In this document: in pieces, positions 1-64,000 of the stretch
Layout of the letters: each line of letters begins with the position of its first letter
Position numbering within the stretch: the stretch's first letter is position 1
Assembly (NCBI RefSeq): GCF_058153355.1
Contig: NZ_CM177019.1
Reading direction: 5' to 3' (one strand)
Length of the DNA: 64,000 nt
The notes under the pieces: generated by a model
Seen by the model: the letters and a program-made list of their open reading frames with translations, nothing else
Told to the model about the DNA's origin: nothing
The model's database searches: none
Translations under genes and position numbers: made by a program

Positions 1-116
1 ATAATTGCCATCAATATTTTATCGCGCTGCGTTTGATCTTCGGGTAGATGTTCCGCTAACAGGAACGCGCCCCTCGAGGTTCCACCTCGCATCATCACGC
101 AGGGTATTTTTTTCAT
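1..116 (-). CDS. ybhH: PrpF-family isomerase-like protein YbhH, N-terminal 38 codons only (gene runs off window start)
   Basis: Reverse complement of 1-116 translates from ATG (complement of 114-116) as MKKIPCVMMRGGTSRGAFLLAEHLPEDQTQRDKILMAI; RGGTS motif; divergent from ybhD as in recalled K-12 order. Confidence 0.6.
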   Translation of the reverse strand, partial: MKKIPCVMMRGGTSRGAFLLAEHLPEDQTQRDKILMAI

Positions 117-299
117 AATAATGCCCTCAATTTAAAAACATAACTTATTGCGATATGGTTACATTAAGGGCAAAGCATCTCTAATGACTTTAGCTCAACG
201 ATTAATAACATTTTTTCATTAATTTAAGTTGGCTAAATGCAGTTAAAATTTTTAACGGCCTGTCATCCAAAATCGTCGCATCCATTTTTCGGAGTAATA

Positions 300-1252
300 A
301 TGAAGCATGAATTATCAAGTATGAAGGCATTTGTCATACTGGCAGAGTCCAGTTCATTTAACAATGCTGCTAAATTACTCAATATTACGCAACCTGCATT
401 AACGCGAAGAATAAAAAAATGGAAGAGGATTTACATATTCAACTATTTGAGCGTACAACTCGCAAGGTTATGTTAACAAAAGCAGGAAAAAGGTTGCTCC
501 CGGAGGCGCGGGAATTAATAAAGAAATTCGATGAAACGCTTTTTAATATTCGCGATATGAATGCTTATCATCGTGGTATGGTGACGTTAGCGTGTATTCC
601 GACCGCAGTATTTTATTTTTTACCACTGGCAATCGGTAAATTTAATGAGCTGTATCCCAATATTAAAGTGCGGATTCTGGAACAAGGCACGAATAATTGC
701 ATGGAATCGGTGCTGTGTAACGAATCAGACTTTGGCATAAACATGAACAACGTCACAAATTCATCCATTGATTTTACCCCACTGGTCAACGAGCCGTTCG
801 TGCTGGCCTGTCGGCGTGACCATCCATTGGCCAAAAAGCAGCTTGTAGAATGGCAGGAGTTAGTGGGTTACAAAATGATTGGCGTACGCTCCTCCAGCGG
901 CAACCGACTTTTGATAGAACAACAGCTGGCCGACAAGCCCTGGAAGCTGGACTGGTTTTACGAAGTGCGTCATCTTTCGACGTCATTAGGACTGGTGGAG
1001 GCGGGACTGGGGATTTCGGCGCTTCCTGGTCTGGCAATGCCCCATGCACCCTATTCTTCGATTATTGGTATCCCGCTGGTGGAACCGGTTATACGTCGGA
1101 CATTGGGGATTATTCGCCGCAAAGATGCCGTGCTTTCTCCGGCTGCAGAACGCTTTTTTGCCTTGCTGATTAATTTATGGACCGACGATAAAGACAACTT
1201 GTGGACCAATATCGTCGAACGCCAGAGACATGCGTTACAGGAAATGGGGTAA
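300..1252 (+). pseudogene. ybhD: LysR-family transcriptional regulator YbhD, apparently frameshifted at an A7 homopolymer (413-419)
   Basis: HTH segment MKHELSSMKAFVILAESSSFNNAAKLLNITQPALTRRIKK from ATG 300 is in a different frame from the 277-aa substrate-domain ORF 419..1252 (MEEDLHIQLFERTTRK...); one extra A in the run would give a contiguous ~317-aa LysR protein. Confidence 0.7.
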
Positions 1253-1292
1253 TACACCGGCGCAGGAGAGACTGCGCCGGGTAAATCAGCGG

Positions 1293-2324
<1,032 letters not shown>

Positions 2325-2442
2325 CTAAAATTAGTCGCTTTTGGCGGTGAATGCTGAATTAAAACGCAGAATTTTGTCCGATAGTGGTATCGGTGTACCA
2401 TTCGCGCAGACGAAAATTCTTAACCTTAATCTGGAATACGCC

Positions 2443-3261
2443 ATGACCACACGCGTGATTGCACTCGACTTAGACGGCACCTTATTGACCCCGAAAAAAA
2501 CCTTGCTTCCTTCATCGATAGAAGCCCTGGCCCGCGCTCGCGAAGCAGGCTATCAATTAATCATCGTCACGGGCCGCCATCACGTCGCTATTCATCCTTT
2601 TTATCAGGCGCTGGCGCTGGATACACCTGCTATTTGCTGTAATGGCACCTATTTGTATGATTATCATGCAAAAACAGTACTTGAAGCCGATCCAATGCCC
2701 GTTAATAAAGCCCTGCAACTCATTGAGATGCTGAATGAACACCACATTCACGGTCTGATGTATGTGGATGATGCAATGGTCTATGAGCACCCGACCGGGC
2801 ATGTCATTCGCACGTCTAACTGGGCGCAAACCCTGCCGCCGGAACAGCGTCCGACCTTTACCCAGGTTGCTTCACTGGCCGAGACAGCGCAGGAAGTTAA
2901 CGCAGTATGGAAGTTCGCCCTGACACACGATGACCTGCCGCAATTGCAGCATTTTGGTAAGCATGTTGAACATGAATTGGGACTGGAGTGTGAATGGTCC
3001 TGGCACGATCAGGTTGATATTGCCCGCGGTGGTAACAGCAAAGGTAAACGCCTGACGAAATGGGTTGAGGCGCAAGGCTGGTCGATGGAAAACGTCGTCG
3101 CATTCGGCGATAATTTTAATGATATCAGTATGCTGGAAGCCGCTGGTACAGGCGTGGCGATGGGCAACGCTGATGACGCAGTAAAAGCGCGTGCCAACAT
3201 TGTGATTGGTGATAACACCACCGACAGCATTGCCCGGTTCATTTATAACCACCTGATTTAA
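2443..3261 (+). CDS. ybhA: HAD-superfamily (Cof-type) phosphatase, pyridoxal phosphate phosphatase YbhA
   Basis: ORF track frame 2341..3261; start set at internal ATG 2443 (MTTRVIALDLDGTLL..., HAD DxDGT motif) giving 272 aa. Confidence 0.85.
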   Translation: MTTRVIALDLDGTLLTPKKTLLPSSIEALARAREAGYQLIIVTGRHHVAIHPFYQALALDTPAICCNGTYLYDYHAKTVLEADPMPVNKALQLIEMLNEHHIHGLMYVDDAMVYEHPTGHVIRTSNWAQTLPPEQRPTFTQVASLAETAQEVNAVWKFALTHDDLPQLQHFGKHVEHELGLECEWSWHDQVDIARGGNSKGKRLTKWVEAQGWSMENVVAFGDNFNDISMLEAAGTGVAMGNADDAVKARANIVIGDNTTDSIARFIYNHLI

Positions 3262-4320
3262 TCAGGCGGTTATCGAGACACTTTTAATTTGCGCGTATAG
3301 CCATAGGCCAGGTTTGATCGCCAGTTCATCCCTGGCCCACGGGCTTATTCGCGCCCACAGCGTTTTACCGCCGACTTCCAATTCCACTTCCACCTGACCG
3401 TTGTCGTCATAGCTATTGACGACTTTGGCGCGCAGCACATTGCGGATGCTGGTTTGTTGCGGCGGTTGTAAAACCAGAGAAACATCGGAAGCCTGGATGC
3501 GGATGCGTAGCGCGGCTTGCAGCGGTTCATCCAGCTTATTAACCCACAAATGCTGATCGCCCAGCGCCAGCGCGGTCATCGCGTAACGCGGATGATGTTC
3601 CAGTACCGTTACTTTCAGAATGCTGCTTTGTTGCTCTTTCGGCAGCCATGGATTCATCACGCTACTGCCCCAGACTTCTTCCAGCGCACCGAACGCTTTC
3701 ACCTGGCCGTTTTCCAGTACCATCACTCGGTCTGCCAGATGGAGGATCTCATCCAGCGAATGGCTGACATAGAGCATCGGAATGTTGATTTCCCGCGTCA
3801 ACCGTTGCAGATAAGGCAATAGCTCGCGTTTTCGCGGAAGATCCAGCGAGGCCAGTGGTTCATCCAGCAATAATAATTCCGGTGCCGTCAGCAATGCCCG
3901 GCCAATTGCCACACGCTGTTTTTCGCCTCCGGACAGGCTGCCCGGTAAACGGTCAAGCAACGGTTCAATGCCTAAAAGCGCCACCAGCTTATCGAACTGA
4001 TCGACCATGCTTTTCGCCATGCCGTAGCGCAGATTTCCACGTACTTTGTAATGCGGAAACAGCCGCGCATCCTGAAACACATAACCAACGCGACGCTTTT
4101 CTGGCGAAAGGCAGATCCCTTTTTCGGCGTCATTTAGTACCCGACCATTGAGGACAATCCGCCCTTTTTGCGGACGTGTCAGCCCACTGATGGCATTAAT
4201 CAGCGAGGTTTTTCCAGCTCCGGAGACACCAAAGATAGCGGTGATACCATTGGCGGGCAGCGTTTCATTAATGGCCAGGCAATGATTGCCCAACGTCTGG
4301 GAAAAATTCAGTTCCAGCAT
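3262..4320 (-). CDS. modC: molybdate ABC transporter ATP-binding protein
   Basis: 352-aa ORF with Walker [13 protein letters not shown] signature LSGGEKQR and C-terminal TOBE-like domain; follows modB. Confidence 0.9.
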
Positions 4321-4322
4321 GA

Positions 4323-5012
4323 TTAGCGCCCCGCCCGTTCACGGCTGATTCTGGCCAGCCATTCAGAAATCAACAGGGAGATCATCGCCAGCGCAATAGA
4401 GATAATGCACAGTCTCGCCGCACCACTTTCCCCGCCGGGGGTCTGGATCAGGGTATACATGGCTGAAGGAATGGTTCGCGTTTCGCCAGGAATGTTAGAA
4501 ACAAAGGTGATCGTTGCCCCAAACTCACCAAGCGAACGAGCGAATGCCAGTACCGTACCGACGATAATTCCCGGTAAGGTCAGCGGTAACGTGATAGTAA
4601 AGAACACGCGCCAGCGCCCCGCCCCCAATGTTCTTGCGGCCTGTTCCAGTTTGACATCAACCCCTTCCAGCGCCAGACGAATTGCCCGCACCATCAACGG
4701 AAACGACATCACGGCGGCAGCGAGAACCGCGCCACGCCAGCTAAAGGCGAAGGTAATGCCAAACCAGTCATACAGACGTTCACCGATAAATCCGCGCCGT
4801 CCCATCGAAACTAATAACAAGTAACCGACGACCACGGGCGGTAACACCAGCGGTAGATGCAGTACGCTGTCGAGCAGAGCTTTGCCCGGAAATGTGCAAC
4901 GCACCAGTAACCAGGCAAAAAAGATCCCAAACGGCAGGCTAAACAGCACAGCCAGGGAAGAAACTTTCAGGCTTAATAAAACCGCCTGCCATTCTGGATC
5001 GGTCAGTATCAT
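4323..5012 (-). CDS. modB: molybdate ABC transporter permease
   Basis: 229-aa hydrophobic ORF with ABC permease signature region; between modA and modC. Confidence 0.9.
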
Positions 5013-5785
5013 TACTTGGTTGTAAATCCGTAGCGTTTAAAAATTTCCGCAGACTGCGGTCCCTTCAGATAATCATAAAATGCTTTTACTGTCGCATTGT
5101 TATGTCCTTCCACAACAGCAACCGGATATTCCACTTTTTTATGTGAATCTTCCGGGAAGGTGGCAACCACTTTTACCCCTTTGCTGGCAACTGCGTCAGA
5201 ACCGTAAACAATACCCAGCGGTGCTTCGTTACGTTCGACCAGCGCCAGCGCGCCACGCACATCTTCCGCCGGAGCCAGTTTCGGGGAGAGCGTATCCCAT
5301 GCGCCCAGTTTTTGCAGTGCTTCTTTTGCATAAATGCCAGCGGGAACATGTTCCGGATCACCAACCGCCAGGCGACCGCCATTCAGCAGCGAAGTCCAGT
5401 TGGTTTTGCTGTCAATGGAGAAATCTTTCTGCTCGCTGGCTTTCGGTGCTACAACAACCAGGCTATTACCGAGTAGAGTCTGACGCGAGGCCGTATCGAT
5501 CGCTTTTTTATCAACCGCATAATCCATCCATTTCTGATCGGCAGAAATAAACAGATCCGCAGGCGCACCCGCTTCAATCTGACGGGCCAGGGTAGAAGAC
5601 GAGGCGAAAGAAGAGACGACATCTACGCCTTTCTCTTTTTTATACTGCGTAGCGATGTCCTGCATTGCGTTAGTCAGTGATGCGGCGGCGAACACCGTGA
5701 TTTTTCCTTCATCTGCCAGTACATTGCCAGCAACAGCGAAAGAGAATGCCGCCCCGGCAAACAAGTTCAACCATTTACGAGCCAT
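5012..5785 (-). CDS. modA: molybdate-binding periplasmic protein
   Basis: 257-aa ORF MARKWLNLFAGAAFSFAVAGNVLA... with signal peptide; first gene of modABC. Confidence 0.9.
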   Translation of the reverse strand: MARKWLNLFAGAAFSFAVAGNVLADEGKITVFAAASLTNAMQDIATQYKKEKGVDVVSSFASSSTLARQIEAGAPADLFISADQKWMDYAVDKKAIDTASRQTLLGNSLVVVAPKASEQKDFSIDSKTNWTSLLNGGRLAVGDPEHVPAGIYAKEALQKLGAWDTLSPKLAPAEDVRGALALVERNEAPLGIVYGSDAVASKGVKVVATFPEDSHKKVEYPVAVVEGHNNATVKAFYDYLKGPQSAEIFKRYGFTTK

Positions 5786-5804
5786 TGGTAACCCCTTAAT
5801 GTGA

Positions 5805-5828
5805 CGTTATGTAGGCGACAATATAACG
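5805..5828 (-). promoter_or_regulatory. candidate ModE operator in modA promoter
   Basis: Near-palindrome CGTTATGTAGGCGACAATATAACG about 20 nt upstream of modA ATG; matches my recollection of the modA operator (CGTTATATTGTCGCCTACATAACG on the coding strand). Confidence 0.55.
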
Positions 5829-5950
5829 GCAAGTTCAGAATTTTCCCAGCAGTTATTGCTAACCTTTGTGAGGTTGATGAAAAAAATATCGGCAGGAAAA
5901 GCAGGAAGTTGAGAAAAAGAAAATGCCCGACTAAGCGGGCATTCATAGAA

Positions 5951-6118
<168 letters not shown>

Positions 6119-6228
6119 TCATGAGACTATTCTAACCGCTAAGCACAGAAAAGCACTCCCCTTTTGTGCGGTCAGCTTTGCGTGGCGTTCGTTTTCCGTC
6201 ACAATAAGACTTTTGCCAGGACATTGTT

Positions 6229-7017
6229 ATGCAGGCCGAAATCCTTCTCACCCTTAAGCTCCAACAAAAATTATTCGCCGACCCGCGCCGCATTTCGTTA
6301 CTAAAACACATTGCGCTTTCCGGTTCCATTAGCCAGGGAGCGAAAGATGCCGGTATCAGCTATAAAAGCGCCTGGGATGCCATTAACGAGATGAATCAGT
6401 TAAGTGAGCATATTCTGGTTGAGCGCGCAACAGGCGGTAAAGGTGGCGGCGGCGCAGTACTGACCCGCTATGGTCAGCGACTGATTCAGCTCTATGATTT
6501 ACTGGCGCAAATCCAGCAAAAAGCCTTTGATGTGTTAAGTGACGATGACGCCTTGCCGCTGAACAGCCTGCTGGCCGCGATCTCACGTTTTTCACTGCAG
6601 ACCAGTGCCCGTAACCAGTGGTTTGGCACCATCACCGCCCGCGATCATGATGACATTCAACAACATGTTGATGTCTTACTGGCCGATGGCAAAACACGCC
6701 TTAAAGTCGCGATTACCGCACAAAGTGGCGCACGTCTGGGACTGGATGAAGGCAAAGAAGTGTTGATTCTGCTGAAAGCGCCGTGGGTGAACATTACTCA
6801 GGATGACACTGTCGCCCAGGGGGCCGACAACCAATTGCCGGGCATTATTCGTCATATAGAGCGCGGTGCAGAACAGTGCGAAGTATTAATGGCGCTACCT
6901 GACGGGCAAACTCTGTGCGCCACGGTGCCGATAAATGAAGCAGCTTCTCTTGAACAAGGGCAGAATGCCACGGCTTACTTTAACGCCGACAGCGTGATTA
7001 TCGCTACGCTTTGCTAA
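6229..7017 (+). CDS. modE: molybdate-responsive transcriptional regulator
   Basis: 262-aa ORF MQAEILLTLKLQQKLFADPRRISLLKHIALSGSISQGAKDAGISYKSAWD... (HTH plus two Mop domains). Confidence 0.9.
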   Translation: MQAEILLTLKLQQKLFADPRRISLLKHIALSGSISQGAKDAGISYKSAWDAINEMNQLSEHILVERATGGKGGGGAVLTRYGQRLIQLYDLLAQIQQKAFDVLSDDDALPLNSLLAAISRFSLQTSARNQWFGTITARDHDDIQQHVDVLLADGKTRLKVAITAQSGARLGLDEGKEVLILLKAPWVNITQDDTVAQGADNQLPGIIRHIERGAEQCEVLMALPDGQTLCATVPINEAASLEQGQNATAYFNADSVIIATLC

Positions 7018-7084
7018 GCGTGTTGACAATTTGTTATGAAACACGTATCCCTGTCAGTAATCGCTGCAAAAAATGGGATATAAA

Positions 7085-8557
7085 ATGTCATCATTGCAAA
7101 TTTTGCAAGGCACTTTTCGTCTTGGCGACACAAAAACGCTGCAATTGCCTCAGCTAACGTTAAACGCGGGTGATAGTTGGGCGTTTGTCGGTTCTAATGG
7201 CAGCGGGAAATCGGCGCTGGCCCGCGCGCTGGCGGGGGAACTTCCGCTTTTGAAAGGTGAACGGCAAAGTCAGTTTTCCCATATTACTCGTCTCTCCTTC
7301 GAGCAATTGCAAAAGCTCGTCAGCGACGAATGGCTGCGGAATAACACCGATATGCTCGCCCCTGGCGAAGATGACACCGGACGCACTACGGCTGAAATCA
7401 TTCAGGATGAAGTAAAGGATGCACCGCGTTGCATACAACTGGCGCAGCAGTTCGGTATTACCGCCCTCCTCGACCGACGCTTTAAATACCTTTCCACTGG
7501 CGAGACGCGAAAAACCCTGCTCTGTCAGGCGCTGATGTCGGAGCCAGACTTGTTGATTCTTGATGAGCCGTTCGATGGCCTTGATGTTGCCTCACGTCAG
7601 CAGCTGGCTGAGCGACTCGCCTCGTTACATCAGTCCGGTATTACCCTGGTACTGGTGCTCAATCGCTTCGATGAGATCCCGGAATTTGTCCAGTTTGCTG
7701 GTGTGCTGGCGGATTGCACGTTAGCGGAAACTGGTGCTAAAGAGGAACTGCTGCAGCAGGCACTTGTCGCGCAACTGGCGCATAGCGAGCGGCTTGAAGA
7801 TGTACAACTGCCAGAGCCGGATGTGCCTTCAGCACGTCACGCCTTACCCACCAACGAACCGCGCATTGTGCTGAAAAATGGCGTGGTTTCTTATAACGAT
7901 CGCCCCATTCTTAATAACCTTAGCTGGCAGGTGAATCCAGGCGAGCACTGGCAAATTGTCGGGCCAAATGGCGCGGGAAAATCGACGCTATTAAGCCTGA
8001 TTACAGGCGATCATCCGCAAGGTTACAGCAACGATTTGACGCTTTTTGGACGACGTCGCGGCAGCGGCGAAACCATCTGGGACATCAAAAAGCATATCGG
8101 TTACGTCAGCAGTAGTTTGCATCTGGATTACCGGGTCAGCACTACCGTGCGTAATGTGATCCTTTCTGGCTATTTTGATTCGATTGGCATTTATCAGGCC
8201 GTTTCAGATCGCCAGCAAAAACTGGTGCAGCAGTGGCTGGATATTCTCGGCATTGATAAACGCACGGCTGACGCGCCTTACCATAGTCTTTCCTGGGGAC
8301 AGCAACGTCTGGCGCTGATCGTTCGCGCACTGGTGAAGCATCCGACGTTGCTTATTCTTGATGAACCACTACAGGGGCTTGATCCGCTCAATCGCCAGCT
8401 TATCCGCCGTTTTGTTGATGTGCTGATTAGCGAAGGTGAAACGCAATTATTGTTTGTTTCACACCACGCCGAAGATGCGCCCGCCTGTATTTCCCATCGT
8501 CTTGAGTTCGTGCCGGACGGTGAACTCTATCGCTATGTGCTGACAAAAATAAACTGA
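7085..8557 (+). CDS. modF: ABC-type ATPase ModF (two ATP-binding cassettes)
   Basis: ORF 7073..8557; start set at ATG 7085 (MSSLQILQGTFRL...); two Walker A motifs (GSNGSGKS, GPNGAGKS). Confidence 0.85.
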   Translation: MSSLQILQGTFRLGDTKTLQLPQLTLNAGDSWAFVGSNGSGKSALARALAGELPLLKGERQSQFSHITRLSFEQLQKLVSDEWLRNNTDMLAPGEDDTGRTTAEIIQDEVKDAPRCIQLAQQFGITALLDRRFKYLSTGETRKTLLCQALMSEPDLLILDEPFDGLDVASRQQLAERLASLHQSGITLVLVLNRFDEIPEFVQFAGVLADCTLAETGAKEELLQQALVAQLAHSERLEDVQLPEPDVPSARHALPTNEPRIVLKNGVVSYNDRPILNNLSWQVNPGEHWQIVGPNGAGKSTLLSLITGDHPQGYSNDLTLFGRRRGSGETIWDIKKHIGYVSSSLHLDYRVSTTVRNVILSGYFDSIGIYQAVSDRQQKLVQQWLDILGIDKRTADAPYHSLSWGQQRLALIVRALVKHPTLLILDEPLQGLDPLNRQLIRRFVDVLISEGETQLLFVSHHAEDAPACISHRLEFVPDGELYRYVLTKIN

Positions 8558-8725
8558 GTCGGTAATGCTGACTGTACCGGAGGCGGCCTAAGCGCCCTCT
8601 CCGGCCTACAGTTCGACGCATCCAGGCATGAAACCGCGTCTTTTTTTTCAGATAAAAAGCGCAATCATTCATAAAGCCGCTGTTTTATAATCACTTAATC
8701 GCGCATAAAAAACGGCTAAATTCCT

Positions 8726-8741
8726 GTGTAAACGATTCCAC
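8726..8741 (+). promoter_or_regulatory. gal external operator OE (GalR/GalS site)
   Basis: Exact GTGTAAACGATTCCAC upstream of galE, followed by the ttatgctatggtta P1/P2 -10 region. Confidence 0.8.
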
Positions 8742-8819
8742 TAATTTATTCCATGTCACACTTTTCGCATCTTTGTTATGCTATGGTTATTTCATACCAT
8801 AAGCCTAATGGAGCGAATT

Positions 8820-9836
8820 ATGAGAGTTCTGGTTACCGGTGGTAGCGGTTACATTGGAAGTCATACCTGTGTGCAATTACTGCAAAACGGTCATGATGTC
8901 ATCATTCTTGATAACCTCTGTAACAGTAAGCGCAGCGTACTGCCTGTTATCGAGTGTTTAGGCGGCAAACATCCAGCGTTTGTTGAAGGCGATATCCGTA
9001 ACGAAGCGTTGATGACTGAGATCCTGCACGATCACGCTATCGACACCGTGATCCACTTCGCCGGGCTGAAAGCCGTTGGCGAATCGGTACAAAAACCGCT
9101 GGAATATTACGACAACAATGTCAACGGCACCCTGCGCCTGATTAGCGCCATGCGCGCCGCTAACGTCAAAAACTTTATCTTCAGCTCCTCCGCCACCGTT
9201 TATGGCGATCAGCCCAAAATTCCATACGTTGAAAGCTTCCCGACCGGCACGCCACAAAGTCCTTACGGCAAAAGCAAGCTGATGGTGGAACAGATCCTCA
9301 CCGATCTGCAAAAAGCCCAGCCGGACTGGAGCATTGCCCTGCTGCGCTATTTCAACCCGGTTGGCGCGCATCCGTCGGGTGATATGGGCGAAGATCCGCA
9401 AGGTATTCCGAATAACCTGATGCCATACATCGCCCAGGTTGCTGTAGGCCGTCGCGACTCGCTGGCGATTTTTGGTAACGATTATCCGACCGAAGACGGT
9501 ACTGGCGTGCGCGATTACATCCACGTAATGGATCTGGCGGACGGTCACGTCGTGGCGATGGAAAAACTGGCGAACAAGCCAGGCGTACACATCTACAACC
9601 TCGGCGCTGGCATGGGCAGCAGCGTGCTGGACGTGGTTAATGCCTTCAGCAAAGCCTGCGGCAAACCGGTTAATTATCATTTTGCACCGCGTCGCGAGGG
9701 CGACCTTCCGGCCTACTGGGCGGACGCCAGCAAAGCCGACCGTGAACTGAACTGGCGCGTAACGCGCACACTCGATGAAATGGCGCAGGACACCTGGCAC
9801 TGGCAGTCACGCCATCCACAGGGATATCCCGATTAA
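8820..9836 (+). CDS. galE: UDP-glucose 4-epimerase
   Basis: ORF 8778..9836; start at ATG 8820 (MRVLVTGGSGYIGSHT..., Rossmann GxxGxxG) giving 338 aa. Confidence 0.95.
   Translation: MRVLVTGGSGYIGSHTCVQLLQNGHDVIILDNLCNSKRSVLPVIECLGGKHPAFVEGDIRNEALMTEILHDHAIDTVIHFAGLKAVGESVQKPLEYYDNNVNGTLRLISAMRAANVKNFIFSSSATVYGDQPKIPYVESFPTGTPQSPYGKSKLMVEQILTDLQKAQPDWSIALLRYFNPVGAHPSGDMGEDPQGIPNNLMPYIAQVAVGRRDSLAIFGNDYPTEDGTGVRDYIHVMDLADGHVVAMEKLANKPGVHIYNLGAGMGSSVLDVVNAFSKACGKPVNYHFAPRREGDLPAYWADASKADRELNWRVTRTLDEMAQDTWHWQSRHPQGYPD
8839..8854 (+). promoter_or_regulatory. gal internal operator OI inside galE
   Basis: Exact GTGGTAGCGGTTACAT about 113 bp downstream of OE. Confidence 0.8.
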
Positions 9837-9845
9837 GGAACGACC

Positions 9846-10892
9846 ATGACGCAATTTAATCCCGTTGATCATCCACATCGCCGCTACAACCCGCTCACCG
9901 GGCAATGGATTCTGGTTTCACCGCACCGCGCTAAGCGCCCCTGGCAGGGGGCGCAGGAAACGCCAGCCAAACAGGTGTTACCTGCGCACGATCCAGATTG
10001 CTTCCTCTGCGCAGGTAATGTGCGGGTGACAGGCGATAAAAACCCCGATTACACCGGGACTTACGTTTTCACTAATGACTTTGCGGCCTTGATGTCTGAC
10101 ACGCCAGATGCGCCAGAAAGCAACGATCCTTTGATGCGTTGTCAGAGCGCGCGCGGTACCAGCCGGGTGATCTGCTTTTCACCGGATCACAGTAAAACGC
10201 TGCCAGAACTGAGCGTTGCGGCATTGACGGAAATCGTCAAAACCTGGCAGGAGCAAACCGCAGAACTGGGGAAAACATACCCGTGGGTGCAGGTCTTTGA
10301 AAACAAAGGCGCGGCGATGGGCTGCTCTAACCCGCATCCGCACGGACAGATTTGGGCAAATAGCTTCCTGCCTAACGAAGCTGAGCGCGAAGACCGCCTG
10401 CAAAAAGAATATTTCGCCGGGCAGAAATCACCAATGCTGGTGGATTATGTTCAGCGCGAGCTGGCAGACGGTAGCCGTACCGTTGTCGAAACCGAACACT
10501 GGTTAGCCGTTGTACCTTACTGGGCTGCCTGGCCGTTCGAAACGCTACTGCTGCCCAAAGCCCACGTTTTGCGGATCACCGATTTGACCGACGCCCAGCG
10601 CAGCGATTTGGCGCTGGCGTTGAAAAAGCTGACCAGTCGTTATGACAACCTCTTCCAGTGCTCCTTCCCCTACTCTATGGGCTGGCACGGCGCGCCATTT
10701 AATGACGAAGAGAATCAACACTGGCAGCTGCACGCGCACTTTTATCCGCCTCTGTTGCGCTCCGCCACCGTACGTAAATTTATGGTTGGTTATGAAATGC
10801 TGGCAGAGACCCAGCGAGACCTGACCGCAGAACAGGCAGCAGAGCGTTTGCGCGCAGTCAGCGATATCCATTTTCGCGAATCCGGAGTGTAA
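9846..10892 (+). CDS. galT: galactose-1-phosphate uridylyltransferase
   Basis: 348-aa ORF with HPH-type active-site region ([12 protein letters not shown]). Confidence 0.95.
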
Positions 10893-10895
10893 GTA

Positions 10896-12044
10896 ATGAG
10901 TCTGAAAGAAAAAACACAATCTCTGTTTGCCAATGCATTTGGCTACCCTGCCACTCATACCATTCAGGCGCCTGGCCGCGTGAATCTTATTGGCGAACAC
11001 ACCGACTACAACGACGGTTTCGTTCTGCCCTGCGCAATTGATTATCAAACCGTCATTAGCTGTGCGCCACGTGATGACCGTAACGTTCGCGTGATGGCAG
11101 CCGATTATGAAAATCAGCTTGACGAGTTTTCCCTTGATGCGCCCATTGTCGCTCATGAAAACTATCAATGGGCTAACTACGTCCGTGGCGTGGTGAAACA
11201 TCTGCAACTGCGTAACAACAGCTTCGGCGGCGTGGACATGGTGATCAGCGGCAATGTGCCGCAGGGTGCCGGGTTAAGTTCTTCCGCTTCACTGGAAGTC
11301 GCGGTTGGAACCGTATTGCAGCAGCTTTATCATCTGCCGCTGGACGGCGCACAAATCGCACTTAACGGCCAGGAAGCAGAAAACCAGTTTGTTGGCTGTA
11401 ACTGTGGGATCATGGATCAGCTAATTTCCGCGCTCGGCAAGAAAGATCATGCCTTGCTGATCGATTGCCGCTCACTGGGCGCCAAAGCGGTTTCTATGCC
11501 GAAAGGTGTGGCTGTCGTCATCATCAACAGTAACTTCAAACGTACCCTGGTCGGCAGCGAATACAACACCCGTCGTGAACAGTGCGAAACCGGTGCGCGT
11601 TTCTTCCAGCAGCCGGCCCTGCGCGATGTCACCATTGAAGAGTTCAACGCTGTTGCGCATGAACTGGACCCGATCGTGGCGAAACGCGTGCGTCATATCC
11701 TGACTGAAAACGCCCGTACCGTTGAAGCAGCCAGCGCACTGGAGCAAGGCGACCTGAAACGTATGGGCGAGTTGATGGCGGAGTCTCATGCTTCTATGCG
11801 CGATGATTTCGAAATCACCGTGCCGCAAATTGACACTCTGGTAGAAATCGTCAAAGCTGTGATTGGCGACAAAGGTGGCGTACGCATGACCGGCGGCGGA
11901 TTTGGCGGCTGTATCGTCGCACTGATCCCGGAAGAGCTGGTGCCTGCCGTACAGCAGGCTGTCGCTGAACAATATGAAGCAAAAACAGGTATTAAAGAGA
12001 CTTTTTACGTTTGTAAACCATCACAAGGAGCAGGACAGTGCTGA
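10896..12044 (+). CDS. galK: galactokinase
   Basis: 382-aa ORF with GHMP kinase motifs ([23 protein letters not shown]). Confidence 0.95.
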
Positions 12045-13078
12045 ACGAAACTCCCGCACTGGCACCCGATGGTCAGCCGTACCGACTGTTAACTTTGCGT
12101 AACAACGCAGGGATGGTAGTCACGCTGATGGACTGGGGTGCGACTTTACTTTCCGCCCGTATTCCGCTTTCCGATGGCAGCGTCCGCGAGGCGCTGCTCG
12201 GCTGCGCCAGCCCGGAATGCTATCAGGATCAGGCCGCGTTTCTGGGGGCCTCTATTGGTCGTTATGCCAACCGCATCGCCAATAGCCGTTATACCTTTGA
12301 CGGTGAAACCGTGACGCTTTCGCCAAGTCAGGGCGTTAACCAGCTGCACGGCGGCCCGGAAGGGTTCGACAAACGTCGCTGGCAGATTGTGAATCAGAAC
12401 GATCGTCAGGTGCTATTTGCCCTGAGTTCAGAAGATGGCGATCAGGGCTTTCCGGGGAATCTCGGCGCGACAGTGCAGTATCGTCTGACCGACGATAACC
12501 GTATCTCCATTACTTATCGCGCCACGGTTGATAAACCTTGCCCGGTGAATATGACTAACCACGTCTATTTCAACCTCGACTGCGAGCAGTCTGACGTACG
12601 CAATCACAAGCTGCAGATTCTGGCAGACGAATATCTGCCGGTTGATGAAGGCGGCATTCCGCACGACGGCCTGAAATCTGTCGCCGGAACGTCTTTTGAT
12701 TTCCGCAGCGCCAAAATCATCGCCAGTGAATTTCTTGCCGACGATGATCAGCGCAAAGTGAAAGGTTACGATCATGCGTTCTTGTTACAGGCTAAAGGTG
12801 ATGGCAAGAAAGTGGCGGCGCATGTCTGGTCAGCAGATGAAAAATTGCAACTGAAGGTCTACACCACCGCTCCGGCTCTGCAATTTTACTCCGGCAACTT
12901 CCTTGGTGGCACGCCGTCACGGGGAACCGAACCTTACGCTGACTGGCAGGGACTGGCTCTGGAAAGCGAGTTTCTGCCGGACAGCCCAAACCACCCTGAA
13001 TGGCCGCAACCGGACTGCTTCCTGCGCCCTGGCGAAGAGTATTCCAGCCTGACTGAATATCAGTTTATTGCTGAATAA
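12038..13078 (+). CDS. galM: aldose 1-epimerase (galactose mutarotase)
   Basis: 346-aa ORF overlapping galK end by 7 nt; last gene of gal operon. Confidence 0.9.
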
Positions 13079-13236
13079 CTTTAAGCCCTCGTCATGAGGG
13101 CTTTATCCTTATATTGCTCAAATCACCAGCAAACACCGACATATTTGCAACTCAATATTCACAACAACCTTACACTGCGACACTATTTTCGCTATGGTTA
13201 TGCGTAAGCATTGCCGTTGCTTCGTCACGGCAATAT

Positions 13237-13255
13237 AATGAGAATTATTATCATT
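13237..13255 (+). promoter_or_regulatory. candidate Fur box upstream of gpmA
   Basis: aatgagaattattatcatt resembles the GATAATGATAATCATTATC consensus; about 25 nt upstream of gpmA ATG. Confidence 0.4.
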
Positions 13256-13280
13256 AAAAGATGGTTTGAGGAGTAAGTAT

Positions 13281-14033
13281 ATGGCTGTAACTAAGCTGGT
13301 TCTGGTTCGTCATGGCGAAAGTCAGTGGAACAAAGAAAACCGTTTTACCGGTTGGTACGACGTGGATCTGTCTGAGAAAGGCGTAAGCGAAGCAAAAGCA
13401 GCTGGTAAGCTGCTGAAAGAGGAAGGTTACAGCTTTGATTTTGCTTACACCTCTGTGCTGAAACGCGCTATCCATACCCTGTGGAATGTGCTGGACGAAC
13501 TGGATCAGGCATGGCTGCCCGTTGAGAAATCCTGGAAACTGAACGAACGTCACTACGGTGCGTTGCAGGGTCTGAATAAAGCGGAAACCGCTGAAAAGTA
13601 TGGCGACGAGCAGGTGAAACAGTGGCGTCGTGGTTTTGCAGTGACTCCGCCGGAACTGACTAAAGATGATGAGCGTTATCCGGGTCACGATCCACGTTAC
13701 GCGAAGCTGAGCGAGAAAGAACTGCCACTGACGGAAAGCCTGGCGCTGACCATTGACCGCGTGATCCCTTACTGGAATGAAACCATTCTGCCGCGTATGA
13801 AGAGCGGTGAGCGCGTAATCATCGCCGCACACGGTAACTCGTTACGTGCGCTGGTGAAATATCTCGATAACATGAGCGAAGAAGAGATTCTTGAGCTGAA
13901 TATCCCGACTGGCGTGCCACTGGTTTATGAATTCGACGAGAATTTCAAACCGCTGAAACGCTATTATCTGGGTAATGCTGACGAGATCGCGGCGAAAGCA
14001 GCGGCCGTTGCTAACCAGGGTAAAGCGAAGTAA
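13281..14033 (+). CDS. gpmA: 2,3-bisphosphoglycerate-dependent phosphoglycerate mutase
   Basis: ORF 13266..14033; start at ATG 13281 ([20 protein letters not shown] catalytic motif) giving 250 aa. Confidence 0.9.
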
Positions 14034-14056
14034 ACGTCATTCGCTTAAAAATGAGA

Positions 14057-14086
14057 AAGCCGACTGCAAGTGAGTCGGCTTTTTTG
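14057..14086 (+). terminator. rho-independent terminator after gpmA
   Basis: Hairpin agccgact-gcaagtg-agtcggct followed by a T5 run. Confidence 0.6.
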
Positions 14087-14099
14087 TTGCTAACAATGG

Positions 14100-14190
14100 A
14101 GCACATTGCCTGATGCGACGCTGCGCGTCTTATCAGGCCTACGGTGATTCATCGGATAACCACTGTGACGGCGCATCCGACAATTAAACT
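14100..14190. repeat. REP-type extragenic palindromic element(s) between gpmA and aroG
   Basis: gcctgatgcgacgctgcgcgtcttatcaggcctac REP-like palindrome plus a second GC-rich palindrome. Confidence 0.5.
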
Positions 14191-15243
14191 TTACCCGCGA
14201 CGCGCTTTTACTGCATTCGCCAGTTGACGTAACAGAGCATCGGTATCTTCCCAGCCAATGCAGGCATCGGTGATGCTCTTGCCATAGGCCAGCGGTTCCC
14301 CACTCTCGAGGCTCTGATTGCCTTCCACCAGATGGCTTTCCACCATCACGCCAATAATGGCCTTTTCGCCACCGGCAATCTGCTGGCAAACGTCAGCACA
14401 AACATCCATCTGCTTTTTGAATTGTTTCGACGAGTTAGCATGGCTGAAATCGATCATCACCTGTGCTGGCAGGCCTGCCTTGTTCAGCCCTTCTTTCACT
14501 TCAGCAACGTGCTTCGCGCTGTAGTTAGGCTCTTTACCGCCGCGCAGAATGATATGGCAATCGCCGTTACCGCTGGTATTCACAATCGCCGAATGCCCCC
14601 ATTTCGTTACGGACAGGAAGCAGTGCGGCGCACCGGCGGCATTAATAGCATCGATAGCCACTTTAATCGTACCGTCGGTGCCATTTTTGAAGCCGACCGG
14701 ACAAGAAAGCCCTGATGCCAGTTCGCGGTGCACCTGCGATTCCGTGGTACGTGCGCCAATTGCGCCCCAGCTCATCAGGTCAGCGAGATATTGTGGGGTG
14801 ATCATATCCAGGAATTCACCCGCCGCTGGCAGACCGCTGTCGTTAATATCGAGCAGCAATTTGCGGGCAATACGCAGACCGTCGTTGATCTGGAAGCTGT
14901 TATCCATATGCGGATCGTTAATCAGCCCTTTCCAGCCCACCGTGGTACGCGGCTTTTCAAAATAGACGCGCATCACGATCTCCAGCTCATCTTGCAGCTC
15001 TTCACGCAGCGCCAGCAAGCGAGTGGCATACTCTTTAGCCGCGACGGGATCATGAATAGAACACGGACCAATCACCACCAACAGGCGATCATCATTACCT
15101 TTCAGGATCTTATGGATCGCTTTTCGGGCATGGGCAACCGTATTCGCGGCATTTTCAGTAGCAGGGAATTTTTCCAGCAATGCGACAGGAGGAAGTAACT
15201 CTTTGATTTCTTTGATGCGTAAATCGTCGTTCTGATAATTCAT
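14191..15243 (-). CDS. aroG: DAHP synthase, Phe-sensitive
   Basis: 350-aa ORF MNYQNDDLRIKEIKELLPPVALLEKFPATENAANTVAHARKAIHKILKGNDDRLLVVIGPCSIHD... Confidence 0.9.
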   Translation of the reverse strand: MNYQNDDLRIKEIKELLPPVALLEKFPATENAANTVAHARKAIHKILKGNDDRLLVVIGPCSIHDPVAAKEYATRLLALREELQDELEIVMRVYFEKPRTTVGWKGLINDPHMDNSFQINDGLRIARKLLLDINDSGLPAAGEFLDMITPQYLADLMSWGAIGARTTESQVHRELASGLSCPVGFKNGTDGTIKVAIDAINAAGAPHCFLSVTKWGHSAIVNTSGNGDCHIILRGGKEPNYSAKHVAEVKEGLNKAGLPAQVMIDFSHANSSKQFKKQMDVCADVCQQIAGGEKAIIGVMVESHLVEGNQSLESGEPLAYGKSITDACIGWEDTDALLRQLANAVKARRG

Positions 15244-15313
15244 GTCTGTTCCAGTGTTGCCATACTTATCTTAGTGAATGCAATACTTCCAATCTATATC
15301 TTCCGTCAGAATG

Positions 15314-15331
15314 TGTAAACGGGGTTTTACA
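15314..15331. promoter_or_regulatory. TyrR box upstream of aroG
   Basis: Perfect TGTAAA-N6-TTTACA (tgtaaacggggttttaca) about 70 bp upstream of aroG start. Confidence 0.65.
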
Positions 15332-15558
15332 CTATGAACGGATTAATCCTGGAATTAGCAAGAAAAACGCCAGATTGTCGCGAAAAACGAGATCTCTCCT
15401 ACAATTTCTAACTGTAACTCCTTTGTTTGTTAATTATTTCAAGATTCTCTGCTGCGTTTTATAACCTGGCTGAAATCTTAAACCATTGCCTTATATTCAC
15501 CTGCAAATGCACTGTTGGAAGAGGTTATCCGACATAACGACCATAACAGGAGCATCCT

Positions 15559-15939
15559 ATGAAAATGACAAAACTGGCCACACTATTTCTGACTGCCACT
15601 CTAAGCCTTGCCAGCGGAGCCGCACTGGCTGACGATAGCGGAGCGCAAAGCAATAACGGCCAGGCAAACGCCGCAGCTGATGCGGGCCAGGTAGCCCCTG
15701 ATGCCCGTGAAAATGTCGCGCCAAATAACGTCGACAATAACGGGGTAAATACCGGTTCTGGCGGCACAATGCTGCATCCGGATGGTTCTTCAATGAACAA
15801 TGACGGCATGACCAAAGATGAAGAGCACAAGAACACCATGTGCAAAGATGGTCGCTGCCCGGATATCAATAAAAAAGTCCAAACCGGTGATGGCATCAAC
15901 AATGATGTCGATACCAAAACCGACGGTACCACGCAGTAA
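15559..15939 (+). CDS. ybgS: secreted Gly/Asn/Asp-rich protein YbgS
   Basis: 126-aa ORF with signal peptide [24 protein letters not shown] and low-complexity N/D/G-rich body. Confidence 0.8.
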
Positions 15940-16052
15940 CCCTGCGAAATAGCCAATAATGGGAGAGCGGAGTCTCTCCCTTTTAATTTTTCCCTTCTAA
16001 AAGCAGTATGATGTCATAAAGTTAAGTGAGAATAATTAAGGGATGACTCGTC

Positions 16053-16994
16053 ATGGCGCACTCACACTCACACACTTCCTCACACCTGCCAGAAGATAAT
16101 AATGCTCGTCGCTTGTTGTATGCTTTCGGCGTGACTGCCGGGTTTATGCTCGTAGAAGTCATTGGTGGTTTTCTTTCCGGTTCTCTGGCATTGCTGGCCG
16201 ATGCGGGTCATATGTTGACCGATACTGCCGCCCTGCTTTTCGCCCTACTCGCAGTGCAATTTTCCCGTCGTCCTCCCACCATTCGCCACACTTTCGGTTG
16301 GCTAAGATTGACCACGCTCGCGGCGTTTGTGAATGCTATTGCTCTGGTGGTGATTACCATTTTGATTGTCTGGGAGGCGATAGAACGCTTCCGCACGCCG
16401 CGTCCGGTCGAGGGTGGCATGATGATGGCTATTGCCGTGGCTGGGCTGCTGGCAAATATACTTTCTTTCTGGTTACTTCATCACGGCAGCGAAGAGAAAA
16501 ACCTCAACGTGCGCGCAGCGGCACTGCATGTGCTCGGAGACCTGCTGGGTTCGGTTGGGGCTATTATTGCCGCGTTGATTATTATCTGGACCGGCTGGAC
16601 ACCTGCTGACCCCATTCTCTCAATACTGGTATCGCTTCTGGTTCTGCGTAGCGCCTGGCGGCTATTGAAAGACAGCGTGAATGAATTACTTGAAGGTGCG
16701 CCAGTTTCGCTGGATATCGCTGAAATGAAACGTCGTATGTGCCGGGAAATTCCGGAAGTCCGTAATGTACACCATGTACATGTATGGATGGTAGGCGAGA
16801 AGCCAGTGATGACACTACATGTACAGGTGATCCCGCCACACGATCACGACGCGTTGTTGGATCAGATCCAACATTATCTGATGGATCACTATCAGATTGC
16901 ACACGCCACTATTCAGATGGAATATCAACCTTGTCATGGGCCAGACTGCCACCTGAATGAAGGGGTGTCTGGCCATTCACATCATCATCATTAA
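16053..16994 (+). CDS. zitB: cation-diffusion-facilitator Zn(II) efflux transporter
   Basis: 313-aa ORF with His-rich N and C termini and six TM segments. Confidence 0.9.
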
Positions 16995-17710
16995 TGGGAC
17001 AGCGCGCGTGAACCTCTTTCGCGTGCGCTGTTGATCCACATCCGGCTGCCGTTGAGGGCAATAAAGGTCAGGATGATGTACTCCAGAGACATGGCGTAAA
17101 CGCCCTGAAGTGCAAAAATAACGACGCTAATCACGTTAATAATCACCCACAATAGCCAGTTTTCCACATACTTACGCGTCATCAGAATCATTGCCACGAT
17201 AGATAACACCATCATGCATGAATCCCAGAACGGGAAAGCGTCCGGCTGTAGTTCAGGCATCGCAACCTGTAATCCTAATGCTTGCATGATCATGACTGCC
17301 ACGCGGGTCAAAAATGCAAACACCGGATTGATAAATACCGTCATCAGACCAATCGAAACAACGCAAACCGCCAACCAGCTGAGCGCCTTCGGCAATGGCA
17401 ACCAGCGAATTTTTAACTCAGCCTCGTTCTGACTGGTTTGTCGCGACCACGCATACCAGCCGTAAATATTCGCGGCAAAGAAAAACACCTGTAGTAGCAG
17501 GCTGGCATACAGCTGAATCTGAAAGAAAATAATGCCAAACAAGGTGACGTTGATCAGGCCAAAGAAGTAGTTGCTGATCTTCTCCAGACTGGCAAGGCCA
17601 ATACACAGCAACCCGGCGATCGTGCCTACCGCTTCGATCCATGAGAGATCATAACCGCCTGCTCCTATTGGTATATGTACCAGGATATTCTGCACACTAA
17701 AAAAATCCAT
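16991..17710 (-). CDS. pnuC: nicotinamide riboside transporter
   Basis: 239-aa hydrophobic ORF; convergent with zitB (4-nt overlap); adjacent to nadA. Confidence 0.9.
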
Positions 17711-17747
17711 CTTTCCCCCAAAGCGTAACGTGACGCCTTATTATTAG

Positions 17748-18791
17748 TTATCCACGTAGTGTAGCCGCAAAATCCAGCATACGATTGAGCGGCACCAGCG
17801 CCTTCTCTCGCAGCTTTTCCTCAACATGAACCTCGTGATTGCTTCCTTCCTGTTCTAATGCCTCTGCGATGGCCTGAAGGCCATTCATGGCCATCCACGG
17901 ACAATGCGCGCAGCTGCGGCAGGTTGCGCCCTCACCCGCGGTTGGTGCTTCCAGTAACTCTTTATCTGGCACCGCCTGCTGCATTTTGTAGAAAATACCC
18001 CGATCGGTTGCCACGATAAGTCGCTGATGTGGCAATGTTTTCGCAGCAGCGATCAGTTGACTGGTGGAACCGACCGCATCCGCCATATCTACAATAGCTT
18101 GCGGTGATTCTGGATGCACCAGTATGGCAGCATCCGGGTATTCTTCTTGCAAGCGGGTTAACGCCTGAGTCTTAAACTCATCATGCACAATGCAGGCACC
18201 CTGCCAGCATAAAATGTCTGCGCCCGTCTGTTTTTGCACGTAACGCCCCAGATGTTTGTCGGGTGCCCAGATGATTTTTTCACCCAAACTATCCAGATGA
18301 TCAATAAGTTCGACGGCAATGCTTGAAGTTACCACCCAATCTGCGCGCGCTTTTACCGCAGCAGAAGTGTTGGCGTAGACGACGACAGTACGATCGGGAT
18401 GGGCATCGCAAAATGCGTTAAATTCTTCAACAGGGCAGCCGAGATCCAGTGAACATTCAGCCTGAAGTGTCGGCATCAGAATTGTTTTTTCCGGACTGAG
18501 AATTTTGGCGGTTTCTCCCATAAATCTCACCCCAGCGACTAACAACGTAGAAGCGGGATGCTTTGCACCGAAGCGCGCCATTTCCAGAGAATCAGAAATA
18601 CAGCCACCGGTTTCTTCTGCCAGTTGTTGAATTTCGGGATCGGTATAGTAGTGGGCAACCATCACCGCATTACGTTCTTTTAGCAGACGTTTTATCTTCT
18701 CGCGGTAATACGCTTTTTCATCAATGCTTAACAGCGTCGGCTTCGGGGGGAAAGGATAAATCGCCGCTTCAGGATCAAACATCACGCTCAT
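17748..18791 (-). CDS. nadA: quinolinate synthase
   Basis: 347-aa [21 protein letters not shown]... Confidence 0.9.
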
Positions 18792-18863
18792 CTTACCATC
18801 TCGTTTTACAGGCTTAACATTAAAACCGACATAAGCGTGATATTCGCTATTATCGGCATGATT

Positions 18864-18881
18864 TGTTTTATATGCTAAACA
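18864..18881. promoter_or_regulatory. candidate NadR operator upstream of nadA
   Basis: tgttttatatgctaaaca matches TGTTTA-N6-TAAACA with one mismatch, about 75 bp upstream of nadA. Confidence 0.5.
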
Positions 18882-19037
18882 AGATAGTCGAATGGTGGGG
18901 AAAAGTCACTCGAAATACGTATGAGATGACGAATGCCACACTTTGCGTCTTATTCCTCCGACGTAGAGTCGTTTACGCAGCAAGCGCGGAGTATGTCATC
19001 AGGGTCAAGAATTGAAATTGAGAGATGCCTGAATAGC

Positions 19038-19064
19038 AAAAAAGCGCCTTTAGGGCGCTTTTTT
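19038..19064 (-). terminator. bidirectional rho-independent terminator at end of tRNA array
   Basis: A6-GCGCC-tttag-GGCGC-T6 hairpin. Confidence 0.7.
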
Positions 19065-19068
19065 ACAT

Positions 19069-19190
19069 TGGTGGGTCGTGCAGGATGACTCACTTCGCTC
19101 GCCCTTCGGGCCGTCGCCGCAAGCGGCTCCGTTGTTTCGCTGCGCTCTACTCGAACCTGCAGCAGGTTCGAATCTTTGAATATCGCAGAT
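19069..19190 (-). other. decayed tRNA-Lys remnant (3'-terminal 17 nt plus degenerate T-arm-like fragment)
   Basis: tggtgggtcgtgcagga (complement of tRNA-Lys 3' end incl. CCA) followed by non-tRNA sequence containing ctcgaacctgcagcaggttcgaatc; flanked on both sides by identical terminator hairpins. Confidence 0.5.
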
Positions 19191-19193
19191 AGC

Positions 19194-19220
19194 AAAAAAG
19201 CGCCTTTAGGGCGCTTTTTT
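19194..19220 (-). terminator. second copy of the same terminator hairpin immediately 3' of tRNA-Lys 19225-19300
   Basis: Identical A6-GCGCC-tttag-GGCGC-T6. Confidence 0.65.
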
Positions 19221-19224
19221 ACAT

Positions 19225-19300
19225 TGGTGGGTCGTGCAGGATTCGAACCTGCGACCAATTGATTAAAAGTCAACTGCTCTACCAACTGAGCTAACGACCC
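19225..19300 (-). tRNA. tRNA-Lys (anticodon UUU)
   Basis: 76-nt exact reverse-complement match to the E. coli tRNA-Lys sequence as recalled, CCA encoded. Confidence 0.9.
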
Positions 19301-19348
19301 ATACGGGTGTTACCTGAATGATTTCTACTCGGGACCAATCTTTAATAT

Positions 19349-19419
19349 TGGTGGATCGTGCAGGATGACTCGCTTCGCTCGCCCTACGGGCCGTTGCTGG
19401 CGCAACGTTATCCTTCACG
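19349..19419 (-). repeat. spacer repeat unit beginning with a tRNA-Lys 3'-end mimic (one mismatch)
   Basis: tggtggatcgtgcagga + tgactcgcttcgctcgccctacgggccgttgctggcgcaacgttatccttcacg; near-identical to the copy at 19841-19913. Confidence 0.7.
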
Positions 19420-19446
19420 CTTAACATCTGAGTTTGATGTTAAAAC

Positions 19447-19522
19447 TGGTGGGTCGTGCAGGATTCGAACCTGCGACCAATTGATTAAAAGTCAACTGCT
19501 CTACCAACTGAGCTAACGACCC
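19447..19522 (-). tRNA. tRNA-Lys (anticodon UUU)
   Basis: 76-nt exact match to the tRNA-Lys copy at 19225-19300. Confidence 0.9.
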
Positions 19523-19525
19523 GAG

Positions 19526-19601
19526 TGGTGGGTGATGACGGGATCGAACCGCCGACCCCCTCCTTGTAAGGGAGGTGCTCTCCCAGCTGAGCTAATCACC
19601 C
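19526..19601 (-). tRNA. tRNA-Val (anticodon UAC)
   Basis: 76-nt reverse-complement match to E. coli tRNA-Val(UAC) as recalled; 3-nt spacer to the adjacent tRNA-Lys. Confidence 0.9.
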
Positions 19602-19651
19602 GATACTGCGCTGGATACTACAAACTACTTCCACCGAACCCACCGCATTAG

Positions 19652-19727
19652 TGGTGGGTCGTGCAGGATTCGAACCTGCGACCAATTGATTAAAAGTCAA
19701 CTGCTCTACCAACTGAGCTAACGACCC
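19652..19727 (-). tRNA. tRNA-Lys (anticodon UUU)
   Basis: 76-nt exact match to the other tRNA-Lys copies. Confidence 0.9.
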
Positions 19728-19729
19728 GG

Positions 19730-19805
19730 TGGTGGGTGATGACGGGATCGAACCGCCGACCCCCTCCTTGTAAGGGAGGTGCTCTCCCAGCTGAGCTAAT
19801 CACCC
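19730..19805 (-). tRNA. tRNA-Val (anticodon UAC)
   Basis: 76-nt match identical to copy at 19526-19601; 2-nt spacer to tRNA-Lys. Confidence 0.9.
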
Positions 19806-19840
19806 GATACTACGCTGGATACTACAACTAACTAGGTTAG

Positions 19841-19913
19841 TGGTGGGTCGTGCAGGATGACTCGACTTCGTCTCGCCCTTCGGGCCGTTGCTGACGCAAC
19901 GTTATCCTTCACG
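19841..19913 (-). repeat. spacer repeat unit beginning with an exact tRNA-Lys 3'-end mimic
   Basis: tggtgggtcgtgcagga + tgactcgacttcgtctcgcccttcgggccgttgctgacgcaacgttatccttcacg. Confidence 0.7.
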
Positions 19914-19940
19914 TTTTACTACCGCTTCCACCTTAGCGAT

Positions 19941-20016
19941 TGGTGGGTCGTGCAGGATTCGAACCTGCGACCAATTGATTAAAAGTCAACTGCTCTACCA
20001 ACTGAGCTAACGACCC
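19941..20016 (-). tRNA. lysT: tRNA-Lys (anticodon UUU), first gene of the array
   Basis: 76-nt exact match; promoter-proximal position. Confidence 0.85.
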
Positions 20017-20180
20017 ACTTTTTCGTTGCTTTCGGTTTGTTTGATATCCCGTGGCAACGGCGGCATATATTACTGATTTCAGACTTGAGCGCAACAAAAA
20101 TTTCGATGTAGATCACTCAACTGCTTATGATTCGCACGACACGACCAGAAATAATGCGACTTCTGGTCGTGTGTTATGCA

Positions 20181-20972
20181 TTACATCGCGTTCAGACGTT
20201 TTTGCGCCTGTTTTGCGCCATCAGTCCCAGGGTATTTACTGATAACCTGCTGATATACAGCTTTCGCTTTTGCGGTGTCACCTTTGTCCTGCATGATGAC
20301 GCCGACTTTAAACATCGCATCTGCAGCCTTCGGTGACTTCGGATAGTTTTTCACTACCGAAGCAAAATAGTACGCCGCATCATCTTTTTTACCCTTGTTG
20401 TAGTTTAACTGACCCAGCCAATAATTGGCGTTTGGCAGATAAGTTGAATCAGGGTAATTTTTGATGAAATTCTGAAATGCCACCATTGCGTCATCCTGGC
20501 GGGATTTATCCTGCACCAGCGCAATAGCTGCATTGTAATCCGTGTTTGCATCACCGCTTTTCACCGGCGCGCCAGCATTCGCAGTACCAGCATCAGCTGT
20601 CGGCGTCGTTGATGCCGCCGCACCGCTTTGATCGCCGCTGGTTGATTGCGCCGCTGCACCACCGCTGCTGAGGCTATCGATCTGCAACAGGATCTGCTTT
20701 TGCCGCTCCACGACCTGATTCAGTTGATACTGATTTTCCTGAATCTGACCACGCAGGGAATCAATATCGGATTGATTATCAGAGAGTTGTTGCTGGAGTT
20801 GGGTTAAAAGCTGGCTGTGAGCATTAGAAATACGCTCAAGTTGAGTGACGCGGTCTTCGACCGAGCCTGAGCCGACACTACTGATTGGTGCCTGAGCAAA
20901 AGCGGCCCAGGGGGCCGCTATACCAACCAGTAACGACAGACTCAATAGTTGATGTCTGAAGTTACTGCTCAT
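20181..20972 (-). CDS. cpoB: cell-division coordinator CpoB (YbgF), TPR protein
   Basis: 263-aa ORF with signal peptide, coiled-coil and TPR-like repeats; downstream of pal. Confidence 0.9.
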   Translation of the reverse strand: MSSNFRHQLLSLSLLVGIAAPWAAFAQAPISSVGSGSVEDRVTQLERISNAHSQLLTQLQQQLSDNQSDIDSLRGQIQENQYQLNQVVERQKQILLQIDSLSSGGAAAQSTSGDQSGAAASTTPTADAGTANAGAPVKSGDANTDYNAAIALVQDKSRQDDAMVAFQNFIKNYPDSTYLPNANYWLGQLNYNKGKKDDAAYYFASVVKNYPKSPKAADAMFKVGVIMQDKGDTAKAKAVYQQVISKYPGTDGAKQAQKRLNAM

Positions 20973-20981
20973 GCAATTCTC

Positions 20982-21527
<546 letters not shown>

Positions 21528-21537
21528 TTAATTATTA

Positions 21538-22830
21538 TCACAGATACGGCGACCAGGCAGGGAATTTGACCTGTCCATCAGTTGCCGGAAGACGCGCTTT
21601 GAAACGCCCATCTGTAGAAACCAAATTCAGCACAGATCCCATCCCCTGAGAAGAGCTGTAGATTACCATAGTGCCGTTAGGTGCCAGACTTGGCGTTTCA
21701 TCCAGGAACGTGGACGACAGAACTTGTACGCCTCCCGTTGCCAGATCTTGTTTGGCAATGTGCTGCTGCCCACCATTGGAGCTGACCATTACCATAAATT
21801 TACCGTCGCTGCTGACATCCGCATCCTGGTTCTGCGAACCTTCCCAGGTAATACGTTGTGGCGCACCGCCGTTGATATTCACTTTATAAACCTGCGGACG
21901 ACCGGCCTGGTCAGAAGAAAATGCCAGGTTCTGGCTGTCCGGGAACCAGGTCGGTTCGGTATTGTTACTGCGACCATCAGTCACCTGGCGGATCTGACCA
22001 GAAGCCAAATCCATTACGTACAGGTTCAGGCTACCGGTTTTCGACAAGGCGAATGCCAGTTTGCTGCCGTCTGGCGAGAATGCAGGGGCACCGTTGTGAC
22101 GCGGGAATGAAGCCACCTGACGTACAGCACCATTTGCCAGCGTTTGGATGACCAGCGCTGAACGACCGCTCTCGAAAGTCACATAGGCCAGTTTAGAACC
22201 ATCCGGTGACCATGCCGGAGACATCAGCGGCTGCGGAGAACGGTGAACGACAAACTGGTTGTAACCGTCATAGTCAGATACGCGCAGTTCATACGGGAAC
22301 TGACCGCCGTTGGTCTGAACAACGTAGGCAATACGAGTACGGAACGCACCTTTAATGCCGGTCAGTTTTTCAAACACTTCATCACTGGCGGTATGACCAG
22401 CATAACGCAGCCACTGCTTGTTCACTTTGTACGAATTCTGAGCAAGTACAGTACCCGGTGCGCCGCCAGTGTCAACCAGCTGATAGGCAACATTGTAAGA
22501 GCCGTCCGGATTCGGAGTGACCTGGCCGACAACCACAGCGTCAATACCCAGCGCAGACCATGCTGCTGGTTGTACTTCCTGTGCACTACCCGGCTGCTGT
22601 GGCAAACGAGCACGATCTAAGGGATTAAATTTACCGCTGTTACGCAAGTCAGCAGCAACGATGCCGCCAATATCTTCAGGTGCAGCACCAGGACCCGCCC
22701 ACTGGAAAGGAACTACGCCAATAGGACGACCGGAATCTACACCGCTGTCGATCACAATGCGGACTTCAGCGTGCAGAACTGATGCCCACAGTATGAGAAA
22801 ACCAAATGCTACTCGTAATGCCTGCTTCAT
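21538..22830 (-). CDS. tolB: Tol-Pal system periplasmic beta-propeller protein
   Basis: ORF 21538..22833; start at second Met ([21 protein letters not shown]...) giving 430 aa. Confidence 0.95.
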
Positions 22831-22962
22831 CATATCTCCCTTATCTGGACCGATGGCCCACGATAATTTAGCAGAATGTTAACAAACTAAAATACACAAA
22901 ACTACCAGAACCCCGTGTCAACCGGTGCCTGATGTTGACCGTTGGAACAATCAACATCGTGA

Positions 22963-24228
22963 TTACGGTTTGAAGTCCAATGGCGCATTTTTGAACACTT
23001 CATATACTGCCTGGCTTGGTGGTTTCGGGATCTTCGCAAGTTTAGCTGCTGCCAACGCAGCCTGACAAAGTGCGGGATCGCCACCTTCAGGTTTGATATC
23101 CAGTAACATACCATCGGGTGCCAGTTTTATGCGCAGCGTACAGGTCTTGCCTGCATAGGACGATGCGTCATAGAACTTACTTTCGATAGCAGATTTAATC
23201 TGCCCGGCATAGTTATTGATATCGGCCCCTGATGCGCCATTGTTTTTAGTATTACCACTCCCGGCAGGCGAAGCATTGTTCCCTTTCGCCCCTCCCCCCG
23301 TTTTCGGTGCATTCTTACCAGAGCTTAGCTCACCGAAAATATCATCTGCCTCTGCGGCCGCTTTTGCTGCAGCGGCTTTTTCAGCTGCAGCTTTTGCCGC
23401 TGCCGCTTTTTTGTCTGCGGCGGCTTTTTCTGCCGCTGCTTTCTTATCAGCTGCTGCCTTTTCAGCAGCCGCTTTTTCTGCTGCTTTTTTGTCGGCTGCA
23501 GCTTTCTCTGCCGCTGCTTTCTTATCAGCTGCAGCCTTTTCAGCAGCCGCTTTCTTCTCAGCTTCTGCCTTGGCTTTTTCAGCAGCTTCAGTTGCCGCTT
23601 TCTTTCTTGCTTCAGCTGCAGCTGCTTCTGCCGCTTCCGCTTTCTTCTTCAGCGCCGCAGCGGCTGCTTCGGCTTTTTTCTGCGCTTCGGCTGCGGCTTT
23701 GGCGGCTTCTGCTTCTGCTTTTTTCTTCGCGTCTGCAGCCGCTTTCTTCGCTGCTTCTTCCGCAGCTTTTGCATCCGCTTCAGCCTTCGCTTTAGCATCT
23801 GCCGCCGCTTTCGCTGCCGCCTCTTCCGCTTGCTTCTGCTTTAACTCGGCCTGTTTTGCGGCTTCTTCAGCCTGCTTTTTCTGCTCCTGAGCCGCTAACC
23901 GCTCTTTCTCAAGTTGCTTCAGGCGTTCCTGTTCAGCCGCTTGTTTCTCACGCAGTTCTTCCGCAGCCTGCTGTTCCTTCATCTTGCGCTGCTCATCAGA
24001 ACGCTTAGCGCTTGATTCCTGGTTTTGCATGCGTTTGTACTGCTCAACTACCGCACCTGAATCAACCATTACAGCGTCGATGGACGAACCACCGCCGCCT
24101 CCGGCTGAAGCTTCTATATTCTCATCGAACGAACTCCAGATCAGCGCCACAAATAAGATGACATGCAGCACTGCTGAAATAATTATCGCCCGCTTGAGCT
24201 TGTCGTTTTGTTCGGTTGCCTTTGACAC
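22963..24228 (-). CDS. tolA: Tol-Pal system protein TolA
   Basis: 421-aa ORF: N-terminal TM anchor, long Ala/Lys/Glu-rich helical domain, C-terminal globular domain. Confidence 0.9.
   Translation of the reverse strand: MSKATEQNDKLKRAIIISAVLHVILFVALIWSSFDENIEASAGGGGGSSIDAVMVDSGAVVEQYKRMQNQESSAKRSDEQRKMKEQQAAEELREKQAAEQERLKQLEKERLAAQEQKKQAEEAAKQAELKQKQAEEAAAKAAADAKAKAEADAKAAEEAAKKAAADAKKKAEAEAAKAAAEAQKKAEAAAAALKKKAEAAEAAAAEARKKAATEAAEKAKAEAEKKAAAEKAAADKKAAAEKAAADKKAAEKAAAEKAAADKKAAAEKAAADKKAAAAKAAAEKAAAAKAAAEADDIFGELSSGKNAPKTGGGAKGNNASPAGSGNTKNNGASGADINNYAGQIKSAIESKFYDASSYAGKTCTLRIKLAPDGMLLDIKPEGGDPALCQAALAAAKLAKIPKPPSQAVYEVFKNAPLDFKP
23300..23900 (-). repeat. imperfect tandem repeats encoding the TolA Ala/Lys/Glu-rich helical domain
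   Basis: Repeated gctgc/ttt-rich units; translated AAEKAAADKKAAAEKAAADKKAA... Confidence 0.6.
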
Positions 24229-24292
24229 TCTCGGTTTCCAAAAACTGTTCGCCTGTTACCCGCTCTCTTTCAAGCAAGGGAAACGCAGATGT

Positions 24293-24721
24293 TTAGATAG
24301 GCTGCGTCATTAAACCAACCGATTTCACACCCGCACTATGTAACAAGTTCAGTGCTTTAATTATTTCATCGTAAGGCACATCTTTTGCGCCACCGATCAG
24401 AAAGACCGTTTTCGGGTTGGCCTTGAAACGGCTGGACACTTCCGCCACCACCTGCTCTGGTGGTAAACGCTCCAGGCGATCTTTCTCAACCACCACGGTG
24501 TACTGACCAATACCAGACACTTCAACAATCACTGGCGGATTATCGTTACTGCTCACCGCCTGTGATTCAGTAGCGTCTGGCAGATCGACCTCCACGCTCT
24601 GGGTGATGATGGGCGCTGTCGCCATAAAGATCAGCAACAGCACCAGCAGTACGTCCAGCAACGGTACAATGTTGATTTCGGACTTGAGATCGCGACGACC
24701 TCGTCCACGCGCTCTGGCCAT
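24293..24721 (-). CDS. tolR: Tol-Pal system protein TolR
   Basis: 142-aa ORF MARARGRGRRDLKSEINIVPLLDVLLVLLLIFM... Confidence 0.95.
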   Translation of the reverse strand: MARARGRGRRDLKSEINIVPLLDVLLVLLLIFMATAPIITQSVEVDLPDATESQAVSSNDNPPVIVEVSGIGQYTVVVEKDRLERLPPEQVVAEVSSRFKANPKTVFLIGGAKDVPYDEIIKALNLLHSAGVKSVGLMTQPI

Positions 24722-24724
24722 GGC

Positions 24725-25818
<1,094 letters not shown>

Positions 25819-25967
25819 TTTACATCCCGGTAATGCAACAAAAGTTAGAGCTTTTAAACGCTGCTACTATACGCGCGCGATTGAGGTTTGGGAATGAGGG
25901 CAAGTTAAGGGAGCGTAAAAATTTATGGGCCTGAAGCGGCCCATAAATTTTTAAAGAGAATTCTGAT

Positions 25968-26261
25968 TTAAAAGAAGAAGAAAATCAGCCCGACAATGAG
26001 AACAATATCGGCAAGCAAAGGGCAAAAAATCCCTTGCCAGAGAACCTTCTGCGGACGAAAGCCCACGCCGTGAATAACACCAGCACAGACGGCCCACATC
26101 AGCAATAAACCATGCCAGATTTCCAGTTCACTGGTCTTCGCGGCGAAACGTGACGGGTCCCAAAACATACATCCTGCTAACAGAAGCGCCATCACGAAGG
26201 AAAGCGCCCGCAGGGGGCGCTTGTCCATTACCGCATACAAGGTTGCGATAATCTTACTCAT
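25968..26261 (-). CDS. ybgE: small membrane protein YbgE
   Basis: 97-aa hydrophobic ORF immediately downstream of cydX. Confidence 0.8.
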   Translation of the reverse strand: MSKIIATLYAVMDKRPLRALSFVMALLLAGCMFWDPSRFAAKTSELEIWHGLLLMWAVCAGVIHGVGFRPQKVLWQGIFCPLLADIVLIVGLIFFFF

Positions 26262-26374
26262 CAGATGTCTTCTTGACCGGCTTTGCCTGATTCGACGTGC
26301 TCAAGCGCCAGCGCGGTGATTACCCCAAACGAACAGGCAAGAAGCGTTCCCAGAATCCATGCGAAATACCACAT
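26261..26374 (-). CDS. cydX: cytochrome bd-I small subunit CydX (YbgT), 37 aa
   Basis: Not in ORF track; reverse complement translates MWYFAWILGTLLACSFGVITALALEHVESGKAGQEDI; its TGA shares one nucleotide with the ybgE ATG (TGATG on the coding strand). Confidence 0.8.
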   Translation of the reverse strand: MWYFAWILGTLLACSFGVITALALEHVESGKAGQEDI

Positions 26375-26388
26375 TTTTAGCTCCTTAC

Positions 26389-27528
26389 TTAGTACAGAGA
26401 GTGGGTGTTACGTTCAATATCTTCTTTGGTGATACGACCGAACATTTTCCAGTAACACCAGGCGGTGTAGAGCAGAATGATCGGTACCAGAACCACCGCA
26501 ACCCAGGTCATGACGTTAAGTGTCAGCTGGCTGGAAGTTGCATCCCACATTGTCAGACTTGCGTTCATCATGGTGCTGGACGGCATCACAAACGGGAACA
26601 TTGCGATACCGGCAGTCAGGATGATGCAGGCCAGCGTCAGGGAGGAGAACACAAACGCCCACGCGGCTTTATCCATACGTGCAGTCAGAATGGTCAGCAG
26701 AGGCAGAACCACACCCAGTGCCGGAATAGCCCACAGAATTGGCGTGTTGTTGAAGTTAACCAGCCATGCGCCAGCTTCACGAACCACTTCTTTATTCAGC
26801 GGGTTAGAGGCTGCGTAATGGTCCATTGTCGATTTCACGACATAACCATCGATACCGTACATCACCCATACGCCAGCCAGTGCGAAACAGATCAGTGTCA
26901 CCAGTGCCGCCACCTGAGCCGTTGCACGGGTACGCAGGTGCAGTTCGCCCACGGTACGCATTTGCAGATAGGTTGCGCCCTGAGTAATGATCATCCCTAC
27001 GCTCACCACGCCTGCCAGCAGGCCGAACGGGTTAAGCAGCTGGAAGAAGTTACCGGTGTAGTACAGACGCAGATATTCATCAACGTTGAACGGTACGCCC
27101 TGCAACAGGTTACCGAACGCTACACCAATCACCAGCGGCGGAACGAAGCTACCAATGAAGATGCCCCAGTCCCACATGTTACGCCAGCGGGTTTCTTCAA
27201 TCTTGGAGCGGTAGTCAAAACCGACCGGACGGAAGAACAAAGACGCCAGCACGAGGATCATCGCCACATAGAAGCCGGAGAACGCAGCGGCATAGACCAT
27301 CGGCCAGGCAGCAAACAGTGCGCCGCCTGCGGTGATCAGCCAAACCTGGTTACCGTCCCAGTGTGGTGCGATGGAGTTAATCATAATTCGACGCTCGGTG
27401 TCGTTACGACCGAGGAAACGGGTGAGCATGCCCACCCCCATGTCGAAACCGTCAGTGACTGCAAAACCAATCAGCAGAACGCCAACCAGCAGCCACCAGA
27501 TAAAACGCAATACTTCATAATCGATCAT
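26389..27528 (-). CDS. cydB: cytochrome bd-I ubiquinol oxidase subunit II
   Basis: 379-aa polytopic membrane ORF MIDYEVLRFIWWLLVGVLLIGFAVTDGFDMGVG... Confidence 0.95.
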   Translation of the reverse strand: MIDYEVLRFIWWLLVGVLLIGFAVTDGFDMGVGMLTRFLGRNDTERRIMINSIAPHWDGNQVWLITAGGALFAAWPMVYAAAFSGFYVAMILVLASLFFRPVGFDYRSKIEETRWRNMWDWGIFIGSFVPPLVIGVAFGNLLQGVPFNVDEYLRLYYTGNFFQLLNPFGLLAGVVSVGMIITQGATYLQMRTVGELHLRTRATAQVAALVTLICFALAGVWVMYGIDGYVVKSTMDHYAASNPLNKEVVREAGAWLVNFNNTPILWAIPALGVVLPLLTILTARMDKAAWAFVFSSLTLACIILTAGIAMFPFVMPSSTMMNASLTMWDATSSQLTLNVMTWVAVVLVPIILLYTAWCYWKMFGRITKEDIERNTHSLY

Positions 27529-27543
27529 TTGACGACTCCTGTC

Positions 27544-29112
27544 TTAGCGTGCCGGCTGAGTAGTCGTGGAAGACTGCTCAAAGTGATAGCGACCGGTTTT
27601 CAGGCTGCTTGGGCCGAGGCGTGCAAACTTGAACATTAAGAACAATTCTGCCACCAGGAACAGGGTATACAGGCCGCAAATCAGCACCATCGAGAAGATG
27701 AGATCGCCTGCGGTCAGTGACGAGTTCGCTACAGCTGTCGGCAGCACTTCACCGATAGCCCAAGGCTGGCGACCATATTCAGCCACGAACCAGCCCGCTT
27801 CTACAGCAATCCACGGCAACGGAATACCGTACAATGCGGCGCGCAGCAGCCATTTTTTCTCGCCAATACGGTTGCGGATGACACTCCAGAAAGAGAGCGC
27901 GATGATTGCCAGCAGCAGGAAGCCACACGCCACCATGATACGGAACGCGAAGTACAGCGGCGCTACACGTGGAATGGAGTCTTTGGTTGCCTGTTGAATC
28001 TGCGCTTCAGTCGCATCCGCCACGTTTGGCGTATAGCGTTTCAGCAGCAGACCGTAACCGAGGTCTTTCTTCATGCTATTGAACTGGTCACGAACCGCCT
28101 GGTCGGTAGAACCAGAACGCAGTTGCTCGAGCAGAGAGTACGCCTTCATCCCGTTACGGATGCGTTCTTCATGCTGCACCATCAGCTCTTTCAGGCCGAT
28201 AACCGGAGTATCCACGGAACGCGTGGCGATAATGCCCAGTGCGTAAGGGATTTGGATCGCAAATTTGTTCGTCTGCTCATCCTGATCAGGAATACCGAAC
28301 AGAGTAAAGGCAGCAGGCGCAGGTTGCGTTTCCCACTCGGCTTCAATAGCAGCCAGTTTGGTTTTCTGCACGTCGCCCATTTCATAACCAGATTCATCAC
28401 CCAGAACAATAACAGACAGAACGGCAGCCATACCGAAGCTGGCAGCGATAGCAAAGGAGCGTTTAGCGAAGGCGAAGTCACGACCTTTCAGCATATACCA
28501 TGCGCTGATACCGAGGATGAACATCGCGCCAGTCACATAACCAGACGCTACCGTGTGAACGAATTTCACCTGAGCAACCGGGTTAAGCACCAGCTCGGAG
28601 AAGCTCACCATCTCCATACGCATAGTTTCAAAGTTGAAATCGGATGCGATTGGGTTTTGCATCCAGCCGTTCGCAACCAGAATCCACAGTGCGGACAGGT
28701 TTGAACCAAGCGCCACCAGCCAGGTGACACACATATGCTGAACTTTACCCAGACGATCCCAACCGAAGAAGAACAGACCTACAAAGGTGGATTCGAGGAA
28801 GAAGGCCATCAGACCTTCGATTGCCAGCGGCGCACCGAAGATATCCCCTACATAGTGGGAATAGTAAGACCAGTTAGTCCCGAACTGGAACTCCATGGTC
28901 AGACCGGTTGCCACACCCAGAGCGAAGTTGATACCAAACAACTTGCCCCAGAACTTGGTCATATCTTTATAAATCTGTTTGCCGGAAAGGACGTAGACCG
29001 TTTCCATAATGGCCAGCAGGAACGCCATACCGAGCGTCAGTGGCACAAAAAGGAAGTGGTACATCGCGGTCAAGGCAAACTGTAAGCGCGACAGTTCGAC
29101 TATATCTAACAT
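27544..29112 (-). CDS. cydA: cytochrome bd-I ubiquinol oxidase subunit I
   Basis: ORF 27544..29115; second Met ([28 protein letters not shown]...) gives 522 aa. Confidence 0.95.
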
Positions 29113-29115
29113 CAT

Positions 29116-29916
29116 GACTCCTTGCTCATCGCATGAAGACTCCGAGAGTGAACCCCGTTAGAAAGGGTCACACGCATGCCCCAATACAAAATTATTTGCT
29201 CGCCTCTATCGTTGCCATTTCATCAAAAGAGGAAAAGACAATGATAAAAAAGTTACAAACATGTTAATGAATAAACCAAATTGATCCCGTAATTATATTA
29301 CGCCGCAAAATCCTTACAATAAACAGGTTTTTATTGAGCAAATTTGCATTTTTCGACAGTGATCAATTTATAGCGAAATTGTCACGATCTCACCAATTTG
29401 ATCTACGACAATTTATCGTGTTTTGCAGATTTTTTTCAAGAATTAAAAATTGATTTATATCAAAACCAACCAAATGTGTTAATTATGTATAAACCATAGA
29501 TCATTGGTGATTTTATTGTTAATTTATTGTGAAATGTTTATGCAACACAATTATTACAATGAAAAGGTATAGATAAAAAACCAGTGTTTTATTTAACAGA
29601 ACCGCCTTATCCACTTTTTATAATACCAATTGATTAGAGTAGCCAATTTGTTGCTATTTTACATAACATATTTTTATCAAAGTTAATTGATTGTTGCCTT
29701 TATGAGCATCGCCGTAAGACCGCCATGTTATTGTTTCATTTGTAATAATCACCAATAAGTATCGATGAGAGAGATATCGCTTAACAGAGGCGACTATGTC
29801 TGCATGAACACAGGCAACTTTCGCCTGATAAACGAAAAATGAGCGATTTTTGCAAGTTAGTTTTTCTATAGCCGGGTACGCTGAGCGCCTCGCTTGATTA
29901 CAATGAGGTTGCTGCC
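29116..29916. promoter_or_regulatory. long AT-rich cydAB control region
   Basis: 801-bp AT-rich non-coding region upstream of cydA with multiple TTGAT-type half-sites. Confidence 0.6.
29450..29463. promoter_or_regulatory. FNR-type binding site
   Basis: Perfect TTGAT-TTAT-ATCAA palindrome about 340 bp upstream of cydA start. Confidence 0.6.
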
Positions 29917-30861
29917 ATGGGTCTTGATAATATAGGTTCTGTTGTCAATCGCTTCTCTGGTTGGCCATCAAATGATCCTCTAAAAACAGATAACGAATCA
30001 ATGACATCACCCGTGACTGTGCAGGTAATAAAGTTGATTGCCGCCATCCTTGACCCACATCGGATAGTCGTTGGTATCGATACACTTTACACAACGCAGC
30101 GCAAAACATTTACCTCAGAGGGTCAACAGCTCATTGAATCAGCATTGCAAACACTTCATGTGATGAATTTAAATAACCTGGAAACAAATCTCGATGAGGA
30201 AGGTCACTATCTGGCTTTTGGATATAACGTTGACACTCCTGACAGAATAACCGTTTCTGCTTATAATGAAAAAAAACCTTTCTGTTATGGCCAATGTCTT
30301 TTAATACAGGATGAAGAACCAGATTTATTTAACCTGGTAAAAATTAAAACCTTTGAAGCCAGGCATAATTATGTTTCTAAATTGATGAGCGATCCGGAAT
30401 TTATGTTTAAATTCAGTTATAGCGCCCAACAAAATAGATTAGAACCTCATCTTCTGGTTCCCACTTATTTCCCTCTGAAAACAAACCAACCGGTTACGCT
30501 AGAGGATGTACTGATACTTTATCGTTTCTTTAAAATGAATGGCGATTTTAATATATTAACATCAGATGAATACATGAGTATCATGACACCTCTGATGAAG
30601 TGTGAGCGTAGTGTCCACGACCATAACAGGTATGTGACGGGCAAAGATGCTCTTCTTCTGGACAATCCTCCGTCTGGTAACCAGATATATTTCCATATTT
30701 CCCCTGACGAATCAGCAACACTTGTCCTTTATTTTTCAGACAATAACCTTGAATCCTTCGTCTTTGAAAATGATATTCCGAGCCAGTATCGACATTTCAA
30801 AATGTTTACCAATTTAGCACTAGTTATTGATCAGTTAACCGACGCCAATCAAATACTTTAA
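29917..30861 (+). CDS. hypothetical protein, 314 aa, no family recognised
   Basis: Long ORF in AT-rich DNA with GAGG 9 nt upstream of ATG; no signal peptide, no TM segment and no motif I recognise; true start may be an internal Met. Confidence 0.5.
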   Translation: MGLDNIGSVVNRFSGWPSNDPLKTDNESMTSPVTVQVIKLIAAILDPHRIVVGIDTLYTTQRKTFTSEGQQLIESALQTLHVMNLNNLETNLDEEGHYLAFGYNVDTPDRITVSAYNEKKPFCYGQCLLIQDEEPDLFNLVKIKTFEARHNYVSKLMSDPEFMFKFSYSAQQNRLEPHLLVPTYFPLKTNQPVTLEDVLILYRFFKMNGDFNILTSDEYMSIMTPLMKCERSVHDHNRYVTGKDALLLDNPPSGNQIYFHISPDESATLVLYFSDNNLESFVFENDIPSQYRHFKMFTNLALVIDQLTDANQIL

Positions 30862-30942
30862 TTTTCTATATATCCCCTATGGTAAATATTACTAAACAAT
30901 ACCTGGGGATTAATTTTTATTACTCACGGAAAGATTTAAATA

Positions 30943-31365
30943 ATGATACCATCTCAGATTTCTTTCAATACTCTTCCTGTCAATGCAACATACGCTTCAG
31001 AGACAACAGTTGACACACAAAAATTCTCTGACATCCTCTACTCTGCGGGGTGTTCCCTAAAGGATCTGGCTTATCTGAGCAGATGTCTGGCATCAATACA
31101 TCCGACTATCGCCAAAAACATTTATGAAACAGAAAATCTCAGCGTTCAAAAATTACTGCATATTGATTGCCGTAGTACAAATGAAATCAAGATAAATATC
31201 TTTTTTGGTCAGCAACGAGAAGGATTAATTGAAATTAGTTCTGACACAGTCATTTTTTCGATACTGTCTTCATTGATTGACTCAGCTATTTCTGAACATC
31301 GACATCAAATCACCGTTAACGATTCAAATAATTCTGAACTATTTTATGAGGATTATACTGATTAA
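30943..31365 (+). CDS. hypothetical protein, 140 aa, acidic C-terminus
   Basis: ORF 81 bp downstream of the 314-aa ORF, same strand and same AT-rich composition; ends ...ELFYEDYTD. Confidence 0.45.
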   Translation: MIPSQISFNTLPVNATYASETTVDTQKFSDILYSAGCSLKDLAYLSRCLASIHPTIAKNIYETENLSVQKLLHIDCRSTNEIKINIFFGQQREGLIEISSDTVIFSILSSLIDSAISEHRHQITVNDSNNSELFYEDYTD

Positions 31366-31908
31366 ATCCACTCTGTGCGAACCTGTCCTGCATTTATGCC
31401 AGAAGTATTAGAATCTTTGCTTAACGTTACTCATACAGTAGCACCTTCATGTACTTCTCTTTTTTACGAAAAATCAAAAGAGCTAACAAAGGTCATTCTT
31501 CGCATGGATCATTAATTATTTGTTATTTTCAACATTATTTTTACATTAAGCATATATGAATTGCAGTGAAATTCGACTTAACTTTTATGAAATGCATTTA
31601 CTCATGGCTAAAAAATCTCCCCAAAATGCAAATTAGAAGTTGATCACAATTATCTCAATACATCAAATCAAGTTAATTTTAAAAATTTAACATTCATGAC
31701 ATTAGTTGACGTAACACGCTGAATTAAAATGAGAATTTAAAAACACACTTTAAACAATCATTTCCCGAAAGACATTTTGAAAATAGATCAATTGCAACAT
31801 TACGGTCAGATAAAGACACTCCTCTGATATTAAACCTGTGCCGTTATGAACGGCCATAAATACGACGTGTGTAACTTAATTTACTCTCTGTCTTACAAAG
31901 GATTACCC

Positions 31909-32358
31909 ATGAAGAAAGCAACACTTGTGATTGGCGTTATTGGCGCGGACTGCCATGCAGTAGGCAATAAAGTTCTGGACCGCGTTTTTAGCAACCATGA
32001 CTTCAGAGTCATTAATCTGGGCGTAATGGTCAGCCAGGACGAATATATTGATGCTGCCATTGAAACTGGCGCTGACGCGATTGTCGTCTCCTCTATCTAT
32101 GGGCATGGCGATATCGATTGTCTGGGCATGCGCGAACGCTGCATCGAGCGTGGGCTGGGTAACATCATGCTCTATGTGGGCGGTAACCTGGTGGTCGGAA
32201 AACATGACTTCGCTGACGTGGAAACCAAGTTCAAAGAGATGGGATTTGATCGCGTCTTTTCCCCAAGTCATGACTTAGAAGATGTTTGTCAGCTGATGGC
32301 CCACGATATCACCCAACGTCATGACGTTGATACTCGCATTCTTGAAGAGGCAATCTGA
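31909..32358 (+). CDS. glutamate mutase sigma (S) subunit, B12-binding
   Basis: ORF 31846..32358; start at ATG 31909 (AAGGA 8 nt upstream); [24 protein letters not shown]... with the DxHxxG cobalamin-binding motif (DCHAVG). Confidence 0.85.
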
Positions 32359-33746
32359 TGCAAATCGTCTCTGTCGATATTGGATCGACGTGGACCAAAG
32401 CAGCCCTCTTCACCCGGGAGGGGGACGCGTTAACGTTGGTTAACCACGTTCTGACCCCAACCACCACCCATCATCTGGCGAAAGGGTTTTTCTCCAGCCT
32501 GGACCAGGTGTTAAACGTAGATGATGCCCTCCCCCTGTTAAACAGTGGTGAGGTTGCATTGAAGTATTCCTCCTCTGCCGAAGGTGGGCTGGCGGTTGCC
32601 GCAATGGGATTGGTGCCTTCTATCACCCTGGAAACCGCGAAAGTAACCGCTCACTCTGCGGGTGCTAAAATTGCGCAATATTACGCCTACAAGCTGAACC
32701 GCCGTGATATCCAGGCACTGGAAGAAACGCAGCCCGATATTCTCTTGTTCACCGGCGGCACCGACGGCGGAGAAGAAAGCTACGGACTGAATAACGCCCG
32801 TGTGCTGGCAGAATCCAAACTCGACTGCGCCATTATTTATGCCGGAAACCGGGATATTCAGGATAAGGTGCAGGAGATCCTCGGGCATAAAGACCTGACC
32901 ATCGTCGACAACGTTCTGCCCGATCTTGACCATCCGAACCCTTTAGCTGCACGCCAGGCTATCTGCGACATATTCCTTAAACGCATCGTTAAAGGGAAAG
33001 GGCTGGATGTCATTGTTGATAAAACAGGCGAAGAACCAATGCCGACACCATGGACGGTCTTTGAACTGGTTAAGGCAATCAGTAACGTCGATCACAGCTG
33101 GAAAGAGTTCATGCTGATCGACATGGGCGGCGCAACCACCGATGTCTATTCCGCCTGTGCCAACACGCTCTCGCCCGACACTGTTTTACATGGCGTACCG
33201 GAACCCTTCGTAAAACGGACGGTGGAAGGCGATCTGGGAATGCGCGTCTCGGCAATGGTTGTTGGTGAAAGTGCGAAAGAGTTAGTCAGTGTGAATTTTG
33301 CTCAGCAACCCGCACAGTTGGACGCTTTTTATCATTACCTCCGTCATCTAGTCGCTCATCCCGACTACTTACCCGCGAATGCAGATGAAAAATATTTCGA
33401 TACCGTCCTGGCCGGACTGTGTGTGGGTTATGCCACCGAAAGACATGCGGGCACCAAAAAAGAGGTCTGCACCTGCGTCGGCAATGTCGATTTACAGATG
33501 GGACGTGATCTGACAACCGTGCGTAAAGTCGTGGGTTCCGGCGGATGGCTCTCACGTGCCAGTCAGTTCGATATGCATCACTGGTTGAAATACCGCGAGT
33601 TAAACGACGACGGTAAACGCATTCTCTTACCGACCGAATTTGAATATTACCGCGATTACCGGGGGCTATTACCACTGCTGGCAAACGTCGCCAGAGTCGA
33701 TCCGCTGGCCGCCGCGCGCACCAGTATTCAATGCTTAACCCTATAA
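32358..33746 (+). CDS. glutamate mutase L component (ASKHA-fold putative reactivase/chaperone)
   Basis: 462-aa ORF with TGATG overlap to the S-subunit gene; N-terminal [18 protein letters not shown] actin-like ATPase motif; sits between S and E genes. Confidence 0.75.
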   Translation: MQIVSVDIGSTWTKAALFTREGDALTLVNHVLTPTTTHHLAKGFFSSLDQVLNVDDALPLLNSGEVALKYSSSAEGGLAVAAMGLVPSITLETAKVTAHSAGAKIAQYYAYKLNRRDIQALEETQPDILLFTGGTDGGEESYGLNNARVLAESKLDCAIIYAGNRDIQDKVQEILGHKDLTIVDNVLPDLDHPNPLAARQAICDIFLKRIVKGKGLDVIVDKTGEEPMPTPWTVFELVKAISNVDHSWKEFMLIDMGGATTDVYSACANTLSPDTVLHGVPEPFVKRTVEGDLGMRVSAMVVGESAKELVSVNFAQQPAQLDAFYHYLRHLVAHPDYLPANADEKYFDTVLAGLCVGYATERHAGTKKEVCTCVGNVDLQMGRDLTTVRKVVGSGGWLSRASQFDMHHWLKYRELNDDGKRILLPTEFEYYRDYRGLLPLLANVARVDPLAAARTSIQCLTL

Positions 33747-33764
33747 CAATTAAGGCTGCAATCA

Positions 33765-35210
33765 ATGGAACTTCGAAATAAGAAATTAACCCATGACGAA
33801 TTCATGACCGAGCGGCAACAGGTATTGAAAACCTGGGAAACCGGCAAGGATGTTGAAAACTTTGAAGATGGCGTTAAATACCAACAAACCATTCCTGAGC
33901 ATAAACGCTTCTCTCATGCCCTGCTGAAAGCAGACAAGGAAGGTAAAACCCTTAGCCAACCGCGCGCAGGCGTGGCGCTGATGGACGAACACATCGAACT
34001 ACTGAAAACACTACAAGAAGAGTGCGATCTGCTGCCGAGCACTATCGATGCATATACCCGTCTGAATCGGTACGAAGAAGCGGCTGTAGGGATTAAAAAA
34101 TCCATCGAAGCCAGAACCTCTAAACTGAACGGTTTACCGGTAGTTAACCACGGCGTCGCAGCTTGCCGTCGCCTCACCGAAACTCTGCAAAAACCGCTAC
34201 AGATCCGCCACGGCACGCCAGATGCGCGTCTGCTGGCTGAAATCTCGATGGCCAGCGGCTTTACCAGTTATGAAGGCGGCGGCATTTCCTACAATATTCC
34301 GTATGCCAAGCGCGTAACGCTGGAAAAATCGATCCGCGACTGGCAGTACTGCGACCGTTTAATGGGGATGTATGAAGAACACGGGATCCGCATCAACCGC
34401 GAACCGTTTGGCCCACTAACGGGTACGCTGATCCCGCCGTTTATCTCGCACTCTATCGCGATAATCGAAGGCTTGCTGGCACTGGAACAGGGTGTGAAAT
34501 CTATTACCGTTGGTTATGGACAGGTCGGCAGCCTGACGCAGGATGTCGCGGCGATCCAGTCTCTGCGTGAACTTGCACACGAATACTTTCAGAGCTATGG
34601 CTATACCGACTATGAATTAAGTACCGTATTTCACCAGTGGATGGGCGGCTTTCCGGAGGACGAATCGAAAGCGTTCGCCATTATCTCCTGGGGTGCTGCC
34701 GTCGCGGGGATGTCTGGTGCTACCAAAGTCATCACCAAAAGTCCGCACGAAGCCTGGGGCATCCCGACTGCTGCTGCCAACATTCAGGGGCTAAAAGCCT
34801 CCCGCCAGATGCTCAACATGGTCAACGAGCAGAAATTCCCGCCGTGCCCGGCGGTTGAACTGGAAATTGAACTGATTAAGAGCGAGGTTCGCGCTGTACT
34901 GAACAAAGTGTTCGAACTGGGTAATGGTGATATTGCGCGCGGTACGGTGCTGGCATTTGAAGCGGGCGTACTGGATGTACCGTTTGCCCCAGCCGCCTGC
35001 AACGCAGGCAAAATTCTTCCGGTCCGTGACAACACCGGCGCGATACGCGTACTGGAAGCCGGAGCCGTTCCATTGCCAAAAGATATTCTCGACCTCCACC
35101 ACGATTACGTTGCTGAACGCGCACGCTTTGAAGGACGCCAACCGACATTCCAGATGGTTGTAGATGACATCAATGCTGTATCCCACAGTAAATTAATAGG
35201 AAGACCATAA
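33765..35210 (+). CDS. glutamate mutase epsilon (E) catalytic subunit
   Basis: 481-aa ORF; size and position (S-L-E-methylaspartase order) match the clostridial glutamate mutase operon as recalled. Confidence 0.8.
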   Translation: MELRNKKLTHDEFMTERQQVLKTWETGKDVENFEDGVKYQQTIPEHKRFSHALLKADKEGKTLSQPRAGVALMDEHIELLKTLQEECDLLPSTIDAYTRLNRYEEAAVGIKKSIEARTSKLNGLPVVNHGVAACRRLTETLQKPLQIRHGTPDARLLAEISMASGFTSYEGGGISYNIPYAKRVTLEKSIRDWQYCDRLMGMYEEHGIRINREPFGPLTGTLIPPFISHSIAIIEGLLALEQGVKSITVGYGQVGSLTQDVAAIQSLRELAHEYFQSYGYTDYELSTVFHQWMGGFPEDESKAFAIISWGAAVAGMSGATKVITKSPHEAWGIPTAAANIQGLKASRQMLNMVNEQKFPPCPAVELEIELIKSEVRAVLNKVFELGNGDIARGTVLAFEAGVLDVPFAPAACNAGKILPVRDNTGAIRVLEAGAVPLPKDILDLHHDYVAERARFEGRQPTFQMVVDDINAVSHSKLIGRP

Positions 35211-36451
35211 TGAAAATAAAACAGGCCCTTTTCACCGCTGGCTACTCTTCATTCTATTTCGATGACCAGCAGGCGATAAAAAACGGAGCGGGTCACGACG
35301 GCTTTTTTTATACCGGAGAGCCGGTAACACAGGGGTTTAACGCCGTACGTCAGGCCGGGGAGTGCGTTTCGGTTCAGTTGATTCTGGAAAACGGTGCGGT
35401 CGCCGTAGGCGACTGTGCTGCCGTACAGTATTCCGGGGCAGGCGGTCGCGATCCACTGTTCCTCGCAGAGCACTTTATTCCGTTCCTCAACGACCATATC
35501 AAGCCATTACTGGTAGGCCGCGATGTGGATGCTTTCCTGCCGAATGCCCGTTTCTTCGACAAATTGCGTATTGACGGAAACTTGCTGCATACCGCCGTAC
35601 GTTACGGATTATCACAGGCGCTGCTTGATGCTACCGCGCTGGCAACCGGCCGTCTAAAAACTGAAGTGGTCTGTGATGAATGGCAGTTGCCACGCGTGGC
35701 GGAATCCATTCCATTATTTGGTCAGAGCGGCGACGATCGATATATCGCTGTCGATAAGATGATCCTTAAGGGCATCGACGTGCTACCTCATGCGCTGATT
35801 AATAACGTCGAAGAGAAACTGGGCTTTAAAGGAGAAAAACTGCGCGAATATGTCCGTTGGCTATCCGATCGGATTCTAAGCAAACGCACCAGCGCACGCT
35901 ACCACCCTACCCTGCACATCGATGTATACGGCACTATTGGTCTGATCTTCGATATGGATCCGCTTCGCTGTGCGCAATACATCGCCAGTCTGGAAAAAGA
36001 GGCGCAAGGCCTGCCGCTCTACATTGAGGGGCCGGTCGATGCCGGTAACAAGCCCGATCAAATTCGCCTGCTGACCGCGATTACCAAAGAGCTGACGCGC
36101 CTCGGTTCCGGCGTGAAAATTGTGGCCGATGAATGGTGTAACACCTACCAGGATATTGTTGATTTCACTGATGCCGCCAGTTGCCACATGGTGCAAATCA
36201 AAACCCCGGATCTGGGCAGTATTCACAACATCGTCGATGCAGTTCTTTATTGCAACAGCCACAGCATGGAAGCGTACCAGGGCGGCACCTGCAATGAAAC
36301 CGATGTCAGCGCCCGCACGTGTGTCCACGTCGCCCTTGCCGCTCGCCCTATGCGTATGCTGGTAAAACCGGGGATGGGCTTTGACGAAGGCCTCGATATC
36401 GTCTTCAACGAAATGAATCGTACTATCGCGCTGTTGCAGGCTAAGGATTAA
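35210..36451 (+). CDS. mal: 3-methylaspartate ammonia-lyase (methylaspartase)
   Basis: 413-aa ORF MKIKQALFTAGYSSFYFDDQQAIKNGAGHDGFFYTGEPVT...; strong resemblance to recalled clostridial/Citrobacter methylaspartase (same length; conserved HMVQIKTPDLG, NETN and KPGMG blocks); TAATG overlap with E subunit. Confidence 0.9.
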   Translation: MKIKQALFTAGYSSFYFDDQQAIKNGAGHDGFFYTGEPVTQGFNAVRQAGECVSVQLILENGAVAVGDCAAVQYSGAGGRDPLFLAEHFIPFLNDHIKPLLVGRDVDAFLPNARFFDKLRIDGNLLHTAVRYGLSQALLDATALATGRLKTEVVCDEWQLPRVAESIPLFGQSGDDRYIAVDKMILKGIDVLPHALINNVEEKLGFKGEKLREYVRWLSDRILSKRTSARYHPTLHIDVYGTIGLIFDMDPLRCAQYIASLEKEAQGLPLYIEGPVDAGNKPDQIRLLTAITKELTRLGSGVKIVADEWCNTYQDIVDFTDAASCHMVQIKTPDLGSIHNIVDAVLYCNSHSMEAYQGGTCNETDVSARTCVHVALAARPMRMLVKPGMGFDEGLDIVFNEMNRTIALLQAKD

Positions 36452-36454
36452 CAA

Positions 36455-37825
36455 ATGGCTCGTTCTTTTAAAGTCTTATCGCCAACGGCAATCCTCGGGT
36501 ATGGATTCCCGGAAGAGAGCTTCCGCAAAGCGATGGCAGAATCGCCCGATCTGATCGCCGTTGATGCAGGCTCTTCCGATCCTGGCCCCCACTACCTCGG
36601 GGCGGGCAAACCGTTTACCGATCGCGCAGGGGTCAAACGCGATCTACGCTATATGATCACCGCAGGCGTGCAAAATAATATACCGGTGGTGATCGGAACG
36701 GCCGGCGGTTCTGGTGCAGCTCCACACCTGGAGTGGTGCCGAGAAATAATTCATGAGATTGCCCGGGAAGAGCACCTCGCGTTCTCGATGGCGCTGATCC
36801 CGGCAGACGTTGACAAAGCCATCGTCCACCAGGCGCTGGATAACGGCAAAATCACGGCGCTGGATTTTGTCCCGCCGTTAACCCACGACGCGATTGACGA
36901 AAGTACGTATATCGTCGCGCAAATGGGCGTCGAACCCTTCCAGCAGGCGCTGAAAGAAGGCGCGCAAGTGGTGCTGGGCGGGCGCGCTTACGACCCGGCC
37001 TGCTTTGCTGCGCTACCGATCATGCAAGGCTTTGATGAAGGTCTGGCGCTGCATTGTGGGAAAATCCTTGAATGCGCGGCAATCGCCGCAACGCCCGGCT
37101 CAGGCTCTGACTGTGCGATGGGCATCATTGATGACAACGGCTTTACGCTGAAGACATTTAATCCGAAGCGTAAATTTACCGAAACGTCAGCGGCTGCACA
37201 CACACTGTATGAGAAATCCGATCCCTACTTCCTGCCAGGACCTGGCGGCGTGTTGAACCTGAAAGGTTGCACATTTAAAGCGATCAATGATGGCGAAGTT
37301 TACGTCAGCGGTTCTAAGCATGAAGAAACGCCCTATGCCCTGAAACTGGAAGGTGCGCGGCGGGTGGGTTTCCGCTGTTTGACCATCGCCGGAACGCGCG
37401 ACCCGATCATGATCGCCGGGATCGATAACATCATCGATGAAGTCAAAACCAGCGTTTCGCGTAATCTGTCCTTAGACGATGACAGCATTCGCATCAATTT
37501 CCACCTGTACGGCAAAAACGGGGTGATGGGTAACCATGAACCGATGCAAACTGCCGGGCATGAGCTGGGGATTGTCCTTGATGTAGTTGCACCGACCCAG
37601 GAAATTGCCAACAGCGTTTGCTCGCTGGTGCGCTCTACCATGCTGCACTACGGCTATGAAAACCGCATCGCTACCGCAGGCAACCTGGCGTTCCCGTTCT
37701 CCCCTTCTGATATCCAGGGCGGGCCGGTATACGAATTTTCCATATATCACCTGATTGAAGCCAACGACGCTCTGCGTTTTGATTTCCATATTGAACAGGT
37801 GACGCCAGAAGGAGTTCAGGCATGA
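36455..37825 (+). CDS. conserved protein of unknown function, DUF1446 (AtuA-like), 456 aa
   Basis: ORF starts 4 nt after methylaspartase stop; family assignment from memory of AtuA-like proteins, not from a search. Confidence 0.6.
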   Translation: MARSFKVLSPTAILGYGFPEESFRKAMAESPDLIAVDAGSSDPGPHYLGAGKPFTDRAGVKRDLRYMITAGVQNNIPVVIGTAGGSGAAPHLEWCREIIHEIAREEHLAFSMALIPADVDKAIVHQALDNGKITALDFVPPLTHDAIDESTYIVAQMGVEPFQQALKEGAQVVLGGRAYDPACFAALPIMQGFDEGLALHCGKILECAAIAATPGSGSDCAMGIIDDNGFTLKTFNPKRKFTETSAAAHTLYEKSDPYFLPGPGGVLNLKGCTFKAINDGEVYVSGSKHEETPYALKLEGARRVGFRCLTIAGTRDPIMIAGIDNIIDEVKTSVSRNLSLDDDSIRINFHLYGKNGVMGNHEPMQTAGHELGIVLDVVAPTQEIANSVCSLVRSTMLHYGYENRIATAGNLAFPFSPSDIQGGPVYEFSIYHLIEANDALRFDFHIEQVTPEGVQA

Positions 37826-38139
37826 AACAGTCAATTGTCTCACTGGCGCAAGTCATTCGTTCGAAAAATGCCGGACCTTACGAACTGGTTTTAGATATTT
37901 TATTTAAAACGAAAGAAAACTATGAGCGAGTAAAATCATCAGGGCAATTAACCCCAGAACTGATTGCGCGCTTATATCATGTTGAACCTGACTTTATTCA
38001 TCGTATTGTCTGGTTTGATCCTTCTAACGCAGTAAAAATTGTCATGCCACGAGATATTATCTCCGGGAATGTAGGTGACAATGATGTCTATGGCGCACAG
38101 CAACATGCACCTTTATTAAATATGAGTTTCGATTTGTAA
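37822..38139 (+). CDS. small conserved protein, DUF4387-like partner, 105 aa
   Basis: ATGA overlap with the preceding ORF; AT-rich; DUF1446/DUF4387 pairing is from memory. Confidence 0.5.
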   Translation: MKQSIVSLAQVIRSKNAGPYELVLDILFKTKENYERVKSSGQLTPELIARLYHVEPDFIHRIVWFDPSNAVKIVMPRDIISGNVGDNDVYGAQQHAPLLNMSFDL

Positions 38140-38225
38140 AAATCCGAACACTTTTAGCCAACTGACATCCCGTCACTTATTGCAGCTCAACACTTCAGCT
38201 ATTTGTAAGGTTGTTATAGCAGGTA

Positions 38226-38251
38226 GATGCCTGAATCTCTATTCAGGCATC
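38226..38251 (+). other. perfect 11-bp-stem hairpin between the DUF4387-like gene and the transporter
   Basis: gatgcctgaat-ctct-attcaggcatc; followed by pyrimidine-rich sequence but no clean T-run. Confidence 0.4.
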
Positions 38252-38299
38252 CACTTCTCCTGATTCTGATTTATCGCCGTGCACCTGATGGAGGAAAAA

Positions 38300-39580
38300 A
38301 TGAAGAAAATAAGTTTAACCACGATGATTCTTTTGGCGCTGGTACTTGGAATGATTATCGGCGTAGTGCTCAATAACACTGCTTCACCGGAAACAGCAAA
38401 ACTCTATGCGCAAGAAATATCGATATTCACGACGATTTTCTTACGACTGATAAAAATGATTATCGCTCCGTTAGTGGTCTCTACCCTGGTGGTAGGTATT
38501 GCTAAAATGGGCGATGCCAAAGCCCTTGGTCGTATTTTTTCTAAAACACTCTTTTTATTTATTTGCGCCTCATTGCTGTCAATTGCCTTAGGCTTGATAA
38601 CGGTAAATTTCTTCATGCCAGGCACAGGAATTAATTTTGTTGCACACGGTGCCGAAACCACCGGAGTGGTCGCGTCAGAACCCTTTACACTAAAAGTATT
38701 TATTTCGCATGCTTTCCCCACCAGCATTGTCGATGCCATGGCGCACAATGAAATTTTGCAAATCGTGGTGTTCTCAATTTTCCTCGGCTGTAGCCTGACG
38801 GCGATTGGTGAGAAAGGCAGCGCCATCGTTCACGCCTTAGATTCGCTGGCACATGCCATGTTAAAGCTCACTGGCTACGTCATGCTCTTCGCTCCCCTGA
38901 CCGTATTCGCCGCTATTTCAGCATTGATTGCTGAACGAGGACTGGCAGTTATGGTGAGCGCCGGGATCTTTATGGGTGAATTTTATTTCACCATGTTATT
39001 ACTTTGGGTGCTGCTTATCGGTCTGGCCATCGTTTATGTCGGCCCCTGCATCAGACGCCTGACCCGCGCCCTTTCAGAACCCGCCCTGCTGGCATTTACC
39101 ACATCCAGTTCTGAAGCTGCTTTTCCGGGAACGCTTGAAAAACTGGAGCAATTTGGCGTTTCCCCCAAAATTGCCAGCTTTGTCTTACCCATTGGCTACT
39201 CATTTAATCTCGTTGGATCAATGGCCTACTGCTCCTTCGCCACAGTTTTCATCGCCCAGGCCTGCAATATCCATTTATCCATCGGTGAGCAAATCACCAT
39301 GCTGTTGATCCTGATGTTGACCTCGAAAGGAATGGCTGGCGTACCACGCGCCTCAATGGTGGTTATCGCCGCCACGCTCAACCAGTTCAATATTCCGGAA
39401 GCGGGGCTGATCTTGCTGATGGGCGTTGATCCGTTCCTTGATATGGGGCGTTCCGCGACAAACGTCATGAGCAACGCAATGGGCGCTGCGATGGTGAGTC
39501 GGTGGGAAGGCGAACATTTCGGCGAGGGTTGTCGGGGTAAAGCATTAAAACCCAATGAATCGAACGTTGCTCTGCCCTGA
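38300..39580 (+). CDS. dicarboxylate/amino acid:cation symporter (DAACS)-family transporter
   Basis: ORF 38279..39580; start at ATG 38300 (GGAGG 5 nt upstream); polytopic membrane protein resembling GltP/DctA-type symporters. Confidence 0.7.
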   Translation: MKKISLTTMILLALVLGMIIGVVLNNTASPETAKLYAQEISIFTTIFLRLIKMIIAPLVVSTLVVGIAKMGDAKALGRIFSKTLFLFICASLLSIALGLITVNFFMPGTGINFVAHGAETTGVVASEPFTLKVFISHAFPTSIVDAMAHNEILQIVVFSIFLGCSLTAIGEKGSAIVHALDSLAHAMLKLTGYVMLFAPLTVFAAISALIAERGLAVMVSAGIFMGEFYFTMLLLWVLLIGLAIVYVGPCIRRLTRALSEPALLAFTTSSSEAAFPGTLEKLEQFGVSPKIASFVLPIGYSFNLVGSMAYCSFATVFIAQACNIHLSIGEQITMLLILMLTSKGMAGVPRASMVVIAATLNQFNIPEAGLILLMGVDPFLDMGRSATNVMSNAMGAAMVSRWEGEHFGEGCRGKALKPNESNVALP

Positions 39581-39687
39581 GGGAGATCTTAAGCAATCAG
39601 AAGCCAATGACTACGCATTTTTATAAGCCGGATCATGAAGTTAGACGGCAATTAAGTAACACTAACGTTTAAGGTGAAAAGTGAAAT

Positions 39688-41340
39688 ATGTCCAAACCAT
39701 TTATCTGGCAAGAACCGTTTCTACAAAATAAAGACGGTACAGAATATACATTAATTAGCGATCAACATATTACAGTAACGGAATTAGACGGCGAAGAAGT
39801 AATAAAAATCGCTCCTGAAGCATTAACGCTGCTTGCCCGGCAGGCATTTTATGAAGCCTCTTTTTTCTTACGTTCCGCTCATTTGCAACAGGTCGCCAGC
39901 ATTCTTAACGATCCGCAGGCCAGCAGTAATGATAAATACGTTGCGTTGCAGTTATTACGTAATGCTGAAGTCTCAGCAAAAGGGGTATTACCCAACTGTC
40001 AGGATACCGGCACCGCAACTATTGTTGCCAGTAAAGGGCAACAGATATGGACCGGAGGCAACGACGCCGAAGCCTTAAGCAAAGGCATTTACACCACTTT
40101 TCAGGAAAATAATTTGCGCTTTTCACAAAATGCGCCGCTGGATATGTATACCGAAGTCAATACGTACACCAATCTACCGGCGCAGATTGATATCAGCGCC
40201 GTCGCTGGTGATGAGTACCATTTTCTCTGTATTAATAAAGGGGGCGGCTCCGCCAATAAAGCCGCACTTTATCAGGAAACCAAATCCTTATTGCAACCAG
40301 AAAAACTGACCGCATTTTTAATCGAAAAAATGAAATCGCTGGGCACCGCTGCCTGCCCGCCTTACCACATCGCCTTTGTCGTCGGAGGGCTTTCAGCCGA
40401 TCAAACCTTAAAAGTTGCCAAGCTGGCCTCTACGAAATATTACGACAATTTGCCCACCAGCGGAAACGAGCAGGGACAAGCATTCCGTGATATTGAGCTG
40501 GAAAAAGCGTTGCTCGAAGCCAGTCAGCAATTTGGTATTGGTGCGCAATTTGGGGGTAAATATTTCGCTCATGATATTCGCGTCATTCGTCTGCCGCGTC
40601 ACGGTGGCTCCTGCCCGATAGCTATGGCGCTCTCCTGTTCTGCCGATCGCAATATCAAAGCAAAAATTAACAAGCATGGTATCTGGCTGGAAAAACTCGA
40701 ACACAATCCGGGGCAATATATTCCAGCCTCACTGCGGGAAGAAAATCACGCGCAACATGTACAGCTGGATCTAAACCGTCCGTTGCGTGACGTGATGCAG
40801 GATCTCGCCAGATTACCGGTAGGCACCCGCGTGTCGTTAAGTGGTCCCATCGTAGTGGCGCGCGATATCGCCCACGCCAAAATAAAAGCGCGGCTGGATA
40901 GCGGCGAATCGATGCCGGATTATCTGAAGCATCATATTGTCTATTACGCTGGCCCGGCGAAAACACCGGAGAACATGGCCTGCGGTTCACTGGGTCCAAC
41001 CACGGGCGGTCGAATGGACGGTTATGTCGAAACCTTCCAGGCGGCTGGCGGCAGTCTGGTAATGTTATCGAAAGGTAACCGCAGCCAGCAGGTCACCGAT
41101 GCCTGTCACAAACATGGCGGCTTCAATCTGGGAAGTATTGGCGGTGCAGCTGCGTTACTGGCGCAAGAATATGTCAAAAGTCTGCGTTGCCTGGAATACC
41201 CGGAGCTGGGTATGGAAGCGGTGTGGATGATGGAAGTGGAAAATCTGCCCGCATTCATCCTGGTCGATGATAAAGGCAATAATTTCTTTAGTCAGTTTGA
41301 GCAGCAACACCGCTGCGCCAGTTGCCCTGCGGGACATTAA
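39688..41340 (+). CDS. fumD: class I (Fe-S) fumarate hydratase paralog, probable mesaconase/fumarase
   Basis: 550-aa ORF colinear with E. coli FumA/FumB as recalled ([70 protein letters not shown]); symbol fumD is from memory of the O157:H7 mesaconase. Confidence 0.8.
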
Positions 41341-41349
41341 GGAAAATGA

Positions 41350-41952
41350 ATGGAAGCGCGAATTTCAACTGAACGGCATGTGCAGCGCCAGCAGAAATTG
41401 AAGGAACAGGTCGATACGCGCGTCGCGGCGGCGATAGAGAAAAAAGGGATCTTGATTGTTTTCACCGGCAACGGCAAAGGGAAATCCACTGCCGCGTTTG
41501 GTACTGTGACGCGCGCGGTGGGTCATGGCAAAACGGTGGGGGTTGCGCAGTACATCAAGGGGCAATGGGACAACGGCGAATACAACCTTCTCCAGCCGCT
41601 GGGGGTTGAGTTTCATATTATGGGAACCGGTTTTACCTGGGAGACTCAGAACCGGCAAGCGGATATCGACGCGGCGAAAGAGGTCTGGTCGGAAAGCAAA
41701 CGGATGCTGGCTGACAAGCGTTACGACTTAGTGGTGCTTGATGAGCTGACCTATATGCTGGCTTACCATTATCTGGACACCGAAGAAGTGATCACTTCTC
41801 TGCAAAACCGCCCGGCACAACAAAGTGTCATTGTCACCGGACGCAGTTGCCACAGTCAGATATTAAAAATGGCGGATACGGTCAGCGAAATCCGCCCCGT
41901 CAAACATGCTTTTGATAACGGCATTCAGGCGCAGCCGGGTATCGACTGGTAA
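41350..41952 (+). CDS. cob(I)alamin adenosyltransferase (CobA/BtuR family)
   Basis: 200-aa ORF with P-loop GNGKGKST and close resemblance to E. coli BtuR as recalled (VFTGNGKGK.TAAFGT.TRAVGHGK, LDELTYM, ELRPVKHAF). Confidence 0.85.
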   Translation: MEARISTERHVQRQQKLKEQVDTRVAAAIEKKGILIVFTGNGKGKSTAAFGTVTRAVGHGKTVGVAQYIKGQWDNGEYNLLQPLGVEFHIMGTGFTWETQNRQADIDAAKEVWSESKRMLADKRYDLVVLDELTYMLAYHYLDTEEVITSLQNRPAQQSVIVTGRSCHSQILKMADTVSEIRPVKHAFDNGIQAQPGIDW

Positions 41953-41985
41953 TAACTGCGCCTGGCATCCCGCCAGGCGCAGGTT

Positions 41986-42891
41986 TTACATCTCCTGCGG
42001 TACGACCGATTTCGCCAGCAACCATTCACGAAATTGCTGCAAGTGCGGCGAGTCAGACTTCTCTTCCTGCCACGTCATAATAAAACGATTACCGGTACGA
42101 ATAGGCACATCACAGGGAATCACCATATCGCCACTATCCAAATCATGTTGAATAGCGAACCGTGGTAACAGCGCCACGCCGAGATTAGAGCGCACGGCGG
42201 CAATCAGCATTGAAAGCAAATCGAAACGTGGTCCGTTATTGACCAGCGGACTGCTAACGCCAGATAAAGCAAACCACTCTTCCCAGCCAGTAATACGGGT
42301 GCTTTGATGCAGAAGTGGTAACTCAGTAAGCAGTTCTGCCACTGAAAGTTTTTGATCGGACATTGCAAGCAAACTGCCGCTGCATACCGGCAAAATCTCC
42401 TCTTCAAAGAGATATTCTACTTCCGCCCAGGGCGCGCAAAAATTTTCGCGCATAATGACAGCATCGTACTCCCGATTAAGAAAATCGCCGTTATTAGCTA
42501 AAGAATGAATATTAACAATAATATCGGGATGTAACTTTGTGAATTCATGTAAATTTGGGATTAACCAGTGGGTACTAAACGTAGGATTAACGGCAAGTTC
42601 AATAACCTGAACCGTAGGCTGCCAGGTCATAATCGTATTGGTATCGCGTTCCAGCTTATTTAATGTTTCTTTTACTATCCCCAGGTAATACTTCCCTGCA
42701 TCATTAAGAAAAATGCGTTTTTTAGAGTGTGAAAATAGCGGAGTATGTAAAAATTCCTCCAGCGCACTTACTTGTCTGAATACAGCACTTTGGGTTAACG
42801 CTAACTCCTCTGCCGCTCTGGTATAGCTTTCATGACGTGCGACGACCTCAAAAGTCACCAGCAGCTCCGTTTTAGGTATTTTTCCTCGCAT
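41986..42891 (-). CDS. LysR-family transcriptional regulator
   Basis: ORF 41986..42921; start set at internal Met (MRGKIPKTELLVTFEVVARHESYTRAAEELALTQSAVFRQVSALEE, LysR HTH); 42921 is an alternative start; convergent with the adenosyltransferase gene, divergent from the RtcB-like gene. Confidence 0.8.
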   Translation of the reverse strand: MRGKIPKTELLVTFEVVARHESYTRAAEELALTQSAVFRQVSALEEFLHTPLFSHSKKRIFLNDAGKYYLGIVKETLNKLERDTNTIMTWQPTVQVIELAVNPTFSTHWLIPNLHEFTKLHPDIIVNIHSLANNGDFLNREYDAVIMRENFCAPWAEVEYLFEEEILPVCSGSLLAMSDQKLSVAELLTELPLLHQSTRITGWEEWFALSGVSSPLVNNGPRFDLLSMLIAAVRSNLGVALLPRFAIQHDLDSGDMVIPCDVPIRTGNRFIMTWQEEKSDSPHLQQFREWLLAKSVVPQEM

Positions 42892-43480
42892 AATGCCGTC
42901 CGTGAAAAAATAACAATTCAAAAATTATTTTATAAAAAACAGTAGCACTAATGAATATCATAATTCAAATAAACAAACCAGTCAGCTATATGTCTAACCA
43001 GGAAAATAAAGTGACAATAATCCTAAAACAGGAATTTCACCTCAGTTATCCGCATGCAATACTTTAAAGCTATTATTGCAAGAATATTATTCATATACAT
43101 GAATATACTCTAAATAAGTCAAGTTGCAGGAAGGGAACAAATAATGAATTTCCAGAAGCTTACATAAGTAAGTGACCTGGGTGAGCGAACATCGATGCAG
43201 CACATGCAACTTGAATTATGACAAGTATACAATGATAAATTTATATACCCTATGTTATATATTATCTATGTCCGGTTAGATTGAATGAGTCATAGCCTTA
43301 AAAGACTTCACAAAAGATAATTCCTCTTTAACAATAAGCCAGATTTACCACTTGTAAAACTTGCTATCGCCACATACACTACGCGCGTTTTCTTTCCCTT
43401 TTGCTGGCTGCTGACCGGAAAGACAAAATTACCCTCGCAATACAGGGGGTTGATTAACGTCTATATTTCAGGACAGCGTT

Positions 43481-44878
43481 ATGCATCATCTTTCAAGGCT
43501 TGATAAAGCCTTTCTGCGCAAAGGGATCCAACTTTCCCGCGCCAACAATATTGTTTCATTATGTCGTCCATCAGGAGCCAGTGCCCGCGTACTGCTGCCG
43601 GACGAACTGCCGCTGGAAGAAAAAGCAGTAACACAACTGCTTGATTTTGCAGAAGTGAAGCTACCAGACCACCCAGGTTATGTGCGCCAGACGTGCGCGA
43701 CGCCAGATTTTCATCCCGGCAATGGCGTCCCCGTTGGCGCGGTGGTGGCCTCAACGCCGGATTTAGTCATTCCCGCCGCCATCGGCACCGATATTTCTTG
43801 TGGCATGCGGCTGCTGACGACCGGATTAACACTTGAGCAAGCCGAAGCGCATAAAGACGTCATCGCTCAGCGGTTAACGCAAGTGCTACTGCAAAATGAG
43901 CGCGATGTTCCGTTATCCGCACAGGCGTTCACCGCGCTTTTTGATGGCGGACCGGCAGATTGCGTGTCGACCTTGCCATCAGCAGGTCTCTGGACACGCA
44001 CGAATATCCCCCGAATGGTACAAGAGATTGACCGCTGCATTGGGCTTAACGAGCATAACAGTCATTCGCGTTATGCCCCACCCGCCCTGCTGGCAACGGA
44101 CCGCGCATTACTCCGCGATCCTTGTCTTGGTACGCCGGGTTCAGGTAATCATTTTATTGAACTTCAGGTCGTTGATAGCGTGGTTGATCGCCATGTAGCC
44201 TGGCAACAAGGGCTGAAAACAGGCGATATTGTGGTGATGATCCACAGTGGATCGCGAGATGTTGGCTTTTACGTCGGAAGACGCTGGATGGATCGCGCCC
44301 GTGCTGAATGGCCCACCGGACATAAACATCCACAAAGCGGGTTATATGGTCTGGCAGGCGGACTGGCGGAGGAATATCTACAAGCGATAGGAATGGCGGC
44401 GCGTTACGCGTGGTTAAATCGCGTGACAATTGCCGAAATGGTGCGCGTATGTCTTGCCAATCTCTTTCATCAGGACAATTCGCATCTGGTGGTGGATGTG
44501 CCACATAACATCATCCTTCGCGAGCATGAAATGAATATTCATCGCAAAGGCGCAACACCGGCACGAGTGGGCAATCTGGCGTTAATCCCCGGTTCAATGG
44601 GCGATTATTCGTGGCTTGCGGTAGGTTGCGGCAACCCGGAGTGGCTGTGGTCTTGCAGTCACGGAGCAGGACGCAGCCAGCGTCGGCAGGCCATGCGCTC
44701 ACGCGCGACTGAAGAGTCAACGTTGCCGTGGCAATGCGTCACATTGCGCGAAGAACGGCGTATTGAAGAAGCGCCAGCTGCTTATAAAGATATTGGTCCG
44801 GTTATCGAAGCCCAACAAGAGGCCGGATTAATTCATCCAGCGGTTAGATTCCGACCGTGGTTAACGTTTAAAGCATAA
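43481..44878 (+). CDS. RtcB-family RNA ligase paralog, 465 aa
   Basis: Conserved RtcB blocks aligned by eye to E. coli RtcB: IPAAIGTDISCGM, GSGNHFIE, MIHSGSRDVG, IPGSMGDYS, CSHGAGR, AAYKDI. Confidence 0.8.
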   Translation: MHHLSRLDKAFLRKGIQLSRANNIVSLCRPSGASARVLLPDELPLEEKAVTQLLDFAEVKLPDHPGYVRQTCATPDFHPGNGVPVGAVVASTPDLVIPAAIGTDISCGMRLLTTGLTLEQAEAHKDVIAQRLTQVLLQNERDVPLSAQAFTALFDGGPADCVSTLPSAGLWTRTNIPRMVQEIDRCIGLNEHNSHSRYAPPALLATDRALLRDPCLGTPGSGNHFIELQVVDSVVDRHVAWQQGLKTGDIVVMIHSGSRDVGFYVGRRWMDRARAEWPTGHKHPQSGLYGLAGGLAEEYLQAIGMAARYAWLNRVTIAEMVRVCLANLFHQDNSHLVVDVPHNIILREHEMNIHRKGATPARVGNLALIPGSMGDYSWLAVGCGNPEWLWSCSHGAGRSQRRQAMRSRATEESTLPWQCVTLREERRIEEAPAAYKDIGPVIEAQQEAGLIHPAVRFRPWLTFKA

Positions 44879-44975
44879 AAAAGGCCATCATACGATGGCC
44901 AACCATGTCGAAACCGACAGCCCTTCGCCATTCCTGTAGAGGGAAGCGGCGAGGGCTATTTCTTATTACAGATAT
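44877..44975 (-). ncRNA. sdhX: sucD 3'-UTR-derived small RNA (SdhX-like) ending at an intrinsic terminator
   Basis: Minus-strand region after sucD stop ends ggccatcgtatgatggcc + U6; assignment rests on recalled position of SdhX. Confidence 0.45.
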
Positions 44976-45845
44976 TTATTTCAGAACAGTTTTCAGTGCT
45001 TCACCGATATCCGCCAGGCTGCGAACGGTTTTCACGCCTGCGGCTTCCAGAGCAGCAAATTTCTCATCCGCAGTCCCTTTCCCACCGGCAATGATGGCAC
45101 CCGCGTGGCCCATACGTTTGCCTTTCGGCGCAGTTACACCAGCGATGTAACCTACAACTGGCTTGGTAACGTGCTCTTTGATGTACGCAGCCGCTTCTTC
45201 TTCAGCGCTACCGCCGATCTCACCGATCATCACGATCGCTTCGGTCTGCGGATCTTTTTCGAACATTTCGAGGATGTCGATAAAGTTAGAGCCTGGGATC
45301 GGGTCGCCGCCGATACCGACACAGGTCGACTGACCGAAACCGTAATCCGTGGTCTGTTTAACCGCTTCATAGGTCAGTGTACCGGAACGGGAAACGATAC
45401 CCACTTTACCCGGTTTGTGAATGTGACCAGGCTGGATGCCGATTTTACATTCACCCGGAGTGATAACGCCTGGGCAGTTCGGGCCGATCATGCGTACGCC
45501 AGCTTCGTCCAGTTTCACTTTCACCGTCAGCATATCCAGCGTCGGGATGCCTTCAGTGATGGTGATAATCAGTTTGATACCTGCGTCGATGGCTTCCAGA
45601 ATGGAGTCTTTGCAGAACGGAGCCGGTACGTAGATAACAGAAGCGGTAGCGCCAGTGGCAGCAACGGCTTCACGCACAGTGTTGAACACCGGCAGACCGA
45701 GGTGGGTAGTACCGCCTTTACCAGGGGTTACGCCGCCAACCATTTTAGTGCCGTATGCAATGGCCTGTTCAGAGTGGAAAGTCCCCTGGCTACCAGTAAA
45801 GCCCTGGCAGATAACCTTGGTGTTTTTATCAATTAAAATGGACAT
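44976..45845 (-). CDS. sucD: succinyl-CoA synthetase alpha subunit
   Basis: 289-aa [48 protein letters not shown]... Confidence 0.95.
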
Positions 45846-47011
45846 TATTTCCCCTCCACTGCGGCAACAACCTGCTGAGCTGCATCCGTCAGACCTTTTG
45901 CTGCAATAATATTCAGGCCGCTGTCAGCCAGTTTCTTCGCGCCGAGTTCGGCGTTGTTACCTTCCAGACGTACCACGACCGGTACGTTAACACCCACTTC
46001 CGCTACCGCGCCGATGATACCGTCAGCGATCAGGTCGCAACGAACGATACCGCCGAAGATGTTAACCAGAACGGCTTTCACTTTGTCGTCAGAGAGGATG
46101 ATTTTGAATGCTTCGGTTACACGTTCTTTGGTTGCGCCACCGCCAACGTCCAGGAAGTTAGCCGGTTCGCCGCCGTGCAGTTTAACGATGTCCATGGTGC
46201 CCATCGCCAGACCTGCGCCGTTAACCATACAACCGATGTTACCGTCCAGCGCAACGTAGTTCAGTTCCCACTGTGCAGCCTGTGCTTCACGTGGATCTTC
46301 CTGCGACTGGTCGCGCATTTCACGCAGATCAGGCTGGCGGAACAGTGCGTTGCCATCAGCACCCAGTTTACCGTCGAGGCAGATCAGATCGCCCTGTTTG
46401 GTAATAACCAGCGGGTTAATTTCGATAAGAGCAAGGTCGCGCTCAAGGAAAATGGTCGCCAGACCCATGAAAATTTTGGTGAACTGTTGAACCAGTTTAC
46501 CTTCCAGGCCCAGTTTGAACGCCAGCTCACGCCCCTGATACGGCATCGGGCCAGTCAGCGGATCAAGCGCAACTTTGTGGATCAGGTGCGGAGTTTCTTC
46601 CGCCACTTTTTCGATTTCCACGCCGCCTTCAGTGGAGGCCATAAAGACCACGCGACGGGAACTACGGTCTACAACGGCACCAAGATACAGCTCTTTAGCG
46701 ATATCGGTCGCTGCTTCAACCAGAATCTGGTTAACCGGTTGGCCATTAGCATCTGTTTGATACGTTACCAGACGCTTGCCCAGCCAGTTTTCTGCAAAAG
46801 CACGGATGTCTTCTTTGCTGTTTACAACTTTCACACCGCCCGCTTTACCGCGGCCACCAGCGTGAACCTGACATTTCACTACCCACGGACCGGCACCGAT
46901 TTTTGAAGCGGCTTCTTCTGCTTCGCGTGGAGTAGTACAGGCATAACCCACCGGTGCTGGTAAGCCATAGCGGGCAAAAAGTTGTTTTGCCTGATATTCA
47001 TGTAAGTTCAT
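45845..47011 (-). CDS. sucC: succinyl-CoA synthetase beta subunit
   Basis: 388-aa [23 protein letters not shown]... (ATP-grasp). Confidence 0.95.
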
Positions 47012-47084
47012 GTGTTCTGTCCATCCTTCAGTAATCGTTATCTTTTAAACCGTAGACCGAATATTTCGTATCGCTTCCGGGTAT

Positions 47085-47255
47085 TGTCGGTCACCCGTAG
47101 GCCTGATAAGACGCGCAAGCGTCGCATCAGGCATCGCGTGTCGGATGCGGCGCGAGCGCCTTATCCGACCTACATTGATGGTCCCCGTAGGCCTGATAAG
47201 ACGCGTCAGCGTCGCATCAGGCTTCAATTGCCGGAGAAAGCGATAATGCCTCATC
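47085..47255. repeat. REP/BIME cluster between sucB and sucC
   Basis: Alternating GC-rich palindromes cgtaggcctgataagacgcg...cgtcgcatcaggc and gtcggatgcggcgcgagcgccttatccgacctaca. Confidence 0.6.
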
Positions 47256-47285
47256 CGGTCTACAGTGCAGGTGAAACTTAAACTA

Positions 47286-48503
47286 CTACACGTCCAGCAG
47301 CAGACGCGTCGGATCTTCCAGCAACTCTTTGATCGTTACCAGGAAGCCCACGGACTCGCGACCATCGATCAGACGGTGATCGTAGGACAGCGCCAGGTAC
47401 ATCATCGGCAGGATCTCAACCTGACCATTCACTGCCATCGGACGATCTTTGATAGCGTGCATACCCAGAATTGCGCTCTGCGGCGGGTTGATGATAGGCG
47501 TAGACATCAGGGAACCGAACACACCACCGTTGGTGATGGTGAAGTTACCACCGGTCAGATCCTCAACCGTCAGCTTGCCGTCACGGCCTTTAACTGCCAG
47601 CTCTTTAATTTTCTTCTCGATGTCTGCCATGCCGAGGGTATCGACATCACGCAGAACCGGCGTCACCAGGCCGCGCGGGGTCGATACCGCCATGCTGACG
47701 TCGAAATAGTTGTGGTAAACCACATCATCGCCGTCGATAGAAGCATTCACTTCCGGGTAACGTTTCAGGGCTTCAACCACCGCTTTCACGTAGAAGGACA
47801 TAAAGCCCAGACGGATGCCGTGACGTTTTTCAAACGCTTCACCATACTGCTTACGCAGATCCATAATCGGCTTCATGTTGACTTCGTTGAACGTGGTCAG
47901 CATGGCAGTAGAGTTTTTCGCTTCCAGCAGACGCTCTGCCACACGCTTACGCAGGCGAGTCATCGGAACACGTTTTTCGCTACGTGCAGCCAGAGCCGGT
48001 TGCGCCGCCGTAGTAGCTGCTGCCGGTGCAGACTCTTTCGCCGGGGCTTTCGCCAGATGTTTTTCCACATCTTCACGGGTCAGACGACCACCTACACCGG
48101 TGCCTTTAATGGCGCTGGCATCAAGATTGTGTTCAGCCAGCAGGCGACGGATCGCCGGGCTTAAGGCATCGTTGTTTTGCTCTTCCAGAGACGCCTGTTG
48201 GCGTTGTGCCGGAGTGGACGCTTTCTCTTCAGATTTGGCGCTGGTTTCTTTACCGGCGCTGTTGCCTTCACGCAGGCGACCAAGGATCTGACGAGACGTT
48301 ACGGTTGTACCTTCATCTTCCAGAACCGCATCCAGAATGCCGTCTGCTGATGCCGGTACTTCCAGTACCACTTTGTCAGTTTCGATTTCTACCAGCACTT
48401 CATCACGTACGACTGCGTCGCCGGGTTTTTTATGCCAGGTTGCGACGGTGGCATCGGCTACGGATTCAGGCAGGTCAGGGACCAGAATATCTACGCTACT
48501 CAT
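47286..48503 (-). CDS. sucB: 2-oxoglutarate dehydrogenase E2 (dihydrolipoyl succinyltransferase)
   Basis: 405-aa ORF with N-terminal lipoyl domain and Ala/Pro-rich linker. Confidence 0.95.
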
Positions 48504-48517
48504 TGTGTATCCTTTAT

Positions 48518-51319
48518 TTATTCGACGTTCAGCGCGTCATTAACCAGATCTTGTTGCTGTTTCTGGTGAACGGACATATACCCTACCGCCGGAGAGGCGG
48601 AGGCCGGGCGGCCTGCATAACGCAGAGAAGCCCCAAACGGAATCACTTCACGGAAATGATGCTGGCTGCAGTACCATGCGCCCTGGTTGAGCGGCTCTTC
48701 CTGGCACCAGACAAAATCCTTGACGTGAGCAAACTGCTGCAACACTTCCTGCATCGCTTTATGCGGGAACGGGTAGAGTTGCTCGATACGCACAATGGCG
48801 ACATCGTGTTGATTGTTCTTACGACGTTGTTCCAGCAGGTCGTAATAAACCTTACCAGAACACATCACTACACGCTTAACGCCCTTCGGATCAAGCTCGT
48901 CGATTTCACCGATGGCTGGCAGGAAGGTGCCGTTCGCCAGTTCTTCGAGGCTGGAAACCGCCAGCGGATGACGCAGCAGGGATTTCGGCGACATCACGAC
49001 CAGCGGACGACGCATCCCGCGCAGCGCCTGACGACGCAGCATGTGGTAAACCTGTGCCGGGGTAGACGGTACGCACACCTGCATGTTTTGCTCAGCGCAA
49101 AGTTGCAGATAACGTTCCAGACGCGCGGAGGAGTGCTCCGGCCCCTGCCCTTCATACCCGTGCGGCAGCAGCATTACCAGACCACACATCCGGCCCCATT
49201 TCTGTTCGCCAGAGGAGATGAACTGGTCGATAACCACCTGCGCACCGTTGGCAAAGTCACCAAACTGCGCTTCCCAGATGGTCAGCGTGCGCGGCTCTGC
49301 GGTGGCATAACCGTATTCAAACGCCAGCACTGCTTCTTCAGACAGTACGGAGTCCCAGACGCGGAACGCGCCCTGACCATTATGGATATGTTGCAGGGGC
49401 GTGTAAGTGGAACCGTTGGACTGGTTGTGGATCACCGCATGGCGATGGAAGAAGGTACCGCGACCGGAGTCTTCACCCGACAGGCGGACCGGAATGCCTT
49501 CATCAACCAGCGTGGCGTAAGCGAGGTTTTCCGCGCCGCCCCAGTCGAACAGTTTCTCACCGGCAGCCATTGCCTGGCGATCGCCATAAATTTTGGCAAC
49601 GCGAGACTGCATTTCAACCGCTTCCGGCACCGTACTGATACGTTTAGCCAGTTCCTGCAGGCGCTTCATCTCAACTTTGTTCGGGTACTCTTCGTCCCAT
49701 TCGTGGTTGAGGTACGGCGACCAGGTGAAAGAGTGCATGTTCATCGGACGCCACTCTGCTACCACGCAATCGCCAGCATCCAGCGCATCACGGTACAGGT
49801 TAACCATCTCGGTGGCATCTTCCAGCGTCACGACTTTTTCCTGCTCCAGCTTGTCAGCGTAGATTTTGCGCGGCGTCGGATGTTTTTTGATTTTCTGATA
49901 CATCAGCGGCTGAGTTGCACTCGGCTCGTCGGCTTCGTTGTGGCCGTGACGGCGGTAGCACACCAGGTCGATGAAGACATCACGTTTAAAGGTGTTACGG
50001 AAATCGAGCGCCAGACGGGTCACAAAGGCAACGGCTTCCGGATCATCCGCATTAACGTGGAAAATCGGTGCCTGTACCATCTTGCCGATATCAGTACAGT
50101 ACGGCGTAGAACGGGCATCCAGCGGGTTAGAGGTAGTGAAACCAACCTGGTTGTTGATAACGATACGTACCGTACCGCCAACTTCATAACCACGCGCTTT
50201 CGACATGTTCAGGGTTTCCTGAACCACGCCCTGCCCGGTCACTGCGGCATCACCGTGGATGGTGATTGGCAGCACTTTGTTGCTGCTCGGCTCATCGAGT
50301 CTGTCCAGACGGGCGCGAACAGAACCGATAACTACCGGGCTTACAATCTCAAGGTGAGACGGGTTAAACGCCAGCGCCAGGTGAACCAGGCCGCCATCGG
50401 TCTGGAAGTCAGACGAGAAGCCCATGTGGTATTTCACGTCGCCCGTGCCGAGGTGTTCTTTATGTTTACCGGCAAACTCGTCGAACAAGTCTTGCGGTTT
50501 TTTACCCAGCACGTTAACCAGCACGTTCAGACGACCACGGTGCGCCATCCCGAGAACCACTTCACGGGTGCCGCTATTGCCAGCATGGCGGATCATCTCT
50601 TTAAGCATCGGGATTAACGCGTCACCGCCTTCCAGCGAGAAGCGTTTTGCGCCAGGGAATTTTGCGCCGAGGTAACGTTCAAGGCCTTCAGCGGCGGTCA
50701 GTTCGCTTAAGAAGCGTTTTTTCTCTTCGCTATTGAAAGTCGCGCGACCAGACTCGATACGCTGTTGGATCCAGCGTTTTTCTTCGGTGCTGGTAATGTG
50801 CATGTACTCGGCACCAATCGGGCCGCAGTAGGTTTGCTTGAGGGCTTCCAGCAGCTCGCCGAGTTTCATGGTTTCTTTGCCGCTGGCAAATGAACCGACG
50901 TTGAAGGTCTCCTGGAAGTCTGCTTCGGTCAGATCGTGGAAAGACGGATCCAGATCGGCCACTTTATCTTGCTGCCACAGTCCCAGCGGATCGAGATTCG
51001 CATGCTGGTGACCGCGGAAGCGGTATGCGTTAATGAGCTGCAGGACTTTAACCTGCTTCACATTGGTGTCAGGGTCGGAGATCGTTGAAGAGTAACGTGA
51101 AGCGTCTTTCGCCAGGCGGCGGAAATATTCACGCGTTTGAGAGTGGAATTGATCCGGTTTGACTCCCGTACCAGGTAACTGCTGGAACGTCGAACGCCAG
51201 TTAGCGTCAACCGAGTCAGGATCGGTTAAGAAGTCTTCATAGAGCTGTTCTATCCAGCTCTGGTTTGCGCCAGAGAGGTAAGAAGAGTCCAACCAGGCTT
51301 TCAAAGCGCTGTTCTGCAT
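48518..51319 (-). CDS. sucA: 2-oxoglutarate dehydrogenase E1
   Basis: 933-aa [41 protein letters not shown]... Confidence 0.95.
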
Positions 51320-51475
51320 CGTGATCCCTTAAGCATCTTTTTTATGCTTACTTCGCCGTGGATACTACCACGCACAGTGATGTGCGTGCCGGGGTTCACT
51401 TGCGAGCTCTTGTCTACGTAGTGGCTCGCGAAGGAACCTTTAAAAACTGTCTTAGTGTCAGGGGCAGTTTTTAAA

Positions 51476-51760
51476 GATTTCCTGCATTTCTTTTGTAGGC
51501 CGGATAAGGCGTTCACGCCGCATCCGGCGCTGTTTGCCTGATGCGACGCTTGCGCGTCTTATCAGGCCTACGATTCCTGCATTTCTTTTGTAGGCCGGAT
51601 AACGCATTCACGCCGCATCCGGCACTGGTTGCCTGATGCGACGCTTGCGCGTCTTATCAGGCCTACGATTTCTGCATTTCTTTTGTAGGCCGGATAAGGC
51701 GTTCACGCCGCATCCGGCACTGGTTGCCTGATGCGACGCTTGTGCGTCTTATCAGGCCTG
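51476..51760. repeat. three tandem ~95-bp REP/BIME units between sdhB and sucA
   Basis: Unit gatttctgcatttcttttgtaggccggataaggcgttcacgccgcatccggcactggttgcctgatgcgacgcttgcgcgtcttatcaggcctac repeated three times with a few substitutions. Confidence 0.7.
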
Positions 51761-51763
51761 GGT

Positions 51764-52480
51764 TTACGCATTACGCTGCAACAACATCGACTTGATATGG
51801 CCGATGGCGCGCGTCGGGTTCAGCCCCTTCGGACATACACTGACGCAGTTCATGATGCTGTGACAGCGGAATACGCTGAATGCATCGCTCAAACCGTCGA
51901 GGCGGCTGTCAGTCTCGGTATCACGGCTATCGATCAGGAAACGATATGCCGCTAACAAGCCTGCCGGGCCGATAAACTTATCGGGATTCCACCAGAAAGA
52001 CGGACAAGAGGTTGAACAACATGCGCAGAGAATACATTCATACAGCCCGTCGATTTTTTCGCGCTGCTCTGGCATCTGTAAATGCTCGCGAGCTGGCGGA
52101 TTTTGTCCATTATTCAACAGGTAAGGCTTAATTTTCTCATATTGCGCATAGAATTGTCCCATGTCTACCACCAAATCGCGGATCACCGGTAAACCTGGCA
52201 GCGGGCGAATCACAATCTTCTTGCCCGGCTGGTTGAGTGCCGAAATCGGGGTAATACAGGCCAGACCATTCTTACCGTTCATGTTCAGACCGTCGGAACC
52301 GCACACACCTTCACGGCAGGAGCGGCGGAACGACAGGCTGGGATCTTTCTCTTTCAACTGGATAAGCGCATCCAGCAGCATCATGTCGCGACCTTCTTCC
52401 GCTTCCAGGGTGTAATCCTGCATACGCGGAGCATCATCAACATCCGGGTTATAGCGATAAATTGAAAACTCGAGTCTCAT
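51764..52480 (-). CDS. sdhB: succinate dehydrogenase iron-sulfur subunit
   Basis: 238-aa ORF with Cys clusters (CREGVCGSDG, CILCACCSTSCP, CHSIMNCVSVCP). Confidence 0.95.
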   Translation of the reverse strand: MRLEFSIYRYNPDVDDAPRMQDYTLEAEEGRDMMLLDALIQLKEKDPSLSFRRSCREGVCGSDGLNMNGKNGLACITPISALNQPGKKIVIRPLPGLPVIRDLVVDMGQFYAQYEKIKPYLLNNGQNPPAREHLQMPEQREKIDGLYECILCACCSTSCPSFWWNPDKFIGPAGLLAAYRFLIDSRDTETDSRLDGLSDAFSVFRCHSIMNCVSVCPKGLNPTRAIGHIKSMLLQRNA

Positions 52481-52495
52481 TTTCCTGTCTCCGCA

Positions 52496-54262
52496 TTAGT
52501 AAGTACGAATCTTCGGCGGGAATGCCGGGCGCAGTTTCGGTTCCATGTTGACGCTTCGGCGCGTCATGGATTCCGACTCTGGCAGATACAGGGAGTGGCA
52601 CAGCCAGTTTTCATCATCACGATCCGGGAAGTCGAAGCGGCTATGCGCGCCACGGCTTTCGGTACGGAAGTTGGCAGAAACAGCCGTTGCATACGCCGTT
52701 TCCATCAGGTTATCCAGTTCCAGGCATTCAACGCGCTGGGTGTTGAACTCGCTGGAAGTGTCATCCAGACGGGCATTTTTCAAACGCTCGCGGATCACTT
52801 TCAACTGCTCAAGCCCTTTTGCCATCGCATCACCTTCACGGAAGACCGAGAAGTTATGCTGCATACATTCTTGCAGTGCTTTACGAATCGCCACCGGATC
52901 TTCACCATTACGGTTGTTGTTCCAGCGATTCAGACGCTCCAGAGACGCTTCAACATCAGACTCGCTGGCATCGCGCAGTGCACCCTGCTCGGCAATAGAC
53001 TCTTGCAGATGCAGGCCCGCTGCGCGACCAAAGACCACCAGATCCAGCAGCGAGTTGCCGCCAAGACGGTTAGCGCCGTGTACCGATACACAAGCGATTT
53101 CACCTACCGCGAACAGCCCCGGAACAACCACATCTTCGCCTTTCTCGTTCACCGTCAGCGCCTGACCGGTCACTTTGGTCGGAATACCGCCCATCATGTA
53201 GTGACAGGTTGGGATAACCGGAATCGGCTCTTTCACCGGATCGACGTGTGCGAAGGTACGGGAGAGTTCAAGGATACCCGGCAGACGGGATTCGAGAACT
53301 TCTTTACCCAGGTGGTCGAGTTTCAGTTTTGCATGTGGCCCCCACGGACCATCACAGCCGCGACCTTCACGGATTTCGATCATGATGGAACGCGCCACCA
53401 CGTCACGGCCCGCCAGGTCTTTGGCGTTCGGCGCATAACGCTCCATAAAGCGTTCGCCATGTTTGTTCAGCAGGTAACCGCCTTCACCACGGCAACCTTC
53501 GGTGACCAGTACGCCCGCACCTGCTATACCGGTCGGGTGGAACTGCCACATTTCCATATCCTGCACAGGTACACCTGCACGGATAGCCATGCCGACGCCA
53601 TCGCCGGTGTTAATGTGCGCGTTGGTGGTGGACTGATAAATACGCCCTGCCCCGCCGGTTGCCAGCACAGTCGCACGGGCTTTGAAGTAAACCACTTCAC
53701 CGGTTTCGATGCACAGTGCGGTACAACCAACTACCGCGCCATCCTGGTTCTTCACCAGATCCAGCGCATACCACTCGGAGAAAATGGTGGTGTGGTTTTT
53801 CAGGTTCTGCTGATAAAGCGTGTGCAACAGTGCGTGACCAGTACGGTCAGCTGCCGCCGCAGTACGTGCCGCCTGCTCGCCACCGAAGTTTTTCGACTGG
53901 CCGCCAAACGGACGTTGATAGATACGACCATCATCAAGACGCGAGAACGGTAGCCCCATGTGTTCCAGTTCCAGAATCGCTTCCGGCCCGGTTTTACACA
54001 TATATTCAATCGCGTCCTGGTCACCGATATAGTCCGACCCTTTTACGGTGTCGTACATATGCCATTCCCAGTTATCTTCATGGGTATTACCCAGCGCAAC
54101 AGTAATGCCGCCTTGCGCAGAAACGGTATGGGAACGGGTCGGGAAGACTTTGGAGAGCAGCGCACAGGTTTGGCCGCTCTGGGAAATTTGCAGCGCCGCG
54201 CGCATACCTGCGCCACCGGCACCAATCACAACTGCATCAAATTCTCTGACTGGCAATTTCAT
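52496..54262 (-). CDS. sdhA: succinate dehydrogenase flavoprotein subunit
   Basis: ORF 52496..54274; start at internal Met ([27 protein letters not shown]-binding GxGxxG) giving 588 aa; overlaps sdhD stop. Confidence 0.95.
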
Positions 54263-54609
54263 CACACACCCCACACCACAACGAATCCATAAATCACGTA
54301 AACCACCAGTGCAACGACAATCACCAGTTGCAGCATCAGGCGCAAGGCCAGCGGTTTAACGTAGTCGGTCAACACCTGCCACATGCCGATCCAGGCATGG
54401 ATCAAGATAGAAAACAGCGCCAGCAGGGTGAACACTTTGGTGAACGCAGAGGCGAAGAAACCAATCCAGACTTCATATGTCAGCTCGCCACTGGTAGCGA
54501 AAAAACCGACCATATAAATGATGTAAAGCGTCAGGACGATAGCGGTAGCGCGAACGAGGATGAAATCATGTACGCCATTGCGTCCTAATGCGGAGGCGTT
54601 GCTTACCAT
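54262..54609 (-). CDS. sdhD: succinate dehydrogenase membrane anchor subunit
   Basis: 115-aa hydrophobic ORF between sdhC and sdhA. Confidence 0.9.
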
Positions 54610-54992
54610 ACGAGGACTCCTGCGAGAAGTGAAAGCACGACAGTAATAACAAAGGAGATTTTGGCGGAGCGTTTACCCGCTTCGAATGTTTCTTCCAGAT
54701 AGCCAAAATCCATCATCATGTGGCGAATACCTACGACGACGTGATATGCCAGAGCGGTAAGAATGCCCCACATGATAAATTTGACGAAGAAGCTGCCCAT
54801 AATCGCGGAAGCTTGCTCGAAACCTTCAGGGGAAGAGAGGCTGGTACCCAGAAGCCACAGCAGGATGCCCACTGCAACAAAGGTGATCACACCGGAAACG
54901 CGATGGAGAATGGACGCTATCGCCGTGACGGGGAACCGGATGGTCTGTAGGTCCAGATTAACAGGTCTTTGTTTTTTCACATTTCTTATCAT
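54603..54992 (-). CDS. sdhC: succinate dehydrogenase cytochrome b556 subunit
   Basis: ORF 54603..55007; start at internal Met ([15 protein letters not shown]...) giving 129 aa. Confidence 0.9.
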
Positions 54993-55701
54993 GAATAACG
55001 CCCACATGCTGTTCTTATTATTCCCTTTGGACTACAGGCACAGATGTTAATGTTCTGTTACCAGGAGACATTGGGATTTCCTTTCTCCGGTCTGCTTGCG
55101 GGTCAGACAGCGTCCTTATCTATAACCACGAGTCATATAAAACACTGCTTCCAGATGTTAAAACGACACGCCAAAACGCTGGGTGGCTCGGGATTGCAGG
55201 GGATTCCGAAGACCTGGCGGCAGTATAGGCTGTTCACAAAATCATTACAATTAACCTACATATAGTTTGTCGGGTTTTATCCCGAACAGTGATCTGGGTC
55301 ACGATAACAACATTTATTTAATTTTTAATCATCTAATTTGACAATCATTCAACAAAGTTGTTACAAACATCACTAGGAAAAGCATATAATGCGTAAAAGT
55401 TATGAAGTCAGTATTTCACCTAAGATTAACTTATGTAACAGTGTGGAAGTATTGACCAATTCATTCGGGACAGTTATTAGTGGTAGACAAGTTTAATAAT
55501 TCGGATTGCTAAGTACTTGATTCGCCATTTATTCGTCATCAATGGATCCTTTACCTGCAAGCGCCCAGAGCTCTGTACCCAGGTTTTCCCCTCTTTCACA
55601 GAGCGGCGAGCCAAATAACAAACGGGTAAAGCCAGGTTGATGTGCGAAGGCAAATTTAAGTTCCGGCAGTCTTACGCAATAAGGCGCTAAGGAGACCTTA
55701 A

Positions 55702-56985
55702 ATGGCTGATACAAAAGCAAAACTCACCCTCAACGGGGATACAGCTGTTGAACTGGATGTGCTGAAAGGCACGCTGGGTCAAGACGTTATTGATATCCGT
55801 ACTCTCGGTTCAAAAGGTGTGTTCACCTTTGACCCAGGCTTCACTTCAACCGCATCCTGCGAATCTAAAATTACTTTTATTGATGGTGATGAAGGTATTT
55901 TGCTGCACCGCGGTTTCCCGATCGATCAGCTGGCGACCGATTCTAACTACCTGGAAGTTTGTTACATCCTGCTGAATGGTGAAAAACCAACTCAGGAACA
56001 GTATGACGAATTTAAAACGACGGTGACCCGTCATACCATGATCCACGAGCAGATTACCCGTCTGTTCCATGCTTTCCGTCGTGACTCGCACCCTATGGCA
56101 GTCATGTGTGGTATTACCGGCGCGCTGGCGGCGTTCTATCACGACTCGCTGGATGTTAACAATCCTCGTCATCGTGAAATTGCCGCGTTCCGCCTGCTGT
56201 CAAAAATGCCGACCATGGCCGCGATGTGTTACAAGTATTCCATTGGTCAGCCATTCGTTTACCCGCGCAACGATCTCTCCTATGCCGGTAACTTCCTGAA
56301 TATGATGTTCTCCACGCCGTGCGAACCGTATGAAGTCAACCCGATTCTGGAACGTGCTATGGACCGTATTCTGATCCTGCACGCTGACCATGAACAGAAC
56401 GCCTCTACCTCCACCGTGCGTACCGCTGGCTCTTCGGGGGCGAACCCGTTTGCCTGTATCGCAGCAGGTATTGCTTCACTGTGGGGACCTGCGCACGGTG
56501 GTGCTAACGAAGCAGCGCTGAAAATGCTGGAAGAAATCAGCTCCGTTAAACACATTCCGGAATTTGTTCGTCGTGCGAAAGACAAGAATGACTCTTTCCG
56601 CCTGATGGGCTTCGGTCACCGCGTGTACAAAAACTACGACCCGCGCGCCACCGTCATGCGTGAAACCTGCCACGAAGTCCTGAAAGAGCTGGGCACGAAG
56701 GATGACCTGCTGGAAGTAGCTATGGAGCTGGAAAATATCGCGCTGAACGATCCGTACTTTATTGAGAAAAAACTGTACCCTAACGTCGATTTCTACTCTG
56801 GTATCATCCTGAAAGCGATGGGTATTCCGTCTTCCATGTTCACCGTCATATTCGCTATGGCACGTACAGTTGGCTGGATCGCCCACTGGAGCGAAATGCA
56901 CAGTGACGGCATGAAGATTGCCCGTCCACGTCAGCTGTATACCGGCTATGAAAAACGCGATTTTAAAAGCGACATCAAACGTTAA
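55702..56985 (+). CDS. gltA: citrate synthase
   Basis: 427-aa [38 protein letters not shown]...; divergent from sdhC across a ~700-bp control region. Confidence 0.95.
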
Positions 56986-57014
56986 CTGCTGATTCCTAAG
57001 CAGTAAATTCTGTT

Positions 57015-57045
57015 AACCCGCCTTTAAAAGGCGGGTTAATTTTTA
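57015..57045 (+). terminator. rho-independent terminator after gltA
   Basis: aacccgcc-tttaaaag-gcgggtt hairpin followed by aattttta. Confidence 0.65.
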
Positions 57046-57376
57046 TCTACCTGAACACAAAAAAATGTAAAAATAAAATTAATTAACCGGCTGACATTAA
57101 TATTGCAAAATAATAGAATTGTTCATTTTATCGGCAAAATAATAAGTTTTAATTAAGGTATCTGCTTTTAGTTACATTTATAACCTCATGAAAATGAGGT
57201 ATATCTCTCTCATTCCCCCGATAACATTCATTAAATTATTAATTCATCACATCAATTAGTTAACCTTGCATTTAATATAATTAATAATATTTTTAAGTAA
57301 AACTAAAAACATTCGACAATCAAATAAGATATTCTGATATCGCTATACTTTTTCTATTTCTGTAAAGGACTCAGTT

Positions 57377-57943
57377 ATGTTTAAAGGACAAAAAACATTG
57401 GCCGCATTGGCCGTATCTCTGTTATTCACTGCACCGGTTTATGCAGCTGATGAAGGTTCTGGTGAAATTCACTTTAAAGGTGAGGTTATAGAAGCACCAT
57501 GTGAAATACATCATGATGATATTGATAAAGAAATTGAGCTAGGTCAGGTGACCACCAGCCACATTAATCAGTCTCATCACAGCGATGCGGTTGCTGTCGA
57601 CCTGCGTTTAATCAACTGCGACCTGGAAAACTCTAATAACGGTTCCGGTGGCAAGATTTCTAAAGTCGCGGTCACCTTCGATAGCTCAGCGAAAACCACT
57701 GGCGCAGATCCGATACTCAACAATACCAGCACTGGCGAAGCCACCGGTGTCGGCGTGCGTTTAATGAATAAGGATCAAAGCAATATCATTTTAGGCACTG
57801 CTTCTCCGGATATCGACCTCGCACCAACGTCCAGTGAACAAACACTGAACTTCTTTGCCTGGATGGAACAAATTGATCAAGCGACACCAGTAACGGCAGG
57901 GGCTGTTACAGCGAATGCAACCTACGTACTGGATTATAAATAA
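57377..57943 (+). CDS. ybgD: fimbrial major subunit-like protein
   Basis: 188-aa ORF with signal peptide (MFKGQKTLAALAVSLLFTAPVYA) and type 1 pilin-like features; first gene of a chaperone-usher operon. Confidence 0.8.
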   Translation: MFKGQKTLAALAVSLLFTAPVYAADEGSGEIHFKGEVIEAPCEIHHDDIDKEIELGQVTTSHINQSHHSDAVAVDLRLINCDLENSNNGSGGKISKVAVTFDSSAKTTGADPILNNTSTGEATGVGVRLMNKDQSNIILGTASPDIDLAPTSSEQTLNFFAWMEQIDQATPVTAGAVTANATYVLDYK

Positions 57944-57992
57944 GCGTTATTGGGCGGCATCACTGCCGCCTTTCTTAAAATATTTATCTGGT

Positions 57993-60452
57993 ATGGACAC
58001 CGTGAATATTTATCGACTCTCTTTTGTATCCTGCCTGGTCATGGCGATGCCTTCCGCCATGGCGGTTGAATTCAACCTGAATGTCCTCGACAAATCGATG
58101 CGTGAGCGCATTGATATTTCATTATTAAAGGAAAAAGGTGTCATTGCTCCCGGTGAATATTTTGTCAGCATTGCGGTAAATAATAACCAAATCAGTAATG
58201 GGCAAAAAATTAACTGGCAAAAAAAGGGTGACAATACCATTCCGTGCATCAATGATTTATTGGTCGATAAATTTGGCTTAAAACCTGAAGTCCGTCAGTC
58301 GTTACCCCTGATTAATCAGTGCGTCGATTTTAGCTCCCGACCAGAAATGCTCTTCAATTTTGATCAGGCCAGTCAGCAACTGAATATCACCATCCCACAG
58401 GCCTGGCTGGCGTGGCACTCAGATAACTGGACTCCACCCTCCACATGGAAAGAAGGTGTCCCCGGTGTCCTGATGGATTACAACTTGTTTGCCAGCAGCT
58501 ACCGCCCACAGGATGGCAGCAGCAGCACTAATCTTAACGCCTACGGAACAGCCGGAATTAACGCGGGGGCATGGCGCTTACGCAGTGACTATCAGTTGAA
58601 TCAAAATGATGGCGATGATAACCATGAGCAGTCAGGCGAAATATCACGTACCTATCTTTTTCGCCCGCTACCGCAATTAGGTTCAAAATTAACCCTCGGC
58701 GAAACGGATTTTAGTTCCAATATTTTCGACGGTTTTTCTTATACCGGCGCGGCACTGGCGAGTGACGACCGGATGTTACCGTGGGAACTGCGCGGCTACG
58801 CTCCACAAATTAGCGGTATTGCACAAACCAATGCCACGGTGACGATCAGTCAATCAGGCCGCGTCATCTACCAGAAAAAAGTCCCGCCAGGCCCGTTTAT
58901 CATTGATGATCTGAATCAGTCCGTCCAGGGGACGCTGGATGTCAAAGTGACGGAAGAAGATGGTCGGGTGAACAATTTCCAGGTTTCGGCAGCATCGACG
59001 CCTTTCCTTACGCGCCAGGGGCAGGTTCGCTATAAACTTGCTGCCGGTCAGCCGCGAACATCTATGTCTCATCAAACTGAAAATGAAACCTTTTTTAGCA
59101 ATGAAGTTTCCTGGGGGATGCTGTCAAATACCTCGCTGTACGGCGGCCTGCTGATTTCGGGTGACGACTACCATTCTGCCGCAATGGGTATCGGGCAAAA
59201 TATGCTCTGGCTTGGTGCATTGTCGTTTGATGTCACCTGGGCCAGTAGTCAGTTTGATACTCAGCAGGACGAGCGGGGCTTAAGTTACCGCTTTAATTAC
59301 AGCAAACAAGTGGATGCCACTAACAGCACGATTTCGCTCGCCGCTTATCGCTTCTCAGATCGTCATTTTCACAGCTACGCCAACTATCTGGATCACAAAT
59401 ACAACGACAACGATGCGCAGGACGAAAAACAGACGATCAGCTTATCCGTGGGGCAACCGATTACCCCACTGAACCTCAATCTGTACGCCAACCTGCTGCA
59501 TCAAACCTGGTGGAATGCAGACGCCTCCACGACCGCCAACATCACGGCGGGTTTTAATGTTGATATTGGTAACTGGAGAGATATCTCGATCTCGACGTCA
59601 TTCAATACAACCCATTACGAAGATAAAGATCGCGACAACCAGATTTACCTGTCGATTTCGCTTCCCTTCGGTAACGGTGGTCGGGTCGGTTATGACATGC
59701 AAAACAGTAGCCACAGCACCACACACCGCATGTCGTGGAACGATACGCTGGATGAACGAAATAGCTGGGGGATGTCTGCTGGACTACAATCCGACCGTCC
59801 GGACAATGGAGCCCAGGTGAGCGGTAACTATCAGCACCTGAGTACAGCGGGTGAGTGGGATCTTTCTGGTACTTATGCTGCCAATGACTACAGTTCTGTT
59901 AGCAGCAGCTGGAGTGGTTCTTTCACGGCGACGCAATATGGTGCAGCCTTCCATCGCCGCAGCTCCACCAATGAACCACGCCTGATGGTCAGCACCGATG
60001 GCGTGGCAGATATTCCGGTTCAGGGCAATCTCGACTACACCAACCATTTTGGCATTGCAGTGGTACCGCTGGTTTCCAGTTATCAACCTTCCACCGTGGC
60101 CGTGAACATGAACGACTTACCCGACGGCGTGACGGTGACAGAAAACGTCATCAAAGAAACGTGGATTGAAGGCGCAATAGGTTACAAATCACTGGCATCC
60201 CGTTCCGGTAAAGACATTAACGTCATCATTCGCAACGCCAGCGGTCAGTTCCCTCCCCTCGGTGCGGATATCCGTCAGGATGGCAGCAGCATTAGCGTGG
60301 GGATGGTTGGCGAGGAAGGACACGCCTGGTTAAGCGGAGTCGCTGAAAATCAAAAGTTTACCGTGATCTGGGGTGATAGTCAGCGTTGCTCGATCCATCT
60401 TCCTGAACATATGGAAGACACCGCAAATCGCCTGATTTTACCTTGTCATTAA
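57993..60452 (+). CDS. ybgQ: fimbrial outer-membrane usher
   Basis: ORF 57915..60452; start placed at ATG 57993 (MDTVNIYRLSFVSCLVMAMPSAMA signal peptide); start is uncertain. Confidence 0.8.
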   Translation: MDTVNIYRLSFVSCLVMAMPSAMAVEFNLNVLDKSMRERIDISLLKEKGVIAPGEYFVSIAVNNNQISNGQKINWQKKGDNTIPCINDLLVDKFGLKPEVRQSLPLINQCVDFSSRPEMLFNFDQASQQLNITIPQAWLAWHSDNWTPPSTWKEGVPGVLMDYNLFASSYRPQDGSSSTNLNAYGTAGINAGAWRLRSDYQLNQNDGDDNHEQSGEISRTYLFRPLPQLGSKLTLGETDFSSNIFDGFSYTGAALASDDRMLPWELRGYAPQISGIAQTNATVTISQSGRVIYQKKVPPGPFIIDDLNQSVQGTLDVKVTEEDGRVNNFQVSAASTPFLTRQGQVRYKLAAGQPRTSMSHQTENETFFSNEVSWGMLSNTSLYGGLLISGDDYHSAAMGIGQNMLWLGALSFDVTWASSQFDTQQDERGLSYRFNYSKQVDATNSTISLAAYRFSDRHFHSYANYLDHKYNDNDAQDEKQTISLSVGQPITPLNLNLYANLLHQTWWNADASTTANITAGFNVDIGNWRDISISTSFNTTHYEDKDRDNQIYLSISLPFGNGGRVGYDMQNSSHSTTHRMSWNDTLDERNSWGMSAGLQSDRPDNGAQVSGNYQHLSTAGEWDLSGTYAANDYSSVSSSWSGSFTATQYGAAFHRRSSTNEPRLMVSTDGVADIPVQGNLDYTNHFGIAVVPLVSSYQPSTVAVNMNDLPDGVTVTENVIKETWIEGAIGYKSLASRSGKDINVIIRNASGQFPPLGADIRQDGSSISVGMVGEEGHAWLSGVAENQKFTVIWGDSQRCSIHLPEHMEDTANRLILPCH

Positions 60453-60466
60453 TTAAGGAAATGAAA

Positions 60467-61198
60467 ATGACATTTATGAAAGGACTTCCCCTTTTGTTGT
60501 TGGTTACCAGTCTGTGTAGCCACGCTGCACTACAACCCGACCGCACTCGCATTGTGTTTAACGCTAATGATAAAGCTACCAGTCTGCGAGTAGATAATCG
60601 TAGCGATAAACTCCCCTACCTCGCTTATTCCTGGCTCGAAAATGAAAAAGGGGAGAAAAGCGACGATCTTCTGGTCGCCCTGCCACCGATACAACGTCTG
60701 GAACCGAAAGCAACAACGCAGGTGCGGATAGTCAAGCAAGCCTCGACCGCGAAATTACCGGGCGATCGCGAAACGCTATTTTTCTACAATATGCGTGAAA
60801 TTCCTCCCGCCCCGGAAAAAAACAGCGACCATGCCGTTCTGCAAGTCGCCATCCAGAGCCGTATCAAGGTGTTCTGGCGACCGTCTGCATTACGCAAGAA
60901 AACAGGAGAAAAGGTCGAACTGCAGTTACAGGTCAGCCAGCAGGGCAATCAGCTTAGCTTAAAAAACCCTACTGGCTATTATCTGACCATCGCGTATCTT
61001 GGGCGAAATGAGCAAAGCGTTCTCCCGGGCTTCAAAACTGTGATGATTGCGCCTTTTAGTACAGTAAGCACAACCACTGGAAATTATAGTGGCAGCCAGT
61101 TTTATCTCGGTTATATGGATGATTATGGCGCATTACGCATGACAACGCTCAACTGTAACGGGCAATGCCGTTTACAGGCTGTGGAGGCGAAGAAATGA
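60467..61198 (+). CDS. ybgP: fimbrial periplasmic chaperone (PapD-like)
   Basis: ORF 60443..61198; start at ATG 60467 (AAGGA 7 nt upstream; [20 protein letters not shown] signal peptide). Confidence 0.8.
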
Positions 61199-62256
61199 GT
61201 GCTGGCAAGGGATTGTTGCTCATCATCTGTCTGTTATTTCTACCGTTAAAATCTGCGCTTGCCCTGAACTGTTACTTTGGTTCATCCGGTGGTTCGGTAG
61301 AAAAATCGGAATCTATTCAACCATTTGCTGTACCAGGGAATGCCAAACCCGGCGATAAGATCTGGGAGTCTGACGATATTAAAATTCCCGTCTATTGTGA
61401 CAACAATACCAACGGCAACTTTGAGAGCGAGCATGTCTACGCCTGGGTAAACCCGTACCCGGGAATTCAGGATCGCTATTATCAACTCGGCGTAACTTAC
61501 AATGGTGTTGATTATGATGCTAACCAGGGAAAAAGCCGCATCGACACTAACCAGTGCATCGACAGCAAAAACATTAATATTTATACCCCTGAGCAGATCA
61601 TCGCGATGGGATGGCAGAACAAAATTTGCTCTGGTGATCCCAATAATATTCATATGTCGCGTACGTTTCTCGCTCGCATGCGGTTATACGTCAAGATACG
61701 AGAGATACCGCCGCATGATTATCAAAGCACGCTCAGCGATTACATTGTGGTGCAATTTGATGGCGAAGGAAGCGTTAATGAGGACCCAACCGCCCAAAAC
61801 CTGAAATATCATATTACCGGTCTGGAAAACATTCGGGTATTGGATTGCAGCGTCAATTTTTCTATTACCCCAGCCAACCAGGTCATTGATTTTGGTAAAT
61901 TTAATGTACTGGATATCCGGCGACACAACATGACAAAAACATTCGGTATTAAAACGACAAAATCACAAAACGATCAATGTACCGACGGATTCAAAGTCAG
62001 CTCCTCGTTTTATACCGAAGAAACGTTGGTTGAAGAAGATAAAGCATTGCTGATTGGTAATGGTCTGAAGCTACGTTTACTGGATGAAAACGCCTCGCCC
62101 TATACCTTCAACAAATACAGCGAATATGCCGACTTCACCAGTGACATGCTGATCTACGAAAAAACCTATACGGCTGAACTTTCGTCTATTCCCGGCACTC
62201 CCATTGAGGCTGGCTCCTTCGATACCGTGGTGCTTTTTAAGATTAACTATAACTAA
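61195..62256 (+). CDS. ybgO: fimbrial adhesin/minor subunit-like protein
   Basis: ORF 61165..62256; start at ATG 61195 (GGAGG 7 nt upstream; [23 protein letters not shown]) giving 353 aa. Confidence 0.75.
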
Positions 62257-62406
62257 TTTCCCATGATGCCCTTTGCAACCGAAAGGGCATCTCTTTCAGA
62301 AAATTGCTGATTTTCCCCTTTTCCTTGATTGCTGTTATTTTTTCCTGGCCCGGCTTTCTTTATGCTGTATCGATACACCAAAGAGAAAATAATGAGGAAG
62401 CGAAGG

Positions 62407-63453
62407 ATGCCAGTTTTGCAGTGGGGAATGTTATGTGTGCTTTCACTTCTCCTTTCTATTGGCTTCCTCGCGGTACATCTTCCGGCGGCACTATTACTTG
62501 GGCCAATGATCGCCGGAATCATCTTTAGTATGCGCGGAATTACTCTGCAACTTCCCCGATCCGCTTTTCTCGCCGCGCAGGCCATTCTTGGCTGCATGAT
62601 TGCGCAAAACCTGACCGGTTCGATCCTGACCACGCTAGCGGTGAACTGGCCGATTGTGTTAGCTATTTTACTGGTGACGTTACTTTCCAGCGCCGTCGTG
62701 GGTTGGTTATTGGTGCGCTATAGCTCACTGCCTGGAAATACCGGTGCCTGGGGTTCTTCTCCTGGCGGCGCGGCGGCAATGGTCGCTATGGCGCAAGATT
62801 ACGGCGCAGATATTCGCCTGGTGGCATTTATGCAATATCTGCGAGTGCTGTTCGTCGCGGGGGCCGCTGTTCTGGTCACCCGCATGATGCTGGGCGATAA
62901 CGCTGAAGCGGTTAACCAGCAGATCGTCTGGTTCCCGCCAGTGAGCATTAATCTCCTGCTTACGATTTTGCTCGCGGTCGCTGCCGGTACGGCGGGATGC
63001 TTGCTACGTCTTCCTTCCGGCACGATGCTCATCCCGATGCTGGCGGGCGCGCTGCTCCAGTCTGGTGAGTACATAACCATCGAACTACCGGAATGGCTTC
63101 TGGCGATAGCCTATATGGCAATTGGCTGGCGGATTGGTCTTGGTTTCGATAAACAAATATTACTGCGAGCATTGCGTCCACTGCCACAAATCCTGCTGTC
63201 GATTTTTGCTCTGCTGGCTATTTGTGCGGGTATGGCGTGGGGGCTGACCCGGTTTATGCATATTGATTTTATGACTGCCTACCTCGCCACCAGTCCCGGC
63301 GGGCTTGATACCGTGGCGGTCATCGCCGCAGGGAGCAATGCCGATATGGCGCTTATTATGGCGATGCAAACCCTACGCCTGTTCAGTATTTTGCTGACGG
63401 GGCCAGCCATTGCGCGGTTTATTTCAACCTATGCGCCGAAGCGGTCGGCCTAG
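62407..63453 (+). CDS. abrB: AbrB-family (AbrB duplication) membrane protein
   Basis: ORF 62329..63453 begins at TTG; start set at ATG 62407 ([16 protein letters not shown]...) giving 348 aa. Confidence 0.8.
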
Positions 63454-64000
63454 TGCTGGCAGCCTGGACACCAGTAAAACGGGCGCGAGGACAACGTGGT
63501 TTTCTCAATGATGCTGCCACAACGTTCGCACGGTTCGCCATCACGATGAAAAACCTTAAAGCGAAACAGCGCCCCATGATGTTTATTCTCATCCACCTGC
63601 CCCCGCGTAGCGTAAGAAAGTCGAGGAATCTCCAGTAACGCGTGTGCGAGTGCATCCAGTTGCGCCGCATTGAGATCTTTCGCTTTATGATTGCCGGTTA
63701 ACCCCACCTGCCAGAGGATCTCCACCCGCAAATAATTGCCAAGCCCAGCCAGAAACGCCTGATCGAGTAGTAATCCAGCAAACTGACGGTTACGAAAGCG
63801 CGGCGACAATAACCGTTCTTTCACCATTTCCGGCGTCAGATTCGGGTCGAGTACATCGGGGCCAACGCGTTGTAAAAACGGATGCGTGGTCAGTTGTTCC
63901 GGAGTCAACATCTCAATATCCGAGGCGCTATAAAGTAGAATGGTTTTGTCGACAGTTTGCAGTTTTACCCGCAATACTCGCGTGGTCTGCGGCTCTTCGC
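63450..64000 (-). CDS. nei: endonuclease VIII, C-terminal part (gene continues past window end)
   Basis: Minus-strand ORF ending ...[11 protein letters not shown] (zinc finger) with the H2TH region; reading frame stays open to the window edge. Confidence 0.85.

What the first reader, a model, noticed from the sequence alone, without database searches (positions are those of the whole stretch)
300..1252. Apparent frameshift in ybhD at an A7 homopolymer splits the LysR HTH from the effector domain
Seen in sequence: the N-terminal HTH (from ATG 300) and the 277-aa co-inducer-domain ORF (from 419) are in different frames that meet exactly at aaaaaaa (413-419). Restoring an 8th A yields one ~317-aa LysR protein, the length I recall for K-12 YbhD. 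This is either a sequencing or assembly error at a homopolymer, a genuine inactivating mutation, or a slippage-prone phase-variable site.
Basis: seen in the sequence. Interest (0 to 1): 0.4.

Follow-up and report, generated by a model that had tools for sequence, protein, structure and literature searches.

The report
Frameshifted ybhD regulator gene (A8→A7)
One A has been lost from an eight-A run in the E. coli regulator gene ybhD, breaking its DNA-binding domain, which makes this an ordinary, very recent pseudogene at a small mutational hotspot where the same loss occurred independently in other strains.

Summary
Window 413-419 is A7. The ATG-300 frame carries YbhD codons 1-40, and the ATG-419 frame carries codons 41-317.

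A near-identical relative (Logan DRR571058) has an intact 317-aa gene with A8 that differs from the window gene by that one A only.

K-12 and about 97% of 5,328 complete E. coli genomes have an interrupted run, AAAAAAGATG, not A8. A8 comes from a synonymous AAG→AAA change and is found in 134 genomes.

A7 recurs in strain 536 (three assemblies) and in STEC299. RefSeq annotates ybhD as "frameshifted" in both.

The break lies inside the winged-helix DNA-binding domain (Pfam HTH_1, residues 6-64), not between the HTH and the effector domain.

It is probably a genuine mutation:
- An independent read-based assembly (SRR31441161) matches the window at 11,252 of 11,252 bases, including A7.
- No other coding sequence among 48 compared is frame-broken.

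Phase variation and programmed recoding are not supported. Expected effect, inferred only: loss of YbhD and derepression of the divergent ybhH-ybhI genes. Low novelty.

The parts
1..116 (-). 5' end of ybhH (4-oxalomesaconate tautomerase homologue). It is the divergent neighbour of ybhD and its reported regulatory target. The gene runs off the left edge of the window.
   Evidence: [quoted passage not shown]
117..299 (.). ybhH-ybhD divergent intergenic (control) region.
201..223 (.). Perfect dyad ATTAAT-N11-ATTAAT (T-N11-A type). It is a candidate LysR-type operator for YbhD. This role is inferred and binding was not tested.
   Evidence: Pattern search. The dyad is identical in six other Escherichia representatives and near-identical (ATTAGT/ATTGAT-N11-ATTAAT) in several Citrobacter and in Edwardsiella.
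300..419 (+). ybhD codons 1-40 in the original reading frame. This covers helices alpha-1 to alpha-3 of the winged HTH.
   Evidence: HTH_1 profile positions 2-37 of 60, E = 2.9e-10.
413..419 (+). A7 run, the site of the one-base deletion. The parent allele has A8 and most E. coli have A6-G-A.
420..476 (+). Out-of-frame tail of the N-terminal fragment: 18 foreign codons plus a TAA stop at 474-476.
419..1252 (+). ybhD codons 41-317 plus the stop, now in the -1 frame relative to the start codon. This part holds the HTH wing, the linker helix and the LysR_substrate effector domain.
   Evidence: LysR_substrate, residues 51-251 of the ORF, E = 1.6e-46; only HTH_1 positions 37-60 remain, 22.1 bits against a cut-off of 26.6.
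471..471 (+). T where most E. coli have C, giving Thr58Met. This marker is shared with the intact A8 alleles of EC42405 and L030-L034, which ties the window allele to an A8 parent.

Best explanation
This is ybhD, a LysR-type transcription factor gene, inactivated by loss of one A:T pair from an A8 run.

How it arose. The ancestral Escherichia sequence at codons 38-41 is ATA AAA AAG ATG. In a minority lineage a synonymous AAG→AAA change at Lys40 joined the interrupted run into A8. Strand slippage during replication then removed one A, giving A7 in this strain's recent ancestry.

What it does to the protein. Translation from ATG 300 yields a 58-residue peptide with helices 1-3 of the winged HTH and 18 foreign residues. 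It lacks the wing, the linker helix and the effector domain. If the 277-aa ORF is translated at all from Met41, its product lacks the DNA-reading helices. Either way no DNA-binding YbhD is made.

Expected consequence. YbhD represses its divergent neighbours in K-12, so ybhH-ybhI should be constitutively derepressed. Both genes and the conserved operator-like dyad are intact.

What is shown: the indel, its A8 parent, the domain cut, recurrence in other strains and reproduction in an independent assembly. What is inferred: replication slippage as the mechanism, loss of function and derepression.
For: - Sequence and frames.
- The ancestral state is A6-G-A in K-12-type and nearest E. coli alleles and in E. 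albertii, E. whittamii and three other Escherichia species representatives.
- A8 occurs in 134 of 5,426 complete genomes, including CFT073, Nissle 1917 and ATCC 25922, where ybhD is annotated intact. It also occurs on the window-type allele in EC42405.
- The window gene equals the L030 (DRR571058) gene minus one A, with no other differences. The flanks are 99.93% identical.
- All five fetched carriers of the T58M protein have A8.
- The same A8→A7 step occurred elsewhere. Strain 536 equals the Nissle allele minus one A, with no SNPs in 3,055 nt. STEC299 differs from both by 7 SNPs, so its event is probably separate. RefSeq flags these genes as frameshifted.
- Frameshifted tracts are enriched on the A8 background: 4 of 138 records against 4 of about 5,190 on A6-G-A. 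Fisher p = 3e-5 by record and 0.009 when 536 is counted once.
- Evidence that it is genuine: the Logan contig from SRR31441161 matches the window at 11,252 of 11,252 nt with A7. Three contigs carry the exact 277-aa ORF. It is the only net frame-breaking indel in 48 CDS across 50 kb compared with WL297, although the window holds 12 runs of 7 or more bases.
- Domain cut. LTTR homology.
- Repressor role of YbhD: PMC9068703.
Against: - No read-level pile-up could be inspected. SRR31441161 may be the very read set behind the window assembly, so agreement rules out an assembler artefact but not a systematic homopolymer miscall on a long-read platform.
- STEC299 was seen in one assembly only and could be an error.
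- Direct loss of the G from A6-G-A cannot be formally excluded, but the identical A8 relative makes it unnecessary.
- Loss of function and derepression of ybhHI were not measured. The regulatory evidence comes from one K-12 RNA-seq study.
Confidence: 0.85

Rival explanations
1. Sequencing or consensus error: the isolate really has A8 and an intact ybhD, and one A was dropped in base-calling or polishing of a homopolymer.
For: Homopolymers are the classic site of indel errors. The parent allele with A8 exists in near-identical relatives. A few single-assembly tract variants in the complete-genome set (A5GA in 1 genome, A7GA in 3) may themselves be errors.
Against: The independent Logan assembly of SRR31441161 gives A7 and is identical over 11,252 nt. 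Three contigs carry the same truncated ORF. No other coding homopolymer in the window is frame-broken compared with WL297. The same A7 state is reproduced in three separate assemblies of strain 536, made between 2006 and 2024, so A7 is a real biological state of this tract.
Confidence: 0.08
2. Phase-variable contingency locus: the A-run switches frequently and reversibly between A8 (on) and A7 (off), toggling YbhD and therefore ybhHI expression within populations.
For: The A8→A7 step recurs in at least two, and probably three, lineages. A7 and A8 states are both found among very close relatives, with 1 SNP in 2.75 kb between them. Frameshifts are enriched on the A8 background.
Against: Every repeated assembly of one strain agrees: 536 is A7 three times, and several Nissle 1917 and ATCC 25922 assemblies are all A8. 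No genome has A9. About 97% of E. coli, and all other Escherichia species examined, interrupt the run with G, so the tract is not conserved as a switch. By my own knowledge, A7/A8 is short compared with known poly-A/T or poly-G/C contingency tracts.
Confidence: 0.04
3. Recoding: the gene still works because a -1 ribosomal frameshift on A_AAA_AAA, or RNA-polymerase slippage that adds an A, restores the frame. Either event would yield exactly wild-type YbhD.
For: In the ATG-300 frame the run reads AT[A AAA AAA] TGG, an X_XXY_YYZ heptamer in register. A -1 shift there gives ...RRIKK-MEEDL..., which is the native sequence (read). Rescue of indels in A-runs by transcriptional slippage is documented (PMC1088944).
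Against: No downstream structure was found. Positions 405-500 fold no better than shuffled sequences (z = +0.71). No Shine-Dalgarno-like GGAGG lies upstream. In E. coli A_AAA_AAA is much less shift-prone than A_AAA_AAG (PMC5009743). Selection against transcriptional slippage becomes evident at about 9 nt in many genomes, which is longer than A7 (PMC1088944). The split arrangement is not conserved (4 of 5,328 records) and is very recent, with no other differences from the intact parent. At most a percent-level leak is expected.
Confidence: 0.03

Closest known systems
ybhD of E. coli 536 (ECP_RS03925) and STEC299 (CFI09_RS17535), annotated by RefSeq/PGAP as 'LysR family transcriptional regulator, frameshifted'
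   Same: Same gene, same nucleotide position and same A7 state derived from A8. The same 58-aa and 277-aa split results.
   Different: The allele background differs, with 21-22 nucleotide differences across the gene including sites 6-9 nt from the tract. The window event is therefore independent.
Intact YbhD (b0768) of E. coli K-12, a LysR-type regulator of the divergent ybhH-ybhI genes
   Same: After repair of one base the two proteins match at 315 of 317 residues. They share the divergent gene arrangement and the conserved intergenic dyad.
   Different: K-12 has AAA AAG at codons 39-40 (A6-G-A), Thr58 and Ile316. The window gene is frame-broken, so it should not make the regulator.
Homopolymer (simple-sequence-repeat) phase variation, for example poly-G/C or poly-A/T tracts in Neisseria, Haemophilus and Campylobacter contingency genes
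   Same: A frameshift in a mononucleotide run within the 5' part of a coding region switches the product off. The event recurs across lineages.
   Different: The tract is short, not conserved, and stable in repeated sequencing of the same strains. This is a mutational hotspot, not a maintained switch.
dnaX-type -1 programmed ribosomal frameshifting (A_AAA_AAG plus an upstream SD-like element and a downstream hairpin)
   Same: An in-register A-rich heptamer. The majority E. coli ybhD allele even has A_AAA_AAG in frame.
   Different: No stimulatory elements were found and the two-frame layout is not conserved.

Membership tests
LysR-type transcriptional regulator (YbhD orthologue) | N-terminal winged HTH (Pfam HTH_1, PF00126) of about 60 residues | tested here: met
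   The intact allele scores 75.7 bits over residues 6-64. In the window the domain is split: positions 2-37 lie in the ATG-300 frame and positions 37-60 in the ATG-419 frame.
LysR-type transcriptional regulator (YbhD orthologue) | C-terminal LysR_substrate (PF03466) effector-binding domain | tested here: met
   158.7 bits, E = 1.6e-46, on the 277-aa ORF. Full-length similarity to the solved LTTRs NtcB, OxyR and BenM.
LysR-type transcriptional regulator (YbhD orthologue) | Orthology: same position between ybhH and pgl, and near-identity to annotated ybhD | tested here: met
   The repaired protein is identical to WP_105287829.1.
LysR-type transcriptional regulator (YbhD orthologue) | Divergent target promoter carrying a T-N11-A dyad | tested here: inconclusive
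   A conserved ATTAAT-N11-ATTAAT dyad lies at 201-223. Binding was not tested.
Frameshifted pseudogene | Both sides of the break match one intact homologue, in two frames, with no compensating indel | tested here: met
   There is a single 1-nt gap in the 954-nt alignment.
Frameshifted pseudogene | The break is real, meaning it reproduces in independent data | tested here: inconclusive
   The Logan assembly of SRR31441161 reproduces A7. Whether that run is independent of the window's own isolate or read set is unknown. No read pile-up is available.
Frameshifted pseudogene | No functional product | not testable with these tools
   Inferred from the cut inside the DNA-binding domain.
Simple-sequence-repeat phase-variable (contingency) gene | Tract length differs between repeated isolates or assemblies of one strain, in both directions | tested here: not met
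   Strain 536 is A7 in three assemblies. Nissle 1917 and ATCC 25922 are A8 in all assemblies listed. No genome has A9.
Simple-sequence-repeat phase-variable (contingency) gene | The uninterrupted tract is conserved across the species | tested here: not met
   About 97% of E. coli, and all other Escherichia representatives examined, have A6-G-A.
Programmed -1 ribosomal frameshift site | Slippery heptamer X_XXY_YYZ in the zero frame | tested here: met
   A_AAA_AAA at 413-419, in register with ATG 300.
Programmed -1 ribosomal frameshift site | Downstream stimulatory RNA structure, or an upstream SD-like element | tested here: not met
   The fold of 405-500 gives z = +0.71, and 155 of 200 shuffles fold at least as well. 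No GGAGG-like element lies upstream.
Programmed -1 ribosomal frameshift site | The two-frame organisation is conserved among relatives | tested here: not met
   4 of 5,328 records have it, and the three fetched are flagged as pseudogenes.

The most novel reading that the evidence does not exclude
The synonymous AAG→AAA change that creates A8 may turn ybhD into a soft switch. On this reading, loss of one A is repeatedly selected because it derepresses the ybhH-ybhI genes (a putative tricarboxylate or malate-related pathway). The A7 allele would remain slightly leaky and reversible, because a -1 ribosomal shift, an extra A added by RNA polymerase, or a replication gain of one A each restores exactly the wild-type protein. 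The recurrent A7 alleles would then be adaptive on/off states rather than neutral decay.
Probability: 0.07. Interest if true: 0.4.

Novelty: already known. Interest (0 to 1): 0.15.

Why it matters
For annotation, the locus should be recorded as a frameshifted ybhD pseudogene, not as two genes or as a 277-aa "LysR substrate-binding protein".

For biology it is a small, clean example of a synonymous substitution (AAG→AAA) creating a longer homopolymer, which then raises the chance of a gene-killing frameshift. The step is seen independently in the window lineage, in uropathogenic strain 536, and probably in STEC299.

It also predicts a testable phenotype. The poorly understood ybhH-ybhI genes should be constitutively expressed in natural YbhD-null strains, which could help assign their function.

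Nothing here challenges current knowledge.

Tried and rejected
1. Two short queries (32-33 nt) meant to match only A7 or only A8 genomes returned nothing, probably because low-complexity masking removed the seed words. I replaced them with 55-57-nt queries and E-value cut-offs that admit only perfect matches.

2. An exact-pattern scan of metagenome contigs for the window's A7 allele found no matches, so it says nothing about prevalence.

3. A scan of GTDB species representatives did not recover the window's own genome. It did give the ancestral tract state in other Escherichia and in Citrobacter.

4. The 58-aa N-terminal product is not in the protein collection, so it could not be used to trace more carriers.

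5. I could not display the two other contigs that carry the 277-aa ORF, because the tool collapses similar places.

6. A Shigella origin was considered because of the pseudogene. I set it aside because the 64 kb is collinear with E. coli WL297 and EC42405 at about 98.3-98.7% identity and ybhD is the only broken gene. The exact strain remains unidentified, and no complete RefSeq E. coli genome exceeds 99.2% identity at this locus.

7. Direct deletion of the G from A6-G-A was my first reading. I dropped it once A8 alleles identical to the window gene were found.

Full report
**1. The observation**

The window reads ...ACGCGAAGAAT AAAAAAA TGGAAGAGG..., with the A-run at 413-419.
- From ATG 300 the frame gives 40 residues (MKHELSSM...QPALTRRIKK), then 18 foreign residues and TAA at 474-476.
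- From ATG 419, which shares its A with the last base of the run, a 277-aa ORF runs to 1252.
- Both halves are ybhD. The locus sits between ybhH (divergent, 1-116) and pgl (1293-2288), exactly as in annotated E. coli genomes.
- K-12-derived DH5alpha has a 954-nt, 317-aa ybhD.

**2. What the intact sequence looks like**

Aligning the window with its best E. coli matches and with K-12 shows that the common sequence is not A8. It is ATA AAA AAG ATG, that is A6-G-A. The representatives of E. albertii, E. whittamii and three other Escherichia lineages have the same sequence, so it is the ancestral state.

I took a census of the 5,328 complete RefSeq E. coli genomes that hold the locus, using perfect-match cut-offs.

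| Tract | Count | Notes |
|---|---|---|
| A8 | 134 genomes | CFT073, Nissle 1917, ABU 83972, ATCC 25922 and relatives; ybhD annotated intact |
| A7 | 4 records | three assemblies of strain 536, plus STEC299 |
| A5-G-A | 1 genome | |
| A7-G-A | 3 genomes | |
| A9 | 0 | |
| remainder (about 97%) | about 5,190 | by subtraction; A6-G-A in every sequence inspected |

RefSeq marks ybhD of 536 and STEC299 as "frameshifted" pseudogenes.

**3. Origin of the window allele**

- The window's closest complete-genome alleles (WL297, 2020CK-00188) carry A6-G-A. The window also has a private-looking C→T at 471, giving Thr58Met.
- A search for A8 on the window-type flanks found one complete genome, EC42405, which also has Met58.
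- Looking up that exact protein in public assemblies gave at least 24 contigs. All five loci fetched have A8.
- One of them, a Logan assembly of DRR571058 (L030), is 99.93% identical to the window over 2.75 kb. Its ybhD differs from the window's by the one missing A and nothing else.
- So the window allele is an A8 allele that lost one A very recently.

The route has two steps. A synonymous AAG→AAA change at Lys40 joins the run into A8, and then one A is deleted. The same route is seen in phylogroup-B2-type alleles:
- Strain 536 equals the Nissle 1917 sequence minus one A, with no SNPs in 3,055 nt.
- STEC299 is 7 SNPs away from both, so its A7 is probably a separate event.
- The window-type and B2-type alleles differ at 20 or more sites, including two sites 6-9 nt from the tract. 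The G→A change and the later deletion therefore each arose independently in the two backgrounds.

Frameshifted tracts are enriched on the A8 background. They make up 4 of 138 records there, against 4 of about 5,190 on A6-G-A. Fisher p is 3e-5 by record, or 0.009 if 536 is counted once. This is the behaviour of a modest mutational hotspot.

**4. Real mutation or error?**

I could not inspect reads. Three points favour a real mutation:
1. A contig assembled independently by Logan from run SRR31441161 is identical to the window at all 11,252 compared bases and has A7. Three contigs in that collection encode the exact 277-aa ORF.
2. Across 50 kb and 48 coding sequences compared with WL297, the ybhD indel is the only net frame-breaking one. 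The window contains 12 homopolymers of 7 or more bases, so the assembly is not riddled with homopolymer errors.
3. A7 at this tract is a reproducible biological state in strain 536, sequenced three times between 2006 and 2024.

The remaining doubt is that SRR31441161 may be the same isolate or read set as the window. I put sequencing error at about 8%.

**5. What the break does**

- Pfam places HTH_1 at residues 6-64 and LysR_substrate at residues 91-290 of intact YbhD.
- The N-terminal fragment keeps HTH_1 profile positions 2-37.
- The 277-aa ORF keeps HTH_1 positions 37-60 (22.1 bits, below the 26.6-bit cut-off) and the whole effector domain.
- The alignment to the solved LTTR NtcB puts the break at the end of the recognition helix (TQPALTRRIKKMEEDL against TQSTISRQIQSLEADL).
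- The frameshift therefore cuts through the winged HTH. It does not separate the HTH from the effector domain. Neither product should bind DNA. This is inference.

In K-12, deleting ybhD strongly upregulates the divergent ybhH, and ChIP-exo and RNA-seq assign ybhH and ybhI as targets (PMC9068703). The window strain's ybhH and ybhI are intact on the identical contig L035. A perfectly conserved ATTAAT-N11-ATTAAT dyad of the LTTR T-N11-A type sits at 201-223. The expected phenotype is constitutive ybhH-ybhI expression, which is inferred and untested.

**6. Rivals**

Phase variation:
- Every strain sequenced repeatedly keeps its tract length.
- No genome has A9.
- The uninterrupted run is a minority state rather than a conserved device.

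Recoding:
- In the ATG-300 frame the run is an in-register A_AAA_AAA heptamer. A -1 shift, or an extra A added by RNA polymerase, would recreate exactly the native protein.
- There is no downstream structure (z = +0.71) and no SD-like stimulator.
- A_AAA_AAA is much less shift-prone in E. coli than A_AAA_AAG (PMC5009743).
- Selection against transcriptional slippage becomes evident at about 9 nt in many genomes (PMC1088944).
- The arrangement is neither conserved nor old.
- A percent-level leak is possible. A programmed mechanism is unlikely.

**7. Comparison with the known, and verdict**

This is a member of the LysR family (a YbhD orthologue) carrying an ordinary homopolymer frameshift. The very same lesion is already annotated in E. 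coli 536 and STEC299. It is a real feature, correctly read by the first stage apart from two details: the domain boundary, and the K-12 tract being A6-G-A.

Its modest points of interest are the documented two-step path (a synonymous change potentiating a frameshift), its recurrence, and the availability of natural YbhD-null strains for studying ybhHI.

Novelty: already known. Interest: about 0.15.

Noticed in passing
window 201-223: A perfect dyad, ATTAAT-N11-ATTAAT (T-N11-A LysR-box type), lies in the ybhH-ybhD intergenic region. It is identical in six other Escherichia species representatives and nearly so in Citrobacter and Edwardsiella. It is a candidate YbhD operator.
   Followed up: partly
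L002 713-719 (K-12-type ybhD codons 38-40); corresponds to window 413-419: The majority E. coli allele, ATA AAA AAG ATG, carries the dnaX-type slippery heptamer A_AAA_AAG in the zero frame. A -1 shift there would stop after 10 codons. There is no sign that it is used.
   Followed up: no
L016-L021 about 2096-2135 (Citrobacter ybhD orthologues): Several Citrobacter species encode the same Ile-Lys-Lys-Met as ATT AAA AAA ATG. This is an in-frame A7 run, so the homopolymer state has arisen more than once in the family.
   Followed up: no
window 19225-20016: The tRNA array holds 4 tRNA-Lys(UUU) and 2 tRNA-Val(UAC). WL297 and EC42405 have 5 Lys and 2 Val, so this is a copy-number difference in a tandem tRNA cluster.
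   Followed up: partly
window about 29900-44900: A methylaspartate-pathway cluster (glmS, glmL, glmE, methylaspartate ammonia-lyase, AtuA-like gene, symporter, class I fumarate hydratase, cobO), a second LysR gene (41986-42921, minus strand) and rtcB lie between cydA and sucD. EC42405 has a hut operon where the window and WL297 have rtcB.
   Followed up: partly
window 32480-32487: Compared with WL297, glmL has a +1 and a -1 indel 7 nt apart. The two compensate, so only about two codons change and the frame is kept.
   Followed up: no
window 47060-47256: REP/BIME-like palindromic repeats (copies of GCCTGATAAGACGCG...CGTCGCATCAGGC) lie between sucC and sucB. They add about 130 nt compared with WL297.
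   Followed up: no
window 8641-8648: The intergenic T8 run between modF and galE is T6 in WL297. This is a second homopolymer length polymorphism, but outside coding sequence.
   Followed up: no
L026 (NZ_JAHZMP010000124.1, 509 nt): A 509-nt contig with coverage 1.8 in a Terrisporobacter mayombei assembly is 98% identical to E. coli ybhD. This is almost certainly contamination of that assembly.
   Followed up: no
E. coli genome hits H181-H184: Four complete genomes carry other tract variants on the A6-G-A background: A5-G-A in CM IVRI KOL-1, and A7-G-A in 1919D62, XYEH3934 and CUWW10. Whether these are real frameshifts or assembly errors was not examined.
   Followed up: no

Follow-up and report, generated by a model that had tools for sequence, protein, structure and literature searches.

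A probable six-gene allele of the Escherichia coli lysT tRNA operon and its tRNA-linked repeats

The tRNA array at positions 19038-20016 of the window (the 64,000-nucleotide stretch of DNA analysed here) lies on the minus strand and comprises four tRNA-Lys(UUU) genes and two tRNA-Val(UAC) genes, together with three repeat units and a pair of identical terminators. The explanation that we favour, as a whole with high confidence, is that E. coli lysT, the lysine/valine tRNA operon, is present here as an allele of six genes (Lys-Val-Lys-Val-Lys-Lys); that the allele is the seven-gene allele of strain N96 minus one tRNA-Lys-plus-spacer unit; and that the repeat units are dispensable for making tRNAs, as strain GmF052, with seven tRNA genes in its array and no such unit, indicates. 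Earlier work has already described the locus, its repeat family and the ending with two terminators; the layout with six genes is one recombinant allele among many.

The array sits between cpoB and nadA and is oriented as both of them are; the flanking genes tolB-pal-cpoB and nadA-pnuC-zitB match E. coli at 98-99%. ARAGORN found exactly four tRNA-Lys(UUU) and two tRNA-Val(UAC) genes, all on the minus strand, and the Rfam tRNA matches agree, which confirms the six intact tRNAs recognised in the first-pass annotation. Weak Rfam matches to Plastid-ycf2, YrlA, STnc50, isrK, AgrB and SSRC8_2 were far under threshold, overlapped tRNAs or terminators, and were rejected. An ORF search of the array gave short frames only, crossing tRNAs and repeat units, and we rejected a coding role for the lysT units because they have no counterpart of the tpr ORF of tyrT.

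In transcript order (all features are on the minus strand), the first gene is the lysT equivalent, a tRNA-Lys(UUU) at 19941-20016 that scores 79.2 bits against the Rfam tRNA model and is identical to K-12 tRNA-Lys. It is followed by the first spacer-type repeat, TLR 1 (19841-19940), which runs from CGTGAAGGAT through three hairpins to the 18 nt that copy the 3' end of tRNA-Lys (19841-19858), and then by 35 nt of spacer (19806-19840) that the alignment identifies as the entire Lys-Val spacer of alleles without a repeat. The valT-equivalent tRNA-Val(UAC) occupies 19730-19805 and the lysW-equivalent tRNA-Lys(UUU), also placed by the K-12 alignment, lies 2 nt beyond it (19652-19727). The next Lys-Val spacer is only 50 nt long and has no repeat unit, as was first noted from the sequence (19602-19651); in the alignment with K-12 and N96, it matches what follows the repeat in the lysW-valZ spacer of K-12. 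Beyond it are the valZ-equivalent tRNA-Val(UAC) (19526-19601), the lysY-equivalent tRNA-Lys(UUU) (19447-19522), the second spacer-type repeat, TLR 3 (19349-19446), a further 48 nt of spacer defined by alignment (19301-19348) and the last tRNA-Lys(UUU) gene (19225-19300), a lysZ/lysQ fusion from which the intervening 208-bp unit is absent.

The last gene is followed by a 27-nt terminator hairpin, T1 (19194-19220; AAAAAAGCGCCCUAAAGGCGCUUUUUU; RNAfold -19.1 kcal/mol, z -6.2; identical in K-12), then by a 125-nt unit bearing the 18-nt copy, the terminal repeat (19069-19193), and finally by T2 (19038-19064), which is identical to T1. The terminal repeat is of a T-arm type: a hairpin formed by the T-arm half in inverted and direct orientation, an insert of ~64 nt, and the 18-nt copy at 19069-19086. 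Its T-arm-like fragment, GCAGGTTCGA at 19151-19160, is identical to tRNA-Lys at 10/10 positions and has an inverted copy at 19162-19171. There is a perfect direct repeat of 54 nt at 19033-19086 and 19189-19242, and folding and repeat search together bear out the earlier description of duplicated terminators around a 3'-end mimic and a T-arm-like fragment. Both T1 and T2 have the form of intrinsic terminators, a GCGCC-CUAAA-GGCGC hairpin followed by U6, and T1 is taken as the Rho-independent terminator of the operon in K-12 (PMC4176162). A consensus promoter and terminator scan of the array returned no minus-strand site and missed both, probably because their A and U tracts pair and lengthen the stem; its plus-strand terminator-like calls are the antisense of repeat hairpins and were discarded. 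Read by eye, a putative operon promoter lies at 20058-20094 (TTGCGC at 20094-20089, a 16-nt spacer and TAATAT at 20072-20067), with 7/12 consensus matches, a G+C-rich discriminator, ATGCCGCCG, after TAATAT and an A/T-rich stretch ahead of it; the scan did not call it. We infer that its position would fit a 5' leader on the first tRNA, as in K-12 (PMC4176162).

The 18-nt sequence ATCCTGCACGACCCACCA occurs seven times at one mismatch or fewer, four times within tRNA-Lys genes and three times outside them (19841-19858; 19349-19366, with one mismatch; and 19069-19086), and no copy is expected by chance (100 shuffles). Identity to the tRNA-Lys 3' end is 18/18 in two of the repeat units and 17/18 in the third, TLR 3, whose variant copy (ATCCTGCACGATCCACCA, 19349-19366) is common to strain N96. 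The 3'-end mimics of the first-pass annotation are therefore real, and one nucleotide longer than the 17 that it counted; its conserved unit of ~70 nt likewise stands, as ~72 nt common to both long spacers (135 and 146 nt) and ending in the copy. Units of this kind are tRNA-linked repeats (TLRs), the Rfam family RtT (RF00391). All three exceed the gathering score of 45 bits: 60.6 for TLR 1 (19841-20009; exact 18-mer), 54.2 for TLR 3 (19349-19515) and 48.0 for the terminal unit, with which the model aligns end to end (19069-19191, model positions 1-130); in TLR 1 and TLR 3 the 5' part of the model falls on the upstream tRNA, so that only the 3' ~70 nt of the spacer units is truly homologous. 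Each of the three lies 3' of a tRNA-Lys gene, the spacer units at 0 nt and the terminal unit with the 27-nt terminator between. The units are not new. The NCBI pipeline annotates TLRs in many E. coli genomes, and the terminal unit appears as 'RtT sRNA' in N96 and others. The family has long been known; it was reportedly first described by Egan and Landy in 1978, and Rudd is said to have treated it in 1999. TLRs are a repeat family of the Enterobacterales found in tRNA and rRNA operons (PMC8144298). Among the matches listed, Lys-type TLRs are spread across that order, a range to be read as a lower bound (Salmonella was not sampled). A TLR resembles the 3' part of a tRNA that is interrupted within the T loop by a structured insert of ~64 nt, and Photorhabdus has complete interrupted tRNA-Lys copies in tandem arrays of at least 14 units.

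RNAfold gives free energies of -35.5 kcal/mol (z -2.5) for TLR 1, whose 3'-end copy takes part in the closing helix, and of -32.7 kcal/mol (z -3.1) for TLR 3. The predicted fold of a TLR has three hairpins and, enclosing them, a helix formed by the 3'-end copy and a complementary stretch upstream. In a type-restricted alignment of 27 diverse spacer-type TLRs, 98.8% of cells were paired and six pairs had changed on both sides, a level reached by 0/500 shuffles and compared with just 27-47% in slid controls. Hairpins H2, H3 and H4, detected sequence by sequence, have many different stem sequences. Among Lys-type units the closing helix does not vary; covariation is seen only when types are compared, the strands following tRNA identity: CGTGAAGGAT/ATCCTGCACG for Lys and GGGGAAGGAT/ATCCTTCCCC for Tyr. 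A MAFFT alignment of 77 TLRs of mixed type, analysed with RNAalifold, misaligned hairpins of unequal length and gave a weak and partly wrong consensus, and was set aside. Order-wide conservation and covariation argue that TLRs are more than junk.

In K-12 the lysT transcript is ~1100 nt long; RNase P cuts it from the 3' end, and RNase E cuts the long spacers only as a backup (PMC4176162). Going by the K-12 literature, one precursor would start at the promoter just 3' of cpoB and end mainly at T1; the spacer TLRs must be transcribed within it, and the terminal TLR would be transcribed only through read-through at T1. The 3'-end copies might be processing signals or decoys, as the first-pass annotation also allowed; they would steer or titrate RNase P, RNase E, 3' exonucleases or the CCA-adding enzyme, and in this way affect how the array matures or give rise to a regulatory small RNA. 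We consider this reading, taken as a whole, rather unlikely. It draws on the spread of Lys-type TLRs across the Enterobacterales among the matches listed, on compensatory changes that keep the three hairpins, and on the way in which the helix sequestering the copy changes along with tRNA identity, Lys or Tyr. The dual-terminator TLR RNAs of rrnA, rrnB and rrnD show in vitro binding to Hfq and to CsrA, and recognition of the repeat by RNase E is the proposed determinant of their 3' end (PMC8144298). However, there are natural alleles of E. coli in which some or all TLRs are missing, which shows that TLRs are not required; K-12 processing is explained without them, by RNase P and exonucleases (PMC4176162); folding predicts a paired rather than an exposed copy; and the 19 tRNA-operon TLRs score <0.01 as CsrA binders, in a family without known function (PMC8144298). 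Since the copy is predicted to be base-paired and natural TLR-free alleles exist, an essential role for TLRs in processing is unlikely. TLRs might still have a role at the RNA level, for example as a structured 3' trailer or as a small RNA made by T1 read-through.

In K-12, the tyrT-tyrV 178-bp repeats, the source of rtT RNA (rttR), are, like the terminal lysT unit, tandem units placed after the last tRNA, each ending in a tRNA 3' end and variable in copy number (0-2 for the lysT unit). The tyrT and lysT units have inserts with a homologous core (…CGACCCGAAGGGCGA…GAGTA) and share the position of the break in the T-arm. The tyrT units differ in carrying the tRNA-Tyr 3' end, in their length of 178 nt, in having no terminator per unit and in containing the tpr ORF, whereas the terminal lysT unit repeats along with its terminator at a period of 156 nt. 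The RrA, RrB and RrF repeats of rrnA, rrnB and rrnD have the same order as the lysT end: stable-RNA gene, terminator 1, TLR, terminator 2; they end in an 18-nt copy of the upstream RNA 3' end and are transcribed through T1 read-through (PMC8144298). Unlike the TLRs of tRNA operons, which are predicted non-binders, they copy the 5S rRNA 3' end and carry CsrA-binding GGA motifs (PMC8144298). A possible likeness is to 3'ETS-leuZ, an sRNA sponge that is a by-product of tRNA-precursor processing with a role of its own (PMC8144298). It has, however, no sequence relation to the lysT TLRs and no 3'-end copy. At the attachment sites of tRNA-targeting integrases, the tRNA 3' part from the T loop onwards is directly repeated around the inserted DNA, and precise loss is possible. 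The lysT TLRs may be compared with such sites in that a tRNA 3' direct repeat from the T loop flanks an insert and would allow its precise loss, but their inserts are only ~64-100 nt long, encode no integrase, are homologous across tRNA loci and have a conserved RNA fold.

When 14 E. coli alleles were mapped for gene order, spacers and TLR slots, gene number ranged from five to eight and each TLR slot was either filled or empty. The spacer lengths with and without a TLR were, slot by slot, 135/35, 149/51, 146/48 and 132/33 nt, and there were zero, one or two copies of the terminal TLR. The short second Lys-Val spacer seen in the window is present in 10 of the 14; the 35-nt TLR-free spacer of the first slot occurs in strains 132, GmF052, AVS0096 and 2014C-3655, and the 48-nt TLR-free spacer of the TLR 3 slot in GmF052, GN06489, AVS0096 and GPEC1042. 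A comparison of array length across strains, as the first-pass annotation had proposed, sorted a spread sample of 59 complete genomes, searched with the flanks alone, into 16 length classes.

The array is 96.5% identical to that of K-12 and 99.5% identical to that of N96, which is also the nearest relative by flanks (99.8%). It has six genes rather than the seven of K-12 and one spacer without a TLR, differences that are allelic within the species and do not mark another locus. Two segments account for them. One tRNA-Lys with a spacer of the lysZ-lysQ type, 208 bp, is absent relative to both K-12 and N96, and the boundary of this gap falls within identical 76-nt tRNA-Lys genes, which fits recombination between repeats. 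One TLR (98-99 nt; a 98+1-nt gap against K-12) is precisely absent: the remaining 50-nt spacer is the post-copy part of a 149-nt K-12 spacer, the TLR having been removed exactly between the tRNA 3' end and the 18-nt copy. The K-12 operon has five TLRs and the window allele three, one with a point mutation; otherwise nothing essential differs.

Recombination between direct repeats explains this variation. Every TLR is flanked by such repeats, with the genuine 3' end of the tRNA on one side and its copy of 18 nt on the other. Around the terminal unit the repeat is the 54 nt that include the terminator, and the tRNA-Lys genes are perfect repeats of 76 nt. Through homologous recombination, or through slippage during replication, TLRs and gene-plus-spacer units are removed or added, so that the array is highly polymorphic in E. 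coli. In common with many strains, the window allele has lost the second Lys-Val TLR, and it keeps the T1-TLR-T2 ending of the K-12 type. Parsimony is the ground on which each change is read as a loss or a gain.

Six genes might instead be the ancestral number, the seven-gene layout of K-12 having arisen by duplication of a Lys unit. Duplications do occur in a locus whose gene number varies from five to eight: the eight-gene allele of GN06489 has its Lys-48 unit duplicated. We nevertheless find this order of events improbable, as the missing lysZ-lysQ-type spacer (132 or 33 nt) is no copy of any other spacer and is present in the divergent strains K-12, N96, GmF052, KSC1031 and A3176, N96 being the nearest relative by flanks. 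Six-gene alleles also stand on differing TLR backgrounds, which suggests independent deletions.

The six-gene array could also be an artefact, a short-read assembly collapse of two adjacent tRNA-Lys units. The missing 208 bp are flanked by identical 76-nt repeats, and the exact architecture of the array, co-linear at high identity, has no match among 5,426 complete genomes of E. coli (95.5%, with gaps, for the best match over the full length), so it is either a rare allele or, less likely, a collapse. But the missing spacer is unique sequence, and a collapse would normally leave a conflict rather than delete it; the same order of six genes and spacers is found in the finished genomes of 1409, the O157-type strain 132 and 2014C-3655; and the rest of the array is 99.5% identical to N96. 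We consider an assembly error very unlikely.

That the unit between the terminators is the decayed seventh tRNA gene of K-12, as its two tRNA-Lys pieces (GCAGGTTCGA and the last 18 nt) and the complete, interrupted tRNA-Lys copies that are its homologues in Photorhabdus might suggest, is scarcely tenable and, for the difference between seven genes and six, is refuted by K-12, in which the unit and both identical terminators lie 3' of an intact seventh gene, as they do in N96 and in other seven-gene strains; moreover, the six-gene strains 1409 and 132 have no terminal unit, A3176 has two copies, and a clean 208-bp gap elsewhere in the array explains the missing gene. The terminal segment is therefore the reference layout and not a decayed gene. 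The first-pass annotation's proposal of loss or decay by recombination between repeats accordingly divides: loss of a unit holds, decay of a terminal copy does not, and the alternative that it had named, a layout identical to the reference, is true of the ending but not of the six-gene arrangement. Only a version set in deep time survives, in which the TLR probably derives from a tRNA copy, given the complete interrupted copies of Photorhabdus.

TLRs may, we tentatively suggest, be relics of tRNA gene copies that were interrupted always at one position in the T loop (…GGTTCGA, insert, ATCC…), the interrupting module being, on the same suggestion, a homologous three-hairpin element of ~62-64 nt. 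In E. coli the terminal lysT unit and the tyrT repeats would retain only the insert together with the T-arm half before it and the 18 nt at the end, and the spacer units only the insert and a strand complementary to the copy. At the loci examined around Lys-type TLRs we found no TLR linked to any tRNA other than Lys, so the generality of the T-loop split is based on the Lys and Tyr units only. An origin by T-loop interruption was not found in the searchable literature, a search that did not extend to the 1978 and 1999 papers.

Our findings describe the lysT array as a hypervariable locus of E. coli in which a gene number of five to eight means that tRNA-Lys gene dosage differs between strains. 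Its natural TLR-free alleles are ready-made controls for TLR function. If the relic reading is true, the module would be either a T-loop-targeted insertion or a structured RNA grafted on a tRNA acceptor/T-arm scaffold, and the split point shared by the Lys and Tyr units would record either separate insertions, each of them site-specific, or ongoing conversion by the tRNA next to the unit. The T-loop split, the covarying closing helix and the Photorhabdus copies together give a concrete, testable model for the origin of the TLR family.

The locus on the minus strand at 19038-20016 of the window is the lysT operon. Its six tRNA genes (19225-20016) were identified by ARAGORN, with which the Rfam tRNA model agrees: four encode tRNA-Lys(UUU) (19941-20016, 19652-19727, 19447-19522 and 19225-19300) and two tRNA-Val(UAC) (19730-19805 and 19526-19601), all on the minus strand. 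In transcript order, with distances in nucleotides, the array reads Lys-135-Val-2-Lys-50-Val-3-Lys-146-Lys-4-terminator-129-terminator; its flanks are the E. coli tolB-pal-cpoB and nadA-pnuC-zitB genes, which are matched at 98-99% identity in nearly every one of the 5,426 complete E. coli genomes. The two terminators (T1, 19194-19220; T2, 19038-19064) are identical, fold at -19.1 kcal/mol each and are part, together with a copy of the tRNA 3' end, of a perfect 54-nt direct repeat. A simple terminator scan reported neither of these strong hairpins; the likely cause is that the A6 and U6 tracts on either side pair with each other, so that the stem is followed by no unpaired U tract. Three additional copies of the last 18 nt of tRNA-Lys, ATCCTGCACGACCCACCA, are present outside the genes, where none is expected by chance: those at 19841-19858 and 19069-19086 are exact and that at 19349-19366 (minus strand) has one mismatch. 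The mismatch, C to T (ATCCTGCACGATCCACCA), also occurs in strain N96 but not in K-12; conversion therefore does not always keep the copies identical to the tRNA. A T-arm-like fragment, GCAGGTTCGA, is found at 19151-19160, adjoined by an inverted copy. Every element described in the first-pass annotation, from the six genes and 3'-end copies to the twin terminators and T-arm-like fragment, was confirmed. Elsewhere in the window, the CpoB_ybgF_thermometer (Rfam RF02782; 142 bits) is found upstream of cpoB at 20943-21081 (minus strand), as expected for a tol-pal-cpoB region. Four matches to naRNA4 (RF02564), at 51498-51758 (plus strand) and 47100-47170 (minus strand), include a tandem run of three spaced by about 95 nt and resemble a REP-type intergenic repeat cluster.

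The repeat units are members of an already known family, the tRNA-linked repeats (TLRs; Rfam RtT, RF00391). All three score above the gathering score of 45 (60.6, 54.2 and 48.0 bits); the full length of the model aligns to the terminal unit, which NCBI's pipeline labels 'RtT sRNA' in N96 and other genomes. According to PMC8144298, Egan and Landy reported the first TLRs in 1978 and Rudd compiled a catalogue of them in 1999. [quoted passage not shown] Three rRNA operons have a terminator-TLR-terminator ending like that of lysT, with a TLR that is reached by read-through transcription (PMC8144298). The terminal segment had been taken for a decayed tRNA gene that would account for the seventh gene of K-12, but K-12 itself has an identical terminator-129 nt-terminator with the same 18-nt copy after lysQ, so this segment belongs to the reference layout and is not the missing gene.

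The gene array does depart from the reference, so that the earlier interpretation is partly supported: one unit is missing, probably through a repeat-mediated change. Alignment of all spacers showed that the 146-nt Lys-Lys spacer is of the lysY-lysZ type and that 208 bp are absent, made up of one tRNA-Lys and a spacer of the lysZ-lysQ type. The 50-nt Lys-Val spacer, correctly seen to lack a repeat unit, is the K-12 lysW-valZ spacer minus its TLR: it begins exactly at the sequence that follows the 18-nt copy in K-12, so that the boundaries of the missing TLR are exactly the true 3' end of the tRNA and the copy of it. Pairwise alignment with K-12 (96.5% identity) gave gaps of 98+1, 208 and 1 nt. 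N96 is the nearest genome by its flanks (99.8%, flank-only query); its array aligns at 99.5% identity with a 208-bp gap at a tRNA-Lys gene edge, whose exact position is ambiguous because the gene is a 76-nt perfect repeat, and a 1-nt indel. The third tRNA-Lys of N96, annotated as 73 nt, shows a single-base difference from the other copies in its 3' part and is a variant or slightly damaged member of an otherwise identical family. Strain 1409 has the same six-gene array without the terminal TLR (98.5% identity; a 156-bp gap covering terminal TLR and terminator, and a 1-nt indel). The window's architecture is one step from each of the N96 and 1409 types, and was not found co-linear at high identity among the 5,426 complete E. 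coli genomes. We favour a deletion in the window over a duplication on the K-12 side, because the missing spacer is a unique sequence and is present both in divergent strains and in the nearest relative. Collapse of the repeats during assembly is unlikely, since finished genomes have the same six-gene order.

Among E. coli strains the lysT array is hypervariable. When 1.5 kb of each flank alone was used to query a spread sample of 59 complete genomes, 16 different array lengths were found, none of them that of the window, and about half of the 59 carried an annotated RtT at the locus. Among 14 E. coli alleles of the cpoB-nadA interval, all TLR slots occurred in both forms (135/35, 149/51, 146/48 and 132/33 nt with and without the TLR), the terminal TLR-plus-terminator unit was present in 0, 1 or 2 copies, and tRNA genes numbered from five (AVS0096) to eight (GN06489); the gene dosage of tRNA-Lys(UUU) therefore differs between strains. 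This variation would be explained most simply by repeated events of recombination, or of slippage, between direct repeats of 18, 54 and 76 nt.

Rather than a free decoy, the 3'-end copy is probably one strand of a helix in a conserved RNA structure, as judged from the predicted closing helix, the pairing statistics and the variety of stems. For the two spacer TLRs of the window the fold z-scores are -2.5 and -3.1, and the copy AUCCUGCACG is predicted to pair with CGUGAAGGAU, forming a helix that encloses three hairpins, with ACCCACCA left over at the 3' end. In an alignment of 27 diverse spacer-type TLRs from many genera 98.8% of cells were paired, with both-sided changes in six pairs, a level reached by none of 500 shuffles and compared with 27-47% in slid controls. 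Stem sequences of hairpins H2, H3 and H4 are many and varied; the closing helix is invariant among Lys-type units, and both of its strands have another sequence in the tyrT units (GGGGAAGGAT/ATCCTTCCCC). In K-12 the operon transcript of about 1100 nt has its 3' end at T1; RNase P takes off the terminator and then cleaves 5' of each tRNA in the 3' to 5' direction, while exonucleases remove the long 3' trailers (the TLR spacers), and RNase E cleaves these only without RNase P (PMC4176162). The window's allele would be transcribed and processed likewise. Natural TLR-free alleles, such as that of GmF052, in which all seven genes are present with zero TLRs, show that TLRs are dispensable for making the tRNAs.

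A scan of one genome per species with GAGTNATCCTGCACGACCCACCA gave, among the matches listed, members across the Enterobacterales, including Citrobacter, Enterobacter, Klebsiella, Pluralibacter, Edwardsiella, Pectobacterium, Dickeya, Erwinia, Pantoea, Serratia and Photorhabdus. Lys/Val arrays of the lysT and valU types in these genomes have internal and terminal TLRs at varying positions. The valU-type operons (Val-Val-Val-Lys) of E. coli and many genera also end in tRNA-Lys, followed by one to three Lys-type TLRs at 137-138 nt (L053, L020, L023, L035, L043, L060 and other comparison loci), which fits the reported identity of the lysV and lysQ terminators (PMC4176162). In Photorhabdus, a tandem series of 174-175-nt units, at least 14 in number, lies downstream of two intact tRNA-Lys genes (P. 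caribbeanensis, L017, 5425-~8050, plus strand; also L076, L075, L130 and L015-L016). Each unit consists of the usual 35-nt spacer and a complete tRNA-Lys copy with a 64-nt insert in its T loop (GGTTCGA, insert, ATCCTGCACGACCCACCA), the insert being the RtT/TLR core; these copies look like pseudogenes because several have substitutions that disrupt the acceptor stem. The terminal unit of the window shows the same split point: it keeps GCAGGTTCGA, the insert and the last 18 nt, so that the final 28 nt of tRNA-Lys are present with a break where the Photorhabdus copies have theirs, and the inverted T-arm half just upstream of the direct half forms an 11-bp hairpin with it (19151-19171). The 178-bp tyrT repeats of K-12, downstream of tyrV, are split in the same way but with tRNA-Tyr, so that both have the cognate T-stem 5' strand plus TTCGA, a homologous insert, and ATCC to CCA; the position is identical in the two tRNA types. 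We did not find an origin of TLRs from such interrupted tRNA copies stated in the searchable literature, which excludes the two founding TLR papers. The split point shared by the Photorhabdus units and the lysT and tyrT units of E. coli suggests that the source of TLRs was tRNA copies into whose T loop an insert came at one fixed position.

Follow-up and report, generated by a model that had tools for sequence, protein, structure and literature searches.

Gene content and identity of the tolA locus

The window, a 64,000-nt stretch of contig NZ_CM177019.1 (RefSeq assembly GCF_058153355.1), carries tolA on its minus strand at 22963-24228. The gene is 1266 nt long, starts with GTG and encodes 421 residues arranged as a transmembrane anchor, a domain II of the helical type and a C-terminal domain. 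The predicted protein scored 552.7 bits against the NCBIfam equivalog NF007065 (cut-off 213) and 310.5 bits against TIGR02794 (cut-off 59.45). The Pfam profile of TolA domain III, PF06519, was matched over its whole length (1-96) by residues 325-419 (E = 2e-38). The translation further revealed that the Ser-His-Leu-Ser motor-binding motif described for TolA (PMC10666116) is intact in the N-terminal transmembrane helix: S18, H22, L29 and S33.

Based on the list of open reading frames between 20000 and 27000, the order of genes on the minus strand is cpoB (20181-20972), pal (20982-21527), tolB (21538-22833), tolA, tolR (24293-24721), tolQ (24725-25417), ybgC (25414-25818), ybgE and cydB. The ybgC-tolQRA-tolB-pal-cpoB cluster is intact, and its gene order is that of annotated E. 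coli loci, MG1655 among them (three loci carrying an annotated tolA). We estimate at roughly 0.95 the probability that positions 23300-23900 are the central part of tolA, within domain II, seen on its antisense strand in an E. coli-type tol-pal cluster. The original prediction had read this segment as coding DNA for the TolA helical domain, and the NF007065 and PF06519 matches and the order of the cluster bear this out. No evidence contradicting the identification of TolA was encountered.

The segment 23300-23900 (minus strand) encodes residues 110-310, approximately, and its composition is extreme: of about 200 residues, 97 are Ala, 44 Lys and 28 Glu (48%, 22% and 14%, respectively). Given this composition and the near-identity of the protein to E. 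coli K-12 TolA, an extended α-helical structure of domain II can be safely adopted from published work (Levengood 1991; Derouiche 1999; Witty 2002, all cited in PMC12204202). A long helical domain II would let TolA span the periplasm and so connect the inner-membrane TolQR motor with TolB-Pal at the outer membrane. In published work, a structured domain II is required for efficient force transduction and for stabilisation of the outer membrane (PMC10666116), and the helical form of the domain is mainly a γ-proteobacterial trait (PMC12204202). TonB, a paralogous force transducer that also spans the periplasm, has a domain II made of repeats of the dipeptides Glu-Pro and Lys-Pro. This domain forms a polyproline-II helix, whereas that of TolA is α-helical, and the two share no sequence similarity; they are nevertheless partly interchangeable in chimeras (PMC10666116, PMC12204202).

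The repeat tract and its length polymorphism

The canonical tandem-repeat tract of tolA lies at 23350-23556 (minus strand, 207 nt) and encodes residues 225-293. It comprises 13 units, each 15 or 18 nt long and imperfectly repeated; this count was obtained by simply splitting the protein at runs of Lys and may be a unit off the gel-sizing counts of the literature. Parsed along the coding strand, the units run from TR1 at 23539-23556 to TR13 at 23350-23364. Each encodes one or two Lys, two to four Ala and then Glu, Asp or Ala, as in KKAAAE, KAAAD, KKAAE, KAAAA and similar strings.

Tandem Repeats Finder (TRF) returned overlapping arrays with periods of 15, 33, 45 and 78 nt over 23352-23571, and a separate repeat-family search also gave the 15/18-nt spacing for units of the tract. 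The best TRF array is a higher-order direct repeat of 78 nt at 23400-23558 (minus strand), with 2.0 copies, 91% matches and a score of 269; each copy holds about five units. Upstream of TR1, at 23557-23841 on the minus strand, lies degenerate Ala/Lys/Glu coding DNA with periods of 12, 15, 24 and 45 nt and a copy identity of about 60-78%. Weaker TRF arrays reach 23841, including some over 23664-23841, and the longest exact repeat upstream of the canonical tract is 12 nt.

The extreme composition of the segment was matched by shuffling codons within it (500 shuffles). Exact direct repeats reach a length of 26 nt, whereas the longest in the shuffled sequences measure 13.8 ± 1.7 nt (maximum 23). 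Similarly, the best self-alignment at a shift of 78 nt has 71 of 78 positions matching, versus 50 ± 1.9 (maximum 60). The tandem structure is genuine, exceeds what composition yields and is concentrated in 23350-23556. Thus, the imperfect tandem repeats that had been described from the sequence are upheld by the 13 units of 15/18 nt, the TRF arrays and the excess over codon shuffles. Their proposed extent, 23300-23900, holds in part: the clean repeats occupy 23350-23556, but the remainder shows biased composition and weak degenerate periodicity.

We evaluated the variability of the tract among complete E. coli genomes, in 5425 of 5426 of which tolA is present. Population frequencies rest on evenly spaced samples of 30 and 60 genomes taken by rank. 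The whole-gene length found in the window occurred in 20 of the 30 genomes (10 differed), and the 601-nt segment had the window's length in 40 of the 60 (20 differed). The length differences seen were −81, −51, −45, −18, −15, +9, +30, +33, +36 and +45 nt, all multiples of three. The modal length, at 67% of the sampled genomes, agrees with the published figure of 66% of strains with 13 repeats.

Thirteen alleles were aligned: that of the window, that of MG1655 and eleven length variants. Across them TolA ranges from 394 to 436 residues and from 10 to 17 canonical units, and the differences consist of whole units. Every gap column of the alignment falls within 23440-23596 (minus strand), a hotspot of length polymorphism that covers TR1-TR8 and about 40 nt of the degenerate units upstream. 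The length of TR9-TR13 (23350-23439, minus strand) is constant in all 13 alleles. The original prediction had called the repeats a known source of recombination-driven length polymorphism. This is correct: it is documented in the literature (PMC3477136) and reproduced here, with about one third of sampled genomes varying. The polymorphism does not extend over the whole 600 nt, as had been implied; the variable part measures about 160 nt (23440-23596). In practice, tolA length can serve to mark strains: it differs from that of the window copy in about one third of complete genomes.

Since the units are multiples of three, changes in the number of repeats tune the length of the protein and do not act as an on/off switch. 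A switch of the frameshift type, as in phase variation, was considered and ruled out: the units are 15 or 18 nt long and all sampled natural variants are in frame. The simple-sequence contingency loci of Neisseria and Haemophilus resemble tolA in their intragenic, repeat-mediated hypermutability and in the bet-hedging role proposed for it. They switch genes on and off by frameshift, whereas the 15/18-nt units of tolA alter protein length and tune function. The published instability of tolA, which is RecA-dependent and MutS-independent (PMC3477136), also differs from that of simple-sequence contingency loci.

The tract, its variation among strains, its dependence on recombination and its effects on tolerance to bile salts, on osmotic and acid tolerance and on filamentous phage were already published in 2012. 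The repeats, treated further in Zhou et al. (2012, Res Microbiol 163:316), were noticed for the first time by Levengood et al. (1991, PNAS 88:5939). Zhou, Michiels and Aertsen (2012, PLoS One 7:e47766; PMC3477136), who name the tolA repeats a hypermutable contingency locus, described the MG1655 gene as having 13 repeats, imperfect and 15 or 18 bp long. Among 234 isolates they found copy numbers of 8-16, and 66% of strains had 13 (PMC3477136). Contraction frequencies are likewise those of the literature: spontaneous contraction occurred at 6.9e-5, a value for MG1655 only, and fell to 15% of this in a recA mutant (1.0e-5 vs 6.9e-5). Mutation of uvrD raised contraction 3.3-fold and mutation of mutS had no effect (PMC3477136). 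The predominant event was a deletion of five units, and some deletions reached the degenerate units upstream of TR1. TR12 and TR13, which sit in the proposed binding region for CpoB (YbgF), were never involved in contractions (PMC3477136). As to phenotypes, the same study reported that in synthetic alleles of 2-39 units deoxycholate tolerance shifted over four orders of magnitude, that alleles of 6, 8 and 13 units gave the greatest tolerance of high salt at low pH, and that plating of phage fd peaked at 13 units (PMC3477136).

The window allele and the mechanism of length change

The window gene and that of MG1655 are both 1266 nt long, encode 421 residues and align without gaps at 98.6% nucleotide identity. 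Of the 18 substitutions between them, 16 are synonymous; ten fall within 23300-23900, and all ten are synonymous. The unit strings of the two tracts are identical, with 13 units each. The window copy is therefore not a length variant of the reference but the modal 13-unit, 421-residue form, the same as in K-12 MG1655, and an ordinary allele. The original prediction had proposed comparing domain length and repeat count with a reference, to be counted against it if identical; this was the outcome (421 residues, 13 units). The discovery value of the copy is accordingly small, as it is the commonest form of a documented variable tract. The tracts also agree in their position in domain II and in belonging to a gene whose natural variants gain or lose in-frame units while TR9-TR13 keep a constant length.

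The protein differs from that of MG1655 by A27V and S69N only, both outside the repeats. A27V (24149) lies in the transmembrane helix, between H22 and L29 of the motor-binding motif; neither it nor S69N (24023) occurs in the 12 other aligned alleles. A search for the exact 421-residue protein, which requires identity from first to last residue, found no match among about 15 billion proteins; this means that the TolA allele is unsampled in that collection, nothing more.

Besides these two residues and the 18 substitutions, the window allele differs from MG1655 in its internal repeats. Two adjacent differences at 23515 and 23512, both synonymous, render TR3 identical to TR8. As a result, GCAGCTGATAAGAAAGCAGCGGCAGA occurs twice on the minus strand as a perfect 26-nt direct repeat, at 23507-23532 and, 78 nt away, at 23429-23454. 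This repeat is 17 nt in MG1655, in which the longest perfect repeat within tolA measures 20 nt versus the 26 nt of the window. The exact 60-nt context of the two changes was found in 15 of 5426 complete genomes and is shared with E. coli Z0117EC0005. An identical tolA was found in none of the complete E. coli genomes; the best match, in Z0117EC0005, reached 99.5%, and 16 records reached at least 99%. The lineage of this allele is thus rare (15-16 of 5426 complete genomes).

The TR3 = TR8 pattern looks like the product of intragenic gene conversion. For RecA-dependent recombination in E. coli, Shen and Huang are said to have put, in 1986, the minimal efficient processing segment at about 23-27 bp. 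The 26-nt repeat between the 78-nt blocks lies within this range, so the loss of five units might be more frequent in this allele. We regard it as doubtful, judging from the sequence, that a TR3/TR8 conversion has taken place and that, with 26 nt within the RecA range, five-unit losses could be measurably more frequent in the rare lineage than in K-12. If it were so, the mutability of the tolA tract would itself be a lineage-specific, evolvable trait.

As for the process behind the length differences, whole units are gained or lost in frame when units, or the two 78-nt blocks, pair out of register. According to the literature, the exchange is mostly RecA-dependent unequal recombination, with RecA-independent slippage accounting for a minority of events. 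The resulting change in the length of the periplasm-spanning helix then tunes envelope phenotypes. The 78-nt repeat is a likely substrate of the predominant five-unit deletion, a link that we draw here and that is not stated in PMC3477136. The expanded alleles hold long perfect duplications of 45 nt (spacing 36), 66 nt (spacing 60) and 68 nt (spacing 78), the signature expected of recent unequal exchange.

Alternatively, the tract might change in length mainly by RecA-independent replication slippage or by single-strand annealing of short repeats. The modal allele has short perfect repeats (20 nt in MG1655, 26 nt in the window), a single unit of 15 or 18 nt separates some natural variants, which is typical of slippage, and the recA mutant retains about 15% of the contraction frequency (PMC3477136). 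However, contraction falls by 85% in recA and rises 3.3-fold in uvrD, which speaks for recombination as the principal route, and the commonest event is a large deletion of five units and not a one-unit step. We consider slippage or annealing as the principal process to be unlikely on this balance, and favour unequal recombination.

It is highly improbable that the 13-unit count is an artefact of a source assembly in which the repeat had collapsed or expanded. Low-complexity repeats are prone to error, and the tolA repeat is indeed garbled and annotated as pseudogene pieces in two public assemblies, NIPH17_0020 and NIPH17_0036. In the window, however, the tolA reading frame is intact, its length is that of the modal allele of about two thirds of complete genomes, and the tract is just 207 nt long. 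Moreover, each unit has its own signature and all 13 match those of MG1655 one-to-one, and the allele lineage recurs in 15 independent complete genomes.

In the two NIPH17 E. coli genomes themselves (1653-1913 of the NIPH17_0020 locus), the tolA repeats are replaced by about 320 nt of non-aligning, A-rich DNA with stop codons. The gene is annotated there as two pseudogene pieces even though the genomes are labelled complete. The likeliest cause of their garbled tolA is an error of consensus or assembly in the low-complexity tract, not a biological change. As assemblies can garble the tolA repeats, pseudogene calls in this gene merit a second look.

Antisense reading frames and neighbouring features

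Two long open reading frames run antisense to tolA on the plus strand: one of 224 codons at 23216-23890, with an Ala/Phe/Ser-rich translation and wobble positions that coincide with those of tolA, and one of 162 codons at 23307-23795, rich in Leu, Pro, Gln and Ser. The plus strand of 23300-23900 contains 7.5% A, versus 25% in the whole window, and its AT skew falls to −0.73. The GCN, AAR and GAR codons of tolA leave the antisense strand nearly free of A, so that few stop codons arise in any antisense frame. In codon-shuffled versions of the segment, the open antisense runs averaged 102, 149 and 69 of 199 codons. The observed runs were 171, 195 and 163 codons, lengths equalled by 0.8%, 26% and 0.6% of shuffles, respectively; the 26% refers to the frame of the 224-residue product. 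The shadow frames arise mainly from amino-acid and codon composition, the order of the repeats adding length in two of the three frames. The original prediction was right that long spurious frames of 224 and 162 codons exist, but it attributed them to the repeats. The codon-shuffle control rules out the repeats as the main cause and retains them as a secondary contribution.

That either frame is a real antisense gene overlapping tolA is, in our judgement, the least credible of the alternatives, although both are long. Neither the 224- nor the 162-residue product matched any NCBIfam family, what the frames encode is low-complexity sequence that mirrors the Ala/Lys/Glu codons, and codon-shuffled tolA yields open frames of similar length. 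All nine substitutions between the window and MG1655 that fall in the 162-codon frame alter its amino acids, and the MG1655 version is broken by a stop codon. The 224-codon frame is open in MG1655, with one amino-acid change from ten substitutions, a pattern that would favour a gene. This apparent conservation follows from the wobble positions that the frame shares with tolA, so the pattern was rejected as evidence of coding; substitutions are decisive against the 162-codon frame but count neither for nor against that of 224 codons. By the genetic code, a stop in the 224-codon frame requires a Tyr, His or Gln codon in tolA, and such codons are absent from the Ala/Lys/Glu tract.

A further point against an antisense gene is the presence of nine motifs resembling intrinsic terminators (a GC-rich hairpin followed by a T-run) on the plus strand at 23352-23766, versus 2.7 ± 1.8 in shuffles. 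GCNGC palindromes and Lys codons, read in mirror image, give rise to these motifs as a by-product. Neither plus-strand frame, 23216-23890 or 23307-23795, should be annotated as a gene.

Several features were noted around the tol-pal cluster. At the pal-cpoB junction, 20943-21081 (minus strand) matches the Rfam CpoB/ybgF RNA thermometer RF02782 with 142 bits (gathering score 51). Downstream of cpoB and 3 kb from tolA, a tRNA array at 19069-20016 (minus strand) holds six genes (four tRNA-Lys and two tRNA-Val) with three RtT-like elements between the tRNAs. The corresponding arrays of E. coli Z0117EC0005 and 98232 hold seven (five tRNA-Lys and two tRNA-Val); the window thus has one tRNA-Lys unit fewer at this second tandemly repeated locus.

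Over 12000-36000, the identity of the window to the best-matching complete E. coli genome that spans this region is only 97.3%, with values of 93% to 99% per kb, and the 9 kb of the tol-pal region are 98.97% identical to Z0117EC0005. From these comparisons, the source appears to be a sparsely sampled Escherichia lineage. The most divergent part is 30000-32000, at 93-94% identity. Based on collinearity with an annotated E. coli locus, the stretch past cydA, at about 29900-36000, carries two hypothetical genes followed by the methylaspartate mutase genes (glmS, glmL and that of subunit E) and the gene for methylaspartate ammonia-lyase. At least 80% of the 24-kb query is covered in one place by only 31 of 5426 complete genomes, so the stretch past cydA is an uncommon accessory region. 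Finally, naRNA4 (RF02564) has four matches in the window, at 51498-51758 (plus strand) and 47100-47170 (minus strand), three of which form a tandem cluster.

Follow-up and report, generated by a model that had tools for sequence, protein, structure and literature searches.

The closest described relative of the locus analysed here is the glutamate-fermentation (methylaspartate pathway) gene cluster of Escherichia coli O157:H7 and other Enterobacteriaceae (Kronen and Berg, 2015; PMC4682846), which has the same gene order, glmS-glmL-glmE-mal-DUF1446-DUF4387-symporter-fumD-cobA with a LysR-type regulator gene. Figure 5 of that paper includes the LysR gene in the enterobacterial cluster and labels the symporter GltP. 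No methylaspartate ammonia-lyase (MAL) activity was found in an O157:H7 strain, which also failed to grow anaerobically on glutamate and was not stimulated in its growth by it (PMC4682846); these negative results count against the reading below, and the role of the pathway in the cell and its inducer are accordingly putative.

The clostridial operon (C. tetanomorphum, C. tetani and C. cochlearium) shares the chemistry proposed here, from glutamate through methylaspartate, mesaconate and (S)-citramalate to pyruvate and acetate, and its GlmS, GlmL (MutL), GlmE and MAL are homologous to those of the locus. Its mesaconase is the two-subunit MesAB rather than a single-chain FumA-type FumD, its citramalate lyase is the citrate-lyase-like CitDEF with CitCXG activation genes rather than an AtuA/DUF4387-type CmlAB, and its regulator is of the GntR rather than the LysR type. 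Unlike the clostridial operon, the island described here has its own cob(I)alamin adenosyltransferase (CobA) and a symporter of the dicarboxylate/amino acid:cation (DAACS) family. In the haloarchaeal methylaspartate cycle, mesaconate is used in acetate assimilation after activation to mesaconyl-CoA, whereas here FumD would hydrate it and CmlAB would carry out the cleavage; the island encodes no CoA-transferase or mesaconyl-CoA hydratase.

The window is the whole 64,000-nucleotide stretch of DNA that was analysed. Its positions 31909-42891 very probably form a chromosomal module that degrades L-glutamate to pyruvate and acetate by the methylaspartate route, separate from the orphan ORFs and rtcB paralog beside it. 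The module lies at the same chromosomal site as the O157:H7-type cluster, and its proteins are 97-100% identical to those of an O157-type strain. Divergence is greater for the orphan ORFs (87% and 91% amino acid identity). From the LysR gene to sucD, the window also differs from O157-type strains in having a spacer of 463 bp and an rtcB paralog that is intact.

Gene content and boundaries

A preliminary description of the window reported 13 ORFs between cydA and sucD that are absent from K-12. The 13 intact ORFs match the RefSeq annotation of N96, the closest complete genome (98.4% identity over the whole span), which has an identical set of 13 coding sequences in this interval, and the K-12 counterpart is mngR-mngA-mngB. 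Two of the 13 had gone unnamed, namely the LysR-type regulator gene (41986-42891, minus strand) and the RtcB-family RNA ligase paralog (43481-44878). The segment had been placed at 29116-44975; it is present, but its ends are flank. BLAST alignment to K-12 sets the junctions at 29488/29489 and 44870/44871, and the accessory DNA is 29489-44870 (15,382 bp), which replaces 5,930 bp of K-12 DNA. The first 373 bp of the longer span lie upstream of cydA, and the final ~100 bp belong to sdhX and the terminator of sucD:

29116..29488, no strand: cydA upstream (control) region, flank common to K-12 and not accessory; the K-12 alignment is unbroken from cydB/cydA
44875..44975, minus strand: sdhX sRNA/sucD 3' UTR and terminator, flank common to K-12; aligns to K-12 sdhX (L003 3551-3651)

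Homology to the B2 strain NRG857C at the cydA side extends to 29752. On the sucD side, a minus-strand terminator hairpin lies at 44900-44883, and no Rfam family matched the flank 44875..44975.

Base composition is mosaic, as first described. The orphan ORFs hyp314 (38% GC) and hyp140 (36%) and the DUF4387 gene (38%) are indeed AT-rich, but the transporter gene, which had been grouped with them, is 48.6% GC overall and AT-rich solely at its 5' end. Two further AT-rich stretches are the LysR gene (45%) and, ahead of rtcB, a spacer of 589 bp (34%). Spacers have 26-37% GC and enzyme genes 49-55%. The reported lack of an integrase, transposase or tRNA attachment site was borne out: family HMM searches matched no integrase or transposase family among the 13 ORFs, no tRNA was found in the segment, and flanking direct or inverted repeats did not go beyond chance-level short matches.

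Proposed enzymes from glutamate to citramalate

The module comprises ten ORFs: glmS, glmL, glmE, mal, the DUF1446/DUF4387 pair, the DAACS symporter gene, fumD, cobA and the convergent LysR gene. All ten are full length, and their lengths agree with those of RefSeq orthologues. The enzymes predicted to lead from glutamate to citramalate are:

31909..32358, plus strand: glmS, glutamate (methylaspartate) mutase small B12-binding subunit, 149 aa (NF002612, TIGR01501)
32358..33746, plus strand: glmL (mutL), glutamate mutase accessory/reactivating protein, 462 aa (TIGR01319, NF040745)
33765..35210, plus strand: glmE, glutamate mutase catalytic subunit E, 481 aa (TIGR01503)
35210..36451, plus strand: mal, 3-methylaspartate ammonia-lyase, 413 aa (TIGR01502)
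39688..41340, plus strand: fumD, class I (Fe-S) fumarase paralog predicted to act as mesaconase, 550 aa (NF011921)

Scores of the module enzymes lie above curated family thresholds, and their catalytic motifs are conserved; GlmS, GlmL, GlmE, MAL, FumD and CobA pass curated equivalog HMM cut-offs. The earlier reading, in which the segment encodes glutamate mutase (B12-dependent), methylaspartase and mesaconase together with a dedicated adenosyltransferase, agrees with these models, with PDB relatives, with a genome census and with PMC4682846, and profile searches placed the mutase, methylaspartase and fumarase-family (FumD, NF011921) proteins above cut-off.

Glutamate mutase is an adenosylcobalamin-dependent carbon-skeleton mutase, here predicted to consist of GlmS and GlmE and to convert glutamate to (2S,3S)-3-methylaspartate, with GlmL keeping it active. 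GlmS scores 250 bits with NF002612 (cut-off 110) and 243 bits with TIGR01501 (cut-off 135.8), its start at 31909 agrees with the RefSeq annotation, and the DxHxxG B12 motif recognised earlier is DCHAVG at residue 14. GlmL scores 881 bits with TIGR01319 (cut-off 204) and 506 bits with NF040745 (cut-off 475). GlmE scores 864 bits with TIGR01503 (cut-off 390) and matches the Clostridium glutamate mutase structures 1CCW, 1I9C and 6H9E over its full length (E about 1e-188).

MAL would convert methylaspartate to mesaconate and NH4+. It scores 544 bits with TIGR01502 (cut-off 286), matches the methylaspartate ammonia-lyase structure 1KKO over its full length (E 3.6e-270), and keeps all seven active-site residues (Q172, H194, D238, E273, D307, Q329 and K331). 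It is 99.8% identical to the O157-type enzyme, and the O157:H7 enzyme enables growth in vivo with methylaspartate as the nitrogen source (bioRxiv 10.1101/2025.11.12.688011).

FumD would hydrate mesaconate to (S)-citramalate. It scores 1276 bits with NF011921 (cut-off 1060), whereas the FumA and FumB models stay under their own cut-offs. Cysteines 104, 223 and 317 lie in CQDTG, CPPY and SCSA contexts, and the protein matches structures of Leishmania class I fumarate hydratase. It is 98.2% identical to O157-type FumD, which as a purified enzyme prefers mesaconate to fumarate 2-3 fold (PMC4682846). For both FumD and MAL, the predicted activities have thus been shown elsewhere in near-identical orthologues.

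A probable citramalate lyase

The DUF1446/DUF4387 ORFs very probably encode a two-subunit citramalate lyase, CmlAB, which would cleave (S)-citramalate to pyruvate and acetate:

36455..37825, plus strand: cmlA, citramalate lyase large subunit (AtuA/DUF1446 family), 456 aa (PDB 9erq/9evf chain A)
37822..38139, plus strand: cmlB, citramalate lyase small subunit (DUF4387), 105 aa (PDB 9erq/9evf chain B); 4-base overlap with cmlA

CmlA matches Pfam AtuA (PF07287). Over their full lengths, CmlA and CmlB are 91.9% and 84.6% identical to chains A and B of 9erq/9evf, which the depositors named 'Citramalate lyase, subunit A (cmlA)' and 'Citramalate lyase, subunit B (cmlB)'. These structures are of the Raoultella planticola enzyme, which likewise has subunits of 456 and 105 aa encoded after mal, whereas RefSeq names the E. 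coli pair 'acyclic terpene utilization AtuA family protein' and 'DUF4387 domain-containing protein'. In engineered E. coli, R. planticola cmlAB allows mesaconate-dependent growth, and label from mesaconate arrives in acetyl-CoA (bioRxiv 10.64898/2026.01.16.699985). The CmlAB step is based on the PDB depositor names and on this one preprint that used the enzyme in vivo; to that extent, the predicted activity has been shown elsewhere for near-identical orthologues.

The preliminary description had the two families right and treated the ORFs as unknowns within a route ending at mesaconate or citramalate. As CmlAB, the pair would carry the module on to pyruvate and acetate, and would supply the step that Kronen and Berg (2015) could not find. 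Gene order is consistent with this reading: the AtuA gene lies directly 3' of mal in two distant operons (L015 and L016), and the DUF4387 gene always follows the AtuA gene in these and in a third (L017). The order glmS-glmL-glmE-mal-AtuA-DUF4387 is kept in a Rifleibacterium MAG and in an unrelated 5.5-Mb genome, and in both a fumarase gene is part of the cluster or close to it.

Transport, cofactor supply and regulation

The remaining features of the module are:

31366..31908, no strand: AT-rich region upstream of glmS, 543 bp, 32% GC (composition)
38300..39580, plus strand: DAACS-family dicarboxylate/amino acid:cation symporter, 426 aa (DctA/GltP HMM matches)
41350..41952, plus strand: cobA/cobO (btuR-like) cob(I)alamin adenosyltransferase, 200 aa (NF004637, TIGR00708)
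41956..41982, no strand: GC-rich hairpin between the convergent cobA and LysR genes, 11 pairs, 9 of them G-C; top terminator-like site
41986..42891, minus strand: LysR-type transcriptional regulator, GcvA-like, 301 aa (best match GcvA subfamily)

The symporter certainly belongs by its sequence to the DAACS family, and its start at 38300 is preceded by GGAGG 6 nt upstream of the ATG. It would import glutamate, its presumed substrate; because it scores under the cut-offs of both DctA (314 bits) and GltP (304 bits), methylaspartate or mesaconate could be the substrate instead. CobA scores 295 bits with NF004637 (cut-off 185) and 245 bits with TIGR00708 (cut-off 168), its translation has the P-loop GNGKGKST, and it would adenosylate salvaged corrinoid to supply the mutase cofactor.

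The LysR-type protein is 99.3% identical to the O157-type copy and scores 221 bits with the GcvA subfamily, under the 288 cut-off. It is presumed to regulate the module, presumably by activating transcription from the AT-rich stretch before glmS, where the operon promoter and regulatory sites are presumed to lie. Within 31366..31908, no plus-strand sigma-70 consensus promoter and no riboswitch or other Rfam family was found. The tight gene coupling reported earlier was found as claimed, with overlaps TGATG (glmS/glmL), TAATG (glmE/mal) and ATGA (cmlA/cmlB). The hairpin at 41956..41982, recovered also as inverted repeat I5 in a repeat search, is likely a bidirectional terminator that closes the operon. 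A single operon is in keeping both with the translational coupling of the genes and with the one strong terminator that follows cobA. Mutase activity, transporter substrate, regulator target and expression conditions are assigned from family membership and are predictions.

A cassette hotspot and a module under selection

The module is flanked by further elements:

29917..30861, plus strand: hyp314, AT-rich orphan ORF, 314 aa; separate cassette outside the glutamate module
30943..31365, plus strand: hyp140, AT-rich orphan ORF, 140 aa; hypothetical in RefSeq genomes
42910..43372, no strand: AT-rich spacer, 463 bp; breakpoints from strain alignments
43481..44878, plus strand: stand-alone RtcB-family RNA ligase paralog, 465 aa (Pfam RtcB)

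Profile searches gave no family match for hyp140, and hyp314 had none in Pfam, NCBIfam, PHROG or PADLOC; its relatives among 5.8e9 and 1.84e9 proteins are only close Escherichia relatives or fragments. A homologue of hyp314 (62% identical, equal length) is the sole occupant between cydA and sucD on contig L009. Compared with the O157-type copies, dN/dS is 0.37 for hyp314 and 0.34 for hyp140. The RtcB paralog matches Pfam RtcB over its full length (318 bits) and is 30% identical to K-12 RtcB, and its PDFH, DISCG, GSGNH, HSGSR, PHN and SHGAGR motifs align with the matching blocks of P. horikoshii RtcB. It occurs as a single chromosomal copy in 296 of 5426 complete E. coli genomes and adjoins sucD or mngB in every genome inspected. 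The orphan ORFs (29917-31365) and the rtcB paralog are independent neighbouring cassettes outside the pathway.

Alignments to ST648 (L006) and 2020CK-00188 (L018) break at 42909/42910 and resume at 43373; between the same two breakpoints, other strains carry an 8.6-kb hut-like histidine-utilisation cassette. O157-type strains retain remnants of both hut (an ammonia-lyase gene) and rtcB between the LysR gene and sucD, and strain A25 is a deletion derivative that has lost glmE' through the LysR gene. The term replacement island, used at first, is too simple: the glm module, rtcB and mngBAR coexist in LHM10-1, rtcB lies immediately beside mngB in that strain and 133 further genomes, and a hut cluster is inserted in other strains. 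The cydA-sucD interval is a multi-cassette indel hotspot whose contents are the orphan ORFs, the glm module, the hut cluster or the 463-bp spacer, the rtcB paralog and mngBAR.

The glm module itself is present in 1116 of the 5426 genomes, about 21%, in line with the earlier statement that its core enzymes were already noted in O157:H7-type genomes. Compared with the O157-type copy, the concatenated genes have a dN/dS of 0.064 (per gene 0.00-0.16; glmE 0.021), and their dS of 0.078 is of the same order as that of the flanking sucCD genes (0.12-0.13). The module is under strong purifying selection.

Alternative functions

An anabolic role is improbable as the main function. In such a role, methylaspartate would be transaminated and decarboxylated to 2-ketobutyrate, giving an anaerobic, threonine-independent route to isoleucine. 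Early labelling studies of E. coli W and Crookes, together with a 2025 preprint (bioRxiv 10.1101/2025.08.26.672309), show that methylaspartate rescues a 2-ketobutyrate auxotroph via native promiscuous enzymes, and the preprint remarks that the O157:H7 mutase may serve this role. However, that route requires only GlmSLE and leaves unexplained the coupled, equally conserved mal, fumD, cmlAB and symporter genes as well as the recurrence of the gene order in distant anaerobes. It could be a side benefit of the module.

There is only a slight chance that the pathway stops at citramalate or mesaconate, to be excreted as a possibly host-directed metabolite, the fallback of Kronen and Berg, who raised secretion as a possibility and detected no citramalate lyase activity in O157:H7 extracts from growth on citrate, acetate or propionate (PMC4682846). 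MAL activity was undetectable in those extracts too, so they did not express the island, and the island encodes close CmlAB orthologues (92% and 85% identity) coupled to mal. Slighter still is the chance that the module serves mainly for external C5-dicarboxylates (methylaspartate, mesaconate, citramalate) imported in place of glutamate. The symporter does score slightly better against DctA than GltP, and FumD and CmlAB would suffice to convert mesaconate to pyruvate and acetate, yet the B12-dependent mutase, its chaperone and the adenosyltransferase would be superfluous although they are the operon's most conserved genes, and in some strains the module adjoins a hut cassette, the canonical end product of whose pathway is glutamate. 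That the island is cryptic, decaying cargo is scarcely credible: expression was absent in every laboratory condition tried (PMC4682846), the upstream region lacks a consensus promoter and deletion derivatives occur (A25; O157-type strains that lost hut and rtcB), but ten genes of orthologous length, low dN/dS across lineages with a synonymous divergence of 0.078 and retention in 1116 genomes argue against decay.

The segment is the vitamin-B12-dependent glutamate pathway published in 2015: real, intact, ordinary and already known. Its low dN/dS and a dS of the same order as that of sucCD indicate that the genes are maintained by selection and have long been resident in the species.

Locus Organization

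The interval between cydA and sucD in the window contains 13 ORFs, all intact, and strain N96, the complete genome closest to the window (98.4% identity over the span), has the same 13 CDS in its RefSeq annotation. The ten ORFs from glmS to the LysR gene (31909-42891) form the glm module. The features of the interval and its flanks are as follows.

27544-29115, minus strand, cydA, left flank
29917-30861, plus strand, hyp314, orphan ORF
30943-31365, plus strand, hyp140, orphan ORF
31909-32358, plus strand, glmS, glutamate mutase small subunit
32358-33746, plus strand, glmL, glutamate mutase accessory protein
33765-35210, plus strand, glmE, glutamate mutase large subunit E
35210-36451, plus strand, mal, 3-methylaspartate ammonia-lyase (MAL)
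36455-37825, plus strand, AtuA/DUF1446 gene (cmlA), predicted CmlA orthologue
37822-38139, plus strand, DUF4387 gene (cmlB), predicted CmlB orthologue
38300-39580, plus strand, DAACS symporter, by family profile matches
39688-41340, plus strand, class I fumarase (fumD), by FumD-type profile
41350-41952, plus strand, cobA, by adenosyltransferase profiles
41986-42891, minus strand, LysR-type regulator, convergent with cobA
43481-44878, plus strand, RtcB-family gene, by Pfam RtcB domain
44976-45845, minus strand, sucD, right flank

In K-12, the same position holds mngR-mngA-mngB. BLAST alignment places the K-12 junctions at 29488/29489 and 44870/44871; where K-12 has 5,930 bp, the window has 15,382 bp of accessory DNA. 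The preliminary description drew the segment slightly wider, taking in shared DNA at both ends: the region upstream of cydA on the left, and sdhX plus the sucD terminator on the right. The small RNA gene sdhX is placed by the K-12 alignment only; a permissive Rfam scan of 27000-47000 missed it. The window flanks are only 96-97% identical to those of K-12, O157-type, and B2 strains, a level that raised the possibility of an Escherichia species other than E. coli. This was rejected and the window assigned to E. coli, since the neighboring sdh/suc DNA matches several E. coli genomes at 99.1% identity and strain 2020CK-00188 matches the locus at 98.8-99.3%. A separate polymorphism lies between sucB (odhB) and sucC, where the window, N96, and K-12 share a stretch of about 195 bp (window 47060-47256), with short internal repeats at 77-80% identity, that is missing from the O157-type strain and strain A25.

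The TGATG, TAATG, and ATGA gene overlaps reported earlier are present in the window sequence. The mosaic base composition also reported holds overall, except that the transporter gene is not AT-rich throughout; it has 48.6% GC and is AT-rich at its 5′ end only. A strong hairpin at 41956-41982 lies between cobA and the convergent LysR gene. The translational coupling, the short gaps, and this single hairpin fit a reading of glmS to cobA as one operon, shut off by the hairpin against the LysR gene.

Glutamate Mutase, MAL, and CobA

GlmS, GlmL, GlmE, MAL, the fumarase, and CobA all exceed NCBIfam curated equivalog cut-offs. GlmS scores 250 bits against NF002612 (cut-off 110) and 243 against TIGR01501 (cut-off 135.8), and the cobalamin motif noticed in its translation is DCHAVG at residue 14. 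The DxHxxG sequence is the base-off/His-on cobalamin-binding motif. The adjacent glmL and glmE genes encode proteins that score 506 bits against NF040745 (cut-off 475) and 864 bits against TIGR01503 (cut-off 390), respectively, and GlmE matches the clostridial glutamate mutase structures 1CCW and 6H9E over its full length. GlmSE with GlmL is thus predicted, by family membership only, to be an adenosylcobalamin-dependent mutase that interconverts L-glutamate and (2S,3S)-3-methylaspartate; the literature searched yielded no assay of any E. coli glutamate mutase.

CobA, a CobA/BtuR-type ATP:cob(I)alamin adenosyltransferase by profile, scores 245 bits against TIGR00708 (cut-off 167.75) and 295 against NF004637 (cut-off 185), and the modified P-loop GNGKGKST is visible in its translation.

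MAL belongs to the enolase superfamily. The window protein retains Q172, H194, D238, E273, D307, Q329, and K331 at exactly those positions; with roles and numbering from published structures, we take K331 to be the catalytic base, H194, Q329, and Q172 to be further active-site residues, and D238, E273, and D307 to be the Mg2+ ligands. It scores 544 bits against TIGR01502 (cut-off 286) and matches methylaspartate ammonia-lyase PDB 1KKO, a close relative of solved structure, over its full length (E = 3.6e-270). The activity of the O157 enzyme has been shown in vivo (bioRxiv 10.1101/2025.11.12.688011). Compared with an O157-type strain, the window module proteins show 97-100% identity.

FumD

The class I fumarase ORF passes the FumD-type model NF011921 (1276 bits, cut-off 1060) and falls under the thresholds of the FumA (928, cut-off 1105) and FumB-type (923, cut-off 1094) models. 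It contains the three class I fumarase cysteine motifs, with C104 in CQDTG, C223 in CPPY, and C317 in SCSA, which are presumed, from what holds for FumA and the Leishmania fumarate hydratase, to ligate the [4Fe-4S] cluster. Structures of the Leishmania enzyme match FumD. The window protein is 98.2% identical to O157-type FumD, whose conversion of mesaconate to (S)-citramalate has been measured (PMC4682846).

CmlAB

The larger gene of the DUF pair was described as ‘unknown function (DUF1446)’ by Kronen and Berg in 2015 (PMC4682846). The preliminary description recognized both ORFs as DUF1446-like and DUF4387-like and left their identity open; Pfam profiles confirm the AtuA family, and the pair corresponds to CmlAB. 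The two genes, cmlA (~456 aa, AtuA) and cmlB (~105 aa, DUF4387), are adjacent and overlap by 4 bases. Their products align from end to end with chain A (91.9% identity) and chain B (84.6% identity) of PDB 9erq/9evf, which the depositors named ‘Citramalate lyase, subunit A (cmlA)’ and ‘subunit B (cmlB)’. In engineered E. coli, Raoultella planticola Cml supports mesaconate-dependent growth and carries label into acetyl-CoA (bioRxiv 10.64898/2026.01.16.699985).

The order GntR-glmS-glmL-glmE-mal-AtuA-DUF4387 is kept in a Rifleibacterium MAG (L015) and an unrelated 5.5-Mb genome (L016), both of which also have a fumarase gene within the cluster or close by; this gene order is independent support for the assignment. 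Clostridia pair the glm-mal genes with citramalate lyase genes of the citDEF type, whereas these two clusters have AtuA-DUF4387 instead. By orthology, and going by the depositors' names, a single preprint, and gene context, window CmlAB is predicted to cleave (S)-citramalate to pyruvate and acetate, a reaction reported through those names and that use for the R. planticola enzyme only.

In RefSeq, the two proteins (36455-38139) still go by ‘acyclic terpene utilization AtuA family protein’ and ‘DUF4387 domain-containing protein’. The AtuA-family protein also appears in some database entries as ‘3-methylaspartate ammonia-lyase’, a misannotation already flagged by Kronen and Berg (PMC4682846).

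In an Accumulibacter contig (L017 9001-10679), an AtuA and DUF4387 pair with 68% identity to CmlA stands alone, with rpoBC and an amylomaltase gene next to it and no glm, mal, or fumarase genes; the pair is therefore not confined to glutamate-fermentation operons. The slot after the DUF4387 gene, filled by the symporter in E. coli, is instead occupied in L015 (10712-11665) and L016 (10677-11618) by a conserved ORF of about 315 aa with a Walker A motif (GAEGSGKST) and no Pfam family. This ORF may encode an accessory NTPase of the methylaspartate pathway.

Transport, Regulation, and Proposed Pathway

The symporter scores below the GltP equivalog NF008440 (304 bits, cut-off 638) and also below the DctA threshold (314 bits, cut-off 513). 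By its profile matches, it is a DAACS-family member whose substrate is not fixed by either profile. The permissive Rfam scan of 27000-47000 found no B12 riboswitch or other RNA element, and a promoter scan returned no more sites than in shuffled sequence, with zero plus-strand sites upstream of glmS. The 543-bp region upstream of glmS has 32% GC and lacks a coding-strand consensus promoter or riboswitch, which would fit an activator-dependent or silenced promoter.

In the proposed and most likely pathway, the DAACS symporter would import glutamate, which GlmSE with adenosylcobalamin, kept active by GlmL, would convert to methylaspartate. MAL would then release mesaconate and NH4+, FumD would hydrate mesaconate to (S)-citramalate, and CmlAB would cleave this to pyruvate and acetate. 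CobA would supply the cofactor from salvaged corrinoid.

In an O157:H7 strain, MAL activity, anaerobic growth on glutamate, and growth stimulation by glutamate were all undetected (Kronen and Berg, PMC4682846), and other roles have been considered. Isoleucine synthesis via methylaspartate (bioRxiv 10.1101/2025.08.26.672309) is quite unlikely to be the function of the operon, secretion of citramalate (raised in PMC4682846) is very unlikely, and use of external C5-dicarboxylates is more improbable still. Read as a glutamate-fermentation operon, the locus would close the gap left in 2015 over the fate of citramalate through two DUF genes inside the operon itself.

The cydA-sucD Cassette Hotspot

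The preliminary description regarded the segment as a replacement island and noted the absence of an integrase, transposase, or tRNA. The absence is borne out by profile searches of all 13 ORFs and a tRNA scan of 20000-55000, and no meaningful flanking repeats surround the segment. Without an integrase or transposase, tRNA, or flanking direct repeats, the segment does not qualify as a classical integrative genomic island. Plasmid carriage was likewise rejected: none of five matches is supportive, three being chromosome-scale records filed as plasmids and the others a 416-kb Salmonella replicon (79% identity) and an unrelated Pantoea fumA.

Simple replacement does not describe the interval, which is a cassette hotspot where the glm module and mngBAR can coexist, as in LHM10-1, which has the glm module, rtcB, and mngBAR all together. 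The rtcB-mngB junction occurs in 134 genomes and the rtcB-sucD junction of the window type in 156. In strain A25, a deletion starts inside glmE and ends shortly before rtcB, with mngBAR following, and B2 strains such as NRG857C have a TPR protein gene alone in the interval. In a Logan contig (L009) whose cydA end matches the window at 80% identity, a hyp314 homologue and an ORF of 258 aa are all that the interval contains.

An 8.6-kb hut-like histidine-utilization cassette is found in ST648 and 2020CK-00188 (L006 347-9000 and L018 7281-15923, respectively) exactly at the 463-bp AT-rich spacer of the window (42910-43372). It encodes a HAL-family ammonia-lyase, hutG, hutI, hutD, a permease, and hutU; this cassette aside, 2020CK-00188 is 98.8-99.3% identical to the window across the locus. 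Between the LysR gene and sucD, O157-type strains retain remnants of the hut ammonia-lyase (L002 16800-17305) and of rtcB, so both were formerly present there and deleted later. From these strain-to-strain states, it follows that the orphan ORFs, glm module, and rtcB occur independently.

Glutamate, the end product of the canonical hut pathway, is what the adjacent glm module would take on to pyruvate and acetate. The hotspot might build, from modules, a B12-dependent super-operon for amino-acid fermentation controlled by a single LysR regulator, with RtcB or the orphan ORFs possibly tied in; pathway expression would then never yet have been seen because the inducing signal of the super-operon is not known. 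In strains with the hut cassette, the insertion lies exactly between the LysR gene and rtcB. The cassettes occur independently of each other, and the super-operon, with any functional tie of RtcB or the orphan ORFs to the glm module, is unlikely.

RtcB and the Orphan ORFs

The RtcB-family protein, an RNA ligase paralog, has a full-length PF01139 domain (318 bits, residues 63-464), and its PDFH, DISCG, GSGNH, HSGSR, PHN, and SHGAGR blocks align with those of P. horikoshii RtcB. We take these six blocks to hold the metal-binding Asp, Cys, and His residues and the guanylylated His of characterized RtcB. The paralog is only 30% identical to K-12 RtcB. The window gene also lacks the setting of the rtcBA/rtcR RNA repair operon: neither rtcA, for the cyclase, nor rtcR, for the sigma-54 activator, lies beside it, and its neighbors are the LysR gene and sucD, at the sucD/sdhX junction.

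Its closest non-Escherichia relatives (60-67% identity) stand alone in the beta- and gamma-proteobacteria Pseudomonas, Burkholderia, and Variovorax, with no conserved neighbors in Pseudomonas or Burkholderia. Membership in a defense or repair operon was rejected, with no PADLOC match and no conserved neighbors. The paralog occurs in 296 of 5426 E. coli genomes as one chromosomal copy each, beside sucD or mngB in every genome inspected.

The AT-rich orphan ORFs hyp314 (314 aa) and hyp140 (140 aa) have no family match in Pfam, NCBIfam, PHROGs, or PADLOC, and neither has a detectable homologue outside close Escherichia relatives. An exhaustive HMMER search of 1.84e9 representative proteins returned only close Escherichia-type sequences or fragments for hyp314, and its AlphaFold2 model, from a 4-sequence alignment, is unusable (pLDDT 40.6). 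The hyp314 homologue of the Logan contig (8001-8945) is 62% identical, of the same length, and in the same place beside cydA, on a contig without the glm module. At 87% and 91% amino acid identity to their O157-type copies, against 97-100% for the module, and with dN/dS of about 0.35 for both, hyp314 and hyp140 evolve faster than the neighboring module.

Prevalence, Selection, and Biological Significance

The concatenated module has a dN/dS of 0.064 and a dS of 0.078 against the O157-type copy, and flanking sucCD has a dS of 0.12-0.13. With this low dN/dS and a dS of the order of that of sucCD, the module genes are under purifying selection and look like long-term E. coli residents rather than a recent import. 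That the module is cryptic cargo is scarcely credible.

Among 5426 complete E. coli genomes, 1116 (~21%) carry 80% or more of the segment. Kronen and Berg (PMC4682846), who gave FumD its name, reported frequencies for the cluster of 26.5% in E. coli and 90.6% in O157:H7 strains; the gene order in their drawing is identical and takes in CobA, the transporter, and the LysR regulator. The preliminary description was right that this is a B12-dependent glutamate mutase/methylaspartase module already noted in O157:H7-type genomes, as the enzymes pass their profiles and the published cluster matches. The feature is already known; this analysis adds only the exact junctions, a map of the cassettes in the hotspot, and the predicted citramalate lyase identity of the two DUF genes.

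The remaining biology is regulatory and ecological, namely when the operon turns on and whether it affects colonization, rather than a matter of gene identity. The gut is rich in glutamate. With this operon, about one in five E. coli strains, most O157:H7 included, would be able to take glutamate all the way to pyruvate, acetate, and ammonia, by a route that relies on corrinoids scavenged by the bacterium.

Follow-up and report, generated by a model that had tools for sequence, protein, structure and literature searches.

The AT-rich gap upstream of the Escherichia coli glm operon is a composite control region with a predicted LysR-activated promoter

Why is the glutamate mutase operon of Escherichia coli preceded by a long stretch of AT-rich, gene-free DNA? 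In the window, the whole 64,000-nucleotide stretch of DNA analyzed here, the operon glmS-glmL-glmE-mal-atuA-like-DUF4387-SDF symporter-fumD-cobO occupies positions 31909–41952 on the plus strand, and residues 1–147 of GlmS match the NCBIfam family methylaspartate mutase subunit S. Between the stop codon of an upstream ORF of 140 amino acids, ending at 31365, and the glmS ATG at 31909 lie 543 bp without a gene (31366–31908). The first-pass annotation had described an AT-rich, non-coding gap of about 540 bp, and this description holds: at a GC content of 31.7%, the gap is more AT-rich than the window as a whole (50.2% GC) or the glm operon (51% GC), and it falls into the most AT-rich 1.2% of the 543-bp windows that the 64 kb contain. 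The plus strand of the gap is G-poor and C-rich, with a GC skew of -0.12 to -0.27. This glutamate-fermentation cluster is present in 1135 of 5426 complete E. coli genomes (about a fifth), O157:H7 included, and also in many opportunistic enterobacteria; Citrobacter amalonaticus and Morganella morganii are among the species reported to express the pathway. Literature searches with the locus tags ECs0761-0767 and Z0892-Z0897 and on the topic retrieved no transcript, ChIP or regulation data for the locus. Based on a comparison of about 55 Enterobacterales loci, we read the gap as the upstream control region of the glm operon (methylaspartate pathway), of two origins, and consider a weak promoter activated by a LysR-type regulator its likeliest explanation, with a probability of roughly 0.6.

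The gap had been called unusually long. The length itself is correct, but it is not unusual for a glm operon: in other genera glmS and cydA are 845–1575 bp apart, without homologues of the two window ORFs in between, and in Yersinia glmS starts 520 bp from the gene before it. Likewise, the AT-richness is real but not limited to the gap, as the AT-rich tract extends from 29116 to about 31900 (2.8 kb) and takes in the cydA control region and two AT-rich ORFs. A horizontally acquired operon, as had been inferred, is not supported as the source of this composition, since the GC content of the operon is genome-like; the AT-rich DNA consists of control DNA and of a separate insertion with two ORFans.

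This Escherichia-specific insertion or replacement covers 1.7 kb on the plus strand (29767–31510), has a GC content of 36–38% and carries two ORFan genes, encoding 314 (29917–30861) and 140 (30943–31365) amino acids on the same strand, together with a 145-bp 3′ flank. Neither ORF matches a family in Pfam, NCBIfam, PHROGs or PADLOC, homologues of both were found only in Escherichia and Shigella, exhaustive HMMER searches included, and their AlphaFold models, with a pLDDT of 41 and 36, are too poor for a fold search. A repeat search around the insertion found neither a target-site duplication nor terminal repeats. The boundary of the island was located relative to K-12 and bears on the composite origin of the gap. 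In two loci of the E. whittamii type that lack the ORFs (L004 and L005), homology to the window is confined to 29116–29766 and 31511/31616–31908. The flank at 31366–31510, the distal quarter of the so-called leader, is missing from both of these loci and from all other genera, contains no conserved feature and is the least conserved segment of the gap within E. coli lineages (74% invariant columns). It is followed by ancestral DNA restricted to Escherichia (31511–31629), where the local alignment with L005 begins at 31511 with 80% identity and which is not alignable with other genera. The flank is probably functionally inert, and the inert DNA probably extends to about 31629. The gap is thus a composite of the flank of an insertion, Escherichia-only ancestral DNA and an ancient control region (31630–31908), the predicted promoter/operator part, which is common to Enterobacterales.

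Within this ancient part, a weak promoter and a strongly conserved, putative protein-binding block are predicted about 80–155 bases upstream of glmS, by which the likely promoter is narrowed to about 75 bp. The predicted -35 hexamer TTGCAA (31792–31797) and -10 hexamer GACACT (31815–31820) lie on the plus strand. In all 47 loci analyzed by script, a TTGnnn follows directly after ATCAA and the -10 hexamer comes exactly 17 bp after it, and the same ATCAA-TTGnnn-N17-NANANT layout was recognized by eye in Morganella, Hafnia and Yokenella. The -10 variants (GACACT, GAAACT, CACACT, CACATT, CATATT and a single CATCGT) always keep A2 and T6. Mean pairwise identity, computed among 11 genus representatives, amounts to 0.90 for the -10 hexamer, compared to 0.40–0.46 for the spacer, the UTR and the DNA between the sites, and 0.60 for the third codon positions of glmS; the spacer (0.45) is fixed in length and unconserved in sequence. 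With 7 of 12 positions matching the sigma-70 consensus and a spacing within 16–18 bp, the two hexamers would form a weak promoter of the sigma-70 type. Its start is predicted near 31827 (31826–31828) from the position of the -10 hexamer, giving a 5′UTR of about 82 nt. The hexamers are absent from the list of a consensus promoter scan, the promoter-like sites of which occur at chance frequency in any case. Just 3′ of the predicted start, the motif TATTAA (31828–31834, plus strand) is conserved among Enterobacteriaceae (mean pairwise identity 0.79); Yersiniaceae and Morganellaceae do not share it. The identity is 0.82 in the region of the ribosome-binding site (31897–31911, plus strand), with the Shine-Dalgarno sequence AAAGGA at 31897–31902 and the glmS start codon at 31909–31911.

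With a start predicted this close to the ATG (about 82 nt), the promoter would have most of the gap upstream of it, and the name leader, under which the gap had been described, does not suit it. A long, structured 5′ leader with a cobalamin riboswitch, another riboswitch or an attenuator would nevertheless be biologically sensible for this operon, because the mutase depends on adenosylcobalamin and a gene for a corrinoid adenosyltransferase belongs to the cluster; the predicted 5′UTRs of 150–250 nt in Yersinia and Budvicia also speak for it. The first-pass annotation had seen no cobalamin riboswitch by eye, and covariance models lead to the same result: an Rfam cmscan of 29000–32600 on both strands (E <= 10) gave only four chance-level matches to unrelated families, and 11 loci of other Enterobacterales families gave no match at gathering score. 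The folding energy is no better than that of shuffled sequences (z = -0.37 for 110 nt and +0.07 for 570 nt), RNAalifold found no consensus structure in the 5′UTR (consensus energy -0.08 kcal/mol, four trivial pairs), and a named-stem count for the candidate 5′UTR stem detected no covariation. The minimum free energy fold contains a short hairpin, GCCGTT-ATG-AACGGC (31840–31854, plus strand), which is Escherichia-specific and shows neither conservation nor covariation in other genera; a terminator-like hairpin was not detected. Moreover, no other part is less conserved between genera than the UTR (identity 0.40), which also seems to tolerate ERIC-like insertions in two species, the BLAST similarity to the ERIC-like element of the window being limited to a short core. 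What the gap shares with known cobalamin riboswitch leaders (RF00174; btuB, cob) is context only, i.e., a long untranslated stretch before adenosylcobalamin-dependent genes, whereas it differs from them in covariance-model match, in conserved structure and in a predicted transcript that begins so close to the ATG. We therefore regard a riboswitch or attenuator as extremely improbable; the gap is an ordinary but so far undescribed upstream control region, not a long RNA leader.

The first-pass annotation had also suggested an unannotated small ORF or sRNA. ORFs of 26–55 amino acids do exist on both strands of the gap, a 35-residue antisense frame stays uninterrupted in every E. coli lineage, and the locus tags of Sakai skip ECs_0765 between glmS and the 140-residue ORF, suggesting that an ORF was formerly annotated there. 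Yet the 55-residue ORF of Sakai and two other loci (L002 and L003) is shortened by indels to 26–28 residues in the window and in L001, and the antisense frame lacks a conserved start, and its ends vary across genera. Conservation is uniform over the 21-bp block that we describe below, third positions of the antisense frame included, which is not a coding pattern. None of the small ORFs has a Pfam match, no intrinsic terminator was found in a scan of the gap, and neither an excess of promoters nor a structure signal was seen. A hidden small protein or sRNA is thus very improbable, and the view of the gap as non-coding regulatory DNA is supported. Alternatively, the gap could lack a promoter altogether, and transcription of the two upstream ORFs would simply continue into the operon; both lie on the same strand as glmS, without a detected intrinsic terminator in between. 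The promoter/operator layout is, however, kept in about 50 loci that do not have these ORFs, including loci where glmS is divergent from cydA, and the C-rich, G-poor and untranslated plus strand of the gap would favor Rho-dependent termination of such a transcript. Read-through as the source of glm transcription is accordingly improbable.

The predicted -35 hexamer is adjoined and overlapped by a conserved block of about 40 bp (31753–31795), invariant across Enterobacteriaceae, in which we place the candidate proximal operator (31753–31791, plus strand), ending in the invariant TTTTGAAAATAGATCAA. The mean pairwise identity reaches 0.95 for 31775–31797 and 0.68 for 31753–31774, both above the value for the third codon positions of glmS. 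Within E. coli, operator and promoter together have 96% invariant columns compared to 74% in the distal part. The 48-mer at 31753–31800 is 99–100% identical in 1121 of the 1135 E. coli genomes, while the entire gap is just 90–95% identical in 1130 of them. One copy of the 21-mer TTTTGAAAATAGATCAATTGC is present in the window, where none is expected. Each of the 38 Enterobacteriaceae loci, like the Sakai locus (L082), contains a single copy of the 16-bp core GAAAATAGATCAATTG, always upstream of glmS. A recognizable variant of the block is carried by Yersinia, Budvicia, Hafnia, Morganella and Yokenella. Searches for a second copy of the motif were negative for the rest of the window, the rest of the E. 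coli genomes, Trabulsiella, the DNA upstream of the symporter, fumD and regulator genes, and the intergenic region between the LysR-type regulator (LTTR) gene and sumT of Yersinia.

The block contains the dyad (T/C)ATTTTGAAAATA, a T-N11-A pattern centered on G31779. In most Enterobacteriaceae genera this dyad (6-1-6) reads TATTTTGAAAATA; the window has an imperfect version, CATTTTGAAAATA. Only the right part, AATAnATCAATTG, persists in Yersiniaceae and Morganellaceae, and the left arm, which these two families do not retain, also differs between Enterobacteriaceae (TTTTTT, GCTTTT). The regulatory site of an LTTR is typically found around -65; the dyad center, at about -48 from the predicted start, is located nearer to the promoter. 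T-N11-A is the pattern recognized by LTTRs (PMC11495319), and the sites of GcvA follow it as well (PMC3658693).

A GcvA-like LTTR is encoded at the other end of the cluster (41986–42891, minus strand). This orthologue of ECs0755, with HTH_1 and LysR_substrate domains, lies about 10 kb from the glmS promoter in E. coli, in convergent orientation with cobO. Its best NCBIfam match is the GcvA subfamily, at a score of 221.5 that stays below the cutoff of 288, the third-best being DsdC, and its best PDB match is GcvA (8y6u). An orthologue accompanies the glm cluster in Enterobacter (at the same position), in five Yersinia species (inside the cluster) and in Yokenella (5 kb upstream). In Rhodoferax (L055) and Aromatoleum (L071), homologues with 42–45% identity are divergent from glmS, an arrangement seen neither in the window nor in other Enterobacterales. 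Trabulsiella has a 68%-identical homologue without a glm cluster within 10 kb, at a locus full of IS elements. From the pattern of the dyad and the linkage of the gene we infer that the conserved block is bound by the LysR-type regulator of the cluster, the predicted activator of the weak promoter. When its effector is present, the regulator would bind the block and recruit RNA polymerase to an otherwise poor promoter.

Such an organization is not without precedent. The gcvTHP operon of E. coli depends on a LysR-type activator with promoter-proximal and far-upstream sites and receives input from Lrp and CRP. In the work of Wilson, Urbanowski and Stauffer from 1995, GcvA site 1 is reported at about -69 to -34, with further sites at about -214 to -271. 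Similarly, the glm locus has a proximal block at about -74 to -32 and a distal site near -186 within an upstream region of about 300 bp, its regulator is GcvA-like, and both systems control amino-acid catabolism. On the other hand, the recognition core CTAAT of GcvA is missing from the block, the regulator scores below the GcvA cutoff, and the distal site does not repeat the proximal motif but looks like a CRP site. DsdC/dsdXA and TdcA/tdcABCDEFG are likewise amino-acid catabolic operons of E. coli that are activated by a LysR regulator and CRP, in the case of tdc also anaerobically. The glm locus resembles them in its predicted weak promoter, its linked candidate LysR-type activator, its CRP-like site and a role in anaerobic or oxygen-limited catabolism, although in both of them the regulator gene adjoins the target promoter instead of lying about 10 kb away at the opposite end of the cluster.

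The distal site is the 22-mer AAATTAGAAGTTGATCACAATT (31630–31651, plus strand), with an identity of 0.76 among the 11 genus representatives versus 0.26–0.46 in its flanks. The half-site string quoted in the first-pass annotation, ttgatcacaattatctcaa, is present at 31640–31658, and the string singled out there, TTGATCACAA, falls inside this element, which is truly conserved across genera; the element GATCACAA recurs in Yokenella at a similar distance. The 22-mer contains the half-sites TTAGA (31633–31637) and TCACA (31644–31648) with N6 between them. In agreement with the earlier statement, consensus searches of the gap detected neither an FNR nor a CRP palindrome free of mismatches; the sole perfect FNR site, TTGATTTATATCAA, is located on the cydA side (29450–29463). 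Nevertheless, FNR and/or CRP could control the operon directly through the TTGAT- and TCACA-like half-sites, without a dedicated regulator, and expression would then be anaerobic or catabolite-dependent. The CRP-like 22-mer, with its perfect TCACA half kept across genera, the extra perfect CRP palindrome upstream in Yokenella loci and the ATCAA at 31787–31791, positioned like the promoter-proximal half of a class II site, are all in line with this explanation, as is the enterobacterial methylaspartate ammonia-lyase activity that, in the 1997 work of Kato and Asano, reportedly appears under oxygen limitation.

The CRP-like site (31633–31648) matches 8 of 10 core positions (2 mismatches) and 15 of 22 positions of the full site, a quality that is not above chance frequency in the window, and its left half is weak; it is, however, conserved across genera. 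Counted from the predicted start (31827), its center at 31640.5 lies at about -186, which is not one of the standard activating positions such as -41.5, -61.5 and -71.5. In the case of FNR, the best match in the gap (31640–31653) has two core mismatches, is found at chance frequency in the window and is not kept in other genera, and no class II palindrome TTGAT-N4-ATCAA that is conserved in orthologous promoters was found near -41.5. The conserved block itself has the geometry TTGA-N7-TCAA in Enterobacteriaceae and TGA-N7-TCA in Yersinia, with an unconserved left half, whereas FNR and CRP sites have N6, one base shorter. The FNR control that had been suggested is thus not borne out, and control by FNR and/or CRP in place of a dedicated regulator is unlikely. 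Under LysR-type activation, CRP may still add catabolite control from the distal site.

A further explanation had been silencing by H-NS or a similar protein. In its pure form, the horizontally acquired AT-rich DNA would be coated with H-NS, there would be no specific operator, and expression would reflect relief from H-NS only. The AT content of the gap is well above the genome average, as expected for H-NS targets, the gap is continuous with the 2.8-kb AT-rich tract, and its distal 145 bp derive from an Escherichia-restricted insertion. In the only study that looked for such conditions, none of those tried induced these genes in E. coli O157:H7 (PMC4682846), as would be expected of a weak promoter that depends on an activator and may be silenced. 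AT-richness alone, however, leaves unexplained why a 21-bp block is invariant across genera and why the hexamers are spaced by exactly 17 bp across the order. In addition, the GC content of the operon is genome-like, and the high-affinity H-NS motif TCGWTWAATT is not found in 31366–31908 with up to one mismatch, its nearest occurrence being at 29410–29419. A literature search returned no paper linking glutamate mutase and H-NS. The locus shares with H-NS-silenced islands an AT-rich tract in a genome of 50% GC, a lineage-restricted ORFan insertion and an operon that is silent in the laboratory (PMC4682846), and differs from them in an operon body of 51% GC, in the lack of a high-affinity motif in the gap and in an ancient proximal control region under sequence-specific constraint. 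Pure silencing is consequently a quite unlikely explanation. H-NS binding is, by contrast, compatible with LysR-type activation as an added layer: silencing is consistent with the AT-richness and with the lack of expression in O157:H7, and it may be superimposed on activator control. In E. coli, the promoter would then probably be held silent by its AT-rich surroundings, through H-NS or a protein like it, until the activator comes into play.

The reading of the annotation changes accordingly: the gap holds no riboswitch, long leader or hidden gene, its AT-richness stems from control DNA and an ORFan insertion, and what is left is an otherwise conventional, predicted activator-dependent promoter region with a candidate operator and a candidate dedicated regulator. 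A bolder proposal, which we put forward tentatively and would sooner doubt than accept, is that an uncharacterized, effector-sensing, GcvA-like LysR regulator, with the block of about 40 bp as its operator, acts as the master switch of enteric B12-dependent glutamate fermentation, and that this switch is held off in E. coli by the ORFan insertion and the AT-rich surroundings. If true, this would explain the failed induction in O157:H7, and the identity of the effector would reveal the gut signal that activates the pathway.

Other candidate binding proteins for the conserved block were considered as well. By eye, it does not fit the consensus of sigma-54, IHF, ArcA, NarL, Lrp, ArgR, Cra, Fur or OmpR sites. 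A pap-like switch by Dam methylation of the GATC sites at 31642 and 31786 is unlikely, since the distal GATC is missing in Klebsiella and Salmonella and the proximal one in Yersinia and Morganella. Between the distal 22-mer and the block, a minor motif, AACACGCTGAAT (31715–31726, plus strand), with the pattern AAC-N4-TGAT, is weakly conserved (mean pairwise identity 0.57 versus 0.42–0.46 in its flanks).

The 543-bp gene-free gap at 31366-31908, between a 140-aa ORF and glmS of the glutamate mutase operon, is as AT-rich as the first-pass annotation had described: its GC content of 31.7%, compared to 50.2% for the window, places it among the lowest 1.2% of equally long stretches. AT-richness extends beyond the gap, from 29116 to about 31900. 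The tract takes in the AT-rich control region of cydA (27544-29115, minus strand) and two ORFs on the same strand as glmS, for hypothetical proteins of 314 aa (29917-30861) and 140 aa (30943-31365), with a GC content of 36-38% compared to 51% for the operon proper. The operon glmS-glmL-glmE-mal-atuA-like-DUF4387-SDF symporter-fumD-cobO (31909-41952) is followed by a convergent LysR-type regulator gene (41986-42891, minus strand), an rtcB homologue (43481-44878) and, last in the gene order, sucDCBA; the LysR and rtcB genes flank an ERIC-like repeat (~43150-43230). This is the 'glutamate fermentation' cluster of E. coli O157:H7, in which FumD is ECs0757 (PMC4682846). Compared to K-12, the island spans 29489-44870 and takes the place of mngR-mngA-mngB between cydA and sucD. 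Since the glm operon is found at the same cydA-adjacent site in several genera, the locus may have been inherited from an ancestor and differentially lost, and not acquired recently.

A GlmS scan with one genome per species yielded 80 loci. In Klebsiella, most Citrobacter, Salmonella enterica subsp. arizonae, Pseudescherichia and two Escherichia lineages without the ORFs, glmS is directly divergent from cydA at a gene-free distance of 845-1575 bp, and in Yersinia 520 bp separate it from the preceding gene. A long upstream region is thus the norm for the glm operon. The two ORF-less Escherichia loci share homology with the window over just two segments, 29116-29766 and 31511 or 31616 to 31908, limits that mark 29767-31510 as an insertion or replacement, the source of both ORFs and of the gap's first 145 bp. 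Even by exhaustive HMMER searches, homologues of the two ORFs were confined to Escherichia and Shigella and no family could be assigned; their AF2 models have low confidence (pLDDT 41 and 36, respectively) and give no fold assignment. With a dN/dS of 0.26-0.37 in comparisons between E. coli lineages, both look like real genes. One lineage carries a 314-aa ORF allele of ~50-66% identity and lacks most of the 140-aa ORF, a full-length homologue of the former has 62% identity, and frameshifted variants of the latter exist.

When the 290 bp preceding glmS in 28 taxa are aligned, sharply bounded conserved blocks stand out from AT-rich DNA that is otherwise unalignable. Mean pairwise identity among 11 genus representatives, with the third codon positions of glmS (0.60) as a reference, is 0.76 for a distal 22-mer (31630-31651), 0.68 for the 5' part of a candidate operator (31753-31774), 0.95 for an invariant block plus the predicted -35 (31775-31797), 0.45 for the spacer (31798-31814), 0.90 for the predicted -10 plus the next two bases (31815-31822), 0.79 for TATTAA (31828-31834), 0.40 for the remaining UTR (31835-31890) and 0.82 for the RBS region (31891-31908). 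All 38 Enterobacteriaceae loci and Sakai carry a single copy of the 16-bp core GAAAATAGATCAATTG, upstream of glmS, and the window has no other. The gap is present in 1135 of 5426 complete E. coli genomes, always with the same two upstream ORFs. Here the 48-mer 31753-31800, one copy per genome, is 99-100% identical in 1121 of the 1135, while the whole gap is just 90-95% identical in 1130; among E. coli lineages 96% of the columns in 31753-31834 are invariant, compared to 74% in 31366-31510. One of the 1135 copies of gap and operator lies on a plasmid record and not on a chromosome.

A consensus scan for promoters gave matches at chance level. The layout ATCAA, TTGnnn, 17 bp, hexamer is found in every one of 47 loci scored by script and, by reading, also in Morganella, Hafnia and Yokenella. 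The spacer is wholly different in sequence between genera but constantly 17 bp long, and the hexamer (GACACT, GAAACT, CACACT, CACATT, CATATT and, in one locus, CATCGT) has A as its second and T as its sixth base in all cases. In the window, the predicted -35 TTGCAA (31792-31797) and -10 GACACT (31815-31820) match the sigma-70 consensus at 7 of 12 positions, and we read them as a weak sigma-70 promoter starting near 31827. Most of what had been called a long leader therefore lies upstream of the predicted promoter. The predicted 5'UTR measures ~82 nt in the window; Enterobacteriaceae have 58-86 nt, whereas that of Yersiniaceae and Budviciaceae is longer, at 150-250 nt. Literature searches found no publication on this promoter, operator or regulator; the predicted promoter region will not surprise a specialist, but together with the operator it is useful to anyone wanting to turn the pathway on.

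The conserved stretch 31753-31795 occupies about -74 to -32 from the predicted start, abutting and overlapping the -35. At a poor promoter, an activator footprint is expected over such a stretch, and the conserved stretch would be this footprint. Anaerobic control had been proposed for the gap. The block contains TTGA-N7-TCAA, which is one base too long for FNR/CRP geometry, and the promoter does not belong to the class II FNR type. Consensus searches agreed with the earlier reading that the gap has no perfect FNR or CRP palindrome. The 64-kb window has a single perfect FNR palindrome, TTGATTTATATCAA (29450-29463), in that part of the cydA control region which is homologous to K-12; it is presumably a cydAB FNR site.

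In most Enterobacteriaceae the block also includes the dyad TATTTTGAAAATA with a T-N11-A pattern; its left arm is variable, the dyad is imperfect in the window, and families outside Enterobacteriaceae keep only the right part, AATAnATCAATTG. T-N11-A is the pattern type recognized by LysR-type regulators (PMC11495319), including GcvA (PMC3658693), and the cluster's own regulator is GcvA-like. Its relatives occur at the same cluster end in Enterobacter (85% identity), within the glm cluster in five Yersinia species (62-65%), 5 kb upstream of it in Yokenella (57-58%) and directly divergent from glmS in Rhodoferax and Aromatoleum (42-45%), but also in an unrelated context on metagenomic contigs (43%) and at an IS-disrupted Trabulsiella locus without glm genes (68%). 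Linkage of the regulator gene to the operon agrees with a LysR-controlled promoter; a divergent arrangement of the two is absent in Enterobacterales. No second motif copy was found near the regulator gene or elsewhere in the window, Trabulsiella, the Yersinia LTTR-sumT region or the E. coli genomes, so the assignment draws on linkage and site geometry; we put the probability that this regulator acts at the operator at roughly 0.4. The nearest analogues are the LysR-plus-CRP-controlled amino-acid catabolic promoters of gcvTHP (GcvA), dsdXA (DsdC) and tdc (TdcA).

The distal 22-mer AAATTAGAAGTTGATCACAATT (31630-31651) includes the string singled out in the first-pass annotation, which is indeed present (31640-31658). 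Of its 22 positions, 15 agree with the CRP consensus (the TCACA half is perfect, the TTAGA half weak), a resemblance that alone is no better than chance. As a candidate CRP-like site the 22-mer is credible because it is conserved across genera with fixed internal spacing; its distance from the predicted start, about -186, is atypical for CRP. Non-Escherichia genera have a conserved CCGTTA-N6-TCACA ~60 bp further upstream, which Escherichia lacks. Yokenella has a GATCACAA element at a similar distance, and perfect CRP palindromes lie ~290 bp upstream of glmS in Enterobacter sp. ENT03 (TGTGATTGAAATCACA) and Yokenella regensburgei (TGTGATTGATATCACA), farther from the gene than both the GATCACAA element and the conserved promoter.

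A weak, activator-dependent promoter in 2.8 kb of 32-38% GC DNA is consistent with the report that no tried condition induced the glutamate mutase cluster genes in O157:H7 (PMC4682846). H-NS-type silencing fits this report likewise; the gap has no high-affinity H-NS motif, and no paper on H-NS at the glutamate mutase locus was found in the literature searched. Silencing leaves the sequence-specific conservation unexplained; it is better seen as a possible extra layer than as a rival to the promoter and operator.

On the evidence available, the gap is neither an RNA element nor a hidden gene. In line with the doubt already expressed about a cobalamin riboswitch, an Rfam covariance scan at E <= 10 gave only chance matches to unrelated families, and 11 loci (Yersinia, Morganella, Hafnia, Budvicia, Yokenella and relatives) gave nothing at the gathering score. 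Folding is no better than for shuffled sequence (z-score +0.07 for a 570-nt and -0.37 for a 110-nt RNA), the 5'UTR alignment of 23 taxa has no consensus structure, and the single stem proposed by eye lacks covariation. Apparent ERIC-like inserts in the predicted 5'UTR of Citrobacter amalonaticus S646 and Budvicia aquatica (L010 ~5880-5970; L038 ~5900-5980), which extend it to about 190-250 nt, would, if real, argue against a structured leader; they were recognized by eye from a ...GCAAC(T/C)TGAAGTATGAC core, and BLAST against the window element recovers the short core only. The suggested small ORF or sRNA fares no better, as the gap contains no terminator-like hairpin and its reading frames are cut by indels or lack a conserved start. 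A 55-aa ORF in Sakai and two other lineages is shortened by indels to 26-28 aa in the window as well as in its nearest relative. In Sakai (NC_002695.2, 853164-853710) the locus tags pass from ECs_0764 (glmS) to ECs_0766; an ORF seems to have been annotated there and since withdrawn, and ECs_0765 was probably this 55-aa ORF (MNCSEIRLK...), frameshifted in the window. An antisense 35-aa frame was rejected as a gene, its start not being conserved across genera and its conservation not codon-like. An in-frame ATG in the 5'UTR hairpin loop would extend GlmS by 21 residues (170-aa ORF, 31846-32358); it is not conserved beyond Escherichia, and the annotated start at 31909 has a conserved Shine-Dalgarno.

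Two further observations concern the cluster itself. In Yersinia (L042, L045, L046, L048, L049; 2400-6000), the cluster is rearranged and has cobO-fumD-LysR on the minus strand, followed by a uroporphyrinogen-III methyltransferase-like gene, a gene for a 286-aa kinase-like product, which from its translation reads as a putative L-threonine (PduX-like) kinase, and glmS; a conserved dyad, ATAGCCTGCTAT, adjoins the LysR start and could be an autoregulatory site. The AtuA-family and DUF4387 genes (36455-38139) come after the methylaspartate ammonia-lyase gene in Enterobacterales and also in many clusters of Spirochaetes, Lentisphaerae and Betaproteobacteria, which suggests an unassigned conserved pathway step.
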